Below, piece by piece: positions 1-46,890 of a stretch of DNA of 46,890 nt. How positions within the stretch are numbered: the first letter of the stretch is position 1; each line of letters begins with the position of its first letter. Source of the DNA: Elusimicrobiota bacterium (lineage in GTDB: Bacteria > Elusimicrobiota > Endomicrobiia > CG1-02-37-114 > JAHJSO01); NCBI GenBank assembly GCA_043826435.1, contig JBDRQF010000017.1, positions 1-46,890 on the forward strand, in the 5' to 3' direction. The notes beneath the pieces are model-generated. The model searched no databases, had not been told where the DNA came from, and was given only the letters and a program-made list of their open reading frames with translations. The translations under genes were made by a program, and so were the position numbers.

Positions 1-1073
1 AGCTTCATCCGCAGCCCAGACCCGTATATAATATGTCACACCATTTCGCAGACCTGTGAGAACCCGCCACTGACTCTGTGATGGCGTCGTGCTTGTCGGA
101 ATATTTATTTCATACTTGTTCTGGTAATCACCCCAGCCAGCGCCTGCCCAATCAACGCTATATGTTGCATACCTCACCTTGAACCACCCGCCATCTATAT
201 TCCCGCTCATTCCGTCATCACCGGGTGATGTCCAGGCAAGATTTATGTTGCCCTCCACTGCTCCTGTAAGCGCTGATAAATTCGTTATCGCTGATGGGGC
301 TATTTTATCCGTTTGTGCATAAGTTGTAGCTCCGTTAGATATACCTGACCAGTTCGGAACTTCATCCGCAGCCCAGACCCTTATATAATATGTCACACCT
401 GAACGCAGTCCTGTAAGTATCCGCCACTGACTCTGTGATGGTGTTGTGCTTGTCGGAATGTTTATTTCATACTTGTTCTGATAATCACCCCAGCCAGCGC
501 CTGCCCAATCAACGCTATATGTTGCATACCTCACCTTGAACCACCCGCCATCTATATTCCCGCTCATCCCGTCATCACCGGGTGATGTCCAACTCAGCCG
601 AACCTCGCCTTCTACTGTCCCCTGCGTCCCGCCTAAACTCGTTATCGCTGAAGGCGCTGTCATATCCATCTGGGCATAAGTCGTCGCTCCGTTAGATATT
701 CCTGACCAGTTCGGAACTTCATCCGCCGCCCAGACCCGTATATAATATGTAACTCCGCCACGCAGTCCTGTCAGTATTCGCCACTGACTCGCCGATGGCG
801 TTGTGCTTGTTGGAATATTTATCTCATACTTGTTCTGATAATCACCCCAGCCAGCACCTGCCCAATCAACGCTATATGTCGCATACCTCACCTTGAACCA
901 CCCGCCATCTATATTCCCGCTCATTCCGTCATCACCGGGTGATGTCCAACTCAGCCGAACCTCACCCTCCACTGCTCCTGTAAGCGCTGATAAATTCGTT
1001 ATCGCTGATGGTGCAACTATGTCCACCTGGGCATAAGTCGTCGCTCCGTTAGATATACCTGACCAGTTCGGAA
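1..1073. repeat. 357-bp tandem coding repeats, three near-identical units at 3-359, 360-716 and 717-1073. A diverged fourth unit starts at 1074. Each unit encodes a 119-aa FN3-type module at the 3' end of the giant gene.
   Basis: The string cttcatccgc(a/c)gcccagaccc recurs at 3, 360, 717 and 1074. The core from ccactgactc to caccgggtgatgtcca is nearly identical across units. The array probably continues past the window edge. Confidence 0.85.
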
Positions 1074-4000
1074 CTTCATCCGCTGTCCAGAGGCGAAAAT
1101 AATAGGTGGCCCCGCTTGTCAACCCGCCTATTACGTAGGTCTGTTTTGCTCCCGGTGCCACGTTGCTGGTTGAAATTGTCACCTGTGCTGAATTATATGA
1201 CCATGTTACGCCTGTCCAGGTGGAGTGCTGAATTTTGTACTGACCGCCTGAGGGCAGGTTGCCACTCATTCCGTCGTCGCCGGGTGATGTCCAACTCAGC
1301 CGAACCTCGCCACCCGTCGCTCCGGTTAATGCGGATAAATTTGTAACAGCGGACGGGGCAGTAGTATCGCCTGGTGGTGGCGCAGAGCCCTCTTTTGCCG
1401 GTGAAAAAACGGTGTTTGACCGGACAGACCAGTTTGGCACCTCATCGCGGGTCTTTATTGAAAGATAATAGGTAACCCCTGGTGTAAGAGGACCGATTGT
1501 CTTTGACTCTGTCTGACCGGCGGCTAATGGTGTCCATGTCTGGGACCACTCACCCGCCTGATTGAATAGTGTGTTGGAAGTAATGTTGTAAGTCGCATAT
1601 TTAAGTAAATAGGCAGCCGCAAGTCCGCTGTTGCCATCATCTCCCGGGGCTGTCCAGGAAATGGCTATTGTCCCCTCGGAACCGCCCCTGATTGCAGATA
1701 AATCCGCTACTGCTGCCGGCGGGGTTGTATCTCCTCCTGCACCGGGCCAACTTGGCGCCCAGGGCAAAATCACACGACTATTCCTTGTTGCCTCGTTATA
1801 GTAGAAATTCTGATTGACAGCATTAGTATAGTCCGCATCCGTCCATATTTCCAGCACTATTTTTGAACCCTCGGTAATAGCGCCGGCAGCACCGGCCGCT
1901 ATGGTATATGACCTTTCTGCTGCTGCTGTCCCGAGTTCAGCAGAGGCAGCGCTTATGCCTACTGAAATATCATAAGTATCACCGGGAGACCAGATATAAA
2001 CCTCCGCCTGATGGTTTGAATTTGATGTAGTATATGGTTCGTCTCCCCATGAGTAAATAGTCCATGTGCCGGAAGGCATTGCCTGTGCGGCAAGAGCAGG
2101 TGAAACAAAACTTCTCAAAGCAATTTTAGTCGCAACTACATTATTGCCTACTGTTATTATCGTGCTACCCTGACTAACCGCCATTGTTCTTCTCGCCCAG
2201 GATGATGTATCTGTATAACCACTGGATTGAGTTGTGTCAGGCGCTGGTTCTTCCGGCAGGCCATCCCTGAAATAAAGAGTATTAGAGGCAGATGTGGCAG
2301 CTGTCCAGTTGGTGTTTGCATTTGTCCATATAGGCGAGCGGTTGTCCGCCTCGTCAACCGCCCTTATTGCCCAGTAGTATATAACACCGGGCATAAGGTT
2401 CTGTATTACTTTGCTTTCTGCTGTGCCAGCAGAGGCAGTGGTCCATAATTGACCGTGTGTATCAGCGGCATTAAAGGCGGACTCAGAAAGTATGTTGCTG
2501 GTTGTGGAATAATGGACAAGATATTTCTGTGCAGTCCCTGTGTTCCCATCATCTCCAACCGCTATCCAACTCAATTGTATTGAGCCCGTATCTGAGCCGG
2601 GCAGGGCTGTTAAAGTATTAACCATTCCCGGCAGAATAGAATCCATGCCGGCATAGGTGGTGGCACAGTTAGAAAGAGGTCCGTAATTTGGTGTGGTGGG
2701 GTGTGCATCGTCGCCTGCTTTTATAGCAAAATAATATGTTGTGCCAGGGCTCATGTTTACAAGTGTTTTGTTTTCCGTCTGACCCGATGGAAGTGGCGAC
2801 CATGTCTGGCTGTATGCAGATGCATTGTTAAACTTCGTGTCCGTATCTATCGCAGACAAAGCATATTTTAGAACATACGATTTTGCTGTTCCTGAATTAC
2901 CGTCATCTCCTACTGCCGTCCATGTGAGGTTAACTTCCCCGCTGCCTGTGCCCGGACTGCCCGCAAGGTTGGCTATCTTTGCCGGCGCTGTGAAGTCCGT
3001 CTGTGTCTGGGCATAGACAGTGGCGCAGTTAGAAAGCGTTGCATAGTTGGGTTTTTCATCATATGCCTTTATAGCGAAATAATAGGTTGTGCCGGGGGTA
3101 AAATATCCGCCGCCGCCATAGGCAACATCTGATAGTGTTTTATCTTCCTGTTGATTTACCTGTGCAGGTGACCAGGTCTGAGTATATGTAGATGCGGACA
3201 CATGATTGAACAGAACTTCAGTGCTAATCGGGAATGTGGCGTATTTGAGAACATATCCGCAGTTTGGATAGACATCTAAATCAACCGAGTAGTCATCATC
3301 ACCCGGGGCTTTCCAGAAGAGCCGAATCTGGGCTATATCAGCACCTGGAATACCGCTTATGGTATTTATTTTGCCCGGTGGTATTACATCATCAGAGACA
3401 TATGGCATTGCAAACGCAATATTTGATATCTGCCCTAATTTAACAGGTGCTTCGCTATCATAGGCACACATACCATAATAATAGCCGACATTATTCGTTA
3501 CAGCGGTGTCCGTATAGGTATTGTTTACTTTGGATATGGTCTGAATCCATGTGTAGGGTCCTTCATAATATGTGCTTCTATAGAGACGATAACCAACAAG
3601 GTCGGGCTCTGTGTTGTCAGTCCACATAAGTTCAACCTTTGCATTCCTGCCTGTAGCATTTAAGTTCTGGACACGGGCAGGTGCTGCTATTGACTGCGGA
3701 TTTCTCAAAGTTGTGATCTCAAAATCCGTACCGTTGTTGTTGGTGTCCAGAGAATTGGAGCCAAGTGGTTTTCGTTCTATTGACTGGAGGGATTTCTTTG
3801 ACATCGTGGGTGCAGCAATCCCTTCCGGAGCAGACGCATTCCCCCAGCCAATCAAATCAATTGTCTTATTAGCGGCATTCACTAATTCCCAGTGACCGCC
3901 GTAGTCATTCGTCCCTTCAACATTGCTATATGTCATGTCAGGTGTTGGACCACAGAACGGCTCTACATATCCATTCCCGAGGTCTGCGTCACTGTAAGTG

Positions 4001-7000
4001 TTTCCAATGAGGTATCTCTGACCTGGTGAAAGTGTAATATCTGGTAAAGAAATACTGAATAACACCGTAGGAGGGGCGGCGGTTCTATAGTTAAGTTTAA
4101 GTCCATTGAGAAACAAATTGTTGTTTGTAACATTCATAAGTTCTATATATTCATTATTGCTGCCTTTGCCAGAACCATCAAAATTAAATCCCGAAGTGGT
4201 AATTTCAGAGATTAAAAGCCACCAGACAGTTCTGCCCGCAGGGCCGCCAACAGGCAGGTTGGTTGGCATCCCTCCTACATAACCCTTTTCATCAACTGCT
4301 TTTATAGCAAAGTAGTATGTAGTTCCTGGTTGAAAGCCCTCTAACAGGTATTGCTCTGTCTGGCCAACAAATTTTGGCGCCCAGAACTGTAAATATGAAG
4401 CAGCATTCTTGAAGTGGGCTTCTGTGGTTATCTGGTATGTCGCATATTTAACAAGATAACTCACACACCTGCTGCTGACGGTGGCGCCGGCAGTATATCC
4501 ATCATCAGAAACCGCTGTCCACCCGAGAGACAATTTACCGGCGGTATTTGAAGAAGTATATAACAGGTCCTGTATAGCGCCAGGCGGGGTGGTGTCGGGT
4601 GATTGTGCGGGGTATTTAGTGTTTCTCGGGCTGCGTCTTTTAATATAAACATCATTAAGATTATTATTGGTGTCGTGCCTGTGGCCAAAACCGGGCATCG
4701 CCTCGCCAGGTTTCCTTTCATTGGCATACGCTTCCATAGCAGGTGGTACCAAAGCGGGCTTTGTTTCTGCTTCGGTGGTACCCCTTGTGCCGTCATCCCA
4801 GCAAACTATATCATAATATATAGGCCCAGCGCCGCTGCTTCTGGGACGCAGCCCGCCTCCTGATGTTGAGAATGAATATGGCTGGGCAATTAGCCGGACA
4901 TAGTCGGGTGAGGTAAATGTGCCATCGTCCCCGTAACCACCACCAGTTCCGCCCATACCGGCTCCATATGCCTGTGCAGGCAAATCAGTTCCATAGGCAT
5001 AGTCGGTCGTCCATGCGATAAGAAAATAACTATATGCTTTAATGGTGCTGCCGGCTGGTAATCCGGTTGTGTTACCGTAAGTAGGAATATTGTCAGCCCA
5101 GGCCCCTGTGGCTGACTTATATTGGATATTCCATCCGCTTATGTCTATATCGGCATTGGTCGGGTTATATAATTCAACAAAATCATCTGCGTCCGCCGCA
5201 ACCTTTCCTGCTCCTTTTACCCAACCCATCCCGCTCTGGGCGACCTGACTGATTACAACGGTACTACCTGCCACCGGCTGCCATCTCCCCGCAGGGGCGG
5301 ATGGGCTGTTGGAGATTGTACTCTTGTTGCCGGAATCATCTACTGCAATAACATTGAAAAAAAATGTAGCGCCGGGCGTAAGCCGTGCCACATAGAGTTG
5401 TTCGTTTATTCCGGCTGGCATTGGCATCCAGTTATTAGGATAGTCGGTCGCTGAATTAAAGAGCGCCTGGGTGTTTATCGCCACATTGGTCCAGCGGACT
5501 ATATAATATGCAGCCCTGCCTTTATTGCCATCATCCCCCGGGGCTGCGAAATTAAGTAAAACAGCGCCATTAAAATATCCATCAGTGGCGGAAAGTGAAA
5601 CGGTTGCAGGCGGGGTAACATCCCCTGCATCTGTTGGCAGGAGTTGCGCATAGTCAGAGAAGCGGCTCTCATCATAGTCGGTATCATAAGCAGTTACCCT
5701 GTAATAATAGGTTACACCATTTGTAAGTCCTGTATCGCCATATGAGTTGGTTTTGGTTCGGGATATCTCCTTAAATAACATATTGGACCTTGTTGAACGA
5801 TATACAACATATCCCATAAGGCTTGACTCATCTGCATTTTGGGTCCAATCAAGCACTGCTGAACCATTCCCCGCTGCGCCGATAAGACCCTGTGGCTGTT
5901 TTGGTGACCGTAAACTCTGTGGCGTAGGCGGGGAAGTAGAGGTTGAAAAATCAAAATCAACAGAGTTGTTGTTCTGGTCCTGATTTGTCATTAACCAGGA
6001 CTTGCGGTAAATACTTCCCCAGGAAGGGATTGTCCGTGGATATACACTGCCTTCGGGTGTATCGCCATTCCCCCATGCAACTCTGTCAATTTCTGTACTA
6101 ACTGCATTCAATATACGGAAATTTCCACCAGTAAGAGGAACATCCACATCCGTTCCCCAGGTTAAATCAGGGGTGGCGCCGCTTGCAGGGGCAGTGTAGG
6201 TGCCGTTGAGTGGCTTTGATGAGTGGGCTATAAGATAATATTTTTTCGCATATAAGGTGGTACCTGCTGGCACTGCGGATATTTGTCCCCAGGCGCCACC
6301 AGATGCAATTTTGTATTCCAGTTTGTAATTTGAAATGTCTATTGAGTTGCCCGTCGGGTTATAAATTTCCACATACTGGTCTTTTGAACCGCCAGGACCA
6401 TCAGCGGATATTTCGGTAATCTTTACTGAGGCAGGCCTTATGCCGTTTGTTATCGCCTTCACTTCATTTCCCCATCTTCTTTCATCGGTGTTGCTGGTTT
6501 TTGCTGTAATTCGGTAATAATATGTTGTTCCGGGGTCAAGATTGGCAACCGTATAGCCGGGGGTGGATGAAACCCTTGTAACATATTTGTATATACCGGA
6601 TGTAGTGGGAGGGGGTGCGGCCCAGAGCGATTTGCCCCCTGCTGTTGAGTCACCACCCGTACCGGTCGCCCAGAAAACATCATAACCATTAACATTTTCC
6701 GTTGAGAAGTTCGCTGTCCAGTCCATCGCTATTTTGTCATAGTCCTGCGGCGTTCCTGCAAGGTTTTTTGGCGGGGATGGAGGCGGATAGGCGTTTGGCT
6801 TTTCTGTATCGCCAACCACATTTGTTGCGGTGTAAGTGGGGTTGTTGCCGCCACTACCATACACATTATCCCTGTACACTGCATAGTTGCCTTCTTTATC
6901 AGCAACGACGGTGACATTCCAGTCCAGGTCAACTCGGTAGTTTATTCCGCCTGCCACTCTTATTCTTTCCAGAACCTCCTGATAAGGATGCCAGTCACCG

Positions 7001-7836
7001 CGGCGGGGTGCAGGTGTTATTCCATATTTTGGTTTAAGAACTGCCAATAGTTCAGGGGAGTTTGAATGTTTTGAACCGTGGTGGTGTAGTTTGTATATAT
7101 CGGTCCCTTCCAACATTTCGGAATAATATTTAAGTAACTCTGCGTCAACCTTTGCCAATGCACCTGAATTTCCAGCGGTTGCATCACCACCAAAAAGAAA
7201 TGTGCTCTTGCCATACCTGAGATGTATAACCATTGATATATTATTGGGATTTGTCTCTCCCCATGGGTCGGCATTTGCTATCCATAAAACTTTTGCTGAT
7301 ACATTAGGGTCCCAACCAGGCCCTAAGTTTGTGCCAGGACCGCTCAGGACATCTCCCCTTACAGGATTATATAAGGCTCCTGCTGCGATAGATACCTGTG
7401 AGCCTATTGTTGAGCCACTTTTATAGACAGAACCTATTGTATATGTCCCATCCAGGTCACCTGCAAGTCCTGCGTTGTGGTCGCCATGCGGATGTGTTTC
7501 AACTACATAGTGCAAGGTACCGCTTGCACCTATTTTTGCTAACATCAACTCCATCAGAGGTCCACCGGTGGCGAGGCCCCCACCATCAATCAAAACACTT
7601 ATATCATCCCCTACGCGTGTACCTCCAATGGGTGTGTTAAGAATGCCGTCCGCTCCGGGAAGTTCTATGTATATAGAGTCATCAAACCTGTACAGAGTAT
7701 TGGGCGCCATGTCCCTTGTAGTGTGTATATAATAAACCCTCATGTATTTTGAATGAATAAGGGATGGGATAATAAAGGACTGAATAGCAAAAAACAACAC
7801 TAAAACGGGAATAGTTCGTATTTTTTTATTTATCAA
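1..7836 (-). CDS. Giant secreted multidomain surface protein; 5' part only, C-terminus lies beyond the window edge. It has a signal peptide and an N-terminal metallo-beta-lactamase-fold domain, then alternating fibronectin type III and lamin-tail (LTD) domains.
   Basis: Manual translation of the minus strand from TTG at 7836..7834 gives MINKKIRTIPVLVLFFAIQSFIIPSLIHS, a good signal peptide. An in-frame ATG lies at 7743. The frame stays open to base 1, so there is no stop in the window and it is absent from the ORF track. Every minus-strand ORF the track lists in 1-7800 is in a different frame. The translation shows MBL motifs (ETHPHGDHNAG, LHHHGSKHS), LTD motifs (DQYVEIYNPTGNSIDISNYKL, DDFVELYNPTNADIDISGWNIQY) and many FN3 signatures (LSWTAPGDDG, GTTYYFAIKA, YYIRVWAADE). 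Confidence 0.75.
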   Translation of the reverse strand, partial: MINKKIRTIPVLVLFFAIQSFIIPSLIHSKYMRVYYIHTTRDMAPNTLYRFDDSIYIELPGADGILNTPIGGTRVGDDISVLIDGGGLATGGPLMELMLAKIGASGTLHYVVETHPHGDHNAGLAGDLDGTYTIGSVYKSGSTIGSQVSIAAGALYNPVRGDVLSGPGTNLGPGWDPNVSAKVLWIANADPWGETNPNNISMVIHLRYGKSTFLFGGDATAGNSGALAKVDAELLKYYSEMLEGTDIYKLHHHGSKHSNSPELLAVLKPKYGITPAPRRGDWHPYQEVLERIRVAGGINYRVDLDWNVTVVADKEGNYAVYRDNVYGSGGNNPTYTATNVVGDTEKPNAYPPPSPPKNLAGTPQDYDKIAMDWTANFSTENVNGYDVFWATGTGGDSTAGGKSLWAAPPPTTSGIYKYVTRVSSTPGYTVANLDPGTTYYYRITAKTSNTDERRWGNEVKAITNGIRPASVKITEISADGPGGSKDQYVEIYNPTGNSIDISNYKLEYKIASGGAWGQISAVPAGTTLYAKKYYLIAHSSKPLNGTYTAPASGATPDLTWGTDVDVPLTGGNFRILNAVSTEIDRVAWGNGDTPEGSVYPRTIPSWGSIYRKSWLMTNQDQNNNSVDFDFSTSTSPPTPQSLRSPKQPQGLIGAAGNGSAVLDWTQNADESSLMGYVVYRSTRSNMLFKEISRTKTNSYGDTGLTNGVTYYYRVTAYDTDYDESRFSDYAQLLPTDAGDVTPPATVSLSATDGYFNGAVLLNFAAPGDDGNKGRAAYYIVRWTNVAINTQALFNSATDYPNNWMPMPAGINEQLYVARLTPGATFFFNVIAVDDSGNKSTISNSPSAPAGRWQPVAGSTVVISQVAQSGMGWVKGAGKVAADADDFVELYNPTNADIDISGWNIQYKSATGAWADNIPTYGNTTGLPAGSTIKAYSYFLIAWTTDYAYGTDLPAQAYGAGMGGTGGGYGDDGTFTSPDYVRLIAQPYSFSTSGGGLRPRSSGAGPIYYDIVCWDDGTRGTTEAETKPALVPPAMEAYANERKPGEAMPGFGHRHDTNNNLNDVYIKRRSPRNTKYPAQSPDTTPPGAIQDLLYTSSNTAGKLSLGWTAVSDDGYTAGATVSSRCVSYLVKYATYQITTEAHFKNAASYLQFWAPKFVGQTEQYLLEGFQPGTTYYFAIKAVDEKGYVGGMPTNLPVGGPAGRTVWWLLISEITTSGFNFDGSGKGSNNEYIELMNVTNNNLFLNGLKLNYRTAAPPTVLFSISLPDITLSPGQRYLIGNTYSDADLGNGYVEPFCGPTPDMTYSNVEGTNDYGGHWELVNAANKTIDLIGWGNASAPEGIAAPTMSKKSLQSIERKPLGSNSLDTNNNGTDFEITTLRNPQSIAAPARVQNLNATGRNAKVELMWTDNTEPDLVGYRLYRSTYYEGPYTWIQTISKVNNTYTDTAVTNNVGYYYGMCAYDSEAPVKLGQISNIAFAMPYVSDDVIPPGKINTISGIPGADIAQIRLFWKAPGDDDYSVDLDVYPNCGYVLKYATFPISTEVLFNHVSASTYTQTWSPAQVNQQEDKTLSDVAYGGGGYFTPGTTYYFAIKAYDEKPNYATLSNCATVYAQTQTDFTAPAKIANLAGSPGTGSGEVNLTWTAVGDDGNSGTAKSYVLKYALSAIDTDTKFNNASAYSQTWSPLPSGQTENKTLVNMSPGTTYYFAIKAGDDAHPTTPNYGPLSNCATTYAGMDSILPGMVNTLTALPGSDTGSIQLSWIAVGDDGNTGTAQKYLVHYSTTSNILSESAFNAADTHGQLWTTASAGTAESKVIQNLMPGVIYYWAIRAVDEADNRSPIWTNANTNWTAATSASNTLYFRDGLPEEPAPDTTQSSGYTDTSSWARRTMAVSQGSTIITVGNNVVATKIALRSFVSPALAAQAMPSGTWTIYSWGDEPYTTSNSNHQAEVYIWSPGDTYDISVGISAASAELGTAAAERSYTIAAGAAGAITEGSKIVLEIWTDADYTNAVNQNFYYNEATRNSRVILPWAPSWPGAGGDTTPPAAVADLSAIRGGSEGTIAISWTAPGDDGNSGLAAAYLLKYATYNITSNTLFNQAGEWSQTWTPLAAGQTESKTIGPLTPGVTYYLSIKTRDEVPNWSVRSNTVFSPAKEGSAPPPGDTTAPSAVTNLSALTGATGGEVRLSWTSPGDDGMSGNLPSGGQYKIQHSTWTGVTWSYNSAQVTISTSNVAPGAKQTYVIGGLTSGATYYFRLWTADEVPNWSGISNGATTYAQVDIVAPSAITNLSALTGAVEGEVRLSWTSPGDDGMSGNIDGGWFKVRYATYSVDWAGAGWGDYQNKYEINIPTSTTPSASQWRILTGLRGGVTYYIRVWAADEVPNWSGISNGATTYAQMDMTAPSAITSLGGTQGTVEGEVRLSWTSPGDDGMSGNIDGGWFKVRYATYSVDWAGAGWGDYQNKYEINIPTSTTPSQSQWRILTGLRSGVTYYIRVWAADEVPNWSGISNGATTYAQTDKIAPSAITNLSALTGAVEGNINLAWTSPGDDGMSGNIDGGWFKVRYATYSVDWAGAGWGDYQNKYEINIPTSTTPSQSQWRVLTGLRNGVTYYIRVWAADEA

Positions 7837-8660
7837 TATGGTCTACCAAAAAACCTTTTTCGGACCTGATGGTCTGTTTCGCCTGTGTGCTCCCTTATTG
7901 CTCTGACAAGGGCGGCGATAACAGTTGGGTCTTTCTCTATCCTTAAGGCATTCTCCAGTGTTTCTTTTGATTGTTTTGTTTTTATGTCCGCTAATTGAAT
8001 TGCAGCGGTTCGTCGGATAAAAGGGTCAGCGTCTTTAAGATAGAAAATGACTGTATCAAAGCCCTCTTTAACATTTAATTTTGCAAGCGCCTGTGCGGCG
8101 TATAATTTTAGGCGGGTCACTTTTTCTGTTCTCACTACCCGGGTTAAAAGCGGGATCGCCTCTTTTGCCTCAAGGTAACACAAAACATTCAGTGCAAGTT
8201 CCCTTATTTCCGTTTCAGAATCATTCATCACCGGCTCAAGGACAGGAATTATGGATAGGTCTCTCACCCTCTTTTCATTCCCGGGTGCATGCGCTGCTGA
8301 AAGGGCGAGGACAATGGGCAGGCGGGTATTATAATTGGAAGTATAAAGCGACTCAATAAGTTCCGCTCTTGCGTCTGAATGCCTTTCTGCGATACTGCGA
8401 AGTACCTCATAAAGCGAAAAGCCCATTTCATCGCCTGCCCTTGCAATGTTGCCGTACCACACCCTCCAGTCAATTATTTCAAGGGCGGAAATAACCTCGG
8501 GCAGTGCGCTTTTACCTTCAGAAATTAGTTGGGACATAAGTTGCGGAGGGATTGAGTCCTTGCGGGTGTACATATCCAGCCGATTTGACGCGGCGGTTAA
8601 ATTAGAAACAAAAAAACAAAACACCGACAAAGAAACGGTGAAGAAAATAAACTTTCTCAT
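7833..8660 (-). CDS. Secreted or periplasmic HEAT-repeat (PBS-lyase-like) protein.
   Basis: ORF 7833..8702. Start moved to the ATG at 8660 (MRKFIFFTVSLSVFCFF signal peptide, preceded by GGTGGA), because a TTGACA-17-TAAAAT promoter lies inside the longer ORF version. HEAT-like repeats are visible: ETEIRELALNVL, DPFIRRTAAIQLADI, LYAAQALAKL. The TGA stop overlaps the TTG start of the giant gene within ATTGA. Confidence 0.65.
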   Translation of the reverse strand: MRKFIFFTVSLSVFCFFVSNLTAASNRLDMYTRKDSIPPQLMSQLISEGKSALPEVISALEIIDWRVWYGNIARAGDEMGFSLYEVLRSIAERHSDARAELIESLYTSNYNTRLPIVLALSAAHAPGNEKRVRDLSIIPVLEPVMNDSETEIRELALNVLCYLEAKEAIPLLTRVVRTEKVTRLKLYAAQALAKLNVKEGFDTVIFYLKDADPFIRRTAAIQLADIKTKQSKETLENALRIEKDPTVIAALVRAIREHTGETDHQVRKRFFGRPY

Positions 8661-8673
8661 GGAACGTCCACCC

Positions 8674-8702
8674 ATTTTACCATAATATATTTTTTTTGTC
8701 AA
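8674..8702 (-). promoter_or_regulatory. Sigma70-type promoter, TTGACA (8702..8697) - 17 nt - TAAAAT (8679..8674).
   Basis: Exact consensus -35 with a 17-nt spacer and a near-consensus -10. The ATG at 8660 with a GGTGGA Shine-Dalgarno follows. Confidence 0.5.
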
Positions 8703-8827
8703 GTAGTCGCCCGAAAATTTTTGAACTGAAAATTTTCACGCCCGGCTTTTCGCCCCGCTATTATTATACCTTATAACGGGTAAAAACAAGGTTAATATCG
8801 GGTAAATTTTAGGTAAATTCTTTTCTT

Positions 8828-11809
8828 CTACTTCTTTCTTATAAAGTCGGATGCTTTTCCGGGTGAGTCCATAAACCACAGGTCATACTGTCCTTTCAGC
8901 ATCTGCGGGGTATCAACGACAATTTTATCCATCTCCGGGAGCGCCTTTTCAATGGTCTCTAAATAAAGCCGTGCACGCGTTGCGCCGCGGCCCAGCCAGT
9001 ATGAGCGGACAACCTTTTCAAACCTATCGGACTCTCCCACCGCCTTTTGTATCCTTTCAACGCCGTAACCGTGCGCCTCGTTCACCATTTCTGCAAATCT
9101 CCCTTCCGACCATGGGATTGCCTCGTTAAAATATCCGCGTGATTCATTTATCAGCCGGTCCATATCCTCCCGGGCGCTAAATACATCCCTGAAGGCGGGC
9201 ACAACTTCAACCGGCGGATGGATGTCTTCAAGCAGGACATTAAGGACTTCAACCCCGACCTCGTAAGCATCAAGAAAGCCCTGTATTTTTCCTTTGATGA
9301 ATCCCTGCAGGCGGCTCCTTTCAATGGTAAGGATATCGTCCAGAGGAATCCCCGCAATGGTCTCCCGTGTGACGGATTCGCTTAACCTATGGATTATCTC
9401 CACCGGCTTGTTGGTATTAAAAACGAAATCATAGGGCGTCCTGACCCGCCACTGGACAACCAGGTTAACGTCCAGCAGATTTTCATCGCCCGTTACAAGG
9501 ATGGCTTCCTCAAGTTTTTTTTCATACATACCGTAAATATGCAAACTTTCCCACAGGCGGACCCTTTCCGCTATTTCAGGCGTTATATCCCGGACGCCTG
9601 CCTTTGACCTGAACCCTATTTCCATACGCCTGACACCTTTCGTATTCACCTTTATTATTTTCTCAAATGGGTAAGGCAGGCAATACTGCAATCCCTGACT
9701 GACAACCGGTTTAACGACCTTGTTAAACCGCAGTTTAATGCCCTGCTCGTCAATGTTTATTATGTAAAAACCCGAAAAGACATATAAAACAGCAACTGCG
9801 ATAACGCACCATTTAATGATTATTTTCCTGTTGGTCTTAATAAACTGCGCATATTTTCCCCATTCAGGCATGATATTCCATCCGGTTAATTCCCAGAATT
9901 TGCGTTTAAGTTGTTTAAACTTCTCAATGAGCAACCTTGTAAGACGGCGGTAATTCAGCAACCTTGAAGAGTTCAGGGTTACAATGACGGTTGCAACCTC
10001 GTGCAGGAGGACGCCTGTCAGCATGTTCAGGGCGCCCATCGTCGCGGCAATTATCATGCCAAAAGAAGATATAAACGCTATCCAGAGATTCTGGTGTATT
10101 ATCCTTCTGGTCTTCCTGCCTATAACCACGACATCCGATATTCTTGTAAGGTTGTCGCTCATAAGGGCGACGTCCGATGCGACCAACGTAATGTCCGTAG
10201 CCGAAACGCCCATCGCTATACCTACGTTTGCAGTTGCAAGGGCGGGCCCGTCGTTTATACCGTCACCGACCATCGCTACCCTGTGGTTTTCGCTTATAAT
10301 CTGCCGGATTTTTGCAACCTTGTCTTCAGGCATCTGGTTGGCGATGACTTCGTCAATACCCACTTCCTTCGCCACGGCGGATGCAACGTACTGGTTGTCG
10401 CCCGTTGAGAGTATGAACCTTGAAATACCTAATTGTTTAAGGGCGGCTATCGCCTGCCTTGATGTCTCGCGGACAATGTCCGCAAGGGTTATGATACCGC
10501 ATATTTTGTCATCATGGGCTATGACCAGGGCTGTTTCGCCCATTTTTTCCCTGCTGTCAACATAATCTTCAACGTTAGGGGGGACAGGGACGCAGCAGTC
10601 CTTCATTATTCTTCTGTTCCCCACAATAACCCTTGCCCCGCCTGAAGTTATTACAACCCCCATGCCTTTCCTGATTTCAACCGTATCGGGTTTCTTAACC
10701 GGGACGTCTTTTTCTTTTGCGTAAAGGACTATCGCCTGGCCCAACGGGTGTTCGGACAAACTCTCCGCTGTGGCGGCAAACGAGAGCAATTCCTGCTCTG
10801 AGTGCGAACAGAACCTCTTTATTGCAATTAGTTTTAGTTTACCTCTGGTGAGCGTGCCTGTTTTATCAAATATAAACGTATCCAGAATGCCTACGGATTC
10901 AAGGGCTTCGCCGCCGCGGATAAGTATGCCCTGTTTCGCTGCACTGGTAATGGCGGCAATTACCGCACTCGGAGTGCCTATGACAAAGGCGCAGGGACAA
11001 ACGATAATAAGAAGGGTTATCGCCCGGATTATATCGGAGGTTATAAGATATACAATGCCTACAAAGATAAGCGTAATTGGTATAATCCATATCGCGTACC
11101 TGTCAACAAGCCGGGCCGTGGGCGCCTTTTTCTCAAGCGCCTCCTCGGTCATTTTCTTGATTTTGACAATCGTGCTCGCCTCACCTACATTGGTGGCTTT
11201 TATCTCAATCGTTCCCGTTTCAACTATCGTCCCTGAGATAACGGTGTCGTCCAGGGTTTTATCAACCGGGACAGATTCCCCTGTAATCTGAGCCTGATTC
11301 ACGACTGCCGAACCATAGACAATTACGCCGTCAACGGATATCCACTCTCCTGATCGGACAATAACAATATCGCCTTCCCGCACATCAGAAAGTTTCACCT
11401 CAACGATGTCCGTCCCCTTACGCAGGGAAACCCTGTCCGGCAACAAACTCAGGAGTTTTTCAAGTTCCCTGCGGGCTTTCTCCACCGTGTAATCCTCCAT
11501 AAAATCGCCCAGCAGGTGAATAAACAGGACGGTGGCGGACTCCATCGGGTAACCGACTATTACGGCGCCGATTGCAGCCATACTCACAAGCGTATCAATG
11601 TTAAGGGATTTTGAAAGGAGGTCGCGGATTGTAATCGTAAGGACGGGTATTATGCCAAGCGCAAAACCCGCATACGCAAATATTTTTGACAGTCCTGTCC
11701 GGCCTGTGAGGAAAAGTATCCATGACGCCAGGACCAAAACAAACAGGACGATAGCGAGTATCTTTTTGAGTTTTTGTTTTATCGGAACTGATATTTTTAT
11801 GGGTGACAT
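8828..11809 (-). CDS. P1B-type heavy-metal P-type ATPase fused at its C-terminus to an HflK-like SPFH/band-7 domain.
   Basis: ATPase motifs TGES, CPC (IVCPCAFVIGTP), DKTGTLT and GDGINDGPAL. No N-terminal metal-binding domain. After the last ATPase transmembrane helix there is another helix, then a prohibitin-type domain (YIINIDEQGIKLRFNKVV...) like the HflK encoded downstream. The ORF track starts at a TTG at 11848 inside a GC hairpin. I chose ATG 11809 (MSPIKISVP); the start remains uncertain. Confidence 0.7.
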   Translation of the reverse strand: MSPIKISVPIKQKLKKILAIVLFVLVLASWILFLTGRTGLSKIFAYAGFALGIIPVLTITIRDLLSKSLNIDTLVSMAAIGAVIVGYPMESATVLFIHLLGDFMEDYTVEKARRELEKLLSLLPDRVSLRKGTDIVEVKLSDVREGDIVIVRSGEWISVDGVIVYGSAVVNQAQITGESVPVDKTLDDTVISGTIVETGTIEIKATNVGEASTIVKIKKMTEEALEKKAPTARLVDRYAIWIIPITLIFVGIVYLITSDIIRAITLLIIVCPCAFVIGTPSAVIAAITSAAKQGILIRGGEALESVGILDTFIFDKTGTLTRGKLKLIAIKRFCSHSEQELLSFAATAESLSEHPLGQAIVLYAKEKDVPVKKPDTVEIRKGMGVVITSGGARVIVGNRRIMKDCCVPVPPNVEDYVDSREKMGETALVIAHDDKICGIITLADIVRETSRQAIAALKQLGISRFILSTGDNQYVASAVAKEVGIDEVIANQMPEDKVAKIRQIISENHRVAMVGDGINDGPALATANVGIAMGVSATDITLVASDVALMSDNLTRISDVVVIGRKTRRIIHQNLWIAFISSFGMIIAATMGALNMLTGVLLHEVATVIVTLNSSRLLNYRRLTRLLIEKFKQLKRKFWELTGWNIMPEWGKYAQFIKTNRKIIIKWCVIAVAVLYVFSGFYIINIDEQGIKLRFNKVVKPVVSQGLQYCLPYPFEKIIKVNTKGVRRMEIGFRSKAGVRDITPEIAERVRLWESLHIYGMYEKKLEEAILVTGDENLLDVNLVVQWRVRTPYDFVFNTNKPVEIIHRLSESVTRETIAGIPLDDILTIERSRLQGFIKGKIQGFLDAYEVGVEVLNVLLEDIHPPVEVVPAFRDVFSAREDMDRLINESRGYFNEAIPWSEGRFAEMVNEAHGYGVERIQKAVGESDRFEKVVRSYWLGRGATRARLYLETIEKALPEMDKIVVDTPQMLKGQYDLWFMDSPGKASDFIRKK

Positions 11810-11820
11810 TTTAATAGTGT

Positions 11821-11848
11821 CATTGCGAGGGGCGAAGCCCCGAAGCAA
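11821..11848. repeat. GC-rich hairpin motif, copy 1. On the minus strand it reads ATTGCTTCGGGGCTTCGCCCCTCGCAAT, an ATTGC/GCAAT outer stem plus a GGGGC-TTC-GCCCC inner stem. It lies 12 nt upstream of the ATPase ATG.
   Basis: A second copy sits at 41547-41576. The motif is palindromic, so it would fold in transcripts from either strand. Confidence 0.5.
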
Positions 11849-11900
11849 TCCCCCTGTCTTATGCGTGCAACATCATACACATATTCGCACGTCCCTTATG

Positions 11901-12746
11901 CTAATTATTGCACCGTTCTTTCAGATTGTCTATTAACTGTCCTATTGTTAACGGGATTTTATTCCCGTCACCCTGAATTATTTTCAAGTCCATCATTTTC
12001 CAGAATAATTCAACCACAACGGGCGGGCTGAAATTTTTATTGTTCAGGACGTTCCTGTCCTTAAAAAAATCGGCGGGGGCAGAACTTGCCTTTACTCTGC
12101 CGGTATCCAGAAATACAAGTTTATCAACAAAACCAGCCAGACGGTTCAAATTAAACGTGGTTAGAACGATCGTTAGTTTTTCTTCTTCATTCAGTTTTTT
12201 CAGAAAATCCAGCAACCTTGTCTCCGAATCAGGGTCAAGCGGACTTGTCGGTTCGTCAAGCAGAATAATCTCGGGTCTCATTGCAAGGACGCCTGCAATC
12301 GCCACCTTCTGCTTCTGACCGTAAGAAAGGGTATGTACGGGAGAGTCCCTGTTTTCCGTCATGCCAATAATTTCAAGCGACTCATCAACCCTTTCCCTGA
12401 CCTTATCTTCCTGTAAACCTAAGTTCATCGGGCCAAAAGCAATGTCCTGAAATACGTTTGCTGAAAACAACTGGTCGTCCGGGTTCTGGAATACAATGCC
12501 TATCTTTGAAAACCTCTCTTTTTCATCTATACCCAGAATGTCCTTACCTTCAAGCAGTACCTTGCCGGACGACGGTTTATAGAGGCCGCACAGCGTGTTC
12601 AGCAGGGTGGTTTTGCCGCTCCCATTGGGGCCGTATATACAAACGACCTCGCCTTTTTCAATATTTAATGAAATATCGTTAAGGACAAACGGGCCAGGAG
12701 CCCCTTCATACTTGTAACACAGATTTTCCGTTCTTAATACTTCCAT
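11901..12746 (-). CDS. ECF/cobalt-type ABC transporter ATP-binding protein (EcfA/CbiO-like).
   Basis: Walker A GPNGSGKTTLL, signature LSYGQKQKV, Walker B ILLDEPTS. Length and C-terminus fit the CbiO/EcfA family. Confidence 0.8.
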   Translation of the reverse strand: MEVLRTENLCYKYEGAPGPFVLNDISLNIEKGEVVCIYGPNGSGKTTLLNTLCGLYKPSSGKVLLEGKDILGIDEKERFSKIGIVFQNPDDQLFSANVFQDIAFGPMNLGLQEDKVRERVDESLEIIGMTENRDSPVHTLSYGQKQKVAIAGVLAMRPEIILLDEPTSPLDPDSETRLLDFLKKLNEEEKLTIVLTTFNLNRLAGFVDKLVFLDTGRVKASSAPADFFKDRNVLNNKNFSPPVVVELFWKMMDLKIIQGDGNKIPLTIGQLIDNLKERCNN

Positions 12747-12805
12747 ATATTATTCATTATATTATTCATTCTAAAAATCGGGTTTTTTAGAACCATACTC
12801 ATCAC

Positions 12806-13567
12806 TCATTTCAGCAGGAACAATACAAAAGCAATCGCCACTGACACAAGAATGAATCTGAAATCATAGTCAGTAAGCCGCTTCGGCGCCAGAAAGTACA
12901 TATCCCCCCTGTAACCCCTGGCGCTCAATGCGCGCTGAATCCTTTTACCCCTGTCATAAGACCTTAAAACAAGCATCCCGCCCAGTACTCCCAGCGATTT
13001 TATTTTCCTGCTGAAAGAAGCATACCCCAAACGGATCCGCTGAGCGAACATTATTGCCGACGCCTCCTCAAAAAGGACAAATATCTGCCTGTACATAAAG
13101 GTGGTGATTTCGGTGAATACCCTCGGCAAACCGAAATTTTTTAATGTCTGCATGGACTCCTCAAACGGGATTGAAAATGACATCGTTATAATCAACGAGA
13201 CGCCGCCGATAATCCTGAAAAATATACCTATGCCTTTCCGTAGCCCCCCGCTGTAAGCGACGACGTTGAACACCGTGAAAACCGGCTCGCCATCACGGAG
13301 CAAAAACATCTGCGTTACGATGACGAAAAAACCGATAACCGCAGGAAAAATCATTCTGTAAACGAATGCCCGGAACGGAACTTTTAATGAAAACATAATT
13401 GCGCCCGACAGGGTAAGGATTAACAGCGGCACAATGTCCCGCGTTGAAATCAGGTTAAGAAAGAGCAAAACAATCGCAAAAACAAATTTTACCCTGGTAT
13501 CAATCCTTGAAAACCAGTTATCCCTGTTACACGCGCTCCCGAAAATGTGTCCTGCAAGATGGGTCAT
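12806..13567 (-). CDS. ECF transporter transmembrane T component (EcfT/CbiQ-like).
   Basis: Polytopic membrane protein of about 250 aa directly upstream of the EcfA-like gene. No S component or second ATPase is present in the window. Confidence 0.7.
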   Translation of the reverse strand: MTHLAGHIFGSACNRDNWFSRIDTRVKFVFAIVLLFLNLISTRDIVPLLILTLSGAIMFSLKVPFRAFVYRMIFPAVIGFFVIVTQMFLLRDGEPVFTVFNVVAYSGGLRKGIGIFFRIIGGVSLIITMSFSIPFEESMQTLKNFGLPRVFTEITTFMYRQIFVLFEEASAIMFAQRIRLGYASFSRKIKSLGVLGGMLVLRSYDRGKRIQRALSARGYRGDMYFLAPKRLTDYDFRFILVSVAIAFVLFLLK

Positions 13568-13568
13568 T

Positions 13569-14579
13569 TTATTTTATTACGGGCAAGTTTGAAGACTCAT
13601 CGTCAAACATCAGGAATTTCAGGTCAAGCCCGCGCCGTCCGCTTAAAGGGTCAACGATATAGAGTTTTATGTTCGGCATCAACTCTTCCATTGTCTCAAG
13701 ATAAAGCCGTGTTTTTGTAGTGTAGGGCGACCTGCTGTATTCGCTCCTGACGGCATAAAAACGGCTGCTGTCTCCCATTGCCATGTTTATTCTTTCCACA
13801 TGGTACGTTTTCGCCCCTTCAACAAGGACCTGGGCGTTACCGTATGCTATCGGAATTGCCATGTTTGCATACCCCTCGGCCTCGTTGATAAAACGAACCC
13901 TGTCCGCCTGGGCGCTTATAACTTCATTAAAGGAATCCAGTACCTCCTGCGGTGGAATTACCGTTTCCAGCGTAACCGAACGAATCTGGATGCCCGCATT
14001 GTACCTACTAATGGTTTCCTGGGAAACGCTTTTGACCATTTCCTGCACTCTGATTTTTTCAACAGTGAGGACGCTGTCAACGTCCATCCCTGCAACAACC
14101 TTGCTCATCGCCGCCCCCGCTACGTAGCCAAGCAGTCCCCGGGGGTCTTCGCAATTAAAAAGATAAGATGCCGGCTCCAGTATTGTGTATTGTACCATGA
14201 AACTTACGTGGATGAGGTTTTCGTCTCCTGTAAGTATGTCCTCTATTTTTTTGAAATCTTCCTTTTTTAACGGGTCTTTGTAATACCCGACAATTATCCT
14301 CTTTATCTCCTGGACAGGGACCTTGTTCAGGCGTTCAACAGGCCAGGGCAGGCGGTAATGTATGCCGGGCATTATTTTGTCCCTGGCAACCCTGCCGAAC
14401 CTTCTCACAACGCCTTGTTCCTCCGTTTGCACAATGTATAAGCCCGATATTATGTAAAGAAAAACGAGCCCGTATATCGCAAGGAGCATCGGGCTTAATT
14501 GCAACCTATAGATAAACCTTTTAAAATTTTGAATAAAATTGCTGATAAAGACAGACGAAAATTCTTTTATCTTTTTCAT
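13569..14579 (-). CDS. hflK: HflK-like SPFH (band-7/prohibitin) membrane protein.
   Basis: N-terminal transmembrane helix, then an SPFH domain (YIVQTEEQGVVRRFGRVARDKIMPGIHYRLPWPVE) and a coiled C-terminus typical of HflK. Confidence 0.75.
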   Translation of the reverse strand: MKKIKEFSSVFISNFIQNFKRFIYRLQLSPMLLAIYGLVFLYIISGLYIVQTEEQGVVRRFGRVARDKIMPGIHYRLPWPVERLNKVPVQEIKRIIVGYYKDPLKKEDFKKIEDILTGDENLIHVSFMVQYTILEPASYLFNCEDPRGLLGYVAGAAMSKVVAGMDVDSVLTVEKIRVQEMVKSVSQETISRYNAGIQIRSVTLETVIPPQEVLDSFNEVISAQADRVRFINEAEGYANMAIPIAYGNAQVLVEGAKTYHVERINMAMGDSSRFYAVRSEYSRSPYTTKTRLYLETMEELMPNIKLYIVDPLSGRRGLDLKFLMFDDESSNLPVIK

Positions 14580-14632
14580 AAACTTTCAGTGCAGTATTTA
14601 TTCCCCCGTCCGACCCCGCCCTTGTGCCCCTC

Positions 14633-15694
14633 TTATTCCCCGCCGCCTCTTGTCAACACCTTAAGTAGTTCCGAATCAGCAGAAAGGACCATAGTCGTTT
14701 TCTTTTCAAATATCTTCTTATACGTCTCCAGAGTGCGCCAGAACTTGTAAAAATTTACGTCCAGGTTGTGCGCCCTTGTATAGATTTTTGTGGCTTCCGC
14801 ATCGCCTTCCCCCTTGAGTTGTTCGGAAATACGGTATGCATCGGAGATTATCTCCCTCTTTTTGCGGTCCGCCTCTGCAACTATTACCATCCCCCTGCCT
14901 TTACCCTCTGCCCTGTATTTTTTGGCTATCTGTTCCCTCTCGCTCCTCATCCTCCTGTAAACGCTCTCTTTCGTCTGCTCGGGCAAACTTATCCTCCTGA
15001 ACCTCGTATCAGCGACATTTATGCCGTACTGTGCCTTAGATACCGCATTTATTTTTTCAATAACACCGGCTATTATCTCGTCCCTTTTGATTTCATCGGG
15101 ATTTACCGATATTATGGCTGAAAAGGGGTAAGACCCGATTGACGCCCCTATCTCCGAAAGGACCAGGTCCGTCAGGCGGATTTCAGCCCCGGCCCTGTTC
15201 CTGACCGTCTCAAGAAACCTGCGCGGATCACTTATCTTCCAGCACACGAACGCCTCAAGGGTGAGGTTCTTCTTGTCGCTTGTGAGGAACTCCCCCGGCC
15301 TGAAATCTATGGACAGTAACCTCTTGTCAAAATAATGGAGAACGTGCAATGGCGCCGGGAGTTTTACTTTTATCCCCGGTTCCGTAATCGTCCGGACGTA
15401 CCTGCCGAACTGGGTTATTACGGCTATTCTGGTTTCATCCATAGTGAATATCATGGAATTCAGGACAAGGAACACCAGGACTGCGGACACCCAGAAAACA
15501 ATCTTTTGTTTTTTGTCAAACACCCTGTATTTTTCAATTAAGGGGTTAATCCGGCTGTTGAGTTTCATTATCCCCCGCTCCAATAACCTGCCAAGCGGGA
15601 TTAAAATCTTAGCCAGCATGTCCAACAAAAGTTTAAGTTTTGATTTTAATAAATCAGATTTTGGATTCTTATCTTCCCTGTCATTCTGAACCAT
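14633..15694 (-). CDS. hflC: HflC-like SPFH membrane protein.
   Basis: The SPFH domain follows a transmembrane helix (ITQFGRYVRTITEPGIKVKLPAPLHVLHYFD). Start set at ATG 15694 (MVQNDRED) because a strong AAGGAGGA Shine-Dalgarno lies 9 nt upstream. The ORF track starts at 15718. Confidence 0.7.
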   Translation of the reverse strand: MVQNDREDKNPKSDLLKSKLKLLLDMLAKILIPLGRLLERGIMKLNSRINPLIEKYRVFDKKQKIVFWVSAVLVFLVLNSMIFTMDETRIAVITQFGRYVRTITEPGIKVKLPAPLHVLHYFDKRLLSIDFRPGEFLTSDKKNLTLEAFVCWKISDPRRFLETVRNRAGAEIRLTDLVLSEIGASIGSYPFSAIISVNPDEIKRDEIIAGVIEKINAVSKAQYGINVADTRFRRISLPEQTKESVYRRMRSEREQIAKKYRAEGKGRGMVIVAEADRKKREIISDAYRISEQLKGEGDAEATKIYTRAHNLDVNFYKFWRTLETYKKIFEKKTTMVLSADSELLKVLTRGGGE

Positions 15695-15774
15695 TCGGGT
15701 AGTCCTCCTTGTGTGCAACTACTCACTGAAATCTGTCATTGCAACCGTTGTCACTGCAACAATTGTCGTTTGGA

Positions 15775-15803
15775 ATTTTAGCAAATCGGGTTTCAAATGT
15801 CAA
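15775..15803 (-). promoter_or_regulatory. Sigma70-type promoter for the hflC operon, TTGACA (15803..15798) - 17 nt - TAAAAT (15780..15775). The -35 hexamer sits inside a REP-like repeat copy.
   Basis: Consensus hexamers at exact spacing, about 80 nt upstream of the hflC start. Confidence 0.5.
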
Positions 15804-15830
15804 GTCCTGACCCATTGATAACCCCATGAC
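15791..15830 (-). repeat. REP-like dispersed repeat, copy A (plus-strand core caaatgtcaagtcctgaccc, then a cccattgata/accccatgac tail).
   Basis: Member of the family GGGGTCAGGTCTTG(A)CAT(CAT)TTGACA seen at least 10 times in the window. Confidence 0.7.
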
Positions 15831-15850
15831 TCGGGGACAGGACTGTTTGC

Positions 15851-15890
15851 CAAATGATGCAAGACCTGCCCATAACGTGGCACCATAACC
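15851..15890 (-). repeat. REP-like dispersed repeat, copy B (caaatgatgcaagacctgccc variant).
   Basis: Same family in the ATGATGCAAG variant. It lies between the nucleotidyltransferase stop and the hflC promoter. Confidence 0.65.
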
Positions 15891-15905
15891 CGCTGCCCCC
15901 ATAAC

Positions 15906-17111
15906 CTAACCGCTCCGCTGCCACTGCTTCGCATTGACCAGACATTCCTTCAGCAACAGAAGAAACAATCCCCTGTCTATTTTCCTGATTCCGTCAACCT
16001 CTCCTATAATGACGTTCGGCGATAACACCAGCGAGTAATAATTGGAAGCCGTTTCCAGGTGCAAGGAGTTAGCCACACATTCAAATGCACTGCGGGTAAC
16101 GAGGAAAGGCGGCGGCCCGAAAAAGGCGGGCTCTCTCTTTCTGCGGTCCTTTACAACCCCAATCACCCCTCTGATTTCTGCGGGCGTAATGCCGTCTTTC
16201 AGGACTACATAAGTGTATTCGCGGGAGTGTGATTGTATGACCGACAGAATGAGACCGTCTGAATTATTTATAGTATCTTCCATTTCTTTCCAGTTTTGGT
16301 TGCTTCTAATTTTAAATCCTTCATCATATCCGATAAAAATTTCTTTTGACAGCCGTTTCGCATAATTATCAAGGAGGAGTATCGCGGAAACATAAGCCCT
16401 TTCATGACCCCCGGAAGCCGTAACGTCTCCGGAAACTGCAACATCCCCTCCAGCCGCCACTTCCACACCAGCCTCAACGTCCCCGCCAGCCGCGACGTCC
16501 CCGCCGTTAATAAAACCGCCTGCTGTTTTGGACATATCCGCAAACGCCTTTTTATATATGTGGCTTTCCCTTCTACTATTTTTCAATCCATCAAGCCAAA
16601 AAAAACGAACTATATAATGATACGATTTTAACATCTCATTAAAAACATCCATTTTATGTTTTCTCTCATTTAAGACATACTCGGGGACATTTAACTTACT
16701 GCCGTATAAAATTTTCCAGTTATTTTTTATTTCCAGCGCCCTGATGTCGCCATGCATGGCATAGTCATTAAGTTCTCCCGCGGTTGACACCTGGACCTCC
16801 CCGAGGAACGGCAAATATCTTTTCCAGAAATTATACTTCTTCCAAAAACTTTTAAGGAAGTTCTTCTCTGCATCGGGCTCCATTTCGTCAATCAGCACAA
16901 ACAAATCAATGTCGCTGTAACCAGGTGCCCACTTGCCGGACACCATGCTCCTCCTTGAACATATCGCTTTGATTTCTTTGTATCTTTTTATCCGGGAGAC
17001 AACCAGATTAAGCCCCGCAACATAAACGGCTTCGTATGCCTTCCTGAAAGCAGGCACCCCGTTTGTGCCTAAAACAAAACCCTCAATTATTCTTTTTAAT
17101 ATCCGGCTCAT
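15906..17111 (-). CDS. Nucleotidyltransferase-fold domain protein with an internal Gly/Ala/Asp/Val low-complexity insert.
   Basis: GYSDIDLFVLID resembles the Pol-beta/MNT-type GS-x-DxD nucleotidyltransferase motif. Start trimmed to ATG 17111 (MSRILK), which overlaps the upstream radical SAM stop as ATGA. The longer ORF would overlap that gene by 118 nt. Confidence 0.55.
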   Translation of the reverse strand: MSRILKRIIEGFVLGTNGVPAFRKAYEAVYVAGLNLVVSRIKRYKEIKAICSRRSMVSGKWAPGYSDIDLFVLIDEMEPDAEKNFLKSFWKKYNFWKRYLPFLGEVQVSTAGELNDYAMHGDIRALEIKNNWKILYGSKLNVPEYVLNERKHKMDVFNEMLKSYHYIVRFFWLDGLKNSRRESHIYKKAFADMSKTAGGFINGGDVAAGGDVEAGVEVAAGGDVAVSGDVTASGGHERAYVSAILLLDNYAKRLSKEIFIGYDEGFKIRSNQNWKEMEDTINNSDGLILSVIQSHSREYTYVVLKDGITPAEIRGVIGVVKDRRKREPAFFGPPPFLVTRSAFECVANSLHLETASNYYSLVLSPNVIIGEVDGIRKIDRGLFLLLLKECLVNAKQWQRSG

Positions 17112-18139
17112 TTTTTGCCGACGACGGCGCTGTTCAGCATATACCCTGCGGCGCAACACAGCCAGCAATGACATTCCCTCTTCCCGAAGAACTCTCTTAA
17201 TTTGTCCGCCTTTTCTGAAAACCACAGGTCATCAAATTTTTCCTTTTTGATATTGCCGATTGTCTTATCCTTGTGGACGGGGCACATATAAAGGCCGCCG
17301 TACGGGTCAACCATCGCAAATTTCTCGCCGCAGGGGCAATCTTGAAAATATCTTTTGGGCTGTTTAACATATTTAAGCAAATAATGCCACGGCAAAAGCG
17401 GGTAAATATCCCCTGTTTCTCCATAAATCGCCTGCATAATCTTCCGGACCTGTTTATCCACTGTTCTTAATTTGTCTTCCGTCCATAACATTCTTTTTAT
17501 ATCCCTTTTTTGAACAAAAACCTGAAATCCCATATTCCATTTTTGTTCTTTTGCCTTTTGATAGACCGGCAAAATCTGATCGTAATTCCCCGGCGACAGA
17601 GTGAAGGTAAAGGTTATATGGACAGGGAATGTTTTCTTTATCGTGTTAACGGTATTTAATAAACGCTCATACGCCCCTCTTTTACCCCTTATTCTGTCAT
17701 GTCCTGTGCCAATGCCGTCAAGCGATGTCCCAAGTAAAATTTTGCCGACGGGGACTTCCGTAAATATCTCCCCGAGTTTTTTTAATATGATACTTTTATT
17801 CATCAGGTTGCTTAAAATGATAATTTCTGCATCCGGGGATGCCTTTGAAAAGAACCTGCATATTTCAACGAAATCATCCCTTAGCCACGGTTCTCCCCCC
17901 GAAAGGATTACCCTTTTTACGTTTTTCAGGTATCTTGACTCCCGGACGAATCTTTTAATTTCCGTAAATTTAATCTCGTCTTTTTTGTCTTTTTTCTTCC
18001 ACAACTCGCACATCACGCACCTTGAATCGCACCTGTATGTCACTTCTAAGTGTAATTCTTCCGGGGGTGATTTCCGAAGCGGCCCCCTGGGAATATTCTT
18101 TTCAAGTAACGAACAGAGAGCGTCCAGCATTTTTTTCAT
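17108..18139 (-). CDS. Radical SAM enzyme with a C-terminal SPASM-type auxiliary Fe-S domain.
   Basis: CDSRCVMC CxxxCxxC cluster near the N-terminus. Cys-rich C-terminus: CPCGEKFAMVDPYGGLYMCP and CHCWLCCAAGY. Confidence 0.8.
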   Translation of the reverse strand: MKKMLDALCSLLEKNIPRGPLRKSPPEELHLEVTYRCDSRCVMCELWKKKDKKDEIKFTEIKRFVRESRYLKNVKRVILSGGEPWLRDDFVEICRFFSKASPDAEIIILSNLMNKSIILKKLGEIFTEVPVGKILLGTSLDGIGTGHDRIRGKRGAYERLLNTVNTIKKTFPVHITFTFTLSPGNYDQILPVYQKAKEQKWNMGFQVFVQKRDIKRMLWTEDKLRTVDKQVRKIMQAIYGETGDIYPLLPWHYLLKYVKQPKRYFQDCPCGEKFAMVDPYGGLYMCPVHKDKTIGNIKKEKFDDLWFSEKADKLREFFGKRECHCWLCCAAGYMLNSAVVGKK

Positions 18140-18147
18140 GTGATGAT

Positions 18148-19077
18148 TTAGTCCCGTGCTTCCGATCTCAATCCGGAGATATCATTCCTGTTATTTTCAA
18201 AGGTATTGTCTATTATTTCGGATTTAGCGTTGTTTATACAGGCGATCGCCCCTTCATTGTCGGAAAATTTATTGGATTCAATAACATTCCTACTGTTATC
18301 GCGGCAGAAAACACCCAATTTATTTTCTGTTATTCTGTTGGATATTATTTTTGTAACCGCATTATGGCAACATTCAATGCCTATTATCTTGTTCCGGGAG
18401 ACATCGCAATTTTTAACTTCCAGCAGGCAGTTCTCATTGGTCCGTATTCCACGGTCATTGCCATTAATAAAACTTCTATCAACTTTAACTTCCAACTTAC
18501 CGCAACACTCTATCCCGACTTTATTTGACTCTATCTCGGCGGACATTAAAACAAGAACACTTTCGCCTGCCGTAAAGACACCGGTTTCGTTGTGCCGTAT
18601 TGTGTCTTTGACAGACGACAGGCGCGACCCGGAATGCAAACTTAACCCGTATATGGTATTATTATTTATTTCATTGCCGGAAAGGTTTATGGACGCGGCG
18701 TCCTCGGCTGCAATCCCGGCTTTATTATTTATAATCTTGCTGTTCTGTATTTCAAGACGGGATTTCCCCCGGCAGTTTACCGCCACCATTTTACTGTGTT
18801 TTATTTCGCAATGTCTTAATATAGAGACCTTATCGCCGGAAAATTCCATTCCCCCCCGCCATGACTTATTGCCGATTATAATTTCCCTGTGTTTTTCACC
18901 AATGGCAACCAGTGTACCTTTAACAATTATGTCACATCTTTCAGGAGACAGGAAAAATATCCATGTTCCCGGCAGGACAGTTACGGTTACATTCTCCCGT
19001 ATGACCAGGGAACCCGATATATAAACCTCCCCCGACCATGTCTCGTTTTGTTTAAGTTCGCCCTTGATAGTTTTCAT
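18148..19077 (-). CDS. Right-handed parallel beta-helix repeat protein (pectate-lyase/NosD-like fold).
   Basis: Regular N-rich repeats of about 22 aa (NNKAGIAAEDAASINLSGNEINNN; NKVGIECCGKLEVKVDRSFINGN; NKIIGIECCHNAVTKIISN). No signal peptide. Confidence 0.6.
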   Translation of the reverse strand: MKTIKGELKQNETWSGEVYISGSLVIRENVTVTVLPGTWIFFLSPERCDIIVKGTLVAIGEKHREIIIGNKSWRGGMEFSGDKVSILRHCEIKHSKMVAVNCRGKSRLEIQNSKIINNKAGIAAEDAASINLSGNEINNNTIYGLSLHSGSRLSSVKDTIRHNETGVFTAGESVLVLMSAEIESNKVGIECCGKLEVKVDRSFINGNDRGIRTNENCLLEVKNCDVSRNKIIGIECCHNAVTKIISNRITENKLGVFCRDNSRNVIESNKFSDNEGAIACINNAKSEIIDNTFENNRNDISGLRSEARD

Positions 19078-19110
19078 ACACGAAAACCCCGCTCTGGAGC
19101 CGGTTTTGTG

Positions 19111-19139
19111 TTGACTTGTCCCTTGTTTTTTGATATATT
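19111..19139 (+). promoter_or_regulatory. Candidate sigma70 promoter, TTGACT - 17 nt - TATATT, for the plus-strand glycosylation genes. A divergent minus-strand promoter candidate lies in the same region.
   Basis: Hexamers at 19111-19116 and 19134-19139. A direct repeat catcgggaaggga x2 at 19221-19255 lies in the 5' UTR. Confidence 0.4.
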
Positions 19140-19268
19140 ATATAAAACTTTTAACGGGAATAGCAAATCCTTGGTAACTCCCCGCCCGCTTGCTTGCCAT
19201 TTCTGCTACGAGCGGGGCGCATCGGGAAGGGATCGTACATCGGGAAGGGAACGCTCACTGATTAATCA

Positions 19269-20978
19269 ATGACCCACTCTAAAATATTGCTCGTCCTTCT
19301 GGTCGTTGTAGGAATCAACTATTCCAATTCATTGAACAATAAGTTCGTTTGGGATGACATTCATTTAATAGTTGAAAACAAATTTATCAAAACAGCAAAA
19401 AACGCCCTGACAATAATAAACCCCAAAAGTTTTGTCCAGGTCATACCTGACTGCCCGAATGTTGCACGGCCGGTGTGGGTGCTTTCCGCAATCTTTGATT
19501 ATTCCATCTGGGGACTGAACCCCTTTGGACACCATCTCACAAATGTGCTCCTCCATCTTCTTAATTGCTTACTGGTGTATTTTTTTGTTTATTCAACTGT
19601 CAAAAACTTATCCGTATCATTAATGGCAGGGCTGATATTCGCAGCACACCCTGTCCTCACAGAATCGGTGGCTGTAGTGGGGTTCAGGTCGGATTTACTC
19701 GTAGTGTTTTTTTGTCTTTCGGGGTTTTTGCTGTTCATAAAAAGCGCAAAATCCGAAAGCAACCGGTCAAAAATTTTATATTTTATCGGGGCGAATATAT
19801 TCTATGTCCTGGGCGTACTCTCCAAGGGTATGGCGATAAGTTTACCCCTGTTGTTTATTTTATACGACTACTTTTTTATCTCGCAGTCAAAATTCAGCAA
19901 ACTCCTGCTGCGGCTCCCGTGGTATATCCCTTATCTGATTTTAATCGTCGGTTATCTCTGGTTTCTTGGGCCGAGGTTCATCTATGAAATACCAACGGAC
20001 CTCCCCCATGAGTTAAAACATCTGGCCGTATATACTTCGCCATTTACCAATTTATTTACAATGAGTAAAGTGTTTGCCCACTATGTATATCTGTTTTTTT
20101 TCCCGTTAAACCTGTGTGCTGATTACATTTATATGTTTCCTGTTTCTTATTCGCTCTATGATTTTTCAGTGATAATATCTTTAACTGTCCTGGTAGTACT
20201 TATCTCTATGGTATTTGTTTTGCTGAAAAAATTCAGAATAGTATCTTTTTCCATAATGTGGTTTTTTGTTACACTAATTCCGGTCTCCAATATTATACCG
20301 ATAGTTAATCTTGCCGCCGAGCGATACCTCTATCTGCCATCCATAGGTTTCTGTATGGCGGCAGCAGCCATATTCAACAAACTTTTCCCGAAGGGCTACA
20401 TCAAATGGACGCTGCTGGCTGTTTTAATAACCCTATATTCTGTTAGAACAATATCCCGCAATAAGGACTGGAAAGACAATTTTACCCTCTGGACAGCGAC
20501 TATCAGGACATCCCAGTCCTGCCCGAGAGCCCACTATAATCTCGGTAATATTTATAGGGAGGGACAATCTTACGAGCAGGCGATTGATTCCTATAAAAAA
20601 GCCATCCAGTACTATCCGCTCTATTCAAAGGCGTACAACAACATAGGACTTACCTGCGTTGATATGGGAAATCCGGACACCGGGCTTGAATACATTAAAC
20701 AGGCGATAAATATTGACCCAAAAAATGCAGAGGCGTACAACAACCTCGGGAATATCTATTTCCTGAAAGGCGAATATAATCAGGCATTAGAGATGTATAA
20801 ACAAACCATAAATATTAACCCCAAAATTGTTTCCGCATATAACAATATCGGTAGTATATATTTTGTCAGGAAAGATTATGAAAATGCAATCAGGAATTAC
20901 AATCTGGTGTTAAAATCGGACCCGAATAATCTACGGGCGCTCGCCAATCTCAAACGAGCACATGACAGTTCAAAATGA
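19269..20978 (+). CDS. Polytopic membrane glycosyltransferase-like protein with C-terminal TPR repeats (TMTC/GT39 protein O-mannosyltransferase-like).
   Basis: About 12 transmembrane helices with FVWDD near the N-terminus, then four or more TPR units (AHYNLGNIY, AYNNIGLTC, AYNNLGNIYF, AYNNIGSIYF). Confidence 0.7.
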   Translation: MTHSKILLVLLVVVGINYSNSLNNKFVWDDIHLIVENKFIKTAKNALTIINPKSFVQVIPDCPNVARPVWVLSAIFDYSIWGLNPFGHHLTNVLLHLLNCLLVYFFVYSTVKNLSVSLMAGLIFAAHPVLTESVAVVGFRSDLLVVFFCLSGFLLFIKSAKSESNRSKILYFIGANIFYVLGVLSKGMAISLPLLFILYDYFFISQSKFSKLLLRLPWYIPYLILIVGYLWFLGPRFIYEIPTDLPHELKHLAVYTSPFTNLFTMSKVFAHYVYLFFFPLNLCADYIYMFPVSYSLYDFSVIISLTVLVVLISMVFVLLKKFRIVSFSIMWFFVTLIPVSNIIPIVNLAAERYLYLPSIGFCMAAAAIFNKLFPKGYIKWTLLAVLITLYSVRTISRNKDWKDNFTLWTATIRTSQSCPRAHYNLGNIYREGQSYEQAIDSYKKAIQYYPLYSKAYNNIGLTCVDMGNPDTGLEYIKQAINIDPKNAEAYNNLGNIYFLKGEYNQALEMYKQTININPKIVSAYNNIGSIYFVRKDYENAIRNYNLVLKSDPNNLRALANLKRAHDSSK

Positions 20979-21015
20979 AAATAGAGAAAGTAAATTATCC
21001 CCTCCCCGAGGGGCG

Positions 21016-21783
21016 ATGATTTTTATGAAAAATAAGTATTTAGACCTTACCGTGCAAATGACATTGTCTGAGTTCAGGTTGCGGGACCAGGGGACTCTCC
21101 TTGGTTTCTTCTGGACTTTACTCCACCCCCTGCTTCTCTTTCTGATACTCAACCTCCTGTTCATAAAATGGATGGGAAAATTTGTGGAGCACTATCCCCT
21201 CTACCTGCTGGTCGGCATTGTACAGTGGAATTTCTTTGCCTCCGCAACCTCATACAGTTTATCGTCACTCATCCGGAGAGCGGAACTTGTAAAAAACTTC
21301 ACCTTCCCTCGCGAAATTATCGTGGTCTCGTCCGTCCTGACGGTTTTTCTGTCACACCTGTTTGAACTTCTCATACTTACGGCATTTCTGCTTTTGTCGG
21401 GGGCTACTTTTACGCCCCTGTTCTTTCTGGTCCCCTTAATAGTGCTTGTCCAGTTGATTCTGGTGATAAGCATTTCACTGCCGCTGTCTGCGTTGTGCGT
21501 GTATTACCGTGACATAGAAAGGATATGGGGACTGATAGTAACGGCTGGTTTTTTCCTTACGCCCATCTTTTACAGTTTGTCCGCCATTTCGGAACAGAGG
21601 CGGCTTCTCCTGTTGTTGAACCCGATGACGCACATAATCACTGCGTCCCGTTCCTGTCTGATATATAACAATGCTCCAAACTTCTCCCTGCTCGGGATAA
21701 TATTGTTGTTGAGCCTACTCATTCTGTTCATCGGGTTTAAAATCTTTAGAAAGATGCAAAGGAAGTTCGCCGAAATATTATGA
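21016..21783 (+). CDS. ABC-2 type polysaccharide exporter permease (Wzm/TagG-like).
   Basis: Six-transmembrane ABC-2 topology. Followed by a Wzt-type ATPase with a 4-nt overlap. Start taken at the internal ATG (MIFMKNK); ATG 21025 is an alternative. Confidence 0.7.
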   Translation: MIFMKNKYLDLTVQMTLSEFRLRDQGTLLGFFWTLLHPLLLFLILNLLFIKWMGKFVEHYPLYLLVGIVQWNFFASATSYSLSSLIRRAELVKNFTFPREIIVVSSVLTVFLSHLFELLILTAFLLLSGATFTPLFFLVPLIVLVQLILVISISLPLSALCVYYRDIERIWGLIVTAGFFLTPIFYSLSAISEQRRLLLLLNPMTHIITASRSCLIYNNAPNFSLLGIILLLSLLILFIGFKIFRKMQRKFAEIL

Positions 21784-22529
21784 ACGTAATTGAAGTTGAA
21801 AATCTCTCAAAAAGGTTCAGGGCCGGCGGGGAAAACCGCACCTCAATATTCAAGGGTATCTCTTCCGCTTTCACCGGTAGGAAAACGGCGGGGGCGTTCT
21901 GGGCGTTGCGGGACATTACTTTTTCCGTCCGAAAGGGCGAAATATTCGGCATAATCGGCCCGAACGGTTCGGGTAAGACAACATTATTAAAAACTATTGC
22001 GGGGGTGCTGTATCCTACAAGCGGCGTGGTGAGGGTCAGCGGAAGCATAAACTTCTTTCTGAGTTTAGGGGCAGGTTGCCAGAGGGAACTCACGGGCAGG
22101 GAAAATGTATATCTGTATGGCGCCCTTTTAGGGCTTAACCGTGGGACAATAAGAAAAAATTTTGACCGCATAGTGGATTTCGCCGGACTGCATGATTTCA
22201 TTGATACTGAACTGACACACTATTCAAGCGGGATGTACAGCCGGCTTACGTTCGCAGTGGCAATGCAGGCGGAGGCGGATATAATCTTGCTTGATGAAAT
22301 CATGGCGGTAGGTGATATATCTTTTCAGAATAAATGTTTTGAGACCATAAAGGAATTCCGGGACAGGGGAAAAACAATTTTGTTCGTATCACACTCGCTT
22401 GATTTGGTCAGTGAGTACTGCGGACGGAGTTTATATCTTGATAGGGGGAATATGGTGGCCTGCGGGGACACGAAGCAGGTGGTGGAACTATACAGGGGAA
22501 CGCCGACGGCAAACGATAAAAATGTATGA
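21780..22529 (+). CDS. Polysaccharide ABC exporter ATP-binding protein (Wzt/TagH-like).
   Basis: Walker A GPNGSGKTTLL, signature YSSGMYSRL, Walker B ILLDE. Confidence 0.8.
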   Translation: MNVIEVENLSKRFRAGGENRTSIFKGISSAFTGRKTAGAFWALRDITFSVRKGEIFGIIGPNGSGKTTLLKTIAGVLYPTSGVVRVSGSINFFLSLGAGCQRELTGRENVYLYGALLGLNRGTIRKNFDRIVDFAGLHDFIDTELTHYSSGMYSRLTFAVAMQAEADIILLDEIMAVGDISFQNKCFETIKEFRDRGKTILFVSHSLDLVSEYCGRSLYLDRGNMVACGDTKQVVELYRGTPTANDKNV

Positions 22530-23973
22530 AGTGGAGTTACTTAAAAAGCAATTATTATTTGAAAACAAAATAGAGGGTGAATACAGCGGAAAATGTATGG
22601 GGTTTCTGCTTGAAGCCGGAGATACCCTCACCATACAAAGGACGCCACCCGGAACGCTCCGCCCCGGCGACATTCTCGCCTTTGAACAAAATAACGGACT
22701 TTACGCCCACCGCATTATTTACAGGACATGCCTCAGTCGCAACGGGACGATGAGGACAAAGGGTGACATGGCTCTTGGTTTTGACAAACCCGTCAGTGAA
22801 TCCATGGTTATCGGCAGGGTCATCCGGATTGAGAAAAAATGGGGTTTCCTGGACCTGACTTCGCCATCAGGCAAAATGGTAAGTTACCTAACCGGGGTTT
22901 ACTCATATCTTGTTTACCTGATAGCGCGGCTGGCCGTAGGCACTTTCGTTTTTATGCTGGGCGGGCTCTCGCTGTCACGCAGGGTGGTTGACATAGCCGC
23001 ACGTATGAAACCCGTCCGGTTAGCCCTGCCTGCCATTTCGGTCATTAACAAAGCCCTTCACCGGTTATTCCAGTGCGGTTTTTTGGCTTTTCACCGGGCC
23101 GAACCCTGTATTTACATGGTCTTTGAGTTGCCGGTAAAATTCCTGATGATCTTTACGACATATTATTTCTGCGGCAGGACAGACCGGGAAATAAAATTGA
23201 GTACCTTAAAAAATTACGATAAAATGACTACCGTTGAAGGACAGGTTATGTGGATTGAAAAGGGACTGAATGAAGTTGAGAGATACATGGCAAACAAATA
23301 CCTCCTGTCCGGCAAAACAGGCGCCAACGTCCTGGTCCTTGGTTGCGGGGCAGGGCGGGAATCGTTTGCCCTGGCAAAAGAGGGTTTTTCCGTTACGGGG
23401 CTTGACAACAGCCCTAATATGATAAAAAGGGCTTCGGAATTGGCGCTCAGATACAACAACCTGCCGGGCAAGGCGGAATTCAGGGTTATGGACCTGGAAA
23501 AACTGTTGCCCGGCATCAGCCCGGAGTCATTTGATTATGCGGTTATGTTTGACACAATAATGTTTTTCCGCAGGGAAAACCGTATGAACTTATTCAAACA
23601 AATAAGAAATACTGTCAGGCCGGGCGGAAAACTTTTATTGTGGGATTACCATGAGAGCAGGTACTTTTTTTATCTGCTATTAAAAAAATACGGAATTTTC
23701 CTTCCGAAAACTTTTGTCCTGCCGGTTGATTTTTTTGCACGGGCATTCGTTGACACTGCGGGACACCTGGCAGGCAGGGGCGTCAGGGACCGCTCAATAG
23801 GCAATATTATCGTCCATCAATATACACACAGTGAACTGAAAAAGGAGATTGAAGCCGCCGGGTGGAAAACCGTTGAAATCGGCAGTAAACGGATCTTCCC
23901 ACTGGTTGATGACATAAAGGAAAAGGTCCGGATGGACTACTGCGTGGCCGTCCGTCCCGTTGACTATGAATAA
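22522..23973 (+). CDS. Fusion protein: N-terminal S24/S26-like peptidase-fold domain (GDSM-like motif altered to GDTL), a transmembrane segment, and a C-terminal class I SAM-dependent methyltransferase.
   Basis: AGDTLTIQRTPPGTLRPGDILAFE and TKGDMALGFDKPVSESMVIGRV match the signal-peptidase/LexA beta-barrel pattern. The methyltransferase glycine loop is VLVLGCGAGRES. Start at ATG 22522 overlaps the Wzt stop as ATGTATGA. Confidence 0.6.
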   Translation: MYEVELLKKQLLFENKIEGEYSGKCMGFLLEAGDTLTIQRTPPGTLRPGDILAFEQNNGLYAHRIIYRTCLSRNGTMRTKGDMALGFDKPVSESMVIGRVIRIEKKWGFLDLTSPSGKMVSYLTGVYSYLVYLIARLAVGTFVFMLGGLSLSRRVVDIAARMKPVRLALPAISVINKALHRLFQCGFLAFHRAEPCIYMVFELPVKFLMIFTTYYFCGRTDREIKLSTLKNYDKMTTVEGQVMWIEKGLNEVERYMANKYLLSGKTGANVLVLGCGAGRESFALAKEGFSVTGLDNSPNMIKRASELALRYNNLPGKAEFRVMDLEKLLPGISPESFDYAVMFDTIMFFRRENRMNLFKQIRNTVRPGGKLLLWDYHESRYFFYLLLKKYGIFLPKTFVLPVDFFARAFVDTAGHLAGRGVRDRSIGNIIVHQYTHSELKKEIEAAGWKTVEIGSKRIFPLVDDIKEKVRMDYCVAVRPVDYE

Positions 23974-25207
23974 AAAAAGACGGGTTGCTCTCGTTGTCCC
24001 CTATTTCCCTTACCCGCCCGTGCATGGTGGCATAGTAAGGATTTACAACTTACTCAAATTTATGGGACACATGCATGACATTTACCTTATTACTTTCATC
24101 CAGCGCCAGGAGCAGTTGCTGCACATCCCCGGACTGAAGAAGTACTGCCGTAAGGTTTTCCCCGTATCCTTTTCAAAAACGCCCCCGGATGACTCATACC
24201 CCTATGCCGTCAGGGAGTTTTATTGCATGGGGATGGCGCACACCATCCGGAGGGTTATCAAACAGGAAAAAATTGATTTACTGCATATAGAATATGCCAT
24301 CATAGCGGGCTACGTAAATTTTTCCTGTGGCATAAAAACCATACTCACACAACACGACACAAGCGACCTGTTTTTTGACAGGTCCATCCACAACCGCGAA
24401 CTGAGCGATAAAAACAGATACACCGAGTGGAAAAAACTCGTGCGGTATGAAACGAATATATGCGGGAAATTCAACAAGATAATTACCGTTACCCAAAAGG
24501 ATAAGAATGAACTGCAGGCGGTTCTGCCTTCCGCAGACATTGAGGTCGTGCCGACCGGCGTGGACACAAAATTTTTCAGCAGGGCGAAGACCGGGGGGAG
24601 GGCTACCTCCGGGAGTAATCCTGCTTACGGCTGTGCTGCCGGCAGGGACTTTGCCGGCGGGCGAACCTTCTTCCCTGCCGATGGATTCAATTTAACATAT
24701 GTCGGACATTACCACCATTATCCGAACGAAGACGCCATGGTTTACTTCTGCAAAAAAATACTCCCGCTTATTACAGGGAAACTTCCCAATGTGAAATTAT
24801 ACATCGTTGGCTCCGGCCCGACGGAAAAGATACTTAAACTTCAGGAGGACAGGCATGTGCGTGTTACAGGCGGTGTGCCCGACGTCCGGCCTTACCTAAA
24901 AAACTCTGACGTTTTTGTGGCTCCGTCTCGCGTCGGCGGAGGTATAAAGGGCAAAATCCTTGAGGCGATGTCTATGGGTGTGCCCGTCGTAACGAACAAA
25001 TTAGGCAGTTACGGCATAGAAGCAAGGCACGGGAAGGAAATCATTATCACCGATACACCCGGGGAATTCGCCGCCGAAACGGTTAAATTGCTAAAAAATG
25101 CGAGGCGACGCAAAGGGATTGCGGTAAATGCACGTGGACTGGTTGAAAGAAAATACGACTGGCGGGCAATAGCGAAACGACTGGCTGAAATATACCGGAA
25201 TATGTAA
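23960..25207 (+). CDS. Glycosyltransferase family 4 (GT-B fold).
   Basis: N-terminal VALVVPYFPYPPVHGG and the C-terminal GT4 signature region (GGIKGKILEAMSMGVPVV). Carries a GC-rich G/A-rich insert. Confidence 0.8.
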   Translation: MTMNKKRRVALVVPYFPYPPVHGGIVRIYNLLKFMGHMHDIYLITFIQRQEQLLHIPGLKKYCRKVFPVSFSKTPPDDSYPYAVREFYCMGMAHTIRRVIKQEKIDLLHIEYAIIAGYVNFSCGIKTILTQHDTSDLFFDRSIHNRELSDKNRYTEWKKLVRYETNICGKFNKIITVTQKDKNELQAVLPSADIEVVPTGVDTKFFSRAKTGGRATSGSNPAYGCAAGRDFAGGRTFFPADGFNLTYVGHYHHYPNEDAMVYFCKKILPLITGKLPNVKLYIVGSGPTEKILKLQEDRHVRVTGGVPDVRPYLKNSDVFVAPSRVGGGIKGKILEAMSMGVPVVTNKLGSYGIEARHGKEIIITDTPGEFAAETVKLLKNARRRKGIAVNARGLVERKYDWRAIAKRLAEIYRNM

Positions 25208-25222
25208 CCATTATCAACTATA

Positions 25223-25999
25223 TTATCCCTTTCTCGCCCACAGTGAGATTATGTCCTCGGTTTTCGGGACAAGGATCTCAGCGTCACTGAAACCCGCCCG
25301 CTCAAGCATCTTCACAATCGTTTCATCACTCGGGAAATACCTGTGTGCAGGCGCTTCCCTGAAAAACACCCCGTTTGTCCCCAACCGCCGGGCAACGTCT
25401 GAGTTTGCGTTTCCGGTTTCAAGAAATATGATCCCCCCTTTTTTCAGCAACCTGTAACACTTCCGTAAATTTGCAAGAGAGCTTTCGGAGTGTGCTATGT
25501 ATAAAAGCATCACTATTACATCAAACTTCTTTTTCGTACGGAAGCTCCTGAATCTTCCGTAAAAAACATTTTCTAATTTGTTTTTAAGGCACCGGTTATA
25601 GTTGTTTTTATTAAACTCCACCCCGTAACGTTCATATTTGTCCCTGCTGAAAAACGTCAGAAAATAGCCGTCCCCGCACCCGACGTCCAGTATTTTCCCC
25701 GACGGTTTATTTCTTTTGATAAAATCCGAATACACCCTGAACGCCTTTCTCCTGTCTCTGTTATACAGGACATATCTTTTATTACGGGGAATATGACGGC
25801 CGCGGTCGCTACTCTTACTGACCGTGACATAACCCATGTCGGGGTTGTGTTCCATGCTGTCAAATTTTCCCGGCAGAAAAAGCGACCCGCATTCCGGACA
25901 CCTGACGATGAAGTACATTAAACCCGTGCAGCCCTTTGTTATACCGAAAATCTCATACCTTTTTGAACCGCAGAGAATGCATGCTTTAATGTTCTTCAT
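25223..25999 (-). CDS. Class I SAM-dependent methyltransferase with an N-terminal Cys4 zinc ribbon.
   Basis: CILCGS...CPECGS ribbon; ILDVGCGDGYFL SAM-binding loop. Confidence 0.7.
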   Translation of the reverse strand: MKNIKACILCGSKRYEIFGITKGCTGLMYFIVRCPECGSLFLPGKFDSMEHNPDMGYVTVSKSSDRGRHIPRNKRYVLYNRDRRKAFRVYSDFIKRNKPSGKILDVGCGDGYFLTFFSRDKYERYGVEFNKNNYNRCLKNKLENVFYGRFRSFRTKKKFDVIVMLLYIAHSESSLANLRKCYRLLKKGGIIFLETGNANSDVARRLGTNGVFFREAPAHRYFPSDETIVKMLERAGFSDAEILVPKTEDIISLWARKG

Positions 26000-27438
26000 T
26001 TTCTTTCTATGTTACCCGCCCAGCCGGAAGGCGGTTTGAATCTAAAGTTATAGCCGGTTACATTTTCCGGAAGGACTATTTTTTCTCTTTTCCCTGTTAA
26101 ATTGCTGTACTGCGGGATTTTCCTGTAGTCAAAACCCATCAGGTGGATTGCAGCCATATCAACCGTTACAAAATCAAAACCCGCTATCAAAACGCCGCAC
26201 TTCCTGGGTGACGGCTCAACCGGGCCTTCCTTTTCTCCTGCGATTATACCGTCAATTAAGGAGAAAAATCTCCGCTGCACCTTTTTTCTGATTCTGCCTT
26301 TGCCATCGGCATAACGGACAATCCGGTTTAAGTCAAGTATCGTCCTCCATAGCGTGTCGTTGCCGTACCAGTCGCCCGCCGGCAGGTCAAAATTTACTCT
26401 CCCGCCGAGGACGGACTCCAGCGACTGCGGATGCGGCGCTGACAGACCTATGCTTTTGTATAGTTTCAAAAACGATTCCGGGGAATCCGACAACATCGCG
26501 CCAAATAACTTTAACTGCCTGTACTGTCTTGACCTCTCCGCCCCTTTAAGTTCGCCGTCTTTTATTTCGTCCCCACCGCGGGACGGGGGCCCCCAGGTGA
26601 AATGGGCAAGACAGTTCTTGTCCCCGCAGATGCCTATCATATTCTTAAGGTTAAGGGTAACGCCTGCTTTCTTATGCACCTTTAACTTGGGCAAACTTAT
26701 GATGACGTCCGACGATAAAACGCTCCGCGGGAGGACATACTCGTTCCTCTTGCCATTATGATACCGCCTGGCAGAACCGATTCTGCAGTCCAGGTAGTGC
26801 AGGTTTTCAAATCTTTTAAAATCACTGAACTCGCTGTCCCTGCCTAAATCAACATTAACGTAACCCATCGGGTCGCCTGTTAGGGCTTTCCTTTCGGGAA
26901 TAAACCCGCTGTTACAACTGAACCATTCCTTCCTTAAATCAAGCAAGGTTATCCCAACCCCCGATTTTTCCCCGTATAACTTCGTTATTTTTCTGAATCC
27001 CGTTTTTTGGATGATACGCTTAAAATCCGTGTCCACAAACGGGGCGTCGGCGATTGTTATGCTCCCCTTGCCTTTCAGGGCGATATATACATAGTCAATC
27101 ATTGCCCGGATAATTGAAGGATGCGTGATAATTGAAAATATGTCTTTGTCTTTCGGATGAAAATCCCTGACAAAATTTGGTTTCAACAATACCCTGTCGC
27201 CCGGTTTAATGAAACCGCCCAGCGGGTTCCAGGCAGGCGTGCCATAGCGTCTTTCATCAAGACGCAGTGACCTAAGCGCCTGTCTCACCATTGGATATAC
27301 TTTATTGTCCGGGTCTGTCCGGTTTTTGCCCCTGAAAGGATTTTCGGGGTAATGCCTGTTGGGGTGGTATGGCGGTATGGTGGGGTAGGTCGCTTTGGGG
27401 TCACGTATTATGGTTATTTCCGGTTTATCGTTCTTCAT
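25996..27438 (-). CDS. DUF362-family domain protein.
   Basis: LLKPNFV and HP-rich N-terminal region typical of DUF362. Its start overlaps the upstream gene by 1 nt and its stop overlaps the downstream start by 4 nt. Confidence 0.5.
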   Translation of the reverse strand: MKNDKPEITIIRDPKATYPTIPPYHPNRHYPENPFRGKNRTDPDNKVYPMVRQALRSLRLDERRYGTPAWNPLGGFIKPGDRVLLKPNFVRDFHPKDKDIFSIITHPSIIRAMIDYVYIALKGKGSITIADAPFVDTDFKRIIQKTGFRKITKLYGEKSGVGITLLDLRKEWFSCNSGFIPERKALTGDPMGYVNVDLGRDSEFSDFKRFENLHYLDCRIGSARRYHNGKRNEYVLPRSVLSSDVIISLPKLKVHKKAGVTLNLKNMIGICGDKNCLAHFTWGPPSRGGDEIKDGELKGAERSRQYRQLKLFGAMLSDSPESFLKLYKSIGLSAPHPQSLESVLGGRVNFDLPAGDWYGNDTLWRTILDLNRIVRYADGKGRIRKKVQRRFFSLIDGIIAGEKEGPVEPSPRKCGVLIAGFDFVTVDMAAIHLMGFDYRKIPQYSNLTGKREKIVLPENVTGYNFRFKPPSGWAGNIERK

Positions 27439-28715
27439 TACATCTCTTCCAAAAATTCAAGAGATTTTTTTGTCCACTTATCAATGAATATATGCCGGTT
27501 CGTCTCCCTTAATTTCTCATATCCCGGAACAGCACCGGCTGTTTTACCGCAGTGGTGATATACAAAAACGTCTCCTGCGACCATTATTTTATAGCCCATC
27601 TGTCTCACCCTGAGACAATAATCATAGTCCTCGTAACCGCCCCAGTTGAACCTTTCATCCAGGAACCCTGTTTTATCAAGAACCTCCCGTTTTATCAGCG
27701 TGCAAAAGGCAATAACCCTGTGGACGTCGTAATACGTCCCCGGGTTTGCCAGTTTAAGGGCATGGGCACACATTTGTATATCAACTGCCGTCTTTAATTT
27801 TTTTGTCCCGGGGACAACCTGCTGTCCTACGGCCGCATTCGTACAGGGACCGACAATGCCGATGGCTTTATTGCTTTCAATGCATTTAATCATACCGTCA
27901 AGCCATCCGTCAGTCAGGACAACGTCGTTGTTCAACAGGACTATGTAATCTCCCCTGCAACGTTTAAGCCCGATGTTGACCGCCTTTGCAAAAGACAGGT
28001 TTTCAGAATTGAGTACTAGTTTCGCTTTCTTTACGGATTTCAGGTATCTTTTCGTACCACCGGCGGAACCGTTATCAATAAGAATTAGTTCATACGGAAG
28101 ACGGGTATGTTTTTTAAAACTTTCAATGCACTCTCTGGTATATTTCATGCCATTGTATGCAATGATAATAATACTCGTTAATTTTTTCCTGCCCGATGGA
28201 CGCAGGGGTATCCGGCTCCGCCTGCCCGCGACAATACCCCTTATCCAGGAATCCAGAACCTCAATCTTTGAATCAAAGGGGAGTTTCTGCCGTAAAAAGC
28301 GTTTGTCCTTACCGCTACGGGCTATGATTAAGTCGGCATAACCATAAACATCCGTCCCACTGCCTGGCGGGTCAAACAAACATATTACAAAATCCGCCAA
28401 AGGGCACAACTGACGCAATTGAGGGAGATACTTTTCAGCCAACCCTTCAGAAACAATCAGGACTAATTTGATTTTGTTCTTTTTCAGTCCCCCGTCCCTT
28501 AACAGTCCCGACAGTATTTCCCCTGAGAGGTCAATCTTCTCAAAATCGGAAGCGGTTAAACCCGCCGCCTCCAGGTCATTTACTCCGTCAAAATGGGGAA
28601 CAAAGAATAGCCCGTTCCGTTTTGACAGGGCGGCGATAATTGAGTTAAGTTTCTTCCTGTGTGAATTAAAGGAATAAGAGTACGGGCTTACAAACAATAT
28701 TTTTGATTTGTCCAT
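27438..28715 (-). CDS. Two-domain glycosyltransferase: unknown N-terminal domain of about 190 aa plus a GT2 catalytic domain.
   Basis: SIIIIAYNG...LILIDNGS...VLLNNDV...YEDYDY (GT-A DxD/ED motifs). Confidence 0.7.
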   Translation of the reverse strand: MDKSKILFVSPYSYSFNSHRKKLNSIIAALSKRNGLFFVPHFDGVNDLEAAGLTASDFEKIDLSGEILSGLLRDGGLKKNKIKLVLIVSEGLAEKYLPQLRQLCPLADFVICLFDPPGSGTDVYGYADLIIARSGKDKRFLRQKLPFDSKIEVLDSWIRGIVAGRRSRIPLRPSGRKKLTSIIIIAYNGMKYTRECIESFKKHTRLPYELILIDNGSAGGTKRYLKSVKKAKLVLNSENLSFAKAVNIGLKRCRGDYIVLLNNDVVLTDGWLDGMIKCIESNKAIGIVGPCTNAAVGQQVVPGTKKLKTAVDIQMCAHALKLANPGTYYDVHRVIAFCTLIKREVLDKTGFLDERFNWGGYEDYDYCLRVRQMGYKIMVAGDVFVYHHCGKTAGAVPGYEKLRETNRHIFIDKWTKKSLEFLEEM

Positions 28716-28724
28716 ATCCGTGTT

Positions 28725-29918
28725 TCAGAATTCTGCAAGGAATTCTTTTATGTCTTTTTTGATGATTTCAATGTCTCCGTTGTATTTTTTTGCAATCTCA
28801 ACGGCTATGTCAGCCGCTGCTATGCCGTCCTGTCTTAACCGCCATATTTCGTAACCTATGCCGTCCATTTCGTAAGTAACGCCGGACTCAATGGGCGAAA
28901 GCAATATGGACCCGTCAACATTCTGACATATCATTTTGTTTTTAACGTTTAATTTGTCTATGCTGCAGGATATGGGTCTGCCGGCGACCCATCCGAAAAA
29001 TCTGCCGGCGAATGTTGATATTTCAAATACGAGGTCAAAAAAATGAAAAATGTGCGGGCGGAGCACCATATCCCTGCAACATTTAAACGCCCTTTTGAAA
29101 AACTCCAGAAACTCGCGCGGGGCAATCGGCGAAGGAAATTCTACAACAGCGCGGTATTTCTTTATCAACCGGGAAGAATAATATTTTCTTTTTGTTTCCT
29201 GCAACAGGAAGGAAAGAAAATTATTTTCGTGGACAAGACGGACAACCGCTTCCGGGACGTATTTTAATTTATACCCTGAAAGCAAAACCCTCCAGGAAAG
29301 TTCTGCATCCTCAACGGTCGCTCCGATGAACGCCTCATCAAAAAGGCCGACGTTGAATAATACATCCCTGCGATAAACGGCATTTGCAGTCCAGAGGTAA
29401 GGGAGGACGGACTCTGAAAGCGTCGGAGCACGCCACATATGTTTTGAGTACGCGTAATCTAAGTATTTTTCAATGAGACCCGCAGGTTCATAGGACAGCG
29501 CCCTGCCCCCGCACCCGGCAGTAACGTGCCCCGCGGTACCGTGCCCCGCGGTACCGGGTTCCATATTACCGCTCCCCGCGCCGCCTGCAGTGGGTTTATT
29601 TTCAAATGCGTCAATAAGATTTTTTAACCAGGACGAATCAACTACGCAATCGCCGTCGGTAAACGCAACGAATTCACCACTTGCCTCCGCCAACCCCCTG
29701 TTGCGCGCCACGGCAGCGGAGTGTTTCTTATCTTCAAAAATATATTTAACGGGATAGCGTTTTATAATTTCCGCAGTCCTGTCAGTTGAATTATTATCAA
29801 CGACAATTACCTCAAGTAGTTCTCCGGGGTAATCAAGACGCATCAGGGCATTGAGACATAAAGGCAGGTTTTTTTCTTCATTAAAGACAGGGACAATAAC
29901 GCTTGCTTTTGGCAACAT
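28725..29918 (-). CDS. GT2 glycosyltransferase fused to a C-terminal PqqD-family (RiPP-recognition-element-like) domain.
   Basis: N-terminus SVIVPVFNEE...VIVVDNNSTD...FTDGDC is GT2. The C-terminal 90 aa, ILLSPIESGVTYEMDGIGYEIWRLRQDGIAAADIAVEIAKKYNGDIEIIKKDIKEFL, follow the PqqD pattern. GGAGGA Shine-Dalgarno upstream. Confidence 0.7.
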   Translation of the reverse strand: MLPKASVIVPVFNEEKNLPLCLNALMRLDYPGELLEVIVVDNNSTDRTAEIIKRYPVKYIFEDKKHSAAVARNRGLAEASGEFVAFTDGDCVVDSSWLKNLIDAFENKPTAGGAGSGNMEPGTAGHGTAGHVTAGCGGRALSYEPAGLIEKYLDYAYSKHMWRAPTLSESVLPYLWTANAVYRRDVLFNVGLFDEAFIGATVEDAELSWRVLLSGYKLKYVPEAVVRLVHENNFLSFLLQETKRKYYSSRLIKKYRAVVEFPSPIAPREFLEFFKRAFKCCRDMVLRPHIFHFFDLVFEISTFAGRFFGWVAGRPISCSIDKLNVKNKMICQNVDGSILLSPIESGVTYEMDGIGYEIWRLRQDGIAAADIAVEIAKKYNGDIEIIKKDIKEFLAEF

Positions 29919-30186
29919 GTCAAACGAACCATCCTCCGGCGGGCCGGGATAAAATACGCTCTGACGGACTTAACAAATATCATCTAACAAATAGATTTAA
30001 CAGCGGGCGCCCAATATTTATGAAATGGTTTTCACTCGTAAACTACTGATGACGGGGTATGTCCTTTGATTATGTTTTCTACAAAATATCCCGCACCTGA
30101 CAGGCATTAACTACCCAGAAAAACAGGAGCTTTCTTTATCCTGCGGTACTTAATCAACTTCGGCTTTGAATAAGACAGTTTTTTCT

Positions 30187-30477
30187 TCATTTTGCGCCTC
30201 CTGTAACAATTTTGACAATTTTTTCCCTACTTAAATTCTTAATAAATTCAAGGGTATCACTATTCGCCTTCTTCTGCGTAACGTTGTATTTCCCGGCAAT
30301 AAATTTCGTTACTTGCTGTAGGTTTTTGTCCGCCATAAATAAATTCCATATCTCCGTCCCCGTTTCATCAAGGGAATAATACCAACCCGTCTTCTGGTCT
30401 AAAATCACCGTTTCCTTGTTAACCGTTCTCCAGACAATTCCATCCTGCGATTCAACTCGAATCATTTCTTCCTTCAT
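30187..30477 (-). CDS. Stand-alone PqqD-family small protein (peptide-chaperone/RRE-like).
   Basis: 96 aa. WRTVNKETVILDQKTGWYYSLDETGTEIWNLF...VTKFIAGKYNV...DTLEFIKNL fits the PqqD/RRE fold. Confidence 0.65.
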   Translation of the reverse strand: MKEEMIRVESQDGIVWRTVNKETVILDQKTGWYYSLDETGTEIWNLFMADKNLQQVTKFIAGKYNVTQKKANSDTLEFIKNLSREKIVKIVTGGAK

Positions 30478-30565
30478 TATCGTCCCCTTCCCCCCTTCCG
30501 GTAACCCTCATGGTGTTCCGGGCGTTGAGCCCCGGCCGCACATTGGTGACAGCAGGATATTTTCC

Positions 30566-30597
30566 CCGGAGCACCTGAAGTGCTCCCGTGTTTTTTT
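30566..30597 (+). terminator. Rho-independent-terminator-like hairpin (GGAGCAC-ctgaa-GTGCTCC followed by T7), on the plus strand opposite the operon.
   Basis: A 7-bp perfect GC-rich stem plus a T-run. No plus-strand gene lies upstream, so it may stop antisense transcription or act as an RNA structure within the minus-strand mRNA. Confidence 0.3.
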
Positions 30598-30949
30598 AAT
30601 TGACTTCAATATAGTCCTTTTTAATGAATCCCTTATACCAATTCTCATATTCTTCGGGCGTAACCAAATGGATCTCAAAAGGAGCGCCCGGAAACTTTTC
30701 TTTTATTTTGACTTTGAGTTCTGCCTGCCCGAATAAGTCCCCCGGAATTTCAGGGGAGATAATTAAAATGTCAATATCGCTGCCGGGGCGATATTCCTGC
30801 CGGACTGCCGAGCCGAATACCATGACCTTTTCATCTGTAAAAAAATTTCCGACTATTCTTTTAATTTCTCTTGCATGGAACATATAATTTTGAAAATAGT
30901 ATTCGGACTTTTGATTTTCTTCGGTTAATATTTTATATAAACTTTTCAT
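30596..30949 (-). CDS. Minimal nucleotidyltransferase (MNT/Pol-beta superfamily).
   Basis: VFGSAVRQEYRPGSDIDILI is the GS-x(9-13)-DxD motif. 117 aa. Overlaps the HEPN gene by 17 nt. Confidence 0.75.
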   Translation of the reverse strand: MKSLYKILTEENQKSEYYFQNYMFHAREIKRIVGNFFTDEKVMVFGSAVRQEYRPGSDIDILIISPEIPGDLFGQAELKVKIKEKFPGAPFEIHLVTPEEYENWYKGFIKKDYIEVN

Positions 30950-31334
30950 TTATTCCTTTCTCTAAAAATTTGAAAACACTTTCAGCAAATTCTATAATTT
31001 TTTGAATCTCTTCTTTATTAAATTCTCTCGGAAAATATCTGCTCGTAATATATGCATCTTCCAAACCTCTGAATTGCAAAGAATGTTCCCGGTAAAATTC
31101 AAGAATATTTTTTGACTCATAAACCTCTGCTAACTCATTAAATAGTTTGTCCAAATAATGTGTTTTGGGAAAATCACCCGCTTTTAAAAAGATTAGATAC
31201 TTTATCCATAACTGAACCGCCTGTTCAATATCTAATGCAGATAAATTATATCTTGCTTTTTGAAAATCTTCCCCTGCCCTTTCCCAGAATTCTTTTGCTC
31301 TTTTCTTTAGAAATTCAGTGTTCTCTTGTATCAT
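30933..31334 (-). CDS. HEPN-domain protein, partner of the MNT.
   Basis: 133 aa, all-helical pattern, and a Rx4-6H-like region (RYFPREFNKEEIQKI) near the C-terminus. Tightly coupled to the MNT gene. Confidence 0.6.
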   Translation of the reverse strand: MIQENTEFLKKRAKEFWERAGEDFQKARYNLSALDIEQAVQLWIKYLIFLKAGDFPKTHYLDKLFNELAEVYESKNILEFYREHSLQFRGLEDAYITSRYFPREFNKEEIQKIIEFAESVFKFLEKGINEKFI

Positions 31335-32483
31335 TTATTCTCCGTCCATATTTTTTCTCAAAAAATCCACCATAACGCGGGCATTGCTGGCGCTGTCCGT
31401 TCCCAATGTAAACCTGTAGCAGCGTGACATAGCGATTACCTTCAAAAACACCCGCAACCTTGAGACGGCAATCCTGAACTTGGCAAATAAGTCCTTTATT
31501 CCCGTCCGCAAAAAATATTCCACCATCTGCGGCAAACCCAGTCCGAGGACACCGTTTGTTATAAATGGAAGAATAGCGCTCGTTGGACAAATCTTTGTAA
31601 TTCTTGGATTATCTGCCGCTTCTCTCTCCCCGATTAAAATAATAGCAGGTTCGGTTCTGTCGGATGCAGCGGATGCGCCTCTGCCTGAGATTTTATCTCC
31701 GAAATACTCCAAATCAATCAGGATCTTATGACCGTGCTTCCTACGAGAGAAATTATACAAATATTTTTCGGGAATGTCAAGGAGCGTGTCGGGTGGTGCC
31801 CCCTTCCTTACGCCTATCCTTATTGGAAAAGGCAAAATTTCTCCCTTTTTTGACACAAGTGGTGTGTCGTCTGCAAGAAGTTTGACCCCGTTATGTTTCA
31901 GTAATTCCAGGGCGAGGGTGGTCTTTCCCGCCCCCTGTGGAAGCACCAATAAAACCCCTTTACCATAAAACGAAATCCCCATGGCATGCAAACGATGTAT
32001 TCCTCTTTTATCCAACAATTCACCTGACCTGGAAAGAATCAAAAGATAAACCAGTTCATGCATCAGGTCACTGTTTTGTGTATAGACCCTGCCGGTTTCT
32101 TCCTTATAGTCATATATCGTCAGTGCTTCACCGTGATAGTCAACATATCTCTTGTTTTCAAAATCATAAGAAATTGAATCGGGGTTGTACAGCGATGCCC
32201 TGACTGCAGGTATTTGACTGAAATCCGGCGTTGTTAAAAAACTATGGATTTTTATTGCAGGGACGGGGGTTGTGGGACTCGCCGTGGTTTCATGGGTTGC
32301 CGGGGCTCCGGGAGTTGCGGGGGCGGGCTCGGGGGCGAGTGCAGGATTTTCCGTTATATCCGGTACCGTTATATCCGAGACGAAGTAAGCAAAATCCCGG
32401 GCTAAAAGTTCGGCGATATCGCTGTCGTCCGACTCTAAATATACCTTTACTCCATAGAAGTTGAAATGTTTGGAACTCTTCAT
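31335..32483 (-). CDS. HPr-kinase-related serine kinase (HprK C-terminal-domain-like).
   Basis: HAMGISFYGKGVLLVLPQGAGKTTLALELLKHNGVKLLADDTPLV matches the HprK P-loop region (GxxGxGKS/T...ADD). The N-terminal domain is joined by a Pro/Ala/Thr-rich linker. Confidence 0.7.
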   Translation of the reverse strand: MKSSKHFNFYGVKVYLESDDSDIAELLARDFAYFVSDITVPDITENPALAPEPAPATPGAPATHETTASPTTPVPAIKIHSFLTTPDFSQIPAVRASLYNPDSISYDFENKRYVDYHGEALTIYDYKEETGRVYTQNSDLMHELVYLLILSRSGELLDKRGIHRLHAMGISFYGKGVLLVLPQGAGKTTLALELLKHNGVKLLADDTPLVSKKGEILPFPIRIGVRKGAPPDTLLDIPEKYLYNFSRRKHGHKILIDLEYFGDKISGRGASAASDRTEPAIILIGEREAADNPRITKICPTSAILPFITNGVLGLGLPQMVEYFLRTGIKDLFAKFRIAVSRLRVFLKVIAMSRCYRFTLGTDSASNARVMVDFLRKNMDGE

Positions 32484-32764
32484 AAATTATACCTTTAACC
32501 GTACTATGCCGGTCCGGTTTTTCCCGACCATTATACCCTCTGCCTCTATGAAAAAGACCATTCCAAACCTGACAAGAATATTATATCAAAATTGGCACAA
32601 ATTTTTAATGTCATATCATTATTTCGGTAATTCCATTTTCGTTCTGAAATAAGATCCTTTCCCATTTTATTATTTACTCCTTTATTATAGTATAGTAACT
32701 AAACTATAGTAAAATCTTTATTATAGTATGGTAAAATAAAAATTGATTGTCAACCCCCGCCGTT
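32484..32764 (-). promoter_or_regulatory. AT-rich leader/promoter region of the HprK-related operon. It has direct repeats CTTTATTATAGTAT(A/G)GTAA at 32679-32698 and 32716-32738, plus a third TATAGTAAAAT at 32704-32715.
   Basis: 281 bp with no ORF and several TATAAT-like hexamers on the minus strand. The repeated 19-mer looks like an operator or transcription-factor site array. Confidence 0.4.
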
Positions 32765-33796
32765 TTATTTAACCAGGCCTCTCAAAAAACCCAGTCCGTA
32801 GGAAACATGTCCGACCGGGAACAATAAAAAGAGACACGGAAATATCCTGATATCTCTGTACTGGACGGCGGTTAAAAATGAAAAGAACACATTCAGGACA
32901 AAGTAAGAAAACAACGGAAAAAGATAAATCTGACTGCGGGAAAAGATAAGTGAAATTAAATAAACTATAAATAAACTTGGGAGAATAAAATACGGGGAGA
33001 ACGAGCGTGGCACACGCCGCGTCATCTGCCCCCTGCCGCAACCGTACTTAAAAAACTGTTTCGCAAACCCGGTTAGCGTTGCCCGTCGCCTGTGATAAAC
33101 AACCAAATCGGGGGTGTGTAACATTGCGTATCCCCTTGAGGCGAGCGTAACCATAAGAAGATTCTCTTCATTGCAGACAAGTTTTTCATCAAACACAACC
33201 TTTTCATTCACAAAAAGTTTCCTGCGGATAGCCAGGTTACACAAGATCAATGATTTGTCGTCAGCCGGGCGGTCTCCGCCTGAAGACACATACCTGCGTC
33301 TCACATTTGCGCTGCCGAATGGCGAAACGAGGAGGTGCCCGGAACACTTCTGTAAAAGATTGCCCGCCGGCGGGGTTAAATTCGGCCCGCCTATTATATC
33401 CGTATCCACATACCTGCCGAACTTCTCCCTGCATATCCCGATTATGTCCCTGTCAACGATTATATCGTCATCAAGAAAATATATAATTTCACCGGAGGTG
33501 TGTTTCAGCGCCTCGTTCCTTGCCCCGCCGTTGGACATTCTCTCAATGGGAATGAGCCGTAAATTGGGATTCAAAAGGGACGCCTGTTCCAAATAGGTAT
33601 GGCTTGCATGGTCGTCGCCGTTGACTATGACCACCATCTCCCATTCATCATTTTGTGGAGTGGGATCTGGGGTCAGGTCTTGACATTTGACATGTGGGGT
33701 GTGTGCGTAAATACTTTCAAGGCATTCCTTAAGATGCCCCAGCCTTTTGTATGTGATAATTACTGCACTAATAATAATAGGGTCAGGTCTTGACAT
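32765..33796 (-). CDS. GT2 glycosyltransferase whose start codon and an internal in-frame segment are supplied by REP-like repeat copies.
   Basis: IISAVIITYKRLGHLKECLESIYAHT, then EMVVIVNGDD, are the GT2 N-terminal strands. The roughly 14 codons between them (PHVKCQDLTPDPTPQNDEW) are encoded by REP copy C. The first codons MSRPDP come from REP copy D1. Confidence 0.65.
   Translation of the reverse strand: MSRPDPIIISAVIITYKRLGHLKECLESIYAHTPHVKCQDLTPDPTPQNDEWEMVVIVNGDDHASHTYLEQASLLNPNLRLIPIERMSNGGARNEALKHTSGEIIYFLDDDIIVDRDIIGICREKFGRYVDTDIIGGPNLTPPAGNLLQKCSGHLLVSPFGSANVRRRYVSSGGDRPADDKSLILCNLAIRRKLFVNEKVVFDEKLVCNEENLLMVTLASRGYAMLHTPDLVVYHRRRATLTGFAKQFFKYGCGRGQMTRRVPRSFSPYFILPSLFIVYLISLIFSRSQIYLFPLFSYFVLNVFFSFLTAVQYRDIRIFPCLFLLFPVGHVSYGLGFLRGLVK
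33668..33705 (+). repeat. REP-like repeat, copy C (ggggtcaggtcttgacatttgaca), inserted in-frame within the GT2 coding sequence.
   Basis: Core 33669-33692. Confidence 0.7.
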
Positions 33797-33885
33797 TTGT
33801 TAAAAACCTCGTCCACCGTTATTTAATAGTGGGGTCAGGTCTTGCATCATTTGACACTATTAAAAACCTCGTCCGCCGTTATCAA
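33779..33885 (+). repeat. Tandem duplication (two units of about 52 bp) of the REP-like repeat plus the adjacent ttaaaaacctcgtccRccgttat segment, copies D1 and D2.
   Basis: Cores at 33780-33799 and 33831-33856. D2 carries the TGA stop of the heptosyltransferase gene. D1 carries the ATG of the GT2 gene. Confidence 0.7.
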
Positions 33886-34839
33886 ACTCATACAGTCGGG
33901 CTTTTTATCGCAGGCATTTTTATAGCAGGGGGCACAGTGAATTTTTGAAACAACCTTTATCCCCCTGTTGTATAAATCTATTTCACCGGGGGATGTCGGG
34001 CCGAATAACGCTACAACCTTTTTCTTAAGCGCTATTGCAATATGCATTGCGACCGTATCCCCGGTGACTACCAAATCACAACAATTAATTATGGAAATAA
34101 AATCGCTCAGTGAATTGTTAGTCCCTGTATCAATAACCGGAAATTTTATTTTTTGTTTTATTTCTTTATTCCTTTTAACTTCCCTCAAACCGCCGAGCAG
34201 CAATATTTGGGTATCTCCGGCATTGCGTAGGGCGGTTGCCAGTTTGACAAAACCGTCAATAGTCCATTTCTTTTTCGGATATTTGGGCCCGCAACCTGTA
34301 TTCAGCCCGATTTTAAAACTGCGCCTTATACCTTTGTGCCTTTTCAGGAAATTTTCTGAAAATTTTACCTGCCTTTCCGAAAGATTGAGTATATACGGCT
34401 GTCCTGCGTAACGCAGGCGGCACTGTTCAAAAACAACTTCCTGATATGTCTTTTTGTTCCGCCTGAATTTTAATTCATCATCAAGCCCCAGCCGGACTGC
34501 GTATTCCGACCCACTGTTTAACGCAACGATTCTGCCCCCCTTAATTCCAAACCCGAATTTCTCCCATGCATCCAGTCCCGTTGCAATTTTCAGCGCCCTT
34601 GTGTCTTTGTCAAGGTTGATGACAAGATTATAATAATTTTTTAGAGAGCATCGCGACCGGGGTTCCCCGATTGTTAAAATCTCGTCTATAAAATCATTAT
34701 TTTCAAGAACAGGCACCGCATTTTTTTCTGTAAGCCAAGTTATCCCGGCACCGGGATATTTGTCCTTTAGCCCGTAAAGTAAAGGGGTTGTCCTCAACAC
34801 ATCCCCCTCCGCGGCGAGTTTAATAAGCAGGGTGTTCAT
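33847..34839 (-). CDS. GT9 glycosyltransferase (ADP-heptose:LPS heptosyltransferase-like).
   Basis: GT-B architecture with the GT9 C-terminal region (LLLGG...DLVVTGDTVAMHIAIAL...ALFGPTSP). Confidence 0.75.
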   Translation of the reverse strand: MNTLLIKLAAEGDVLRTTPLLYGLKDKYPGAGITWLTEKNAVPVLENNDFIDEILTIGEPRSRCSLKNYYNLVINLDKDTRALKIATGLDAWEKFGFGIKGGRIVALNSGSEYAVRLGLDDELKFRRNKKTYQEVVFEQCRLRYAGQPYILNLSERQVKFSENFLKRHKGIRRSFKIGLNTGCGPKYPKKKWTIDGFVKLATALRNAGDTQILLLGGLREVKRNKEIKQKIKFPVIDTGTNNSLSDFISIINCCDLVVTGDTVAMHIAIALKKKVVALFGPTSPGEIDLYNRGIKVVSKIHCAPCYKNACDKKPDCMSLITADEVFNSVK

Positions 34840-34854
34840 TTTTCAGGATACCCG

Positions 34855-36477
34855 CTAACCGTTGCCTTTTAATACCAATAATCTATAACAGGGGGCACCT
34901 ACACGGTTATGAAACATTCTCTCTTCAATAATCCTTTTTTTGAATACCTCTTTTATTTTCTCGTAACACTGCAATCTTTGGCTTGCGGGGGATAAATTCT
35001 TACTATAGGCGATGAAATACATTTTTCCCTGTTCAGTGGACAGGTGTTTTATTTCTTCACCAAAATCTGATTTACCAATGTAATCGTAAATCAGTTCAAC
35101 GGGTAAAACCCTCCAGTTCGTGATTACTGGCACCGTCCATGATAGTCCCCAGTCAAGTGAATAGGGCCGCCTGATTTCGTTTTTTTCTAAATAGTCGGTC
35201 AAATCATAAATTACTGTTGAAAATACACCATGACCGCCGGTCTTCCCGTATGCCCTGAAATACTGGAAGATTACTGCTGTGTCCAAAGAAATTAGTGCTG
35301 CAAGAAAAACAATTCTTGTAACCTTTTGCCACCTGGATTTTTCCAGGGAATAACCTGCAAACACCGCGACGATAACCTGGGGAACGGGGAATAGAATTCC
35401 GAGCGAGTGTTGTCCGAGCGTTGATATCGTAAAGCAGAGACCGACGAACACAACTGAAAATATAATAAAAAGAAAAATTATTGGTTTCCTGGGTACGACG
35501 GGTACGACCGCCCTTTTTTTAATTAGATAAATTATCCCGAAAACCACTGCCAGGAAAAAAATGGGCGGATAGAGTTCGTTAAAACTAAACGTGTGTGCAA
35601 GCCCCGAGTCCGACATCTCCCAGTAAATAAAACCCCTTAAACAATCAATAAACTGCCGGGCTCTGACAAGAAAATTGTTTATGAAATCCGGGTTTTTGAC
35701 CCCCGCCCAGGTGGGGGCGGTTAAACTGCCCAGTACCAGCCGCACCGTCTGGAAGCCAGAGGTCAGGTTCGCCCATATCAGCGGTGAAGCGCCGAGAACA
35801 AATGAACCGGTGAACTCAACTGATTCCGTTCTGCTGAATCTTATCTTAAACAAAAACTTTATAATAAAAAGGCCGAGTATAAACCAGATAAACGGTATTT
35901 TGGTCCACAAGCCAATGCCCAACAGGAAGGCGCCGCCGTATAGAAAGAATGGACTCCTTTTTTTGACATACAGAGTAAAAAGGTAAAGGGCGAGTAAAAA
36001 AACAACCACCATATACATCTGGCGGGCATCAAGCGGATTCCTGTTCCACATAAGATACGCCGGGCTGACTGCCGTAAGAAGGGATGCAATAAAGGCGGTC
36101 TTCCTGTTAAACCAGTATTCGCAGAGTAAGTACAAAAGAAAAATGCCGAGCAATCCGACGATTATCGTGCTGAGCCGCATAGACAGGACGCCGGGGCCAA
36201 GCGTCAGCAACAGCGGGACATGAAAATACGCGGGCGAGGCGTAATGTCCCTGCATAATTGGAATCTTCTGATTGAACAGGGTGATGTGGGATTCCCCCTC
36301 CCACACATTGTTTTCCTTCAATGCATTCCAGAACCAGTATTGGTTTAACGCCTCGTCGGGATGCACCCCGGGAACCGGGATATTGTATAACGAAAATCCC
36401 AGGAAAATGGCAGAAATTAAAACAACGGGGATATATTTTTGTATGCCTGGATTCGTGCCGGGATTCGGAGTCATTGT
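34855..36477 (-). CDS. GT39/ArnT-PMT-like polytopic membrane glycosyltransferase.
   Basis: Multi-transmembrane protein with an N-terminal DE-containing loop (HPDEALNQYWFW) and a C-terminal soluble domain. Start trimmed to ATG 36477 (MTPNPG) because the first 12 codons of the longer ORF (MMQNLTHDP) are encoded by REP copy E. Confidence 0.65.
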   Translation of the reverse strand, partial: TMTPNPGTNPGIQKYIPVVLISAIFLGFSLYNIPVPGVHPDEALNQYWFWNALKENNVWEGESHITLFNQKIPIMQGHYASPAYFHVPLLLTLGPGVLSMRLSTIIVGLLGIFLLYLLCEYWFNRKTAFIASLLTAVSPAYLMWNRNPLDARQMYMVVVFLLALYLFTLYVKKRSPFFLYGGAFLLGIGLWTKIPFIWFILGLFIIKFLFKIRFSRTESVEFTGSFVLGASPLIWANLTSGFQTVRLVLGSLTAPTWAGVKNPDFINNFLVRARQFIDCLRGFIYWEMSDSGLAHTFSFNELYPPIFFLAVVFGIIYLIKKRAVVPVVPRKPIIFLFIIFSVVFVGLCFTISTLGQHSLGILFPVPQVIVAVFAGYSLEKSRWQKVTRIVFLAALISLDTAVIFQYFRAYGKTGGHGVFSTVIYDLTDYLEKNEIRRPYSLDWGLSWTVPVITNWRVLPVELIYDYIGKSDFGEEIKHLSTEQGKMYFIAYSKNLSPASQRLQCYEKIKEVFKKRIIEERMFHNRVGAPCYRLLVLKGNG

Positions 36478-36494
36478 GCCACCTTTGGGATCAT

Positions 36495-36519
36495 GGGTCA
36501 GGTTTTGCATCATTTGACA
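36495..36519 (+). repeat. REP-like repeat, copy E (gggtcaggttttgcatcatttgaca).
   Basis: Sits at the 5' end of the GT39-like gene. Confidence 0.65.
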
Positions 36520-36552
36520 AACGGGCGGGCATTAAGATTGTTTTGGCTTACA

Positions 36553-37368
36553 TTATGCGATTGTATTTGTCGCCCGTTTTTTCAGGAACAATGCCCCCAT
36601 GAAATGTTCTTTGGGGCAATCGTCAGTCAATTTTGTGTTGCCGTAGATACTCAAGCCCGACGGATTAATAATATCTGTCTTGATTTTCCTAAACATGCTA
36701 AAACGTAATCCATTGTCCCCGGACTTTTCAAGTTGTCCTCTTTTTTCATCGTAGTCAAAAGTCAGTCCCAGAATACCGTTTATTTTTAAGACGCGTCCCA
36801 TTTCCCTGCTTACTTTTTGGCGTTCAGAAGAAGGCAGGTGTTCCAAAACGGATATGCAGAAAACATGGTCAAAGTAATTATTCTGAAAAGGGAATGGAAG
36901 AGTTATGTTTCTCTTAAAGATACGCATGTTCCAACCCATTTTCTTATTTACATATTGCGCATTAGAAACAAGACCATAGTTAAACCAGTCAATATCAATT
37001 ACAAAAACCTCACAACCTTTGCTTGCCAGATAAAATGAAAATATCGTTGAAGCACCGCCTACATCAAGCACACTTTCCTTCCCGGTTATTTTACAGTTTG
37101 ATATAATCCAGGCATTTTCCCACAATTTGTTACGCTCTGCACCAAGATCTACCGTAGAAAAGTCACCAATCCATGTGGAATATTTTAGTCCCTTCCTGGA
37201 TAAGATTTCTTTTAACCGCTCAATTTCATTAGCAATACGGCTAACCTGCTTAATTTTGAAATCTTCTTCCAGTTGTAACCAGGATTTATTGATCGGCGGA
37301 TAGTTGTCGGTCAACATTTCTGGTTCAAACAAAGAAATTTTAGAAAAATGGCCTTTACATGCTTTCAT
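36553..37368 (-). CDS. Class I SAM-dependent methyltransferase.
   Basis: VLDVGGASTIFSFYLASKGCEVFVIDID glycine loop and acidic residue. Confidence 0.7.
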   Translation of the reverse strand: MKACKGHFSKISLFEPEMLTDNYPPINKSWLQLEEDFKIKQVSRIANEIERLKEILSRKGLKYSTWIGDFSTVDLGAERNKLWENAWIISNCKITGKESVLDVGGASTIFSFYLASKGCEVFVIDIDWFNYGLVSNAQYVNKKMGWNMRIFKRNITLPFPFQNNYFDHVFCISVLEHLPSSERQKVSREMGRVLKINGILGLTFDYDEKRGQLEKSGDNGLRFSMFRKIKTDIINPSGLSIYGNTKLTDDCPKEHFMGALFLKKRATNTIA

Positions 37369-37698
37369 TTTTTTACTTAAAGCCCATTAGGTCTTTTTCT
37401 CTACGCTCAATCCTATAATGCTCTTGCATTAAACTAATACACACTCTTCGACTCAAAAAGCCACGTACGGACATCCCTTCAAGACAATTTACATTTATAC
37501 GATCCTTTGAATCAAAATTAAATGTCATTTTATTTTCTCTTCATGTGAACATAGATAGCCGTCAACCCATCGGCCTCACGTCCGTCCTATTAGTGAACTT
37601 CGCACATAAGTCTGACAAAAACCGTTTACGATAGTTGGCGTCAATGTAATATGTGAATTTCAATAGTGAGATGAACCCTACCGACTATATCCAATTAA

Positions 37699-38520
37699 CT
37701 ATTTTCCGTAAGTTGTTAAACCAAGATTGATGTAAAAATTGTCGAAAGAAGTCACAAAAACATGGTAGGTATCAATACTGCCCGCATACAGATAAAGTTT
37801 CGCAGATGAGTCTGAAACGACAATACTTTTCCCTATGGGTTGCCAGTGTCCTCGTTTTGATTCCTTTAACCTTTCATTGTAACTTTTCATTAATTCTTCA
37901 TTTAGTTTCCCAAATTCTTGTCCTGTAATAATCCCTGTTTTTAATAGTTCAACTAAAAGAGAATGTTCTTGTTGCCTATCTACAATTAAATCTTTCGGGT
38001 CTATTTTATACATAAAACTAAGAGACACCCCACTTCTTGCTATCCGAAATTGTCCTTGCATTGCTCTGACAACTCTAAAGGCAACCCATCCTCCTTCGCT
38101 TGGTGCCCACAATAAGATCCCTTCGTATCCTTCCGGGAATCTGATTCTCGTCAAGTGGTAACTCCTGTCATTTATACTCACACCCATTACTGCCCCATCG
38201 AGATGGTCATTTTGTGTAACCCGAAGCCAATTGCCCCAGCCCTGTTCTATATTCCAGTCAACCTGAACATCGAAGTCTCTAAGAAATTCCCAGCGTGAAG
38301 TAACATTGCCTTTAGAGATTAAATAATCTTTACTTGTTGAAACTATCAACTTGTCATTTTGAGTCACTGTGGCACCGCCATCTGCATAAACTTCCCACTT
38401 GTTATTATCAATAACAGTTCCATCGAATGTGTCATTGGGCAAAGTTGTTGCACCAATAGTCATCGCCATTAAACTCATTACCAGTACTCCTATTAAATTT
38501 AAAACCATGTGTTTGTTCAT
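37699..38520 (-). CDS. Secreted hypothetical protein with a signal peptide, in an AT-rich islet.
   Basis: N-terminal MNKHMVLNLIGVLVMSLMAMTIGA hydrophobic leader. Beta-rich sequence with no recognisable catalytic motif. Lower GC than its surroundings. Confidence 0.5.
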   Translation of the reverse strand: MNKHMVLNLIGVLVMSLMAMTIGATTLPNDTFDGTVIDNNKWEVYADGGATVTQNDKLIVSTSKDYLISKGNVTSRWEFLRDFDVQVDWNIEQGWGNWLRVTQNDHLDGAVMGVSINDRSYHLTRIRFPEGYEGILLWAPSEGGWVAFRVVRAMQGQFRIARSGVSLSFMYKIDPKDLIVDRQQEHSLLVELLKTGIITGQEFGKLNEELMKSYNERLKESKRGHWQPIGKSIVVSDSSAKLYLYAGSIDTYHVFVTSFDNFYINLGLTTYGK

Positions 38521-38630
38521 TGTTTTTTAACCTCCTTACTTGCAGAAAATTGAGATAGGCGGAACTTTATTGTTTCTTCTTTACGCCTCCTTTAAAGTTC
38601 AAATTGCCTATCAGGGGGGGCACGAGTCAT

Positions 38631-38654
38631 GGGGTCAGGTCTTGACATTTGACA
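38631..38654 (+). repeat. REP-like repeat, copy F (ggggtcaggtcttgacatttgaca), immediately 3' of the transposase gene. It is inverted relative to copy G on the other side.
   Basis: Exact consensus copy. Confidence 0.7.
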
Positions 38655-38655
38655 T

Positions 38656-39606
38656 TCATATCTTTGACTCGATTCTTTTCAGTATATTGCTTAATCGTCG
38701 GTCAATTTTACATTTTTCTTCCAACCTCTTCACAATCTTGGTTATACTTGAATAGTGAAGTCCACCAAAAATATCCGAAAGTATCTTTAATCTCATGTCG
38801 GTGTATTTTCTTAAAAAATATATCGCCATTTTTCGCGGTCCACCTTTATTCTTGAATATTTTATCCATAGAAATTCCATAATGATTACTCACCAGAGTAA
38901 GAATTTCTTCTTTTGATTTTCTCTCCTTAAGTTTTCTACACAAAGGGATTTCCCGGTCTATTTTAACCTTTGAAATCCTTTGTTTTATTTCCTGGGTAAA
39001 TTCTTTCGTGCCGACTATGAGTTGCCCGTATATCTTTTCCCTAATCTTATCCCAAGTAATCCCCCTACCTTCCATGCAAAATTGTTTATACATTCGTTGG
39101 GCCTTTTGCTTTTCAGCAGAAAATCTGCTCAATATCCAATCAGTATTTACCACTTCACCAGCCCTCATACCGAGATAGTCACGAGAACTGCTCATTCGGT
39201 AATTCTCAACTTTGTGCACTAAACCCGCACGCAAAGGATTCAGGTGGATATACCGCGTTAGTTCCAGAAGATAATTTTCCCTGTCAACAATTAATGCTCT
39301 ATACCTACCTTGAAACAAATGACCTACACGGGCATACTTACGATTGAAATAAATCGTATAAAGTGTCTGGATAAAGTGCATCGCTCTGGTTAAATTCGCT
39401 CCCCGGGTTTCAACCAATAAATGGTAGTGATTCGGCATAAAAACATAAGCGTAGAAAATCAACTGATATCGCTCTTTTACCTGACACAATATTTCAAACA
39501 ACTTACGGTAATCACTTTTTTCTCTAAATATTTGCCTCCGTTCGTTACCTCGCGCCGTAACATGATATACTGCCCCGGCAAACTCTAATCTAAGCGGTCT
39601 CGCCAT
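38656..39606 (-). CDS. REP-associated tyrosine transposase-like protein: IS200-like Y1 HUH domain plus a C-terminal DnaA-C-like helix-turn-helix domain.
   Basis: YHVTARGN, the HUH motif MPNHYHLLVE and the catalytic-Tyr region ENYRMSS. The C-terminal 90 aa (AIYFLRKYTDMRLKILSDIFGGLHYSSITKIVKRLEE) resemble the DnaA C-terminal DNA-binding domain. Flanked by inverted REP-like copies F and G. Confidence 0.7.
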   Translation of the reverse strand: MARPLRLEFAGAVYHVTARGNERRQIFREKSDYRKLFEILCQVKERYQLIFYAYVFMPNHYHLLVETRGANLTRAMHFIQTLYTIYFNRKYARVGHLFQGRYRALIVDRENYLLELTRYIHLNPLRAGLVHKVENYRMSSSRDYLGMRAGEVVNTDWILSRFSAEKQKAQRMYKQFCMEGRGITWDKIREKIYGQLIVGTKEFTQEIKQRISKVKIDREIPLCRKLKERKSKEEILTLVSNHYGISMDKIFKNKGGPRKMAIYFLRKYTDMRLKILSDIFGGLHYSSITKIVKRLEEKCKIDRRLSNILKRIESKI

Positions 39607-39690
39607 CTCAATTAAATCTTATCTAATTGTTTGTGAAATGTCAAGCACTATGACTTTTATGTTTGGCTTTTACTAATGCTACTAAAAATT

Positions 39691-39738
39691 TGTCAAATGT
39701 CAAGACCTGACCCCATTGACCTGACCCCATTGACCTAG
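39691..39738 (-). repeat. REP-like repeat, copy G (tgtcaaatgtcaagacctgacccc plus a duplicated attgacctgaccccattgacc tail).
   Basis: Lies between the transposase start and the radical SAM gene stop. Confidence 0.7.
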
Positions 39739-41337
39739 TCATCGGGATACTTCGCATGCCCATTCGTTATAAAGTTTTTTTATTTTGACCTTATCGTCAA
39801 ACAATGAATAGAGATAAAAAAGCACGGATTCTGTTTCATACGACCAGAAGCCGCCCCGCGTCTGTGTTATTACTCTCGTGCAGGATGAAGCAATCTGTTT
39901 CATTTTTTCTTCCCACTTAAGCCCGTCAATCTCGTCAAATGCAAAATTGAACGGATAGTTGTCAACCAGTTCCCGCGTTTTCAGCGAAGCGTATTTATGA
40001 ATCGGCTTGACATTCGTTATGCCGTATCTCCCCGGAAATTTGGACATCAAACTGCTTCCGTCTAAAAAATACGGGTTAAAAAAAACAGTATCAATATGGC
40101 TTTCATTACGAAGCAGAAAATCAATAGTCAGGCGTATATCCTCTTCTTTCTCACCCGGCAGTCCCGCAATTATTTCCAGCCCGTTCCAGATCCCTATATC
40201 ATCGGCGATTTTTAACATCTCCTCCGCTTTCTGAACCGTTATGCCTTTATTGATATATCTCAGCAACCTCGGACTGCCCGTTTCAAGTCCCCATATAAGG
40301 CGGACAGCCCCTGCCCGCCTCATTTTTTCTAATATACCCTTATCAAGATATGTAAAGTTGGCGCAGTCAGTCCAGTAAAGTTTCAGTCCTCTTCTTATGA
40401 TTTCGTCGCAGAACGCATTGATAAACTCCCTGGAGAAATTGGCGGTAGAATGCAAAAAGAAAAAATAGTTCGTCCTGTATTTTTCAGACAGGGATTGGAT
40501 ATAATCCACCGCCCGGGTGGCTTCAAGACAAACCAGATTTTTTTCTTTCGCCGACTCGCAACAGAAGGCGCACCTGAAAGGGCACCCGATAATATGCCTG
40601 AACGGCAGTATGAGAATGTCTCTTTTTTCAAGATTGTGTTTTTTTGTAAAAAAATCGTCTCTCCAGATATATTTGTCCAGCGGTATGCCGTCAAAGTCGG
40701 GGCAGGGCAGAACAATGGGAGTTGTATTCGGGTTTGAATACATAACACCATCTTTTAAGTAGGATAACCCCGGGATATTGTCAACGTCCCTGCCTGACTC
40801 AACCGCCCTTATGAAACATTCCGACAACACTTCCCCGTGCTCGCTACCGAGATAATCAATTATCCCTTCCCGCATACCAATTTCCAGTTCGGCACCGCTC
40901 CCGCCCCCTGCGATAATTTTACAACCGGTTTTTTCTTTTAATATTTTTGCTATTACCAGTGTTGATAACAACGGGCTAATATCTATCAGGGAAGGGATGG
41001 AAAGCAAGATTAAATCAAAACTATCAACGTTGCTCTTTTTTAATATATTTTCCCCGACATTCTCCAATTCAGAATCCCTGCTGCCATTTATGAAATTCAT
41101 AACCCTTTCCTTATCATGAAAAATTTTACCGTCCACCCTTCCGGAATAATCTGTATTGTAAACATTGTCATAATGCACTTTCACGTTCAGGTCGTCCTGT
41201 TCAATGCCAATACCTTTACCTCTCAAATAGGAAGTAATGACCGCGGGAGCAAGCGGAGGAAAGTTTTCGCACTTCATTTTCTGATTACTCTGTTTAATAT
41301 ATGAATAGTGCGGAACTCTCAGTAATTTAATTTTCAT
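39739..41337 (-). CDS. B12-binding-domain radical SAM enzyme (class B).
   Basis: N-terminal Rossmann-like B12-binding region. CPFRCAFC CxxxCxxC cluster. About 530 aa. Confidence 0.75.
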   Translation of the reverse strand: MKIKLLRVPHYSYIKQSNQKMKCENFPPLAPAVITSYLRGKGIGIEQDDLNVKVHYDNVYNTDYSGRVDGKIFHDKERVMNFINGSRDSELENVGENILKKSNVDSFDLILLSIPSLIDISPLLSTLVIAKILKEKTGCKIIAGGGSGAELEIGMREGIIDYLGSEHGEVLSECFIRAVESGRDVDNIPGLSYLKDGVMYSNPNTTPIVLPCPDFDGIPLDKYIWRDDFFTKKHNLEKRDILILPFRHIIGCPFRCAFCCESAKEKNLVCLEATRAVDYIQSLSEKYRTNYFFFLHSTANFSREFINAFCDEIIRRGLKLYWTDCANFTYLDKGILEKMRRAGAVRLIWGLETGSPRLLRYINKGITVQKAEEMLKIADDIGIWNGLEIIAGLPGEKEEDIRLTIDFLLRNESHIDTVFFNPYFLDGSSLMSKFPGRYGITNVKPIHKYASLKTRELVDNYPFNFAFDEIDGLKWEEKMKQIASSCTRVITQTRGGFWSYETESVLFYLYSLFDDKVKIKKLYNEWACEVSR

Positions 41338-41384
41338 TTTTTTTCGCCACCGATTCTCCGCCTGCTATGCCCTCTGCTGTTATT

Positions 41385-41428
41385 TGTCAAATGATGCAAG
41401 ACCTGACCCCATTCAGACCCCATTCAGG
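41385..41428 (-). repeat. REP-like repeat, copy H (tgtcaaatgatgcaagacctgacccc plus tail attcagaccccattcagg).
   Basis: Same orientation as copy I, about 85 bp away. Confidence 0.7.
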
Positions 41429-41470
41429 CATTGGCGTCCTTCTCTCGCCTTGCGCCTCCACCGTCGGAAA

Positions 41471-41550
41471 TGTCAAATGTCAAGACCTGACCCCATATCT
41501 CCACACTGACCCCATATCTCATATCTGTGACCCCGTCACCCACAGGGAGA
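41471..41550 (-). repeat. REP-like repeat, copy I (tgtcaaatgtcaagacctgacccc plus a three-times repeated gaccccat tail).
   Basis: Consensus core with a longer degenerate tail. Confidence 0.7.
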
Positions 41551-41576
41551 TTGCTTCGGGGCTTCGCCCCTCGCAA
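41547..41576. repeat. GC-rich hairpin motif, copy 2 (ATTGCTTCGGGGCTTCGCCCCTCGCAA), 3' of the fused MFS/spermidine-synthase gene.
   Basis: Near-identical to the copy at 11821-11848. Confidence 0.5.
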
Positions 41577-41588
41577 CGACATTGACAC

Positions 41589-44423
41589 TCACCTGCTGAA
41601 ATACTGCGCCCTGTTGTAGTACTCCTTTGCTTTATCGCTTATACCCTTCGCCTCGTAACAATATGCCGCATCCAAATAGCCGATTTTTCTGTCAGGCAGG
41701 ATTTCAATAACCTTTTCAAAATATTTTATTGCCTCGTCGGGGTTATTTTCTTGTAAATAATAATAGCCGAGATTTCTGTATGATTCCCAGTCATACGCAT
41801 CGTACTCAATCCTCTTTAATTGTGTGTCTATAAATCTTTTAAACTGTCCGAACGCAAAATATTCGGCAATCCGGTCATCGGGATTATTTGTGGAGGCAAT
41901 TTTATATTCTTTCTTTGCCCTGTCTATTTTTTCATGCAACTGAAATGTTTGTCCCAGGATTACTCTTCTTGAAGACATAAAATGCAGGTTCAACTCTGCC
42001 TTTTCTTTCGGCGAGATGTTGAATACATACGGTTTGATTTCTTCCTTTCTTATAAAAACATCAACAAGATTTGAAATCAGGGTAAGATGCTGAGCGCCCG
42101 CACCTTCAGACACAGAGAATTCAATATGGGCCAGATTATCTGTATTTATTTGTTTTATATCTTCAACCAATCCCGAGAGTTTTTTTTCACCCATCATAAA
42201 ATTGCTCAAAAAAGTATATGGGTTATCCAGATAGACACCTGCAAGTTGATTTTTAACCTCCGGGACGTTCATTCTTTTTTTCAACAACCGAAAATCAATA
42301 GATAAGGGTTTTTTATGCCCTGTCAAAATAGTGTGACAGTTTACAGGGGCATACCACATATAAGCATCGGGAAAAACACTGATAAATGTTTTTATTATCA
42401 ATTGATAATCGTATGTGCTGTTTACATGCAGAGGTAACCAGATACAAATTACCCCATCATCATTGAGTTTATCTTTACAATATTGATAAAATTCTTTTGT
42501 ATAAAGTTGGGCGCTGCCGTAAACATTAGGATGTATAGGGTCTGCAGAAATCACATCATATTTTTTGTTGGTTGACAGAATATGATTCCTGCCGTCCTCA
42601 ATGATTAGATTCAATCCGGGGTAGTTGGACACATCCCTGTTTTCTTTAGCGAAATGAACCTTTGACCCCTCGGGTACACCCGGGGAAATTTCAACTATGT
42701 CTAAATTGACATTGTGTCGGGCTATGGCGCCGGATGTTACCCCTGCTCCAAAACCAATAACGAGCGCATTCTTCGGGTCGGGATGGAGCAACATCGGAAT
42801 GTCCCCAAGCAATATATACAACTGAACATCATTGGTATCCGCAACCTGTTTTCCGTTAACACTTATTATTCTGAAATCCGTTGCGGGCTCCTGATATATG
42901 GTTGTGGTAACACTCGGGCATTCCTTATAGTAAAGCAATTTATCTGCGCGGGGGATTTCTGACTGGACAAGCGGTGTTGAGGGAACAAATAAACTGCCGG
43001 TAAAAACGAATAAAACGAATATCAGCACAAGATTCTTTGTTTTTCCTTTAACCTGGCTATCAGAAAAAAAGAGCACTGTGCCAATAGTGAGGTTCATCGC
43101 TGAAATAAGAATAAGGCATTTCTGGATACCTATAAGCGGGATAAATGCAAAGCCCGTTATGAAAGAACCGAATATAGCCCCGACGGTATCAATAGAATAA
43201 ATTTTTCCGAAAGTCCCGCCAAGTTTATTCAGATGCTGTATATATATTTTGCTGGCAAGCGGTATAATCATACCTATAAGTATAGTGGGGATAAGCATTA
43301 TGATAGAAGATATTAGGAATTCTTCAGCCCTGTAATGCCACCATGCGGATGTTTTGAATGTATTCTGAAACCAAATGTCCACTACCGAGAGATGTTTACC
43401 AATTTCAAGCGATGCAATTGATGTGATTCCAATAAGTATAGAGAGCACACCATACAATGCCAGCCCTTTTTTGAATCTGTGAAATAACCATGCAAAAATA
43501 ATGCTGCCGAGACCAAGACCCCCCAGAAAAGTTGTGAGCATAATGGTAAAAGTATAGACAGCATTATCCAGATAAATGGACAGAATCCTTATCCACAGTA
43601 TTTCATAAGAAAGTGCAGCGAAACCGGAGACAAAAAGGGCAATCAGAATAAGATTGGGATGGGCGGGGTGGGGGCTGGCTTTGGTGTCGGGGTAACCGAC
43701 ATTGACGCTGGCTTTGGCATTTTCTTGCTCGGTAATTAACTCTCGTTTTGAACTTTTTGACATAATCAAACCAATAACACCAAGCATAGTGTTTATAATT
43801 GAGGATGTCAAGACAGTCAGGTTCATCCCTAACAGTTTAATCATAAAAAAACCCGAGACAAAACAGCCAACAACCGCTCCAAGGGTGCTTATACCATAGA
43901 GAATACCTATATCGCGTCCCAGGATATGCTGAAATGTCGGGATGGATTTATCTTTAGTCGGTTGCAAGTTGGCATGGCGGGTACTTATGTAGTATTTAAC
44001 AACAACAGGAAAAGTCCCTCCTAACAGTGCAGATGGCACAATCAACAATAAAAATGAAAATAAAAATCTGAATATGCTGAAAACATAAAACGATGTGTGG
44101 AAATTGTTATACAGCAATGTATAAATATTGTTCATAAACCCCAGAAGGTAAGGCAAAAATATCCCGCAGACGGCAACTGCAAAATTCAAATAGGCGAAAA
44201 TTTTAAGCGGGTTGTGTCTATCGGAAAGTCGGCCACAGATATAACTTCCAACTGCAAGCCCTCCCATAAAAGCGGACAGGACAGCACTCACACCAAAAAC
44301 ACTATTGCCGAATATACGGGTTAAAAGCCTCACCCACACAACCTGATATATCAAACCGGTTGCACCTGCAATAAAAACAAGAAAACCAATTAGAAGTGAG
44401 CCGAATAATTTTTTGTTTTTCAT
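41589..44423 (-). CDS. Fused multi-transmembrane (MFS-like) domain plus a spermidine-synthase-like aminopropyltransferase domain, with a C-terminal TPR region.
   Basis: About 14 transmembrane helices. The SpeE-type Rossmann domain reads LVIGFGAGVTSGAIARH...DVISADPIHP...GVICIWLPLH. The C-terminus has TPR-like helices (YDWESYRNLGYYYLQENNPDEAIKYFEKVIEI). Confidence 0.7.
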   Translation of the reverse strand: MKNKKLFGSLLIGFLVFIAGATGLIYQVVWVRLLTRIFGNSVFGVSAVLSAFMGGLAVGSYICGRLSDRHNPLKIFAYLNFAVAVCGIFLPYLLGFMNNIYTLLYNNFHTSFYVFSIFRFLFSFLLLIVPSALLGGTFPVVVKYYISTRHANLQPTKDKSIPTFQHILGRDIGILYGISTLGAVVGCFVSGFFMIKLLGMNLTVLTSSIINTMLGVIGLIMSKSSKRELITEQENAKASVNVGYPDTKASPHPAHPNLILIALFVSGFAALSYEILWIRILSIYLDNAVYTFTIMLTTFLGGLGLGSIIFAWLFHRFKKGLALYGVLSILIGITSIASLEIGKHLSVVDIWFQNTFKTSAWWHYRAEEFLISSIIMLIPTILIGMIIPLASKIYIQHLNKLGGTFGKIYSIDTVGAIFGSFITGFAFIPLIGIQKCLILISAMNLTIGTVLFFSDSQVKGKTKNLVLIFVLFVFTGSLFVPSTPLVQSEIPRADKLLYYKECPSVTTTIYQEPATDFRIISVNGKQVADTNDVQLYILLGDIPMLLHPDPKNALVIGFGAGVTSGAIARHNVNLDIVEISPGVPEGSKVHFAKENRDVSNYPGLNLIIEDGRNHILSTNKKYDVISADPIHPNVYGSAQLYTKEFYQYCKDKLNDDGVICIWLPLHVNSTYDYQLIIKTFISVFPDAYMWYAPVNCHTILTGHKKPLSIDFRLLKKRMNVPEVKNQLAGVYLDNPYTFLSNFMMGEKKLSGLVEDIKQINTDNLAHIEFSVSEGAGAQHLTLISNLVDVFIRKEEIKPYVFNISPKEKAELNLHFMSSRRVILGQTFQLHEKIDRAKKEYKIASTNNPDDRIAEYFAFGQFKRFIDTQLKRIEYDAYDWESYRNLGYYYLQENNPDEAIKYFEKVIEILPDRKIGYLDAAYCYEAKGISDKAKEYYNRAQYFSR

Positions 44424-44567
44424 CGCTATTCCTTTTGCAAAATTTCAATAAATAATATATAATAATCAGGTAAAAGTCAAGTAAACAGAAAGGGCAACGG
44501 ACATTTGTAAACACCGACAGGCGAAATATTTAATTGCCATAGCCCCGAGTTAAAGAAGTGTTTATCG

Positions 44568-46835
44568 GTGGGAACATATACTGAAATGGGAAAAAAACGT
44601 TTAATCGCCATAGCCGGCGTTATATTCGTTGTCGCCCTGGTCTTTCGGGTTATTTATTTTCTTGAATTCAAAGAAAGCATTTATTTCAGGCAACCCACAT
44701 TAGATGCAGAATTTTATGACATTTCCGCACAGTCAATTGCCAGCGGGACAGGTCCGGGCAATATTGTATTCCTGATGAACCCCGGCTACTCCTATTTTCT
44801 GGCATTAATTTATTTTGTTTTTGGGCGGAATCTCCCGCTGGTCGCGTTGCTGCAATTTATTACAGGGGCGATCTCGTGTGTTCTTGTTTTTCTGATTGGT
44901 GCGAAGGTCTTCAACAGGAGCGTCGGGATGGTTGCTGGTTTAATTTCTTCCGTCTATATTGTATCCATATTTTATGAGGGGTTTTTATTGCCTCATTCTC
45001 TAATCAACTTCTGTAATCTAATGGCTATTTTATTATTGATAACTTCTTCCGGATATTTCTTTGCGGGGCTCCTATTAGGACTTTCCGTGCTCCTGAAAGC
45101 AAGTGCGATGTTATTTATTCCGATGTGTTGCGTGTGGGTACTGGCTATTGAGAGGTTTTCCAAAAGTCCCGCGGGAAATCCCGCAGGGGGACCCCCAGAC
45201 GAAAGGAGAACCGGGATAAATAAATTATTCTGGTTTCTTCTCGGATTTATTATAGTTGTTCTGCCCTGTTTAGTCCGCAACTCCATAGTCAGCAAAAAAA
45301 TTATCCTTTCCACCACCGTTCACAGTGGCTGGAATTTTTATATCGGCAATAATCCGGAGTCAAAAGGAATACTGATTACACCGATCGGTGAAACCAGAAA
45401 ACCAGCAGTACCCTCGGAAGAATACAGGAGAGAAGCAAGCAGTCGGCTAAAAAGAGAGGTGTCTTATGCCGAATCGTCAACCTACTGGTTTCTAAAAGGG
45501 GGAAGGTTTATACTGAATGAACCGGTGAAGTGGATAAAATTATTGGGCAGAAAATTTATCCTTTTCTGGAATGCGTATGAAATCCCGACTAACTGTCATT
45601 ATTACTTTCTTAGAGAGCAGTTGCAGTTTCTAAGGATGCCTGTTGTGTCTTTCTTGTTCTCCTGGTCGGTAATAGGGTCACTGGGTCTGTTCGGAATTAT
45701 ACTGGCTACAATCTCTAACAGACCGCGGAACAAGTCAAGCATCCTGAGTAAGTCGGGGAAGGTGACCGGGGCGGATAAGGGGAGCAGGGTGAATGGGTGG
45801 AATGAGCAGGACGGGGCACTGAATGGGTTGGCCGAGGGAGTCAAGGTGAACGGGGCGGGTAAGGTTAATAAATCGGGCAGGAGAGGTCTCATCTATAGTT
45901 TTATTATAGCAAATATCCTGACGGCGCTTTTATTCTTTGCTGCCTCTGAATACCGTCTGCCAGTGGTCCCTGTGATAATTATCTTTTGTGCTTATACAAT
46001 TGTTTCGTTTATAGAATACCTAAGGAATAACATACTCCCCGCCGTAAGTGCAAATAAAAATTCCTGGAAGATTCCTGTTTACCTAACGGGGTTAATTCTG
46101 GCGGGGCTCTTTGTTAATCTCCCTCTGCTAAAAGGCAATTTTGCTGTGGCATATTTAAACTCGGGGTATTTGTACCTCAAAGAAGGAAACTACAATAAGT
46201 CAATTGAATTTTACAAAAATGCACTGCTGACCGACCCGAATTTCGTAAGTGCTTACACCTCTCTCGGAGATGTCCACTCGCTTCTCGGAAGGTACGAAGA
46301 ATCGCTATCGGCGTATAACCGCGCATTAGATATAAACCCATTTCAGATAGACAGTTATCTCGGAATCGGCACCATATACAAAGACACAGGTAAATTCAAA
46401 GAAGCACTGGAAATATATAAAAAGGGATTAAAGAATAATCCTGAGGGATGGGAAATCTATTACAATATAGGTAATACCTATCTACACACCGCCGAATACG
46501 ACAAAGCAATAGAATCATACAAAAAAGCGATTCTTTTAAACGAGGGTTTTGTGCATTCCTACATAAACATGGGTGTTGCATATGTGAAAAAAAATCAATA
46601 TAAGACCGCTCTGGAAGTGTATGAAAGTGCCTTGCGGTTTGACCCACAAAACAGTGAACTATTCACAAACCTGGGATATGTCCATTATTTAGAAGGAGAT
46701 TATATTCAGGCGGTTGAAATGTACAAAAAAGCACTTGATATTAACCCTGAAAATAAAGTGGCAAGGAAATATTTTCTGCTGTCTATAAAAAAATTGGAAC
46801 ACAAGCCGGGTCTCAAATCAGGTCTCAATGAATAG
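44568..46835 (+). CDS. GT39/PMT-like polytopic membrane glycosyltransferase with six or more C-terminal TPR repeats.
   Basis: N-terminal transmembrane bundle similar to the other GT39-like genes in the window. The C-terminus shows AYLNSGYLYLKEGNYNKSIEFYKNAL, AYTSLGDVH, SYLGIGTIY, IYYNIGNTY and SYINMGVAY TPR units. Carries a G/K/N-rich low-complexity insert. Confidence 0.7.
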   Translation: MGTYTEMGKKRLIAIAGVIFVVALVFRVIYFLEFKESIYFRQPTLDAEFYDISAQSIASGTGPGNIVFLMNPGYSYFLALIYFVFGRNLPLVALLQFITGAISCVLVFLIGAKVFNRSVGMVAGLISSVYIVSIFYEGFLLPHSLINFCNLMAILLLITSSGYFFAGLLLGLSVLLKASAMLFIPMCCVWVLAIERFSKSPAGNPAGGPPDERRTGINKLFWFLLGFIIVVLPCLVRNSIVSKKIILSTTVHSGWNFYIGNNPESKGILITPIGETRKPAVPSEEYRREASSRLKREVSYAESSTYWFLKGGRFILNEPVKWIKLLGRKFILFWNAYEIPTNCHYYFLREQLQFLRMPVVSFLFSWSVIGSLGLFGIILATISNRPRNKSSILSKSGKVTGADKGSRVNGWNEQDGALNGLAEGVKVNGAGKVNKSGRRGLIYSFIIANILTALLFFAASEYRLPVVPVIIIFCAYTIVSFIEYLRNNILPAVSANKNSWKIPVYLTGLILAGLFVNLPLLKGNFAVAYLNSGYLYLKEGNYNKSIEFYKNALLTDPNFVSAYTSLGDVHSLLGRYEESLSAYNRALDINPFQIDSYLGIGTIYKDTGKFKEALEIYKKGLKNNPEGWEIYYNIGNTYLHTAEYDKAIESYKKAILLNEGFVHSYINMGVAYVKKNQYKTALEVYESALRFDPQNSELFTNLGYVHYLEGDYIQAVEMYKKALDINPENKVARKYFLLSIKKLEHKPGLKSGLNE

Positions 46836-46850
46836 TAAGTAACCTTTTCT

Positions 46851-46890
46851 GGCAGAATTTAGCGGGTAGTGTGGCAGAATTTAGCGGGTA
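46851..46890. repeat. 18-bp direct repeat ggcagaatttagcgggta x2 with a 4-bp spacer, at the window edge.
   Basis: Exact duplication read directly. May continue beyond the window. Confidence 0.5.

What the first reader, a model, noticed from the sequence alone, without database searches (positions are those of the whole stretch)
1..7836. Giant secreted MBL/lamin-tail/FN3 protein missed by ORF calling, ending in near-identical 357-bp tandem repeats
The largest gene in the window does not appear in the ORF track because its stop lies outside the window. The open frame covers more than 2600 codons. It has a signal peptide, an N-terminal metallo-beta-lactamase-fold domain with an intact HxHxDH motif, at least two lamin-tail domains and twelve or more FN3 domains. 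The last three FN3 modules are encoded by 357-bp DNA repeats whose central 230 bp or so are almost identical. This implies recent duplication or ongoing gene conversion and makes the gene a hotspot for repeat-number variation. The TTG start overlaps the TGA stop of the upstream HEAT-repeat gene within ATTGA, suggesting translational coupling. Three GT39/TMTC-like O-glycosyltransferase paralogues are encoded nearby and could glycosylate this Ser/Thr-rich protein.
Basis: partly seen in the sequence, partly recalled or inferred. Interest (0 to 1): 0.6.

Follow-up and report, generated by a model that had tools for sequence, protein, structure and literature searches.

The report
Giant secreted ComEC-type hydrolase on FN3 stalk
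This is a real but 3'-truncated gene for a very large exported protein of an uncultured Elusimicrobiota bacterium: a probable DNA-cutting enzyme head followed by binding and spacer modules, an unusual combination of familiar parts that NCBI has already annotated.

Summary
The observation largely holds. The minus strand is open for 2614 codons (7842->1) and runs off the contig end. From the TTG at 7836 the protein has, in order:
- a signal peptide;
- an MBL-fold domain with HPHGDH;
- three lamin-tail domains;
- 13 FN3-like modules;
- one unannotated jelly-roll module.
It ends in a 357-bp tandem array.

Four points need correcting.
- The gene was not missed. NCBI annotates it as "lamin tail domain-containing protein, partial", but with a start 42 codons too short, which removes the signal peptide.
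- The repeats are not near-identical. They are 86-88% identical overall and 91-94% in the core, with dS of 0.25-0.47. Core conservation looks like purifying selection, and synonymous sites show no conversion mosaic.
- The head is specifically ComEC-type. Every residue shown to be needed for Mn2+-dependent DNase activity in the Moorella ComEC domain is conserved.
- The GT-C genes lie 11-37 kb away and are not detectable paralogues of one another.

Best reading: an exported, probably surface-held phosphodiesterase, most likely an extracellular DNase. The LTD and jelly-roll modules would bind, and the FN3 modules would act as spacers. MBL+LTD pairing is already described, so this is a new member of a known kind. 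The 3' end could not be recovered.

The parts
1..7836 (-). 3'-truncated CDS of the giant protein: 2612 codons from the TTG at 7836, with no stop inside the contig
   Evidence: Open frame. NCBI partial protein P0001 is 100% identical. Independent assemblies L001 and L002 agree.
7750..7836 (-). Sec-type signal peptide, aa 1-29 (MINKKIRTIPVLVLFFAIQSFIIPSLIHS). The TTG start overlaps the TGA of the HEAT gene.
   Evidence: Sequence. Aligned signal peptides in homologues. An 18-nt in-frame indel sits here in sister strain L002. Gene calls for L001 and L002 use this start.
6832..7749 (-). ComEC-type metallo-beta-lactamase-fold phosphodiesterase head, aa ~30-335
   Evidence: Lactamase_B 29.6 bits. PDB sequence search: ComEC MBL domain 9ic4_A E=5e-8, 30bt_A E=5e-5. 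TIGR00361 ComEC_Rec2 E=1.9e-9, Avs1a E=2.5e-8. AF2 pLDDT 80, and Foldseek top hit 9ic4 at E=1e-16, TMt 0.77.
7477..7494 (-). HxHxDH metal-binding motif H115-P-H117-G-D119-H120. The further conserved residues D218, H252/H253 and S255 lie downstream.
   Evidence: Invariant or near-invariant columns in the 24-sequence alignment. They map onto H598/D600/D602/H603, D700, H725 and S728 of the Moorella ComEC domain through the alignment. Mutagenesis of those residues is reported in PMC12455585.
6451..6780 (-). FN3 module 1 (short canonical type), aa 353-462
   Evidence: Best Pfam fn3 stretch is aa 354-459. Self-HMM envelope is 353-466.
5917..6450 (-). Lamin-tail domain 1, aa 463-640
   Evidence: PF00932 at 57.5 bits against a cut-off of 34.3. 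Weak match to the LTD of extracellular exonuclease ExeM.
5281..5916 (-). FN3 modules 2 (short) and 3 (PGDDG type), aa 641-852
   Evidence: Self-HMM domains 2 and 3. fn3 hits.
4603..5280 (-). Lamin-tail domain 2, which carries an insertion, aa 853-1078
   Evidence: PF00932 at 41.8 bits.
4231..4602 (-). FN3 module 4 (PGDDG type), aa 1079-1202
   Evidence: Self-HMM at 153 bits.
3682..4230 (-). Lamin-tail domain 3 (divergent), aa 1203-1385
   Evidence: PF00932 at 30.1 bits, E=6.8e-7, below the 34.3 cut-off.
2287..3681 (-). FN3 modules 5-8, aa 1386-1850
   Evidence: Self-HMM domains 5-8. NCBIfam matches the FN3 region of TIGR00868 (hCaCC) at aa 1611-1712.
1729..2286 (-). Unannotated beta-jelly-roll module, aa 1851-2036
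1021..1728 (-). FN3 modules 9-10 (PGDDG type), aa 2037-2272. Module 10 is a diverged fourth relative of the tandem units.
   Evidence: Self-HMM. Repeat family D3 has a fourth copy at 78% identity.
1..1020 (-). Three tandem 357-bp units, each encoding a 119-aa FN3 module: R1 at 658-1014, R2 at 301-657, and R3 at 1-300 (cut by the contig end)
   Evidence: TRF finds period 357 and 3.1 copies. Pairwise identity and dN/dS. Runs test.
7833..8660 (-). Upstream secreted HEAT-repeat protein (275 aa from ATG 8660). Its TGA overlaps the giant gene's TTG.
   Evidence: HEAT_2 at E=2e-16. The exact protein is found in the Logan contig with this start. The same arrangement occurs in L002.

Best explanation
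This is a genuine, intact but 3'-truncated gene of an uncultured Elusimicrobiota bacterium, encoding an exported modular protein of at least 2612 aa.

Proposed mechanism:
1. A Sec signal peptide exports the protein.
2. The N-terminal head is a binuclear-metal phosphodiesterase of the ComEC beta-lactamase-like type. It most probably cuts extracellular DNA by the two-metal, probably Mn2+-dependent, mechanism shown for ComEC's nuclease domain.
3. The three lamin-tail domains and the jelly-roll module act as binding or positioning modules.
4. The 13 FN3 modules form a long spacer that holds the head away from the cell if, as in related Elusimicrobia proteins, the missing C-terminus is a sorting or anchoring domain.
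5. The terminal 357-bp units are ordinary domain-length duplications of the stalk, kept similar mainly by purifying selection.

Shown here: the open frame, the start, the domain order, ComEC-type fold and catalytic residues, and the repeat statistics.
Inferred, not shown: DNase activity, surface anchoring, and the role of the LTD and FN3 modules.
For: Gene and start:
- The open frame has been assembled independently.
- Signal peptides align in homologues, and sister strain L002 has an in-frame 18-nt indel in this region.

ComEC-type head:
- ComEC MBL domains are the best sequence hits in PDB: 9ic4_A at E=5e-8 and 30bt_A at E=5e-5.
- They are also the best in NCBIfam: ComEC_Rec2 at 1.9e-9, followed by the nuclease Avs1a at 2.5e-8.
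- The AF2 model's best structural match is 9ic4, at E=1e-16 and TMt 0.77.
- H115, H117, D119, H120, D218, H252/253 and S255 are conserved. They align to the residues whose mutation abolishes or reduces the Mn2+-dependent DNase activity of the Moorella ComEC domain (PMC12455585).

LTD and nuclease association:
- LTDs are described as partners of MBL, EEP and calcineurin-like hydrolases.
- Deleting the LTD of the extracellular nuclease ExeM slows DNA degradation in vitro (PMC6085458).
- MBL+LTD proteins have been linked to eDNA in haloarchaea (PMC5118699).
- An LTD-bearing nuclease lies in the DNA-degradation loci of marine Izemoplasmatales (PMC8289736).

Stalk and anchoring:
- Related Elusimicrobia giants built from the same FN3 type end in T9SS-like CTDs or in another conserved C-terminal domain.
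Against: - No activity data exist for this protein or for any close relative.
- The second-best structural match is Pce/CbpE, a surface phosphorylcholine esterase. The fold therefore does not fix the substrate.
- The protein has no OB fold or other recognised DNA-binding domain.
- ExeM lacking its LTD still clears DNA in vivo, and the role of LTDs in general is unresolved.
- No neighbouring gene encodes nucleoside or nucleotide uptake or catabolism.
- The C-terminus, and so the anchoring, is unknown.
- Whole-protein Lactamase_B is marginal, at 22.2 against a cut-off of 22.7.
Confidence: 0.55

Rival explanations
1. The head is a Pce-like or otherwise non-nuclease phosphodiesterase or hydrolase. 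It would act on phosphodiester-linked envelope or environmental polymers, such as phosphocholine- or phosphoglycerol-decorated glycans. The jelly-roll and LTD modules would then be glycan-binding modules.
For: - Pce/CbpE (2bib, 1wra) is the second-best structural match, at E=6e-11 to 1e-9. It is also reported as the closest structural homologue of the ComEC domain itself (PMC12455585).
- The jelly-roll module resembles CocE/NonD C-terminal and CBM folds.
- The contig is rich in glycan-synthesis genes.
Against: - Sequence-level best hits are all nucleases: ComEC and Avs1a.
- The HHGS serine, which ComEC is proposed to use for substrate coordination, is conserved.
- Identity to Pce is only 13-14%.
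- The glycan genes are at least 11 kb away and not in the same transcription unit.
Confidence: 0.2
2. The protein is chiefly a structural surface fibre or adhesin. The FN3, LTD and jelly-roll array would mediate attachment to particles or other cells, and the MBL head would be accessory or catalytically irrelevant.
For: - About 85% of the protein is beta-sandwich repeats.
- The same FN3 type builds many other Elusimicrobia and Zixibacteria surface proteins with unrelated heads.
- Domain-length tandem repeats are typical of adhesin-like genes.
Against: - All catalytic residues of the MBL head are intact and invariant across homologues. That argues for a selected enzymatic function.
- Short homologues consisting of little more than the secreted MBL head exist: P0018 and P0021-P0030.
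Confidence: 0.15
3. The region is a pseudogene or an assembly artefact, either a chimeric join or a collapsed repeat.
For: - The contig ends inside the repeat array.
- Both independent contigs also break inside this gene.
Against: - There is no stop or frameshift in 2614 codons.
- An independent assembly is 99.99% identical over the first 1680 codons.
- dN is much lower than dS between repeat units.
- The units differ at 12-14% of bases, so they are distinct copies and not a collapsed consensus.
Confidence: 0.03

Closest known systems
ComEC/Rec2 C-terminal beta-lactamase-like nuclease domain (Moorella glycerini BLACT, PDB 9ic4; full-length ComEC 30bt)
   Same: - It is the best sequence and structure match.
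- It has the same alpha-beta/beta-alpha fold.
- Equivalents are conserved for the HxHxDH motif (HxDxDH in Moorella), the bridging Asp, and the HHGS His and Ser, all needed for Mn2+-dependent DNase activity.
- ComEC's own nuclease domain is also extracytoplasmic (PMC8579336 abstract).
   Different: - There is no competence channel domain and no OB fold.
- The MBL domain is N-terminal and follows a cleavable signal peptide, whereas in ComEC it is C-terminal to a membrane channel.
- Identity is about 21%.
- TIGR00361 scores 36 bits against a cut-off of 190, so this protein is not a ComEC.
Bacterial and archaeal LTD-bearing extracellular hydrolases (ExeM of Shewanella; Hlac_1867 and Halobacterium 'ComA' with MBL+LTD; LTD nuclease of Izemoplasmatales)
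   Same: - These are exported hydrolases that combine a phosphoesterase or nuclease domain with lamin-tail domains.
- The MBL+LTD pairing is explicitly described.
   Different: - Those proteins are about 0.9-1 kb in aa length or smaller, with one LTD.
- ExeM uses an EEP catalytic domain, not an MBL domain.
- None is reported with three LTDs interleaved with 13 FN3 modules and a jelly-roll module.
Pce/CbpE teichoic-acid phosphorylcholine esterase of Streptococcus pneumoniae (PDB 2bib, 1wra)
   Same: It is a surface-located MBL-fold binuclear phosphodiesterase with a modular cell-surface attachment region, and the second-best structural match.
   Different: - Identity is 13-14% and there is no significant sequence-level hit.
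- Pce is anchored by choline-binding repeats, which are absent here.
FN3-array surface proteins of Elusimicrobia and Zixibacteria (loci L003-L053; P0076-P0195)
   Same: - They share the long 'W-x-x-PGDDG ... Y-Y-F/I-x-(I/V/L)-x-A-x-D-E' FN3 module type at 33-60% identity.
- Their genes carry domain-length tandem DNA repeats.
- Many end in T9SS-like C-terminal domains.
   Different: None of the 47 FN3-relative loci (L003-L015, L020-L053) carries the MBL head, an LTD or the jelly-roll module.

Membership tests
Metallo-beta-lactamase superfamily (Pfam PF00753) | HxHxDH motif plus downstream Asp and His metal ligands | tested here: met
   H115-P-H117-G-D119-H120, D218 and H252/H253 are present, and invariant or near-invariant among 24 homologues.
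Metallo-beta-lactamase superfamily (Pfam PF00753) | Profile score above the gathering threshold, and an alpha-beta/beta-alpha sandwich fold | tested here: met
   The isolated domain scores 29.6 bits against 22.7. Within the whole protein it scores 22.2, just below the threshold. The AF2 model matches 62 PDB chains at E<=1e-3, and the chains listed are MBL-fold proteins.
ComEC beta-lactamase-like nuclease domain | Closest relatives by sequence and structure are ComEC MBL domains, and the residues required for nuclease activity are conserved | tested here: met
   9ic4_A at E=5e-8. Foldseek at E=1e-16. Residue mapping to H598, D600, D602, H603, D700, H725 and S728.
ComEC beta-lactamase-like nuclease domain | Metal-dependent DNase activity | not testable with these tools
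   Needs biochemistry on the recombinant head domain.
ComEC/Rec2 competence protein (TIGR00361) | Polytopic competence channel domain (PF03772), with or without an OB fold, and a full-length model score of at least 190 bits | tested here: not met
   It scores 36.2 bits, and the match covers only model positions 560-651. There is no Competence domain hit. The protein is not a ComEC.
Lamin tail domain (PF00932) | Profile match above the gathering threshold of 34.3 bits | tested here: met
   LTD1 scores 57.5 and LTD2 scores 41.8. LTD3 scores 30.1 (E=6.8e-7), below the cut-off, so it is a probable divergent copy.
Fibronectin type III (PF00041) | Repeated profile matches of ~90-130 aa beta-sandwich modules | tested here: met
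   The whole protein scores 151.8 bits. A profile built from the protein's own modules finds 13 domains. Single PGDDG-type modules score 16-24 bits against Pfam fn3, below the cut-off of 25 when taken alone.
T9SS or other C-terminal-sorted surface cargo | C-terminal sorting domain (Por_Secre_tail, CHU_C or FlgD_ig) | not testable with these tools
   The 3' end is missing and was not recovered in any collection. Relatives L004 and L006 have such tails.
   PMT_2 hits 34855-36513 at E=6e-11 and 44568-46835 at E=3e-6, the latter with TPR. ORF 19269-20978 has TM segments and TPR but no PMT_2 hit. PF13231 (PMT_2) is named for the dolichyl-phosphate-mannose protein mannosyltransferases but, from my own knowledge of Pfam, also covers ArnT-like GT-C enzymes. 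GT39 is therefore not established.

The most novel reading that the evidence does not exclude
The ComEC nuclease module has an independent life as the head of a very long cell-surface 'DNA-harvesting' fibre. From the usual ~3.5-4 nm per FN3 domain (general knowledge), the 13 FN3 modules plus 3 LTDs would span roughly 50 nm or more. Such a protein would capture DNA through its LTD and jelly-roll modules and degrade it at a distance from the cell, and the number of stalk repeats would tune its reach. This domain combination was found only in this species among the collections searched.
Probability: 0.3. Interest if true: 0.45.

Novelty: new member of a known kind. Interest (0 to 1): 0.25.

Why it matters
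If the head is an active DNase, this protein would be a free-standing, secreted version of the ComEC nuclease module. It could help explain how uncultured Elusimicrobiota obtain phosphorus and nucleotides from environmental DNA. It would also give a natural context for testing what bacterial lamin-tail domains do, which is still unresolved.

In practical terms:
- The NCBI gene model should be extended 42 codons upstream so that it includes the signal peptide.
- The gene is an example of how repeat-rich surface-protein genes break short-read assemblies.

Otherwise the architecture is assembled from well-known modules and does not open a new category.

Tried and rejected
1. Recovering the 3' end. 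Five routes failed.
- An exact look-up of the neighbouring HEAT protein gave only a 9-kb Logan contig, which breaks earlier in the gene.
- The sister-strain contig L002 stops after 207 codons.
- A GTDB genome scan with the repeat region found only relatives at 33-53% identity.
- A protein search with the repeat region found nothing above 48% identity.
- In JGI metagenomes, an exact 44-mer gave 0 hits and a protein-pattern scan gave at most 60% identity.

2. Conserved synteny with the HEAT gene. It is present only in the same species. Distant MBL homologues P0018 and P0020 sit in unrelated contexts.

3. Donors for the two block substitutions in R2 and R3. None exists elsewhere in the window.

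4. Gene conversion in the repeat core. Synonymous informative sites show no clustering (P=0.63), so I rejected this as the explanation for core similarity.

5. PDB sequence relatives of the FN3 repeat unit and of LTD1. Nothing was significant.

6. tRNA and Rfam scans of the window. Nothing was found.

7. Pseudogene or collapsed-assembly readings. I rejected these on the continuous frame, the independent assembly, and dN being much lower than dS.


Full report
**Observation**

The minus strand of window 1-7842 is one uninterrupted frame of 2614 codons that runs off the start of the window. The mechanical ORF list omits it only because it has no stop in the window.

The window is a whole 46,890-bp contig of an NCBI MAG assigned to Elusimicrobiota. 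NCBI already annotates the gene as "MAG: lamin tail domain-containing protein, partial" (P0001, 2570 aa, 100% identical). It was therefore not missed by annotation.

Two independent assemblies support the sequence:
- A Logan contig from SRR26275510 (L001) is 99.99% identical over window 2795-11846.
- A contig of GCA_018830385.1 (L002) is 99.0% identical over window 7232-12335.

Both of those contigs, like the window, break inside this gene.

**Start codon**

NCBI starts the protein at ATG 7710, giving MAPNTLY.... The TTG at 7836 is the better start, for four reasons:
- It is the only start codon upstream of the hydrophobic stretch.
- It yields MINKKIRTIPVLVLFFAIQSFIIPSLIHS, with the charged-then-hydrophobic layout of a Sec signal and no lipobox.
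- Homologues at 29-40% identity carry canonical signal peptides at the same aligned position. These are followed by the conserved first strand (Y/L)xVYYI, which the NCBI start would delete.
- Gene calls on L001 and L002 use the TTG. L002 differs here by an in-frame 18-nt indel.

TTG (7836-7834) overlaps the TGA (7835-7833) of a secreted HEAT-repeat gene. No clear Shine-Dalgarno precedes it, so termination-reinitiation coupling is plausible, but it is only inferred. The HEAT pairing recurs only in the same species. Distant homologues sit in unrelated contexts.

**Architecture**

| Element | Residues |
|---|---|
| Signal peptide | 1-29 |
| MBL head | ~30-335 |
| FN3-1 | 353-462 |
| LTD1 | 463-640 |
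| FN3-2, FN3-3 | 641-852 |
| LTD2 | 853-1078 |
| FN3-4 | 1079-1202 |
| LTD3 | 1203-1385 |
| FN3-5 to FN3-8 | 1386-1850 |
| Unannotated module | 1851-2036 |
| FN3-9, FN3-10 | 2037-2272 |
| Three tandem 119-aa FN3 units (last one cut by the contig end) | 2273-2612 |

- LTD scores are 57.5, 41.8 and 30.1 bits against a cut-off of 34.3.
- A profile built from the protein's own modules finds 13 FN3-like domains. Three are short and canonical. Ten are long, with a W-x-x-PGDDG motif, and also match Pur_ac_phosph_N, NDNF and the FN3 region of TIGR00868 (hCaCC).
- The unannotated module has no Pfam or NCBIfam hit, and only 41 relatives among 1.84 billion representative proteins.
- Those relatives include secreted proteins with multihaem cytochrome or T9SS-tail domains.
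- The protein is acidic, has 7 Cys, and is 18.7% Ser+Thr.

**The head**

The MBL domain is specifically of the ComEC type.
- The best PDB sequence hits are the ComEC beta-lactamase-like domains 9ic4_A (E=5e-8) and 30bt_A.
- The best NCBIfam hits are ComEC_Rec2 (1.9e-9) and the nuclease Avs1a.
- The AF2 model (pLDDT 80) matches 9ic4 best (Foldseek E=1e-16, TMt 0.77). Pce/CbpE phosphorylcholine esterase comes second.
- Residues H115, H117, D119, H120, D218, H252/H253 and S255 are invariant or nearly so among 24 homologues.
- They align with H598, D600, D602, H603, D700, H725 and S728 of the Moorella domain. That domain is a two-Mn2+ DNase, and alanine substitution at each of these positions abolished or reduced nuclease activity in vitro (PMC12455585).

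The protein is not a ComEC. It has no channel domain and no OB fold, and TIGR00361 scores 36 bits against a cut-off of 190.

**Lamin-tail domains**

- LTDs are described as partners of MBL, synaptojanin-like and calcineurin-like hydrolases.
- Deleting the LTD of the extracellular nuclease ExeM slows DNA degradation in vitro but not in plate assays (PMC6085458).
- MBL+LTD proteins have been noted in haloarchaea in the context of eDNA (PMC5118699).
- An LTD-bearing nuclease lies in DNA-degradation loci of marine Izemoplasmatales (PMC8289736).

The head-plus-LTD pairing is therefore a known kind.

**Repeats**

TRF finds a 357-bp period with 3.1 copies at window 3-1091.

| Measure | Value |
|---|---|
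| Overall unit identity | 85.7-88.3% |
| 232-nt core identity | 91-94% |
| Longest perfect runs | 44-86 nt |
| dS, whole units | 0.39-0.47 |
| dS, core | 0.25-0.40 |
| dN, core | 0.02-0.03 |

- The sister strain differs from the window by only about 1%. The duplications are therefore old relative to strain divergence, and the core is conserved mainly at the protein level.
- Informative codons are clustered (runs test P=0.004). Two short, mostly non-synonymous blocks drive this: codons 7-16 in R2 and codons 18-22 in R3. Synonymous sites show no mosaic (P=0.63).
- No donor for either block exists in the window.
- Related Elusimicrobia surface-protein genes commonly carry domain-length tandem repeats, with periods of 201-612 bp and 71-81% match. 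The phenomenon is ordinary for this class.
- Repeat-number variation is possible but untested.

**Relatives and the missing end**

- Apart from the same-species fragments, the closest proteins share only 33-37% identity over the head. The FN3 modules reach up to 60% identity in other proteins.
- Of the 47 loci fetched as relatives of the FN3 region (L003-L015, L020-L053), none carries the MBL, LTD or jelly-roll module. The combination is so far unique.
- Other large MBL-headed secreted proteins do exist, such as P0007 and P0010.
- Related giants end either in T9SS-like tails or in an uncharacterised conserved C-terminal domain.
- The true 3' end of this gene was not recoverable.

**Neighbourhood**

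- Immediately upstream lie the HEAT gene and a P1B heavy-metal ATPase fused to an HflK-like SPFH domain. Beyond them are ECF transporter components and two more SPFH genes.
- Two of them hit PMT_2. The third does not. They match one another only in the TPR regions.
- Nothing links them to the giant protein.

**Verdict**

It is best explained as an exported ComEC-type phosphodiesterase, most likely a DNase, carried on an LTD/FN3 stalk. It is a new member of a known kind. The claims of near-identity, recent conversion and a glycosylation link are overstated or unsupported.

Noticed in passing
window 8828-11848 (-): A P1B heavy-metal P-type ATPase (TIGR01525, 540 bits) is fused to a C-terminal HflK-like SPFH/Band-7 domain (TIGR01933, 195 bits). 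It lies directly upstream of the HEAT and giant gene pair, and the arrangement is conserved in sister strain L002. A metal exporter next to a secreted binuclear metalloenzyme is suggestive but untested.
   Followed up: partly
window 11901-15718 (-): ECF-type ABC ATPase and CbiQ-like T component, followed by two further SPFH/Band-7 genes. Counting the ATPase fusion, that makes three SPFH domains within 7 kb.
   Followed up: no
[not shown]
   Followed up: partly
window 38656-39606 (-): REP-associated tyrosine transposase (NF047646, 83 bits; Y1_Tnp) fused to a DnaA C-terminal helix-turn-helix domain.
   Followed up: no
window 30596-31334 (-): An overlapping pair of nucleotidyltransferase (MNT-type) and HEPN genes. 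The pairing looks like a HEPN/MNT toxin-antitoxin module (my reading of the two Pfam hits), set within the glycan-synthesis cluster.
   Followed up: no
window 15906-19077 (-): A radical SAM/SPASM enzyme, a NosD-like beta-helix protein, and a 439-aa ORF with no family hit. This may be a peptide-maturation or surface-polymer cassette.
   Followed up: no
window 41589-44423 (-): An unusual three-part fusion of an MFS-like membrane domain, a spermine/spermidine-synthase domain and TPR repeats (944 aa).
   Followed up: no
L007, L008, L009, L012, L014 (C-terminal ~100 aa of the long ORFs): Giant FN3-rich proteins of other Elusimicrobia share a conserved C-terminal domain (...R-x-(I/L)-W-F-x-(I/L)-x-T-P...) with no Pfam hit. 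It may be a lineage-specific sorting or anchoring domain. L003, L004 and L006 instead end in a different tail; Pfam finds CHU_C/Por_Secre_tail (T9SS-type) hits for L004 and L006 but none for L003.
   Followed up: partly
window 7710-7836 (-): The NCBI gene model for this protein starts 42 codons too far downstream. It removes the signal peptide and the first conserved beta-strand of the MBL fold.
   Followed up: yes

Follow-up and report, generated by a model that had tools for sequence, protein, structure and literature searches.

The window analysed here, a 46.9-kb stretch of DNA, carries on its minus strand (15694-8828) the genes hflC, hflK, cbiQ and cbiO, followed by a gene for a 993-aa protein that joins a P1B-type ATPase to an HflK-like module, HflK' (Table 1). 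All five ORFs lie where an earlier note on this DNA had placed them, and ORF positions and domain scans bore out its gene assignments, the EcfT-like gene being cbiQ and the EcfA-like gene a cbiO of the EcfA type. In the domain scan the hflC ORF (14633-15718) scored 209.9 bits against TIGR01932 (hflC; cutoff 134.4) and matched Band_7 at 6e-27.

Table 1. Features of the hflC-to-fusion locus, in window coordinates.
Feature	Position	Strand	Remarks
Sigma-70-like promoter candidate	15775..15803	-	upstream of hflC; TTGACA-17-TAAAAT, extended -10 TG; consensus scan 11/12
hflC-type SPFH gene	14633..15694	-	353 aa from the more likely ATG at 15694; mechanical ORF from TTG at 15718
Free hflK-type SPFH gene	13569..14579	-	336 aa; TIGR01933 (hflK) 225.7 bits, cutoff 159.4
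cbiQ, ECF transporter T component	12806..13567	-	253 aa; TIGR02454 152.8 bits versus 111.8; Pfam CbiQ 9e-38
cbiO, ECF-type ABC ATPase	11901..12746	-	281 aa; ABC_tran 3e-36
Fusion gene, P1B-type ATPase::HflK'	8828..11809	-	993 aa plus stop from the more likely ATG; mechanical ORF from TTG at 11848, 1006 aa
Pump part, residues 1-618	9956..11809	-	helices MA, MB and M1-M6; A, P and N domains
M4 CPC motif, residues 271-273	10991..10999	-	read off the translation
M6 HEVAT motif, residues 603-607	9989..10003	-	aligned to HEGST of sCoaT (7qbz)
Basic, putatively cytoplasmic linker, residues 619-660	9830..9955	-	about 43 aa; 13 Lys/Arg versus 3 Asp/Glu
Extra transmembrane helix, residues 661-687	9749..9829	-	equivalent of the HflK N-terminal signal-anchor
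HflK' ectodomain, residues 688-993	8831..9748	-	SPFH domain, coiled-coil helix, second helix, C-terminal beta-strands
Clade-specific insertion, residues 730-768	9506..9622	-	EIGFR...YEKKLEE; partly low pLDDT

The site upstream of hflC is a real consensus match but need not be the single promoter; the consensus scan found a second promoter-like site (10/12) at 11932-11904, directly upstream of the fusion gene. For hflC, the ATG is the more likely start since an AAGGAGG Shine-Dalgarno sequence lies 8 nt ahead of it and a 353-aa product was also called in an independent contig (L172). The length of 1006 aa first given for the last ORF holds for the mechanical frame; the ATG at 11809 is more likely the true start because P0001, called independently, carries the same one.

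The read-through from pump to HflK' is genuine. An independent JGI contig (Ga0180009_10029071; L088) covers positions 8052-12095 without a gap and differs by 7 substitutions (99.83% identity), and the third assembly, L172, confirms the upstream half of the operon. The junction (an M6 ending in LNSxRLL, the linker, a transmembrane (TM) helix and the SPFH domain) is preserved in homologs 31-38% identical overall and is kept in more than 25 divergent clusters. A sequencing or assembly error, or a recent frameshift or lost stop joining two genes, which the earlier note had raised as a general possibility and of which frameshifted copies at a few related loci (L017, L077, L108) are reminiscent, was thus ruled out by the indel-free assembly and the conserved junction, as was a non-functional accident, and every catalytic motif is intact.

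The fusion ORF (8828-11848) contains E1-E2_ATPase, Hydrolase and Band_7 domains in the Pfam scan, scored 540.5 bits against TIGR01525 (heavy-metal P-type ATPase; cutoff 346.25) and encodes the TGES, CPC, DKTGT and GDGINDGPAL motifs. The same scan gave no HMA match that would mark an N-terminal metal-binding domain. AF2 modelled the pump part with a pLDDT of ~85-93 and eight predicted TM helices, and the best Foldseek matches of the model were 4umw, 7qbz and 7r0g. By sequence, the closest solved relative is the P1B-4 pump sCoaT (7qbz; 4.5e-110), with ZntA (4umv; 9e-93) behind it. The pump thus appears closest to the P1B-4 ATPases (sCoaT and the CzcP, CtpD and PfeT class), which it resembles in lacking a classical N-terminal metal-binding domain, in its predicted TM helices and in its M6 His-Glu-x-x-Thr. 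Compared with the P1B-4 signature as defined in PMC8880997, however, it has CPC rather than SPC in M4 and Val for the Gly of HEGxT, giving a hybrid of CPC (M4) with HE..T (M6). Assignment as a ZntA- or CopA-type pump was rejected on the proximity to sCoaT and the M6 HE..T. Among 26 fused pumps, Cys271, Cys273 and His603 are invariant and Pro272 is nearly so (one CSC variant, P0173), whilst the majority depart further from P1B-4 by carrying HQxxS. The M5 Asn, present in 25 of the 26, is absent from the window's pump. The cargo is most likely one of the divalent transition metals associated with P1B-4 pumps (Co, Zn, Cd, Ni or Fe) and not Cu(I), although this is a weak assignment given the M4 CPC and the missing M5 Asn.

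To our knowledge, no P1B subgroup carries a C-terminal extension of a TM helix and an SPFH domain. The linker, with a predicted helix at residues 622-642 (AF2 secondary structure), leads into a TM helix that has a hydropathy peak of 2.26, is helical at 661-678 in the AF2 model and corresponds in alignment to the TM region of E. coli HflK, from residue ~82 on. The C-terminal ~360 aa matched both Band_7 and hflK profiles, residues 694-981 scoring 194.8 bits against TIGR01933 (cutoff 159.4), and phmmer covered residues 82-344 of E. coli HflK (7vhp) at an E-value of 6.5e-34. Modelled alone, the HflK' module reached pLDDT 88 in AF2 and its best Foldseek matches were HflK chains (7vhq_E, 9cz2_XA, 9paw, 7wi3_B; E ~1e-21). 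All cage-building elements (the TM helix, the SPFH domain, a coiled-coil helix of ~70 residues at 867-939 and the C-terminal strands) were confidently predicted. These results uphold the covalent fusion of a complete P1B-type ATPase with an extra TM helix and an HflK-like module; the part first called a prohibitin-type domain does match SPFH but is more than that, a full-length HflK homolog. It shares only 33% identity with the free HflK of the window. The insertion at residues 730-768 begins right behind an RR pair aligned with Arg141/Glu142 of E. coli HflK, and the segment from this pair to TGDEN, with a median of 41 aa in fused HflK', is longer there than in free HflKs (median 24-26 aa).

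An exhaustive profile search and two contig scans collected 61 loci with the HflK-like clade at the C-terminus of an exporter: 48 P1B-ATPases, 11 CDF transporters and 2 ArsP permeases, all families that export metals or metalloids. At least 25 full-length and ~17 fragmentary P1B::HflK' clusters were found in the best 150 of 1.84 billion representatives. The fusion, unusual at first sight, is thus not isolated but belongs to a widespread cassette. Neighbours were counted at the 45 loci with at least 3 kb downstream: hflC was adjacent in 35 and free hflK as well in 32, and at one locus (L002) the neighbours score high enough for the equivalog cutoffs of HflC and HflK. What is conserved is therefore the trio exporter::HflK' + HflC + HflK, found across many phyla and with three unrelated exporter families. 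In one lineage, the Fervidibacter sacchari type, the fused pump is present with hflC and hflK not adjacent. In each of the three fusion classes the linkers carry a net positive charge (median +4.5 to +6 in the other fusions), and the CDF fusions appear to have no cytoplasmic dimerisation domain as no ZT_dimer match was found in them. In the best tree the fused HflK' modules group together, with a bootstrap of only 52% for their monophyly, and the co-operonic free HflKs, the window's included, form a separate clade (78%); branching among the three HflK groups is weakly supported. A literature search found no account of the exporter::HflK' architecture, which appears undescribed, as the earlier note had supposed.

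We propose, at a probability of about one half, that the operon encodes a client-tethered SPFH assembly in which HflK', HflC and HflK co-assemble and hold the exporter in an SPFH microdomain. With a pump C-terminus predicted to face the cytoplasm and a linker that follows the positive-inside rule, the extra helix would put the HflK' ectodomain in the periplasm. There HflK' would be a lateral partner of HflC, just as HflK is, while free HflK would occupy the remaining HflK positions, and an HflK/C-type ring or cage would hence carry a limited number of pumps at its membrane belt, either within the ring or outside it. As the pump would be confined to a membrane patch bounded by SPFH proteins, control would extend to how freely it moves laterally, which lipids surround it and how far it is exposed to FtsH, and a potentially harmful metal exporter may in this way be turned over or kept under quality control, for example by an FtsH-linked route. 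The idea first suggested for this locus, that a microdomain serves to control the pump or its quality, is a reasonable hypothesis with precedents: FtsH located inside HflK/C degrades the P-type ATPase MgtA (PMC13220708), and two transporters, AQP1 and UT-B, are encapsulated by the human stomatin dome (PMC12407830; PDB 9zd2).

Three known systems resemble such an assembly in part. As in E. coli HflK/HflC-FtsH (PDB 7vhp, 7wi3, 9cz2, 9paw), HflC, HflK and HflK' all score above NCBIfam equivalog cutoffs, and HflK' shares with HflK the predicted N-in single-TM topology, SPFH domain, long helix and C-terminal strands. By contrast, the window has three SPFH paralogs rather than two, HflK' bears a whole metal exporter where HflK has a short cytoplasmic N-tail, ~39 aa are inserted after the Arg141/Glu142-equivalent FtsH-contact site, and no linkage to ftsH, hflX or hfq was seen. 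The stomatin dome (PMC12407830; PDB 9oh9, 9zd2) is likewise an SPFH oligomer holding a transport protein within a delimited membrane patch, an example that transporters can be SPFH clients. It is however a homo-oligomer on the cytoplasmic face with a non-covalent or lipid-held client, whereas the present client is covalently part of one of three paralogs, in a dome predicted to lie in the periplasm. SPFH-NfeD operons (E. coli QmcA-YbbJ, PDB 8z5g) also dedicate an operon to an SPFH protein and a membrane partner, and QmcA was among the structural matches, but the domain scan found no NfeD-family protein in the window's operon, where a fused transporter is the partner and HflK/HflC types stand in place of stomatin/QmcA-type SPFH proteins. 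The exporter::HflK' cassette may offer a natural way of studying how SPFH cages act on their clients.

In E. coli, FtsH binds the HflK/C assembly through HflK only. The HflK residues in contact with it include Arg141 and Arg185 (PMC13220708). Both equivalent positions are conserved basic residues in HflK', whilst the Glu142 equivalent is Arg, a charge reversal which, with the insertion at the FtsH-contact loop, suggests that HflK' may bind FtsH differently or not at all. An ftsH gene is neither a recurrent neighbour of the cassettes nor present in the window. The trio might be a pure clustering scaffold that merely arrays exporters, making them more stable, placing them at a pole or letting them cooperate with outer-membrane efflux, with no role for FtsH or proteolysis. 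Cassettes without linked ftsH and the contact-loop insertion, longest in the fused clade, would suit this, as would the CDF fusions, in which HflK' could substitute for the oligomerisation function of ZT_dimer. We nevertheless consider it unlikely, as the Arg141 and Arg185 equivalents are kept basic and the conserved free HflK would dilute the pumps, which is unexpected under maximal clustering. P1B pumps are, moreover, not known to need oligomerisation for activity.

The cbiQ-cbiO pair sits between the SPFH genes, as the earlier note described, but outside the conserved unit, being inside the cassette in this Elusimicrobiota lineage only, out of 61 fusion loci. CbiQ contains the SARGY coupling motif, and an identical protein in an Elusimicrobiota MAG is named CbiQ by NCBI. 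CbiO, with Walker A GPNGSGKT, signature LSYGQ and Walker B ILLDEP, scored 211.8 bits against TIGR01166, exactly at the cutoff, and ~241 bits against ECF_ATPase models, under their cutoffs. The ECF genes are indeed T and A components only, with no CbiM or S-component encoded in the whole window. Both proteins are homologous to those of CbiMNQO and NikMNQO group-I ECF transporters and intact, but the operon has no CbiM, CbiN or S-component and places hflC and hflK upstream of cbiQ. Their nearest relatives lie in cbiM-cbiQ-cbiO operons within cobalamin clusters. The pair is best explained as an intact ECF energising module, cobalt/nickel-type by descent, that entered the cassette in this lineage and whose S-component may be encoded elsewhere.

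It could be argued that this importer module and the P1B-4-like exporter form a cobalt/nickel homeostasis unit, handling one metal from one promoter and coordinated by the SPFH proteins. Such a unit would accord with the equivalog-level CbiQ match and its cobalamin-cluster kin, with an M6 HE..T like that of Co/Zn-type P1B-4 pumps, with the single nucleotide between the hflK stop and the cbiQ start, and with a cbiM-cbiQ-cbiO set 2.6-4.4 kb downstream of the fused pump in Fervidibacter. The latter is however a single lineage with unrelated genes between, no S-component in the window ties the ECF module to a particular substrate, the pair is confined to one lineage, and co-expressing importer and exporter of one metal would be futile. 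We therefore hold this reading to be improbable.

More doubtful still is a periplasmic containment chamber, in which a dome of HflK', HflC and HflK would enclose the periplasmic face of the exporters, so that metal would enter a closed nano-compartment instead of the bulk periplasm, there to be sequestered, buffered or passed on to a partner. It presupposes that the pumps sit inside the ring, and by rough estimate the lumen is so tiny that a few ions would bring it to millimolar concentration and oppose further export. Native HflK/C is reported to be open and nautilus-like, although a closed cage is possible for the E. coli proteins (PMC13220708), and no metal-binding motifs were noticed in the ectodomains. 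A chamber would nonetheless be consistent with three fused families that all move metal(loid)s outward, with the cage-forming elements retained in the ectodomain and with the outward release of free ions by P1B-4 pumps (PMC8880997). It could also accommodate a membrane-anchored protein of ~160 aa encoded after hflK in 15 P1B cassettes.

The five ORFs of the operon lie closely packed on the minus strand of the window (tabulated below), and the last of them joins a metal pump to an HflK-like module, here called HflK'. This ORF exceeds the cutoffs of two models, TIGR01525 (540.5 bits; cutoff 346.25) and TIGR01933 over residues 694-981 (194.8 bits; cutoff 159.4). All four motifs that the earlier note had read in the pump (TGES, CPC, DKTGT and GDGINDGPAL) are found in the translation; DKTGT, TGES and GDGxNDxP, together with the TIGR01525 score, identify a P1B-type heavy-metal P-type ATPase. 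The same note had placed an SPFH/HflK-like domain at the C-terminus, and the TIGR01933 score, a Band_7 match and HflK as the top structural match bear this out. The probable start of the fusion gene is the ATG at 11809; the resulting 993-aa protein agrees with the independent gene call for P0001. For hflC, the start is probably the ATG at 15694 (353 aa), with AAGGAGG 8 nt before it.

Features of the window, with strand and supporting matches
Feature	Position	Strand	Evidence or content
HflC type	14633-15718	-	TIGR01932, 209.9 bits (equivalog cutoff 134.4), passes
HflK type (free)	13569-14579	-	TIGR01933, 225.7 bits (equivalog cutoff 159.4), passes
CbiQ, ECF T component	12806-13567	-	TIGR02454, 152.8 bits (cutoff 111.8)
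CbiO-type ABC ATPase	11901-12746	-	TIGR01166, 211.8 bits, exactly at cutoff (211.8)
Fusion ORF	8828-11848	-	E1-E2_ATPase, HAD hydrolase and Band_7
Promoter-like site of the operon	15803-15775		11/12 consensus match, extended -10
Promoter-like site overlapping 3' end of cbiO	11932-11904	-	TAGACA-17-AATAAT with TG
Hairpin in cbiO-pump spacer	11829-11841	-	GGGGC-TTC-GCCCC
Giant ORF	1-7842	-	>2614 aa, running past left edge
HEAT-repeat gene	7833-8702		Signal-peptide-bearing HEAT/PBS-lyase-like protein
Radical-SAM/SPASM protein	17108-18139	-
Beta-helix/NosD-like protein	18148-19077	-
Transposase-like ORF	38656-39606	-	IS200-like Y1 transposase domain and DnaA C-terminal helix-turn-helix domain

The read-through from pump to HflK' is genuine, as indicated by an independent contig and by conservation of the junction in divergent homologs. 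The JGI contig Ga0180009_10029071 (locus L088) matches window 8052-12095 at 99.83% identity, with seven substitutions and no gaps, which rules out the sequencing artefact considered in the earlier note. The junction is kept in homologs with only 31-38% overall identity, where LNSxRLL closes M6 and about 40 aa of linker lead into a new TM helix and the SPFH domain. A Logan contig (L172) repeats hflC-hflK-cbiQ-cbiO. Elsewhere, a few fusion genes are frameshifted or split (L017 10124-12025, L108 5221-6864 and L077 7982-11011), and one apparent HflK'-HflC read-through probably reflects gene decay or an error of assembly.

Fusions to the same HflK-like module were found at 61 loci across three exporter families (48 P1B, 11 CDF and 2 ArsP). 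The C-terminal module was made into a profile and run against 1.84 billion cluster representatives; the best 150 included about 25 full-length and about 17 incomplete P1B::HflK' fusions, many Cation_efflux (CDF) plus Band_7 proteins of 530-660 aa and one ArsP_1 permease plus Band_7. Loci came from scans of species-representative genomes and JGI metagenomes and were mapped by local ORF/BLAST. Where at least 3 kb was available downstream (n = 45), hflC adjoins the fusion at 35 loci and free hflK is also present at 32. At L002, a P1B locus, two neighbours of the fusion exceed the HflC and HflK equivalog cutoffs. The usual order is pump-hflC-hflK, as against hflC-hflK-cbiQ-cbiO-pump in the window. 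Hosts include Fervidibacter/Armatimonadota, Planctomycetota, Eisenbacteria, Zixibacteria, Abditibacteriales and Bryobacteraceae. Loci without adjoining hflC or hflK belong mostly to one cultured-strain lineage of Fervidibacter sacchari type (L016 of strain PD1, NZ_CP130454, 7934-16993; L100, L104, L106, L107 and L149), in which some ORFs reach 1248-1276 aa through an N-terminal extension.

CDF fusions (proteins P0125, P0141-P0143, P0146, P0162, P0182 and P0216; loci L005-L007, L009-L011, L019, L025, L027, L084 and L116) usually have hflC and hflK after them. They gave no match to the cytoplasmic ZT_dimer domain, so the SPFH module appears to take the place of the CDF C-terminal domain. Fusions to an ArsP_1-type permease (P0230; L049 8849-10999; L063 2813-5023) are likewise adjacent to hflC and hflK. 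Two further proteins accompany P1B fusions at other loci. One, of about 160 aa, directly follows hflK in 15 cassettes of Fervidibacter and Planctomycetota (e.g. L002 15530-16033, L008 5653-6123 and L071 6099-6668); besides a soluble domain it carries a TM helix at the N-terminus and the motif PYGTPV(F/K)G at the C-terminus, matches nothing in Pfam or NCBIfam, and is absent from the window. The other, of about 987 aa, lies immediately upstream of P1B::HflK' at nine Fervidibacter/Armatimonadota-type loci (including L001 984-3953, L002 6977-9934 and L023 147-3335), with weak DUF3604 and BNR-like matches and no homolog in the window.

In a neighbour-joining tree, HflK and HflC separate with 100% bootstrap and the co-operonic free HflKs, including that of the window, form one clade (78%). 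The best tree also groups the fused modules of all three exporter classes, with only 52% support. We therefore dropped a division into three clean HflK lineages, for which bootstrap is just 52-78%, and a single origin of all fusions is suggestive only. Within the window, the fused and free HflK are just 33% identical, which points to old paralogs.

HflK' resembles E. coli HflK in both sequence and predicted fold. Against E. coli HflK (7vhp), phmmer gave 6.5e-34 over HflK residues 82-344, from the TM helix on. AlphaFold models of the entire fusion protein (pLDDT 81.2) and of HflK' alone (88.0) both contain an SPFH alpha/beta domain, two helices (one of them about 70 residues long) and strands at the C-terminus. 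ATPase matches dominated when the full-length model was used for a fold search, which was uninformative on the SPFH part. With the module searched alone, E. coli HflK chains were best (Foldseek E ~1e-21), ahead of HflC, stomatin, erlin, prohibitin, QmcA and flotillin in the PDB. After M6 the linker holds 13 Lys/Arg against 3 Asp/Glu, and is followed by a hydrophobic helix (661-687) and then the HflK' ectodomain. This ectodomain should be periplasmic, as in E. coli HflK, given the cytoplasmic C-terminus of P1B pumps and the basic character of the linker; its sidedness follows from topology logic, not from the geometry of the model.

The analysis shows the covalent fusion, the conservation of the trio and a complete set of cage-forming elements. 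In the proposed mechanism, HflK' would pair with HflC in the manner of HflK, free HflK would fill the remaining HflK positions, and the exporter would so be tethered to an HflK/C-type ring or cage. An HflC partner is co-encoded in the window operon and adjacent in 35/45 fusion loci with enough flank. We put at about one in two the probability that the cassette is a client-tethered SPFH microdomain that controls confinement of the pump and probably its turnover. In E. coli, FtsH contacts the HflK/C assembly solely through HflK Arg141, Glu142 and Arg185, its substrates include the P-type ATPase MgtA, and a proposed role of the assembly is to bring FtsH and these substrates together at high concentration (PMC13220708). 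As a precedent for transporters, AQP1 and UT-B are encapsulated by a dome of human stomatin (PMC12407830). Fused modules keep basic residues at the Arg141 and Arg185 equivalents, but the Glu142 equivalent is Arg and is followed by an insertion, a mixed picture at this divergence; the RR-to-TGDEN segment at this place is longest in the fused clade, with a median of 41 aa versus 24-26 in free HflKs. HflK' may therefore engage FtsH. No ftsH was found among the window ORFs, and neither ftsH nor a metal regulator recurs among the clustered ORFs neighbouring the cassettes.

Pure clustering of the exporters by the SPFH trio is a less likely rival. It sits well with neighbourhoods in which ftsH does not recur; the basic contact residues speak against it. 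A second alternative has the trio form a closed periplasmic SPFH dome over its tethered exporters, a protein-walled nano-compartment filled with pumped metals or metalloids. We consider such a containment chamber improbable. If true, it would be a 'metal vault' of bacteria that sequesters or buffers metals or serves dedicated metallation, and SPFH cages would gain an FtsH-independent compartment function.

The ECF genes offer a third alternative, a Co/Ni homeostasis unit. Both proteins look intact: the SARGY coupling motif, Walker A and B, and the LSYGQ signature are all present in CbiQ and CbiO. The nearest CbiQ relatives (37-39% identical) lie in cbiM-(N)-cbiQ-cbiO operons of cobalamin clusters. 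As the earlier note had it, only T and A components are present: a domain scan found no CbiM or ECF_trnsprt match among the window ORFs, and tblastn of the window with Fervidibacter CbiM and ECF-S gave nothing at E <= 1. The pair thus differs from group I ECF transporters (CbiMNQO), whose dedicated S component CbiM (with or without CbiN) is missing from the operon. No other fusion locus of the 61 has cbiQO within the cassette, and a metagenome scan with the window CbiQ found no relative, so recurrence of the insertion is seen only in the near-identical L088 and L172. We treat the pair as a lineage-specific insertion. Fervidibacter has a complete cbiM-cbiQ-cbiO a few kb downstream of the fused pump, with unrelated genes between; in the L016-type F. 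sacchari loci, an ECF S-component, FmdE, CbiM, CbiQ and CbiO lie 2.6-4.4 kb downstream. A cobalt/nickel theme is possible but has weak support, and the unit built on it is an unlikely rival.

The metal specificity of the pump was considered from its membrane helices. Its AF2 model resembles ZntA, sCoaT and CopA in Foldseek, with CPC in M4 at residues 271-273 and helices that fit eight TM helices (MA/MB and M1-M6) before the linker. By sequence the nearest solved relative is the P1B-4 pump sCoaT (7qbz, 4.5e-110), then ZntA (9e-93) and CopA. P1B-4 pumps combine SPC in M4 and HEGxT in M6 with eight TM helices, and they lack a classical metal-binding domain (PMC8880997). In line with that lack, the window pump has no HMA match in Pfam, MA starting at about residue 8. 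Its M6 HEVAT aligns with sCoaT HEGST and agrees in part (His, Glu and Thr kept, Gly to Val); its M4 reads CPC in place of SPC. Among 26 aligned fused pumps, CPC is present in 25 (P0173 has CSC), the M6 His is invariant, most read HQxxS in M6, and the M5 Asn is found in all except the window's. A ZntA (P1B-2) type was rejected for lack of the M5 Lys/M6 Asp pair: in the alignment with 4umv, K693 is replaced by Ser and D714 by His. The CopA (P1B-1, Cu+) signature is Tyr-Asn in M5 and Met-x-x-Ser-Ser in M6; this type was also rejected, M5 being FISSFG without YN and M6 having His where Met is expected. We infer a divalent transition-metal exporter of uncertain specificity. The closest non-fused relative, a Victivallales pump with an HMA domain (45% identity; L085 6857-12169; L086), immediately follows feoA-feoB-feoA-feoC and has a czcCBA-like RND system nearby, a neighbourhood that hints at a role of that pump clade in iron or other divalent metals.

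The component families are known; as far as can be told, the covalent client-scaffold fusion and a three-paralog cassette serving three exporter families are new. The earlier note did not know the architecture as a described one, and our full-text searches on fusions of SPFH-type proteins with metal exporters likewise found no paper describing it. Public annotation calls these proteins only 'heavy metal translocating P-type ATPase', 'Cu+-exporting ATPase' or 'HflK'. How SPFH assemblies (HflK/C, prohibitin, stomatin, flotillin, erlin) affect the membrane proteins they surround is a long-standing question, and their clients have mostly been identified by indirect means. Here a client is covalently joined to a cage subunit, repeatedly, in three unrelated metal(loid)-exporter families, with a dedicated HflC and a second HflK retained beside it. 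Such fusions are evidence of the Rosetta-stone kind that HflK/C-type assemblies have metal exporters as bona fide clients, and they point to an unrecognised control layer in the metal homeostasis of bacteria. They also mark out a P1B subgroup with CPC and an invariant M6 His, of uncertain specificity. The three genes make a defined system in which cryo-EM and biochemistry could read directly where the client sits and in what stoichiometry.

The promoter-like site that the earlier note placed before hflC is present. Its claim of a single promoter for the operon is not established, because a second promoter-like site overlaps the end of cbiO. With the hairpin in the 91-nt cbiO-pump spacer, this second site suggests that the fusion gene may be regulated on its own. 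An Rfam scan of the entire window gave no match. SPFH-NfeD operons carry an NfeD-family partner gene, whereas a domain scan found no NfeD domain in the operon proteins or their immediate neighbours. An anti-phage defence reading was rejected: PADLOC models match CbiO only, by generic P-loop/ABC similarity, with no match for the pump fusion, CbiQ, HflK or HflC.

Several neighbouring genes were also noted. Of the seven positions at which the window and L088 differ, three cluster at 8674-8689, in the promoter-like site of the HEAT-repeat gene downstream of the operon. Beyond it, the 7.8 kb at the left edge are not gene-free but hold a giant ORF running off the end, whose N-terminus is signal-like; it contains a metallo-beta-lactamase-like motif, HPHGDH, and long tandem repeats, nearly identical to each other, of about 110 aa. 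Upstream of the operon, three genes at 15906-19077 may form a peptide-modification cluster: a 439-aa nucleotidyltransferase-like protein with a Gly/Asp/Val-rich repeat overlaps the radical-SAM/SPASM protein, and the beta-helix/NosD-like protein comes next. Farther along the contig, one ORF combines transposase and DnaA-type domains.

What the first reader, a model, noticed from the sequence alone, without database searches (positions are those of the whole stretch)
15791..41550. Dispersed REP-like repeat family at gene boundaries, with an associated tyrosine transposase flanked by inverted copies
The motif GGGGTCAGGTCTTGACATTTGACA and its ATGATGCAAG variants occurs at least ten times. The copies are at 15794, 15851, 33669, 33780, 33831, 36495, 38631, 39691, 41385 and 41471, in both orientations. 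Each copy sits within a few bases of a start or stop codon. Several carry a short tandemly duplicated gaccccat-type tail. The only transposase-like gene in the window (38656-39606) is an IS200-like Y1 HUH protein with an added DnaA-C-like HTH. It is flanked by two copies in inverted orientation (38631-38654 and 39691-39714), the arrangement expected for a REP-associated tyrosine transposase (RAYT) and its cognate REP/REPIN. The motif is not a strong palindrome, unlike classical proteobacterial REPs, so it would be an atypical family.
Basis: seen in the sequence. Interest (0 to 1): 0.65.

Follow-up and report, generated by a model that had tools for sequence, protein, structure and literature searches.

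The report
Tyrosine-transposase element with scattered end-repeats
The repeat is real: it is the 24-26-base terminal inverted repeat of a small mobile element that encodes a RAYT-like tyrosine transposase fused to a DnaA-type DNA-binding domain. Eight further loose copies of that end lie between, and in one case inside, neighbouring genes, and this kind of element was described in 2013 as a TIRYT or "TIRtron" but has never been studied biochemically.

Summary
**Observation: confirmed.** Ten copies of GGGGTCAGGTCTTGACATTTGACA, or of its TTGCATCATTTGACA variant, lie between 15.8 and 41.5 kb; shuffled sequence gives none. A family-wide weight matrix finds no further copy in the window.

**The element.** Gene 38656-39606 (-) encodes a Y1 HUH protein with a C-terminal DnaA domain-IV fold.
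- It passes NCBIfam's REP-associated tyrosine transposase model.
- Its model is closest in fold to E. coli TnpA_REP (4ER8), ahead of the IS200/IS608 transposases.
- It is flanked by a perfect 26-nt inverted repeat, giving a 1,088-bp unit.

**Interpretation: partly supported.**
- The repeat is not a REP. Single copies do not fold, and there is no GTAG tag.
- It fits the TIRYT/"TIRtron" class (Di Nocera 2013; TnpA_REP subclass 2.1.2 of Quentin 2018), whose ends share GGGGWSAS.

**Wider picture.**
- In 54 related elements the column-by-column consensus of the end equals the window's 24-mer.
- The exact 24-mer occurs 168 times in 38 species genomes whose titles name about ten phyla. It mostly forms MITE-like inverted doublets without target-site duplication.
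- It also flanks transposases that are only 26-45% identical to one another.

**In the window.**
- One copy is an in-frame insertion in a glycosyltransferase gene.
- Other copies supply a start codon, a stop codon or a promoter-like -35 box.

**Verdict.** This is a new member of a known, uncharacterised kind, of moderate interest.

The parts
38629..38654 (+). Downstream (3') terminal inverted repeat of the element. On the gene strand it reads TGTCAAATGTCAAGACCTGACCCCAT. It starts 1 nt after the transposase stop codon.
   Evidence: I5: 26 nt, 100% complementary to 39691-39716.
38656..39606 (-). TIRYT gene, 316 aa: an N-terminal Y1 HUH domain (H60-Y61-H62, catalytic Y119 in RYIHLNP) and a C-terminal DnaA domain-IV-like HTH (about residues 230-316).
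   Evidence: Pfam Y1_Tnp 3.8e-14 and Bac_DnaA_C 4.5e-9. NCBIfam REP_Tyr_transpos 83.3 bits against a cut-off of 80. Invariant residues across 24 homologues. AlphaFold model with pLDDT 81.5. Best folds 4ER8 and DnaA domain IV 1J1V.
39607..39690 (-). 5' leader inside the element. It holds two promoter-like sites (TTGACA-17-TAAGAT at 39644..39616 and TTGACA-16-TAGCAT at 39703..39676). It also holds an internal partial copy of the inner repeat block (tgtgaaatgtcaag, 39632-39645).
   Evidence: These are consensus matches only; the count over the whole region is not above that of shuffles.
39691..39716 (-). Upstream (5') terminal inverted repeat of the element. On the gene strand it reads ATGGGGTCAGGTCTTGACATTTGACA.
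   Evidence: I5.
39704..39736 (.). Tandem duplication of the repeat tip plus flank (GACCTGACCCCATT, 2.4 copies).
   Evidence: A second tip is also scored by the tip weight matrix at 39717-39728.
41471..41494 (-). Solo copy, exact 24-mer (type A), in the gap between the spermine-synthase/MFS/TPR gene and the radical SAM gene. It is followed by further GACCCCAT tip fragments up to about 41540.
41385..41410 (-). Solo copy, 26-nt variant (type B, TTGCATCATTTGACA), 48 nt upstream of the radical SAM start codon. An 11-nt tip duplication lies at 41405-41427.
36494..36519 (+). Solo copy, type B with 2 mismatches. It contains the ATG (36513) from which the PMT_2 ORF 34855-36513 is called.
33831..33856 (+). 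Solo copy, type B, identical to 41385-41410. The stop codon of the GT9 gene (33847-33849) lies inside it.
   Evidence: I4.
33779..33802 (+). Solo copy, type A with 3 mismatches. It supplies the ATG (33796) and the first residues (MSRPDP) of the GT2 ORF.
   Evidence: the GT2 domain starts at residue 10 of this ORF.
33669..33692 (+). Solo copy, exact 24-mer, inside the GT2 coding sequence. Together with its tail it encodes an in-frame 15-residue insertion (VKCQDLTPDPTPQND).
   Evidence: a 15-residue gap in a paralogue at exactly this place; gaps in two other GT2 proteins at the same place.
15791..15814 (-). Degenerate solo copy, type A with 3 mismatches. Its TTGACA is the -35 of a near-consensus promoter-like site (TTGACA-17-TAAAAT with TG, 15803..15775) upstream of the Band_7 gene 14633-15718.
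   Evidence: 1 site found against 0.1 expected in shuffles.
15849..15872 (-). Most degenerate copy, type B-like (ccaaatgatgcaagacctgccc), followed by repeated cccataac fragments.
   Evidence: I9, I15.

Best explanation
**What it is**
- Window 38629-39716 is a 1,088-bp 'TIRtron'. This is an IS-like unit made of one gene for a RAYT-like Y1 HUH tyrosine transposase, fused to a DnaA domain-IV-type helix-turn-helix (a TIRYT; TnpA_REP subclass 2.1.2), and bounded by perfect 26-nt terminal inverted repeats.
- The other eight copies are solo ends of the same repeat family, in two sub-types that differ only in the central block. They are scattered in the short gaps of an Elusimicrobiota glycosylation gene cluster, and one of them lies inside a gene.

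**Shown here**
- The protein architecture and fold.
- The exact inverted flanking.
- That the same kind of end flanks homologous genes throughout a very large family.
- That pairs of ends with short spacers are dispersed as identical units within other genomes.
- That these pairs carry no target-site duplication.

**Inferred mechanism**
- The end is bipartite. Two blocks are conserved across the family: an almost invariant outer tip, GGGGTCA, and an inner TTGACA block. The centre between them is variable.
- I propose that the C-terminal HTH binds the inner block on duplex DNA and so places the HUH/Tyr active site at the tip.
- There one strand is cut and joined through a 5'-phosphotyrosine, as in TnpA_REP and IS200/IS605 TnpA.
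- On a single strand, for example the lagging-strand template, the two inverted ends can pair and bring both tips together. This would explain why doublets and gene-carrying units move as wholes and leave no target duplication.
- Solo ends are most likely remnants or abortive products that can no longer move. The tandemly duplicated tips could come from slippage at the GGTCA/GGTC sub-repeat or from repeated cleavage and rejoining.

**Side effects on the host**
- Because the end carries ATG, TGA and TTGACA, inserted copies have become start codons, stop codons, an in-frame peptide insertion and at least one promoter-like -35 box for host genes.
For: **Repeat and flanking**
-.

**Protein**
- Y1_Tnp plus Bac_DnaA_C.
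- REP_Tyr_transpos above its cut-off.
- HUH and Tyr are invariant in 24 homologues.
- The family profile hits DnaA domain IV (1e-11) and TnpA_REP 4ER8 (0.009), and no IS200-type TnpA.
- The model's best fold matches are 4ER8 (E 3e-7, TM 0.74) and DnaA domain IV (TM 0.82, rmsd 1.7).

**Family**
- More than 7,400 homologues at E <= 1e-10, nearly all with the same two domains. Many sit on contigs of 1.0-1.4 kb, about the size of the element.
- In 54 related loci the gene is flanked by inverted repeats whose column consensus is exactly the window's 24-mer. G2, G4, T5, C6 and T12 are invariant.
- The two arms of one element are 92% identical, against 67% between elements.
- Closely related proteins (more than 60% identical) mostly have ends 83-100% identical.

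**Dispersal**
- 168 exact 24-mers in 38 species genomes, up to 41 in one genome.
- 51 close inverted doublets with spacers of 1-115 nt. The same doublet sits at 7 sites with different flanks in one genome.
- No target-site duplication: a 3-nt duplication in 1 of 58 pairs, against 0.9 expected.
- The inverted repeat stops at GGGG in 35 of 58 pairs.

**Not a conserved feature of this gene cluster**
- The three nearest radical-SAM clusters found (50-54% identity), two of them with the same radical SAM ... GT9-GT2 order, have no TIRYT gene and no copy of the motif.

**Literature**
- TIRYT/TIRtron with GGGGWSAS ends (PMC3733652).
- Subclass 2.1.2 with Bac_DnaA_C (PMC6006769).

**A cultured example**
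- A Legionella adelaidensis plasmid homologue (35.6% identity) has ends of the same type.
Against: - No activity has been shown for any TIRYT. Cleavage at the tip, HTH binding to the inner block and the single-strand route are all inferences.
- No insertion or excision polymorphism was seen. The four other assemblies that carry this gene are the same sequence at 99.6-100% identity, with no difference at any repeat copy.
- Across the whole family, the correlation between protein divergence and end divergence is weak (Spearman 0.15; 89 of 2,000 permutations reach it).
- The five elements with the exact 24-mer have proteins only 26-45% identical to each other. The end is therefore not private to one protein lineage, as a strict cognate model would predict.
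- In the window none of the eight loose copies forms a close inverted doublet, unlike about 60% of the copies in other genomes. Tip duplications are much commoner here than elsewhere (6 of 168 flanks, against 2.2 expected).
- The inner block does not resemble a DnaA box, as PMC6006769 already noted.
- The genome-wide copy number in this organism is unknown.
Confidence: 0.78

Rival explanations
1. It is a classical REP/REPIN-RAYT system. A domesticated single-copy RAYT would maintain a population of extragenic palindromic repeats that it recognises as hairpins.
For: - The protein passes NCBIfam's REP-associated tyrosine transposase model.
- It is closest in fold to E. coli TnpA_REP.
- The gene is flanked by inverted copies.
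- In other genomes the repeat mostly occurs as inverted doublets with a spacer, which is formally the REPIN layout.
Against: - A single copy is not a palindrome. Folding energies are within those of shuffles (z = -1.2, -0.8 and 0.05), and the only 4-bp stem is destroyed in the type B variant.
- There is no GTAG or CGTC tag.
- The protein has an extra C-terminal HTH that E. coli TnpA_REP (165 residues in PDB 4ER8) has no room for.
- Copy numbers are tens rather than hundreds: at most 41 exact copies per genome.
- The same end occurs across about ten phyla, whereas each REP family is tied to its own RAYT gene (PMC6006769).
- Quentin et al. found no REP-like sequences next to subclass 2.1 genes.
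Confidence: 0.1
2. The motif is a host regulatory element of the glycosylation cluster, either an operator for a transcription factor or a promoter module (TTGACA-T-TTGACA). The transposase-like gene would be the regulator that binds it through its HTH.
For: - The motif contains two -35-like hexamers.
- The copy at 15791 forms a near-consensus promoter-like site upstream of the Band_7 gene.
- The upstream end of the element has promoter-like sites reading into the gene.
- The copies lie in intergenic gaps of one co-directional gene cluster.
Against: - The identical 24-mer occurs in 38 other species genomes next to unrelated genes, mostly as doublets.
- Half of the copies face away from the genes, with TTGACA on the non-coding strand.
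- One copy is inside a coding sequence.
- Related gene clusters lack it.
- The HUH and Tyr catalytic residues are invariant across the family, which a pure repressor would not need.
- No promoter-like site was found at 41300-41620.
Confidence: 0.05
3. The outer copies form a larger composite mobile unit. The type B pair (33830-33856 and 41385-41411) and the type A pair (33664-33693 and 41470-41499) are nested inverted repeats around 7.5-7.8 kb. That segment holds the TIRYT element together with GT9, PMT_2, methyltransferase and radical SAM genes as cargo.
For: - The B pair is 27 nt and 100% complementary. The A pair is 30 nt and 97% complementary (I4 and I3).
- Their order is symmetric (A, B ... 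B, A), with the tips facing outwards as in the small element.
- In the IS200/IS605 Y1 elements it is the two ends that the transposase recognises, so in principle whatever lies between two correctly oriented ends could move (background knowledge).
Against: - The A copy at 33669 lies inside the GT2 gene, and the GT2 start is in another copy, so the A boundary cuts a gene.
- In relatives the order radical SAM ... GT9-GT2 is kept without any such repeat. Genes inside and outside the supposed unit are therefore old neighbours.
- No second copy or empty site of the 7.5-kb segment was found.
- All confirmed units in the family are about 1.0-1.2 kb.
Confidence: 0.04
4. It is an ordinary IS200/IS605-family insertion sequence, and the repeats are unrelated.
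For: - The Pfam Y1_Tnp (IS200-like) domain matches.
- IS200, IS608 and ISDra2 transposases are significant fold matches.
Against: - No IS200 model of NCBIfam is listed at E <= 0.001.
- Among HUH transposases the family profile finds only TnpA_REP in the PDB.
- The best fold match is TnpA_REP.
- The ends are long terminal inverted repeats rather than different subterminal hairpins.
- There is no tnpB gene.
- The flanking repeats are exactly the dispersed motif.
Confidence: 0.03

Closest known systems
TIRYT / 'TIRtron' (TIR-associated tyrosine transposase; Di Nocera, De Gregorio & Rocco 2013, BMC Genomics 14:522, PMC3733652)
   Same: - A RAYT-like Y1 gene flanked by terminal inverted repeats instead of REPs.
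- The ends begin with a motif that fits GGGGWSAS (here GGGGTCAG).
- The gene's 3' end abuts or overlaps the downstream repeat.
- The repeats also occur elsewhere as singles, dimers or groups, in moderate numbers.
   Different: - That paper listed 26 examples from complete genomes and noted only the shared 8-nt motif.
- Here the whole 24-nt end equals the consensus of 54 elements and recurs unchanged in 38 species genomes.
- The window's loose copies are solo or in direct clusters rather than dimers.
- The host phylum (Elusimicrobiota) was not identified among the species named in the passages of that paper read here.
TnpA_REP subclass 2.1.2 (Quentin, Siguier, Chandler & Fichant 2018, BMC Genomics 19:475, PMC6006769)
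   Same: - A long TnpA_REP-like protein whose C-terminal extension matches Pfam Bac_DnaA_C.
- No REP-like hairpins next to the gene.
- The authors proposed that this subclass probably corresponds to the TIRYTs.
   Different: - Placement in their tree was not tested here. The assignment rests on domain architecture and on the type of end.
E. coli TnpA_REP / RAYT with REP and BIME sequences (PDB 4ER8; REPIN concept of Bertels & Rainey 2011)
   Same: - The catalytic HUH/Tyr domain is the best structural match (E 3e-7, TM 0.74).
- The gene is bracketed by inverted copies of a dispersed repeat.
- In other genomes there are doublets with a spacer, which would fold into long hairpins.
   Different: - No palindrome within a unit, and no GTAG tag.
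- An extra HTH domain.
- Tens rather than hundreds of copies.
- The same end is shared across phyla instead of being specific to a species.
IS200/IS605 insertion sequences (IS608, ISDra2)
   Same: - The Y1 HUH fold.
- No target-site duplication.
- Probably single-strand chemistry.
   Different: - Those elements have different left and right subterminal hairpins and no terminal inverted repeats.
- Their transposases are about 130-155 residues, without an HTH, and many carry tnpB.
MITEs derived from DDE-transposase insertion sequences
   Same: - Short units of about 50-140 bp made of two terminal inverted repeats and a spacer, dispersed in intergenic DNA, with a full-length element that has the same ends.
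   Different: - No target-site duplication.
- The associated enzyme is an HUH tyrosine transposase rather than a DDE enzyme.

Membership tests
TIRYT / TIRtron (Di Nocera 2013) | Encodes a RAYT-like Y1 protein with an HUH motif and a catalytic tyrosine | tested here: met
   Y1_Tnp 3.8e-14. REP_Tyr_transpos 83.3 bits against 80. H60-Y61-H62 and Y119 are invariant in 24 homologues. Fold match to 4ER8.
TIRYT / TIRtron (Di Nocera 2013) | Gene flanked by terminal inverted repeats that are not REP hairpins | tested here: met
   26-nt arms, 100% complementary, at 38629-38654 and 39691-39716 (I5). Single arms do not fold better than shuffles.
TIRYT / TIRtron (Di Nocera 2013) | The end carries the shared GGGGWSAS motif (true of the main TIR type) | tested here: met
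   The tip is GGGGTCAG. In 54 relatives G2, G4, T5 and C6 are invariant.
TIRYT / TIRtron (Di Nocera 2013) | The ends can form a dispersed repeat family (singles, dimers, groups) | tested here: met
   Eight further copies in the window. 168 exact copies in 38 genomes, 51 of them dimers.
TnpA_REP subclass 2.1.2 (Quentin 2018) | C-terminal extension matching Bac_DnaA_C, HTH_23 or HTH_28 | tested here: met
   Bac_DnaA_C 4.5e-9 at residues 233-293. The profile hits DnaA domain IV at 1e-11. Fold match to 1J1V with TM 0.82 and rmsd 1.7.
TnpA_REP subclass 2.1.2 (Quentin 2018) | Placement within the 2.1.2 clade of their tree | not tested
Classical RAYT / REP (REPIN) system | Protein of the RAYT type rather than the IS200 type | tested here: met
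Classical RAYT / REP (REPIN) system | Each repeat unit is an imperfect palindrome (hairpin) | tested here: not met
   DNA folding of single units gives -2.1, -1.7 and -0.8 kcal/mol, with z = -1.2, -0.8 and 0.05.
Classical RAYT / REP (REPIN) system | A conserved GTAG (or CGTC) tag at one end of the unit | tested here: not met
   The sequence has GGGGTCA at its conserved end.
Classical RAYT / REP (REPIN) system | High copy number (hundreds) with a single, vertically inherited gene | tested here: inconclusive
   Only 46.9 kb of this genome is available. In other genomes there are at most 41 exact copies, and variant copies were not counted.
IS200/IS605 insertion sequences | Distinct subterminal hairpins at the left and right ends, and no terminal inverted repeats | tested here: not met
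   The ends are a perfect inverted repeat without significant internal structure.
IS200/IS605 insertion sequences | Transposase matches IS200-type family models | tested here: not met
   Only the general Pfam Y1_Tnp domain matches. No NCBIfam IS200 model is listed at E <= 0.001. No IS200-type chain is found by the family profile at E <= 1.
DDE-type IS / MITE | Target-site duplication flanking the inverted repeats | tested here: not met
   A 3-nt duplication in 1 of 58 pairs, against 0.9 expected by chance.

The most novel reading that the evidence does not exclude
TIRYT elements may use a mode of HUH transposition not yet described.
- In this reading a DnaA-type HTH anchors the enzyme on duplex DNA at the inner TTGACA block of a bipartite 24-nt end.
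- The Y1 domain then cuts at the invariant GGGGTC tip.
- This protein-DNA code would be so constrained that the identical 24-mer has persisted, or spread, across about ten bacterial phyla while the proteins have diverged to 26-45% identity.
- As a by-product, the ends would act as portable gene-boundary cassettes (ATG, TGA, a -35 box and translatable in-frame inserts) that reshape host genes.
Probability: 0.25. Interest if true: 0.6.

Novelty: new member of a known kind. Interest (0 to 1): 0.38.

Why it matters
TIRYTs are a very large family (more than 7,400 homologues in this search), yet they remain experimentally untouched. They lie between domesticated RAYTs and autonomous IS200-type elements.

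**What this window offers**
- A clean, intact example whose ends equal the family consensus. That gives a concrete 26-nt substrate for the first biochemical tests: binding by the DnaA-like domain and cutting by the Y1 domain.
- A view of what such ends do to host genes: an in-frame insertion in a glycosyltransferase, donated start and stop codons, and a promoter-like -35 box.

**For annotation**
- Recognising the motif prevents false gene starts, false gene ends and spurious 'MSRPDP...' or '...SNVKT' peptides in genomes assembled from metagenomes.
- It also explains contig breaks at these repeats.

The finding does not overturn current understanding.

Tried and rejected
- **Rfam scan of the whole window:** no family at gathering score, so the repeat is not a known RNA element.
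- **Exact 24-mer in viral contigs:** none. Only 31 of 72,556 plasmid records hold a homologue, and only one of these is near full length. No obvious vector for spread between phyla was found.
- **Strain comparison for insertion polymorphism:** the four other assemblies that carry the identical protein are the same DNA (99.6-100%), with no difference at any repeat copy. This was uninformative.
- **Empty-site test through radical SAM homologues:** the closest are only 50-56% identical.
  - Their clusters lack the gene and the motif, and two keep the radical SAM ... GT9-GT2 order.
  - They are too distant to show a clean empty site.
- **Co-divergence of protein and end across 54 elements:** only weak (Spearman 0.15). 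A first attempt was out of register and gave -0.09; it was discarded.
- **Type B variant in the other fetched loci:** found only in contigs of the same strain, so its own transposase, if it has one, was not located.
- **Tip duplication as a general feature:** only 6 of 168 flanks elsewhere, against 2.2 expected, so it is mainly a peculiarity of this locus.
- **Single-sequence PDB search:** missed the HUH domain. The profile and fold searches were needed.
- **Second TIRYT paralogue in Aminicenantes UBA4085 (L088):** I considered that it might share the exact end. It has no exact copy next to it, so that claim was dropped.
- **Spacers of doublets as deletion derivatives:** the spacers are not obviously derived from the inner ends of the full-length element of the same genome.

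Full report
**1.

The 24-mer GGGGTCAGGTCTTGACATTTGACA occurs exactly four times: 33669 (+), 38631 (+), 39691 (-) and 41471 (-). It occurs twice more with three mismatches, at 15791 (-) and 33779 (+). None of 100 shuffles gave a single match.

A 26-nt variant has the centre TTGCATCATTTGACA.
- It occurs at 33831 (+) and 41385 (-), identical to each other, and at 36494 (+) with two mismatches.
- A degenerate variant-like copy lies at about 15849-15872.
- The 13-nt core gives ten hits against 0.86 expected.

A weight matrix built later from 54 related elements finds no further full copy in the 46.9 kb.

The duplicated 'gaccccat' tails are real.
- There is a 14-nt unit in 2.4 copies at 39704-39736.
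- There is an 11-nt unit in 2.1 copies at 41405-41427. Both match at 100%.

The window is a contig of an Elusimicrobiota genome assembled from a metagenome. The same DNA occurs in GCA_018830385.1 and in three other assemblies.

**2. The gene and its ends**

ORF 38656-39606 (-) encodes 316 residues with Pfam Y1_Tnp (residues 13-121) and Bac_DnaA_C (residues 233-293).

Several tests place the Y1 domain with the RAYTs rather than with IS200.
- It reaches NCBIfam's 'REP-associated tyrosine transposase' model (83.3 bits; cut-off 80). No IS200 model is listed.
- In an alignment with 23 homologues of 39-57% identity, the HUH motif (H60-Y61-H62) and the tyrosine of RYIHLNP (Y119) are invariant.
- A profile of that alignment finds DnaA domain IV (1e-11) in the PDB. 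Among HUH transposases it finds only E. coli TnpA_REP, 4ER8 (0.009).
- An AlphaFold model (pLDDT 81.5) matches 4ER8 best (E 3e-7, target TM 0.74). IS200, ISDra2 and IS608 transposases follow at about 1e-4.
- The C-terminal part of the model superposes on DnaA domain IV bound to a DnaA box (1J1V, TM 0.82, rmsd 1.7 A).

That test comes out in favour of a RAYT-type enzyme.

The gene is bracketed by ATGGGGTCAGGTCTTGACATTTGACA at 38629-38654 and its exact reverse complement at 39691-39716 (I5). This makes a 1,088-bp unit. The stop codon lies one base from the downstream arm.

**3. The repeat is not a REP**

- Single units folded as DNA give -2.1, -1.7 and -0.8 kcal/mol, which is within the range of shuffles (z = -1.2, -0.8 and 0.05).
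- The only 4-bp stem is lost in the variant.
- There is no GTAG or CGTC tag.

The literature already has a name for this arrangement.
- Di Nocera et al. (2013, PMC3733652) described RAYT-like genes flanked by terminal inverted repeats. They called them 'TIRtrons' encoding 'TIRYTs'. Many of those ends share GGGGWSAS, and some form moderately abundant families of singles, dimers or groups.
- Quentin et al. (2018, PMC6006769) placed 20 of the 26 TIRYTs in TnpA_REP subclass 2.1. Sub-group 2.1.2 of that subclass carries a Bac_DnaA_C or other HTH extension and has no REP-like sequences nearby.
- The window's tip, GGGGTCAG, fits GGGGWSAS.
- A search of the paper library found no later work that characterises these elements.

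**4. The family at large**

The protein has more than 7,400 homologues at E <= 1e-10, nearly all with both domains. Many sit on contigs of 1.0-1.4 kb, about the size of the element, as is usual for repeats that break assemblies.

I fetched 80 metagenomic loci that encode relatives of 32-45% identity. In most of the loci with enough flanking DNA, the gene is bracketed by an inverted repeat that starts GGGGTCA or GGTGTCA.

For 54 elements put in register:
- The two arms of one element are 92% identical on average. Arms of different elements are 67% identical.
- Positions G2, G4, T5, C6 and T12 are invariant.
- The outer tip (positions 1-7) and an inner TTGACA block (positions 19-24) are conserved, while positions 13-18 vary.
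- The majority base at every position spells exactly the window's 24-mer.
- Pairs of proteins more than 60% identical mostly have ends 83-100% identical. Over the whole set the correlation is weak (Spearman 0.15; 89 of 2,000 permutations reach it).

A homologue on a Legionella adelaidensis plasmid (35.6% identity) has ends of the same type.

**5. Dispersal of the exact 24-mer**

A scan of one genome for each of 185,579 species found 101 stretches of DNA. They hold 168 copies in 38 genomes.
- The record titles name Elusimicrobia, Aminicenantes, Desulfobacterota/Deltaproteobacteria, Geobacteraceae, Bacteriovoracaceae, Planctomycetes, Nitrospirae/Thermodesulfovibrionia, Nitrospinae, Omnitrophota, Peptococcaceae and Clostridia.
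- One genome holds up to 41 copies.
- All are genomes binned from metagenomes, so some assignments may be wrong. Several hits are nevertheless on contigs of 50-380 kb.

The layout of these copies is as follows.
- Fifty-one pairs are close inverted doublets, tips outwards, with spacers of 1-115 nt. Four pairs about 1 kb apart enclose TIRYT genes, and a fifth, 1.1 kb apart, encloses another (L082).
- In one genome (VMTI01) the same 78-bp doublet sits at seven places with different flanks, in both orientations. The doublet therefore spreads as a unit.
- The pairs have no target-site duplication: a 3-nt duplication in 1 of 58, against 0.9 expected. The inverted repeat ends at GGGG in 35 of 58.
- The first base outside the tip is A or T in 147 of 168 copies.
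- The absence of a duplication fits HUH chemistry and argues against a DDE-type MITE.

The five elements bounded by the exact 24-mer encode proteins only 26-45% identical to one another. The DNA end is thus far better conserved than the enzyme.

**6. What the loose copies do in this window**

All genes from 28.7 to 44.4 kb are on the minus strand. Taking the copies in turn:
- **33669.** This copy lies inside the family-2 glycosyltransferase gene 32765-33796. The Pfam domain starts at residue 10 of that ORF. A paralogue aligns with a 15-residue gap exactly at VKCQDLTPDPTPQND, the peptide encoded by the copy and its tail. Two other GT2 proteins show gaps at the same place.
- **33779.** This copy supplies that ORF's ATG and the residues MSRPDP.
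- **33831.** The stop codon of the GT9 gene (33847-33849) lies inside this copy.
- **36494.** The ATG from which the PMT_2 ORF is called lies in this copy.
- **15791.** This copy provides the TTGACA of a promoter-like site, TTGACA-17-TAAAAT with an upstream TG, ahead of the Band_7 gene. One such site was found against 0.1 expected.

Some homologues end in ...SNVKT or ...SRPDP, peptides that correspond to translation of the downstream arm.

The motif is not a conserved feature of this gene cluster. In the nearest radical SAM homologues found (50-56% identity), two of the three clusters examined keep the order radical SAM ... GT9-GT2. All three have neither a TIRYT gene nor the motif.

**7. How it most likely works**

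Shown:
- An intact RAYT-like HUH/Tyr domain fused to a DnaA-type HTH.
- Ends that are terminal inverted repeats with a conserved tip and a conserved inner block.
- Dispersal of end pairs as units, without target duplication.

Inferred:
- The HTH binds the inner block on duplex DNA and positions the catalytic domain at the tip.
- There one strand is cut and rejoined through a phosphotyrosine, as in TnpA_REP and IS200/IS605 TnpA.
- On single-stranded DNA the two arms can pair and bring both tips together.
- Solo ends are remnants or abortive products.
- The duplicated tips could arise by slippage at the GGTCA/GGTC sub-repeat or by repeated cutting and rejoining. They are much commoner here than in other genomes (6 of 168 flanks, against 2.2 expected), and I cannot explain that.
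- Promoter-like sites lie between the upstream arm and the start codon. An internal partial copy of the inner block (39632-39645) overlaps one of them, which would allow autoregulation. This is conjecture.

**8. Rivals**

- **A classical REP/REPIN system** fails on the hairpin and tag criteria.
- **A host regulatory site** fails on its distribution across genomes, on the orientation of half the copies and on the intragenic copy.
- **An ordinary IS200 element** fails on the family models, on the fold ranking and on the structure of the ends.
- **A 7.5-kb composite unit** bounded by the nested A/B pairs (I3 and I4) cannot be excluded but is unlikely. One boundary cuts the GT2 gene, and genes inside and outside the supposed unit are neighbours in relatives that lack the repeat.

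**9. Verdict**

The finding is real and correctly located, and its interpretation points in the right direction. The object belongs to a kind that has already been named (TIRYT/TIRtron; TnpA_REP subclass 2.1.2).

What this analysis adds:
- The window's end is the 24-nt consensus of a very large family.
- That 24-mer recurs unchanged across many phyla while the proteins diverge.
- It forms MITE-like doublets without target duplication.
- Its loose copies have been built into host genes.

No TIRYT has been tested experimentally, so the mechanism remains an inference.

Noticed in passing
window 11818-11857 and 41542-41581: A second, unrelated repeat: the 40-nt GC-rich unit TGTCATTGCGAGGGGCGAAGCCCCGAAGCAATCCCCCTGT, present twice in inverted orientation at 95% identity (I1). 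It folds as a DNA hairpin (ATTGC..GGGGC-GAA-GCCCC..GCAAT), -8.1 kcal/mol, z = -2.2. Unlike the main motif, this is a true palindromic REP-like unit. One copy lies about 45 nt from the repeat copy at 41471. A loose pattern search of the other fetched loci found only one similar sequence (L014).
   Followed up: partly
window 32765-33796 (-), copy at 33669-33692: The GT2 glycosyltransferase gene carries a repeat copy as an in-frame 15-residue insertion (VKCQDLTPDPTPQND) between the first helix and the second strand of the domain. It takes its ATG from another copy at 33779. Whether the protein is still functional is unknown.
   Followed up: partly
window 15775-15803 (-): A near-consensus sigma-70-type promoter-like site, TTGACA-17-TAAAAT with TG. 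Its -35 hexamer belongs to the degenerate repeat copy at 15791-15814. It lies about 57 nt upstream of the Band_7/SPFH gene 14633-15718.
   Followed up: partly
window 33799-33823 and 33857-33881: A local direct repeat, TTAAAAACCTCGTCC(A/G)CCGTTAT, follows two neighbouring repeat copies (33779 and 33831). The 3' end of the GT9 gene plus a repeat copy therefore appears to have been duplicated in tandem, and the duplicate now provides the ribosome-binding region of the GT2 gene (read).
   Followed up: no
window 3-1360, and more degenerate copies to about 5700: Tandem DNA repeats of 357 nt (3-4 copies, 78-94% identical), with further units of about 350 nt downstream (D1-D9). This is probably a very large repeat-domain surface protein that runs off the start of the contig.
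   Followed up: no
window 30187-32483 (-): A HEPN (30933-31334) and nucleotidyltransferase (30596-30949) pair. Next to it are a PqqD-like gene (30187-30477) and an HPr-kinase-C-like gene (31335-32483), within the glycosyltransferase cluster (gene table of L102).
   Followed up: no
window 16416-16505, in ORF 15906-17225 (-): An 18-nt coding tandem repeat (AGCCGCAACGTCCCCGCC, 5 copies, 70% matches) in a 439-residue protein with no Pfam match.
   Followed up: no
window 41589-44423 (-): An unusual 944-residue fusion of an MFS transporter-like N-terminus, a spermine/spermidine synthase domain and C-terminal TPR repeats.
   Followed up: no
L189 (Legionella adelaidensis plasmid NZ_LR134433.1, 351794-353445): A cultured-organism homologue (35.6% identity) annotated only as 'transposase'. 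It is flanked by 26-nt inverted repeats of the same type (GGAGGGTCAGGCCTTGCCTTTTG). It could serve as a tractable model.
   Followed up: partly
L012, L026, L040, L050, L066, L081 (genome VMTI01, 'bacterium isolate 01_128'): A 78-bp doublet with a 30-nt spacer (tagtcaaacgggcRaactttaaatgtatgc) is present at seven sites with different flanks. The spacer occurs in both orientations relative to the neighbouring DNA.
   Followed up: partly

Follow-up and report, generated by a model that had tools for sequence, protein, structure and literature searches.

A short peptide family beside RRE-fused GT2 glycosyltransferases points to a probable RiPP-type modification pathway in an Elusimicrobiota bacterium

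The window, namely the whole stretch of 46,890 nt analysed here, covers positions 1–46,890 of contig JBDRQF010000017.1 (GCA_043826435.1) of an uncultivated Elusimicrobiota bacterium. The features discussed below are listed in Table 1. The eight minus-strand genes between 25223 and 32483, described in an earlier sequence-only reading as one operon, are real, and all their domain calls hold. Profile and fold tests were performed, and the PqqD and HprK assignments survive. The boundaries of that reading were too narrow, as the membrane-anchored GT2 gene and the peptidase–methyltransferase and Wzm/Wzt genes (20962–23973) fall outside them. The putative leader peptidase and exporter genes were missed there, as was the peptide gene. 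According to Pfam, genes for GT9, PMT_2, GT4 and methyltransferase proteins surround the operon.

Table 1. Positions of the features in the window.
Feature	Positions	Strand	Evidence or remarks
Wzm (ABC2_membrane) and Wzt (ABC_tran), ABC-2 exporter	20962–22529	+	Pfam
SipW/Sec11-type signal-peptidase-I-like domain, TM segments, SAM methyltransferase, 483 aa	22522–23973	+	TIGR02228, E 2.8e-6
GT4, final gene of the convergent Wzm–Wzt–peptidase operon	23960–25207	+	Pfam Glyco_trans_1_4, 6.9e-30
SAM methyltransferase, N-terminal CxxC...CxxC Zn-ribbon-like motif, 258 aa	25223–25999	-	Pfam Methyltransf_23, 2e-22
DUF362 protein, 480 aa	25996–27438	-	Pfam DUF362, 3.6e-30
Second GT2, 425 aa including an unassigned N-terminal domain of 175 aa	27438–28715	-	Pfam GT2 at aa 181–348
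GT2 with C-terminal RRE (GT2-PqqD), 397 aa	28725–29918	-	Pfam GT2, 4.8e-32; PqqD, 1.3e-7
Candidate precursor peptide, 27 aa, MKKKLSYSKPKLIKYRRIKKAPVFLGS	30107–30190	-	YxxPxL leader motif, C-terminal Ser
Stand-alone PqqD-family RRE, 96 aa	30187–30477	-	Pfam PqqD, E 7.2e-14
Minimal nucleotidyltransferase (MNT), 117 aa	30596–30949	-	Pfam NTP_transf_2, 1.9e-12
HEPN protein, 133 aa	30933–31334	-	Pfam HEPN, 5.5e-26
HprK/PEPCK-fold P-loop kinase, 382 aa	31335–32483	-	Low-complexity insertion at about aa 40–75
Membrane-anchored GT2 (GT2_up), 343 aa	32765–33796	-	Pfam GT2, 8e-13

Related loci, all of metagenome origin, were counted in two sets: 30 well-flanked loci of the kinase and eight non-redundant loci of the GT2-PqqD fusion. 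As to whether the eight genes are conserved as a unit, the set was found again only in the syntenic ortholog L001. The gene order there is GT2_up, kinase, PqqD, peptide, GT2-PqqD, second GT2, DUF362 and methyltransferase, and L001 also contains GT4, peptidase, Wzt and Wzm genes. The DUF362 gene is conserved in the window and L001 only. At the position of the 258-aa methyltransferase, L001 has a NodS-type methyltransferase that is not its homolog at the sequence level.

The sequence-only reading stated that no precursor gene is visible. This is wrong, because a conserved peptide family flanks the GT2-PqqD genes. In the window, the overlooked 27-aa ORF begins with an ATG that overlaps the PqqD stop codon (ATGA), and a GGAGG ribosome-binding site is located 6 nt upstream. 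Homologous peptides adjoin GT2-PqqD genes in L001, L113, L114, L116 and L118, and every one of the six non-redundant loci with a usable flank has a member of the family beside its fusion gene. All six peptides have GGAGG-type ribosome-binding sites. In leave-one-out HMM searches against about 48,000 small frames, each left-out peptide was ranked first, with E-values of 2e-8 to 1e-5 for five peptides and 0.074 for that of L118, and the next unrelated match had an E-value of 0.35 or higher. The peptides are 25–45 aa long and contain the motif K-x-Y-x-K-P-x-L-x-K-[YF]. The motif matches [Y/W]xxPx[L/V/I/F/A], through which RREs bind the leaders of lasso peptides and of linear polyphosphorylated peptides (LPP; PMC13381572). 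The tail beyond the motif is 11–25 residues long, and a Ser/Thr is positioned 15–20 residues past the motif Tyr. Only three of the six peptides end in Ser, those of the window and L001 among them. The predicted core of about 4–13 residues would be unusually short.

The YxxPxL motif in the leader is also a feature expected of a split lasso-peptide cluster, with the cyclase and B2 protease encoded elsewhere in the genome. The best NCBIfam match of the stand-alone RRE is the lasso PqqD chaperone (lasso_PqqD_Bac, E 2.1e-15, below the cut-off), and HprK-like kinases tailor lasso peptides of the paeninodin type (PMC9266682). Against these points, the window ORFs scanned (12.8–46.8 kb) and the gene tables of all eight GT2-PqqD loci contain neither an asparagine-synthase-like cyclase nor a transglutaminase-like protease, and the short tail of the window peptide offers no Asp or Glu for macrolactam formation. 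A split lasso cluster is highly improbable, and the earlier statement that the locus is not a lasso cluster stands.

The GT2-PqqD protein has about 12 full-length fusion homologs, often in two or three copies per locus. The motifs VVDNNSTD, DxDC and ED are conserved, and the predicted model has the GT-A plus RRE topology. The fold search returned generic GT-A/GT2 enzymes, among them TarS, TarP and the cellulose and hyaluronan synthases. The fusion of PF00535 with an RRE was listed as a newly seen architecture in an RRE survey (mSystems 2025, PMC12710340), which describes the same domains but gives no precursor, partners or function. The present analysis assigns a candidate precursor family and partner genes to these RRE-fused glycosyltransferases. 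Two other assignments of the GT2 domain were rejected. Its best NCBIfam match is mycofactocin MftF (TIGR03965), but at 137 bits versus a cut-off of 280, and no MftA, MftB or MftC gene is present in the operon. The match to the glycocin SunS family (TIGR04195, E 5.5e-8) reaches 32 bits versus a cut-off of 350. The second GT2 has orthologs beside GT2-PqqD genes in L001 (3e-88) and L117 (5e-113), and more weakly in L113. The GT4 has an ortholog in L001 (6e-118), and GT4 genes are located downstream of the GT2-PqqD arrays in L114, L115 and L118.

The kinase belongs to the HprK fold superfamily, yet it is not HprK/P itself. Its Pfam and NCBIfam matches are below the curated cut-offs, and the match to HprK/P proper (TIGR00679) is 26.5 bits versus a cut-off of 240, with about 50 residues aligned around the P-loop. 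HprK-like kinases are present in five of the eight GT2-PqqD loci (five of the six contigs of at least 6 kb), and this co-occurrence supports the earlier proposal of a peptide-directed kinase and glycosyltransferase system. The kinases of L114, L115 and L116 show 29–34% identity to the window kinase over the P-loop region (alignments: L114, L115), and that of L116 matches HprK_rel_A (5.7e-15) and ScmC (1.3e-3). In L113, no kinase gene lies within 10 kb of the peptide and GT2-RRE genes.

The neighbours of the kinase subfamily introduce a caveat. The most conserved one is GT2_up, found in 21 of the 30 kinase loci and mostly abutting or overlapping the kinase gene; Wzt is found in 15 and Wzm in 11. 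A PqqD gene lies within 8 kb in only five loci, leaving 25 without, and within 10 kb in six, in three of them within 35 bp. The subfamily is mainly tied to the TM-anchored GT2 and Wzm/Wzt in loci that lack both RRE and peptide, and therefore the kinase might serve glycan machinery rather than a peptide. The region would then be an ordinary ABC-transporter-dependent envelope glycan locus, in which the acceptor for the kinase, the membrane GT2 and Wzm/Wzt is lipid-linked or otherwise not a peptide. The kinase would phosphorylate, for example, a glycan terminus or lipid carrier, and the PqqD proteins and the small ORF would be accessory or unrelated. Consistent with this, compact kinase–Wzm–Wzt–GT2 modules with no RRE exist (L004), no conserved small ORF was found in the kinase loci that have no RRE, glycan-type genes surround the window operon, and the whole-protein fold of the kinase is closest to PEPCK, a small-molecule kinase. 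We nevertheless consider an ordinary glycan locus unlikely. It leaves unexplained the RRE domains on GT2 enzymes, the leader-motif peptide that always flanks the GT2-RRE genes, and the occurrence in the same loci of the SipW-type peptidase and NTP_transf_5, which are hallmark genes of LPP. The rough expectation for the PqqD family is a few copies per genome, and PqqD genes near the kinase (six of the 30 loci, about 600 kb in total) are far commoner than roughly expected. The window proteins scanned included neither an initiating phosphoglycosyltransferase nor a polymerase.

The SipW-type peptidase domain is found in five of the eight GT2-PqqD loci. It stands alone in L001 and L118; its fusion partner is the methyltransferase in the case of the window and NTP_transf_5 in L114 and L116. 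The TIGR02228 score of the window domain is below the cut-off, while the orthologs of L001 (2.3e-14) and L118 (8.5e-17) are above it. An alignment of the L118 ortholog with SEC11C/SEC11A (E about 4e-6) places a Cys where these proteins have the Ser nucleophile. In the window domain the predicted catalytic residues are Cys25, His63 and Asp82, and H, R and D do not vary. P0241 confirms the call of the 483-aa gene, whose product is a candidate leader peptidase. The start of this gene overlaps the Wzt stop codon. An ABC-2 pair is also located downstream of the kinase in L116.

We favour the interpretation that the region encodes the core of an RRE-dependent peptide-modification (RiPP-type) pathway, with a logic akin to LPP and to paeninodin-type tailoring. 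Points against it are the very short predicted core, the terminal Ser in only half of the peptides, the lack of a nearby kinase gene in L113, the matches of the kinase and peptidase domains below cut-off, the low identity of the L114–L116 kinases to that of the window, and the ties of the kinase subfamily to glycan genes. Most likely a tiny ribosomal peptide is decorated with phosphate and sugars. Gene content, domain and fold identities, the peptide family with its position next to GT2-RRE genes, and the co-occurrence counts were obtained directly; the steps described next, from RRE–leader binding and the sites of phosphorylation and sugar attachment to the sequence of events, cleavage and export, are inferred. 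The 27-aa peptide would be translated in coupling with the RRE gene, and its K-x-Y-x-K-P-x-L-x-K-Y segment would be bound by the stand-alone RRE and the GT2-fused RRE. The HprK-fold kinase would phosphorylate a Ser/Thr of the short C-terminal tail; for the window peptide the probable site is its last residue, Ser27. Sugars would then be added to the same residue or to its phosphate by the RRE-fused GT2, next by the second GT2 and perhaps also by the flanking GT2/GT4, and the methyltransferases would cap the product. The membrane SipW-like Cys-His-Asp peptidase domain is predicted to cut off the leader, and the Wzm/Wzt ABC-2 transporter to export the product.

A doubtful though conceivable extension is that the peptide acts as a ribosomal primer rather than as the final product: the RRE-fused and adjacent glycosyltransferases would build a glycan on the phosphate of the tail Ser/Thr, the SipW-like peptidase would clip the leader at the membrane, and Wzm/Wzt would export the peptide-linked phosphoglycan. 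If this is true, the polysaccharide locus and the RiPP cluster would belong to a single pathway, which yields an envelope glycoconjugate primed by a peptide. The location of LPP and paeninodin clusters in capsule loci would then be accounted for, as would the association of the kinase subfamily with the membrane GT2 and the Wzm/Wzt exporter.

The closest known system to the proposed peptide-modification pathway is LPP (lppAKBSDN) of Paenibacillus alginolyticus (Popov et al., Nat Commun 2026, PMC13381572), although the relation is distant. The earlier label of the system as distinct and poorly characterised needs to be revised, because the LPP family has the same core logic. Both clusters have no cyclase and lie within a polysaccharide locus rich in glycosyltransferases (PMC13381572), and the window shares with LPP the discrete RRE, the HprK-like kinase and the archaeal/SipW-type signal peptidase I domain. 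The NTP_transf_5 transferase is also present in the sister loci L114 and L116. L116 carries the complete LPP core (SpI peptidase, HprK-like kinase, NTP_transf_5 and exporter) with the same precursor family, and L114 carries this set and family minus the exporter on its contig. LppK phosphorylates Ser3 of the linear precursor (PMC13381572); the phospho-Ser of LPP is at Tyr+18, and the tail Ser/Thr here is at Tyr+15–20. There are also clear differences. LPP hosts are Bacillota, whereas the present loci belong to Elusimicrobiota and Omnitrophota. LPP precursors are 35–200 aa long, against 25–45 aa here, and of the LPP motif YxxPxVLxHQxIxFETxxS the window family has only the YxxPxL part. One to three GT2 enzymes here carry their own RRE, and no PF14907 match (NTP_transf_5, LppN type) was found among the window proteins scanned. 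The LPP exporter is MsbA-like, whereas that of the window is of the ABC-2 type (Wzm/Wzt). At the position of Ser29 in LppS there is a Cys here, and the peptidase domain is joined to a methyltransferase in the window and to NTP_transf_5 in sister loci. The window also has DUF362 as an additional gene, and the window kinase belongs to a distinct subfamily linked to the TM-anchored GT2.

In the case of paeninodin and pseudomycoidin, PadeK phosphorylates the C-terminal Ser of the linear precursor, and PsmN adds hexose onto the phospho-Ser of pseudomycoidin (PMC9266682). The HprK-like kinase (PadeK, PsmK) and the terminal Ser of the window and L001 peptides resemble this system. It differs from the window in having a lasso cyclase and B2 protease, and the glycosylation candidates of the window are GT2 enzymes rather than an NTP_transf_5 protein. 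The HprK_rel_A/B and SynChlorMet ScmC cassettes, described by bioinformatics only, also have an HprK-like protein beside a PqqD homolog with a presumed role in peptide modification. The window kinase, however, scores far below these models, and no paired radical SAM/SPASM maturase is present in the window operon.

The HEPN and MNT genes were regarded as part of the system in the sequence-only reading. They are not conserved components: neither gene is present in L001 or in the remaining 29 well-flanked kinase loci. The pair occurs in one of the 30 kinase loci, the window itself, and in none of the seven other GT2-PqqD loci. Being seen only in the window, the pair looks like an inserted toxin-antitoxin-like module, likely outside the pathway, and its distribution fits a mobile module. 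Small HEPN and MNT proteins encoded as a pair are a well-known mobile toxin-antitoxin arrangement. The kinase gene directly adjoins the PqqD gene in L001, L028 and L044, with a 4-nt overlap or 28–33 bp apart; in L001 the kinase stop overlaps the PqqD start. The G+C content around the pair is 0.40–0.41, somewhat lower than in the adjoining kilobases (0.43–0.49). It is quite improbable that the two proteins are working components, with the nucleotidyltransferase in the role of PsmN or LppN. The pair is tightly packed within the operon, the hexose transfer by PsmN offers a precedent, and Pol-beta-fold nucleotidyltransferases recur in L114, L116, L007 (a Pol-beta-like domain fused to the peptidase) and L113 (AbiEii), but the 117-aa protein has only the GS..DxD active-site motif in common with these sister-locus enzymes. 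Its match to NCBIfam MntA (E 2.3e-5) is 24 bits versus a cut-off of 60. The pair resembles type VII HepT/MntA pairs in its small HEPN and MNT proteins, overlapping genes and patchy distribution. It differs in that the HEPN protein, which has no NCBIfam match, is of the PF05168 type and not DUF86, and in the gene order, which is HEPN and then MNT.

The eight minus-strand reading frames of the operon are all present as assigned in the sequence-only reading, and their spacing is operon-like. Searches with Pfam and NCBIfam models confirmed every domain named there, the HprK call being the weakest. An Rfam scan of the window gave no matches, and terminator-like sites in the window were not above chance (8 found, 10.3 expected).

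Features of the window discussed in the text, with domain evidence where available
Feature	Coordinates	Strand	Remarks
HprK-like kinase	31335-32483	minus	
HEPN protein	30933-31334	minus	Pfam HEPN, E 5.5e-26
MNT (minimal NTP_transf_2 protein)	30596-30949	minus	E 1.9e-12
Stand-alone PqqD	30187-30477	minus	E 7.2e-14
Candidate precursor peptide	30107-30190	minus	27 codons, encodes MKKKLSYSKPKLIKYRRIKKAPVFLGS
GT2-PqqD	28725-29918	minus	C-terminal PqqD domain E 1.3e-7, exceeds gathering score
GT2b (second GT2)	27438-28715	minus	residues 1-175 without domain assignment
DUF362 protein		minus	Pfam/NCBIfam confirmed
Methyltransf_23 enzyme		minus	N-terminus CxxC...CxxC
TM-anchored GT2	32765-33796		
Wzm/Wzt exporter	20962-22529	plus	
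Peptidase-methyltransferase (P0241)	22522-23973	plus	483 aa; ATG overlaps Wzt stop codon
Giant reading frame	1-7842	minus	at least 2614 codons, running off the window start
Radical SAM/SPASM protein	17108-18139	minus	adjoins beta-helix/NosD protein
Transposase fusion	38656-39606	minus	IS200-like Y1 transposase domain and DnaA C-terminal helix-turn-helix
B12-binding radical SAM protein	39739-41337	minus	

No convincing precursor gene had been recognized in the operon. This view missed a small frame whose ATG overlaps the stop codon of the stand-alone PqqD gene (ATGA), with GGAGG 6 nt upstream, and which has homologs in five other GT2-PqqD loci. The encoded peptide contains YxxPxL, the motif by which the leaders of lasso peptides and linear polyphosphorylated peptides (LPPs) bind their PqqD-type RRE domains (PMC13381572). 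Its C-terminal residue is Ser; paeninodin-type HprK-like kinases phosphorylate the C-terminal Ser of linear precursors (PMC9266682).

About 12 full-length homologs of GT2-PqqD were found (31-39% identity), and the gene contexts of six of them (L113-L118) were retrieved. A related peptide flanks the GT2-PqqD gene in four of the six (L113, L114, L116 and L118), and in L115 and L117 the contig edge lies right at this gene. In the syntenic Elusimicrobia locus L001, the homolog MKKKAYVKPKLTKYRRLRKIIAVAS is encoded directly upstream of the GT2-PqqD gene, although the kinase is only 45% identical to that of the window. The peptides share the core K-x-Y-x-K-P-x-L-x-K-[YF]. The tail behind it is short and variable, is rich in small residues and holds Ser, Thr or Cys. 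GGAGG-type ribosome-binding sites are located 4-10 nt upstream in all six peptide frames. When about 48,000 small reading frames from 118 loci and the window were scanned with the peptide profile, only these peptides were returned, the next match having an E-value of 0.8. In the leave-one-out analysis, the omitted peptide was ranked first every time, with E-values of 2e-8 to 1e-5 for five peptides and 0.074 for that of L118. An NCBIfam scan of four precursor peptides assigned no family, its sole match being a non-significant one to lasso_cyano (E 0.12). Neither a weak hairpin downstream of the peptide stop codon (30104-30090) nor the folding of the 192-nt spacer (z 0.96) counts as evidence.

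If the LPP register applies, with cleavage after Tyr+15 and the phospho-Ser at Tyr+18, the predicted cores would be VFLGS, AVAS, ATGAP, SSPG, AVCGQSGTNLT and TALGPNPTPLFPS. Each predicted core would begin with a small residue and hold Ser, Thr or Cys within positions 1-5, a pattern that is suggestive only.

Eight non-redundant loci were compared on the GT2-PqqD side. An HprK-like kinase is present in five of them (the window, L001, L114, L115 and L116), and three of the five kinases belong to other subfamilies, with 29-34% identity over the P-loop region where aligned; that of L116 matches HprK_rel_A/ScmC. L113, L114, L115 and L117 each have two or three GT2-PqqD genes in an array, and strong orthologs of GT2b are found in L001 and L117. 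In the Omnitrophota locus L113 (8557-14846), the same precursor family and a pair of GT2-PqqD genes occur together with a MiaB-like radical SAM protein, an aldo-keto-reductase/radical SAM/SPASM fusion and a UDP-galactopyranose mutase; kinase genes are absent within 10 kb. This cluster appears to apply other tailoring enzymes to the same scaffold. The structure model of the window GT2-PqqD protein has a pLDDT of 76, and a fold search with it returned generic GT2 enzymes only, giving no indication of the acceptor. Pro/Ala/Thr/Gly-rich low-complexity insertions are found in this enzyme (aa 108-130) and in the kinase (aa ~40-75); none of the aligned homologs has either insertion, and the pLDDT of the modelled insertions is below 50.

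The window kinase is 100% identical to the hypothetical protein ABIJ11_02365 of an Elusimicrobiota MAG. It scores 26.6 bits against the HprK model (cut-off 33.3), in an alignment limited to some 50 residues around the P-loop. The kinase-family profile gave generic P-loop matches and no HprK among PDB sequences, so a fold comparison had to be used for this protein. Related kinase loci were gathered with 12 closer sequences; an alignment of 39 sequences had no sufficiently conserved stretch.

Reading frames in 112 loci around kinase homologs were scored with the window proteins and an iterated PqqD profile. The loci fall into 72 non-redundant kinase groups, and neighbours were counted in the 30 that are flanked on each side by 5 kb or more. 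The TM-anchored GT2 gene accompanies the kinase in 21 of the 30, mostly abutting it, Wzt in 15 and Wzm in 11. PqqD is located within 8 kb in five loci and at 9 kb in one further locus, and DUF362 was found in two, the window and L001. The window kinase subfamily mainly accompanies a membrane GT2 and Wzm/Wzt, in loci without RRE or peptide. The kinase and the TM-anchored GT2 (loci L003-L036) form a strongly conserved gene pair, often with Wzm/Wzt and without RRE or peptide, the compact example being L004 (kinase-Wzm-Wzt-GT2). Other conserved small reading frames were sought in the PqqD-less kinase loci, and none was found. Three explanations of these loci are possible. The kinases may have substrates encoded at other loci; the kinase may work in glycan assembly and have been drawn into the peptide pathway; or the peptide may act as the primer of a phosphoglycan whose extension and export fall to the "polysaccharide" genes.

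The nucleotidyltransferase had been regarded as part of the system and the HEPN protein as encoded in its operon. Among the 30 kinase loci they occur in the window only, in a segment of 857 bp with slightly lower G+C. Because the kinase and PqqD genes abut in L001, L028 and L044, with a 4-nt overlap or a gap of 28-33 bp, the pair interrupts an otherwise direct junction. We interpret it as a toxin-antitoxin-like pair that was inserted. Membership of the HepT/MntA family in the strict sense is not established, since the MntA model gives 24 bits against MNT (cut-off 60) and the HEPN protein falls under PF05168. Right after the MNT stop (30568-30586), at the presumed insertion edge, there is a perfect 7-bp GC-rich palindromic hairpin, with a T-run following on the plus strand only. 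Pol-beta-fold nucleotidyltransferases of three kinds are present in GT2-PqqD clusters: AbiEii (L113 18639-20053), NTP_transf_5 (L114 9422-11260) and MNT in the window. A specific kinship of the window MNT with those of the sister loci was rejected after comparison. The occurrence of three such enzymes could be a coincidence, given that toxin-antitoxin modules abound in these MAGs, or could point to a repeated requirement for an enzyme of this type.

The boundaries first drawn around the system were too narrow, as a SipW-like peptidase and an exporter lie outside them. The N-terminal domain of the peptidase-methyltransferase matches archaeal/SipW-type signal peptidase I (TIGR02228) with an E-value of 2.8e-6, below the cut-off, and the free-standing orthologs of L001 (2.3e-14) and L118 (8.5e-17) match above it. 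The L118 peptidase aligns with human SEC11C and SEC11A (E ~4e-6). An earlier homolog search found no relatives of the domain; an exhaustive HMMER search collected 1678. His63, Arg64 and Asp82 are invariant. The nucleophile position is occupied by Cys25 in the window and by Cys in L001, L118 and several other relatives, and by Ser in most of the 1678. Hydrophobic segments and then a SAM methyltransferase follow the domain. According to the profile search, the domain also forms the N-termini of NTP_transf_5 proteins in L114 and L116 (PF14907 E 9e-49 and 2e-43), is matched in a Pol-beta-like protein adjoining the PqqD gene in L007, and in L017, L020, L024 and L036, kinase loci without PqqD, corresponds to small peptidases. 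SipW-type domain fusions are seen with the methyltransferase in the window, with NTP_transf_5 (L114; L116 4996-6690) and with the Pol-beta-like protein (L007 12809-14740).

In Bacillota, LPP clusters lie within capsule loci (Popov et al., Nat Commun 2026, PMC13381572). Their leaders carry YxxPxVLxHQxIxFETxxS, and their final products are suspected to be glycosylated (PMC13381572). The window shares this pathway logic, with a candidate SipW-type leader peptidase, a discrete RRE and an HprK-like kinase, whereas no LppN-type NTP transferase was found among the window proteins scanned, and the MsbA-like pump and the extended leader motif are absent; an NTP_transf_5 gene does occur in the sister loci L114 and L116. 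RRE-GT2 fusions had previously appeared only in a list of new architectures (PMC12710340). Because the LPP features are mixed and the fusions are known only in this way, we classify the window system as one that would work along the lines of an LPP or paeninodin-type pathway but falls outside the definition of the LPP family.

In the proposed pathway, the RREs would bind the YxKPxL segment, and the kinase would phosphorylate Ser/Thr in the tail. Sugars would be added by the RRE-fused GT2, by GT2b and perhaps by neighbouring GT2 and GT4 enzymes, and the methyltransferases may modify the product. The leader would then be removed by the Cys-His-Asp SipW-like domain, and the product would be exported by Wzm/Wzt.

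The authors of the LPP and paeninodin-type studies could only suspect modification by nearby glycosyltransferases. In the window, a glycosyltransferase carries its own predicted leader-binding domain beside a very short conserved precursor, which would tie sugar addition directly to the peptide. The peptide, RRE, kinase and RRE-fused GT2 make a compact testable set, and this type of chemistry, described in Bacillota, would also reach uncultivated members of Elusimicrobiota and Omnitrophota. The SipW-type leader peptidase gains new fusions, to a methyltransferase and to NTP_transf_5, and a form in which Cys replaces the catalytic Ser. The RRE-fused GT2 enzymes could become leader-programmable tools for peptide glycosylation.

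Elsewhere in the window, the B12-binding radical SAM protein has its best NCBIfam matches among RiPP C-methyltransferases (ApyD 1.6e-26, below the cut-off). It and the radical SAM/SPASM protein are possible extra tailoring enzymes, for which no specific link was found; the comparison with the L115 counterpart of the former (23% identity) supported a family-level relation only. The transposase fusion sits between glycan genes and the B12-type radical SAM gene. Two GT-C-type PMT_2 membrane glycosyltransferases and a TPR protein are encoded at 44568-46835 (plus), 19269-20978 (plus) and 34855-36513 (minus). One PMT_2 enzyme is fused to TPR repeats, and the N-terminal half of the TPR protein has no Pfam match; this architecture is reminiscent of protein O-mannosyltransferases. 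In the giant frame, a 357-bp (119-aa) unit is repeated 3.1 times in tandem at 3-1091; the frame probably encodes a huge repeat-rich surface protein.
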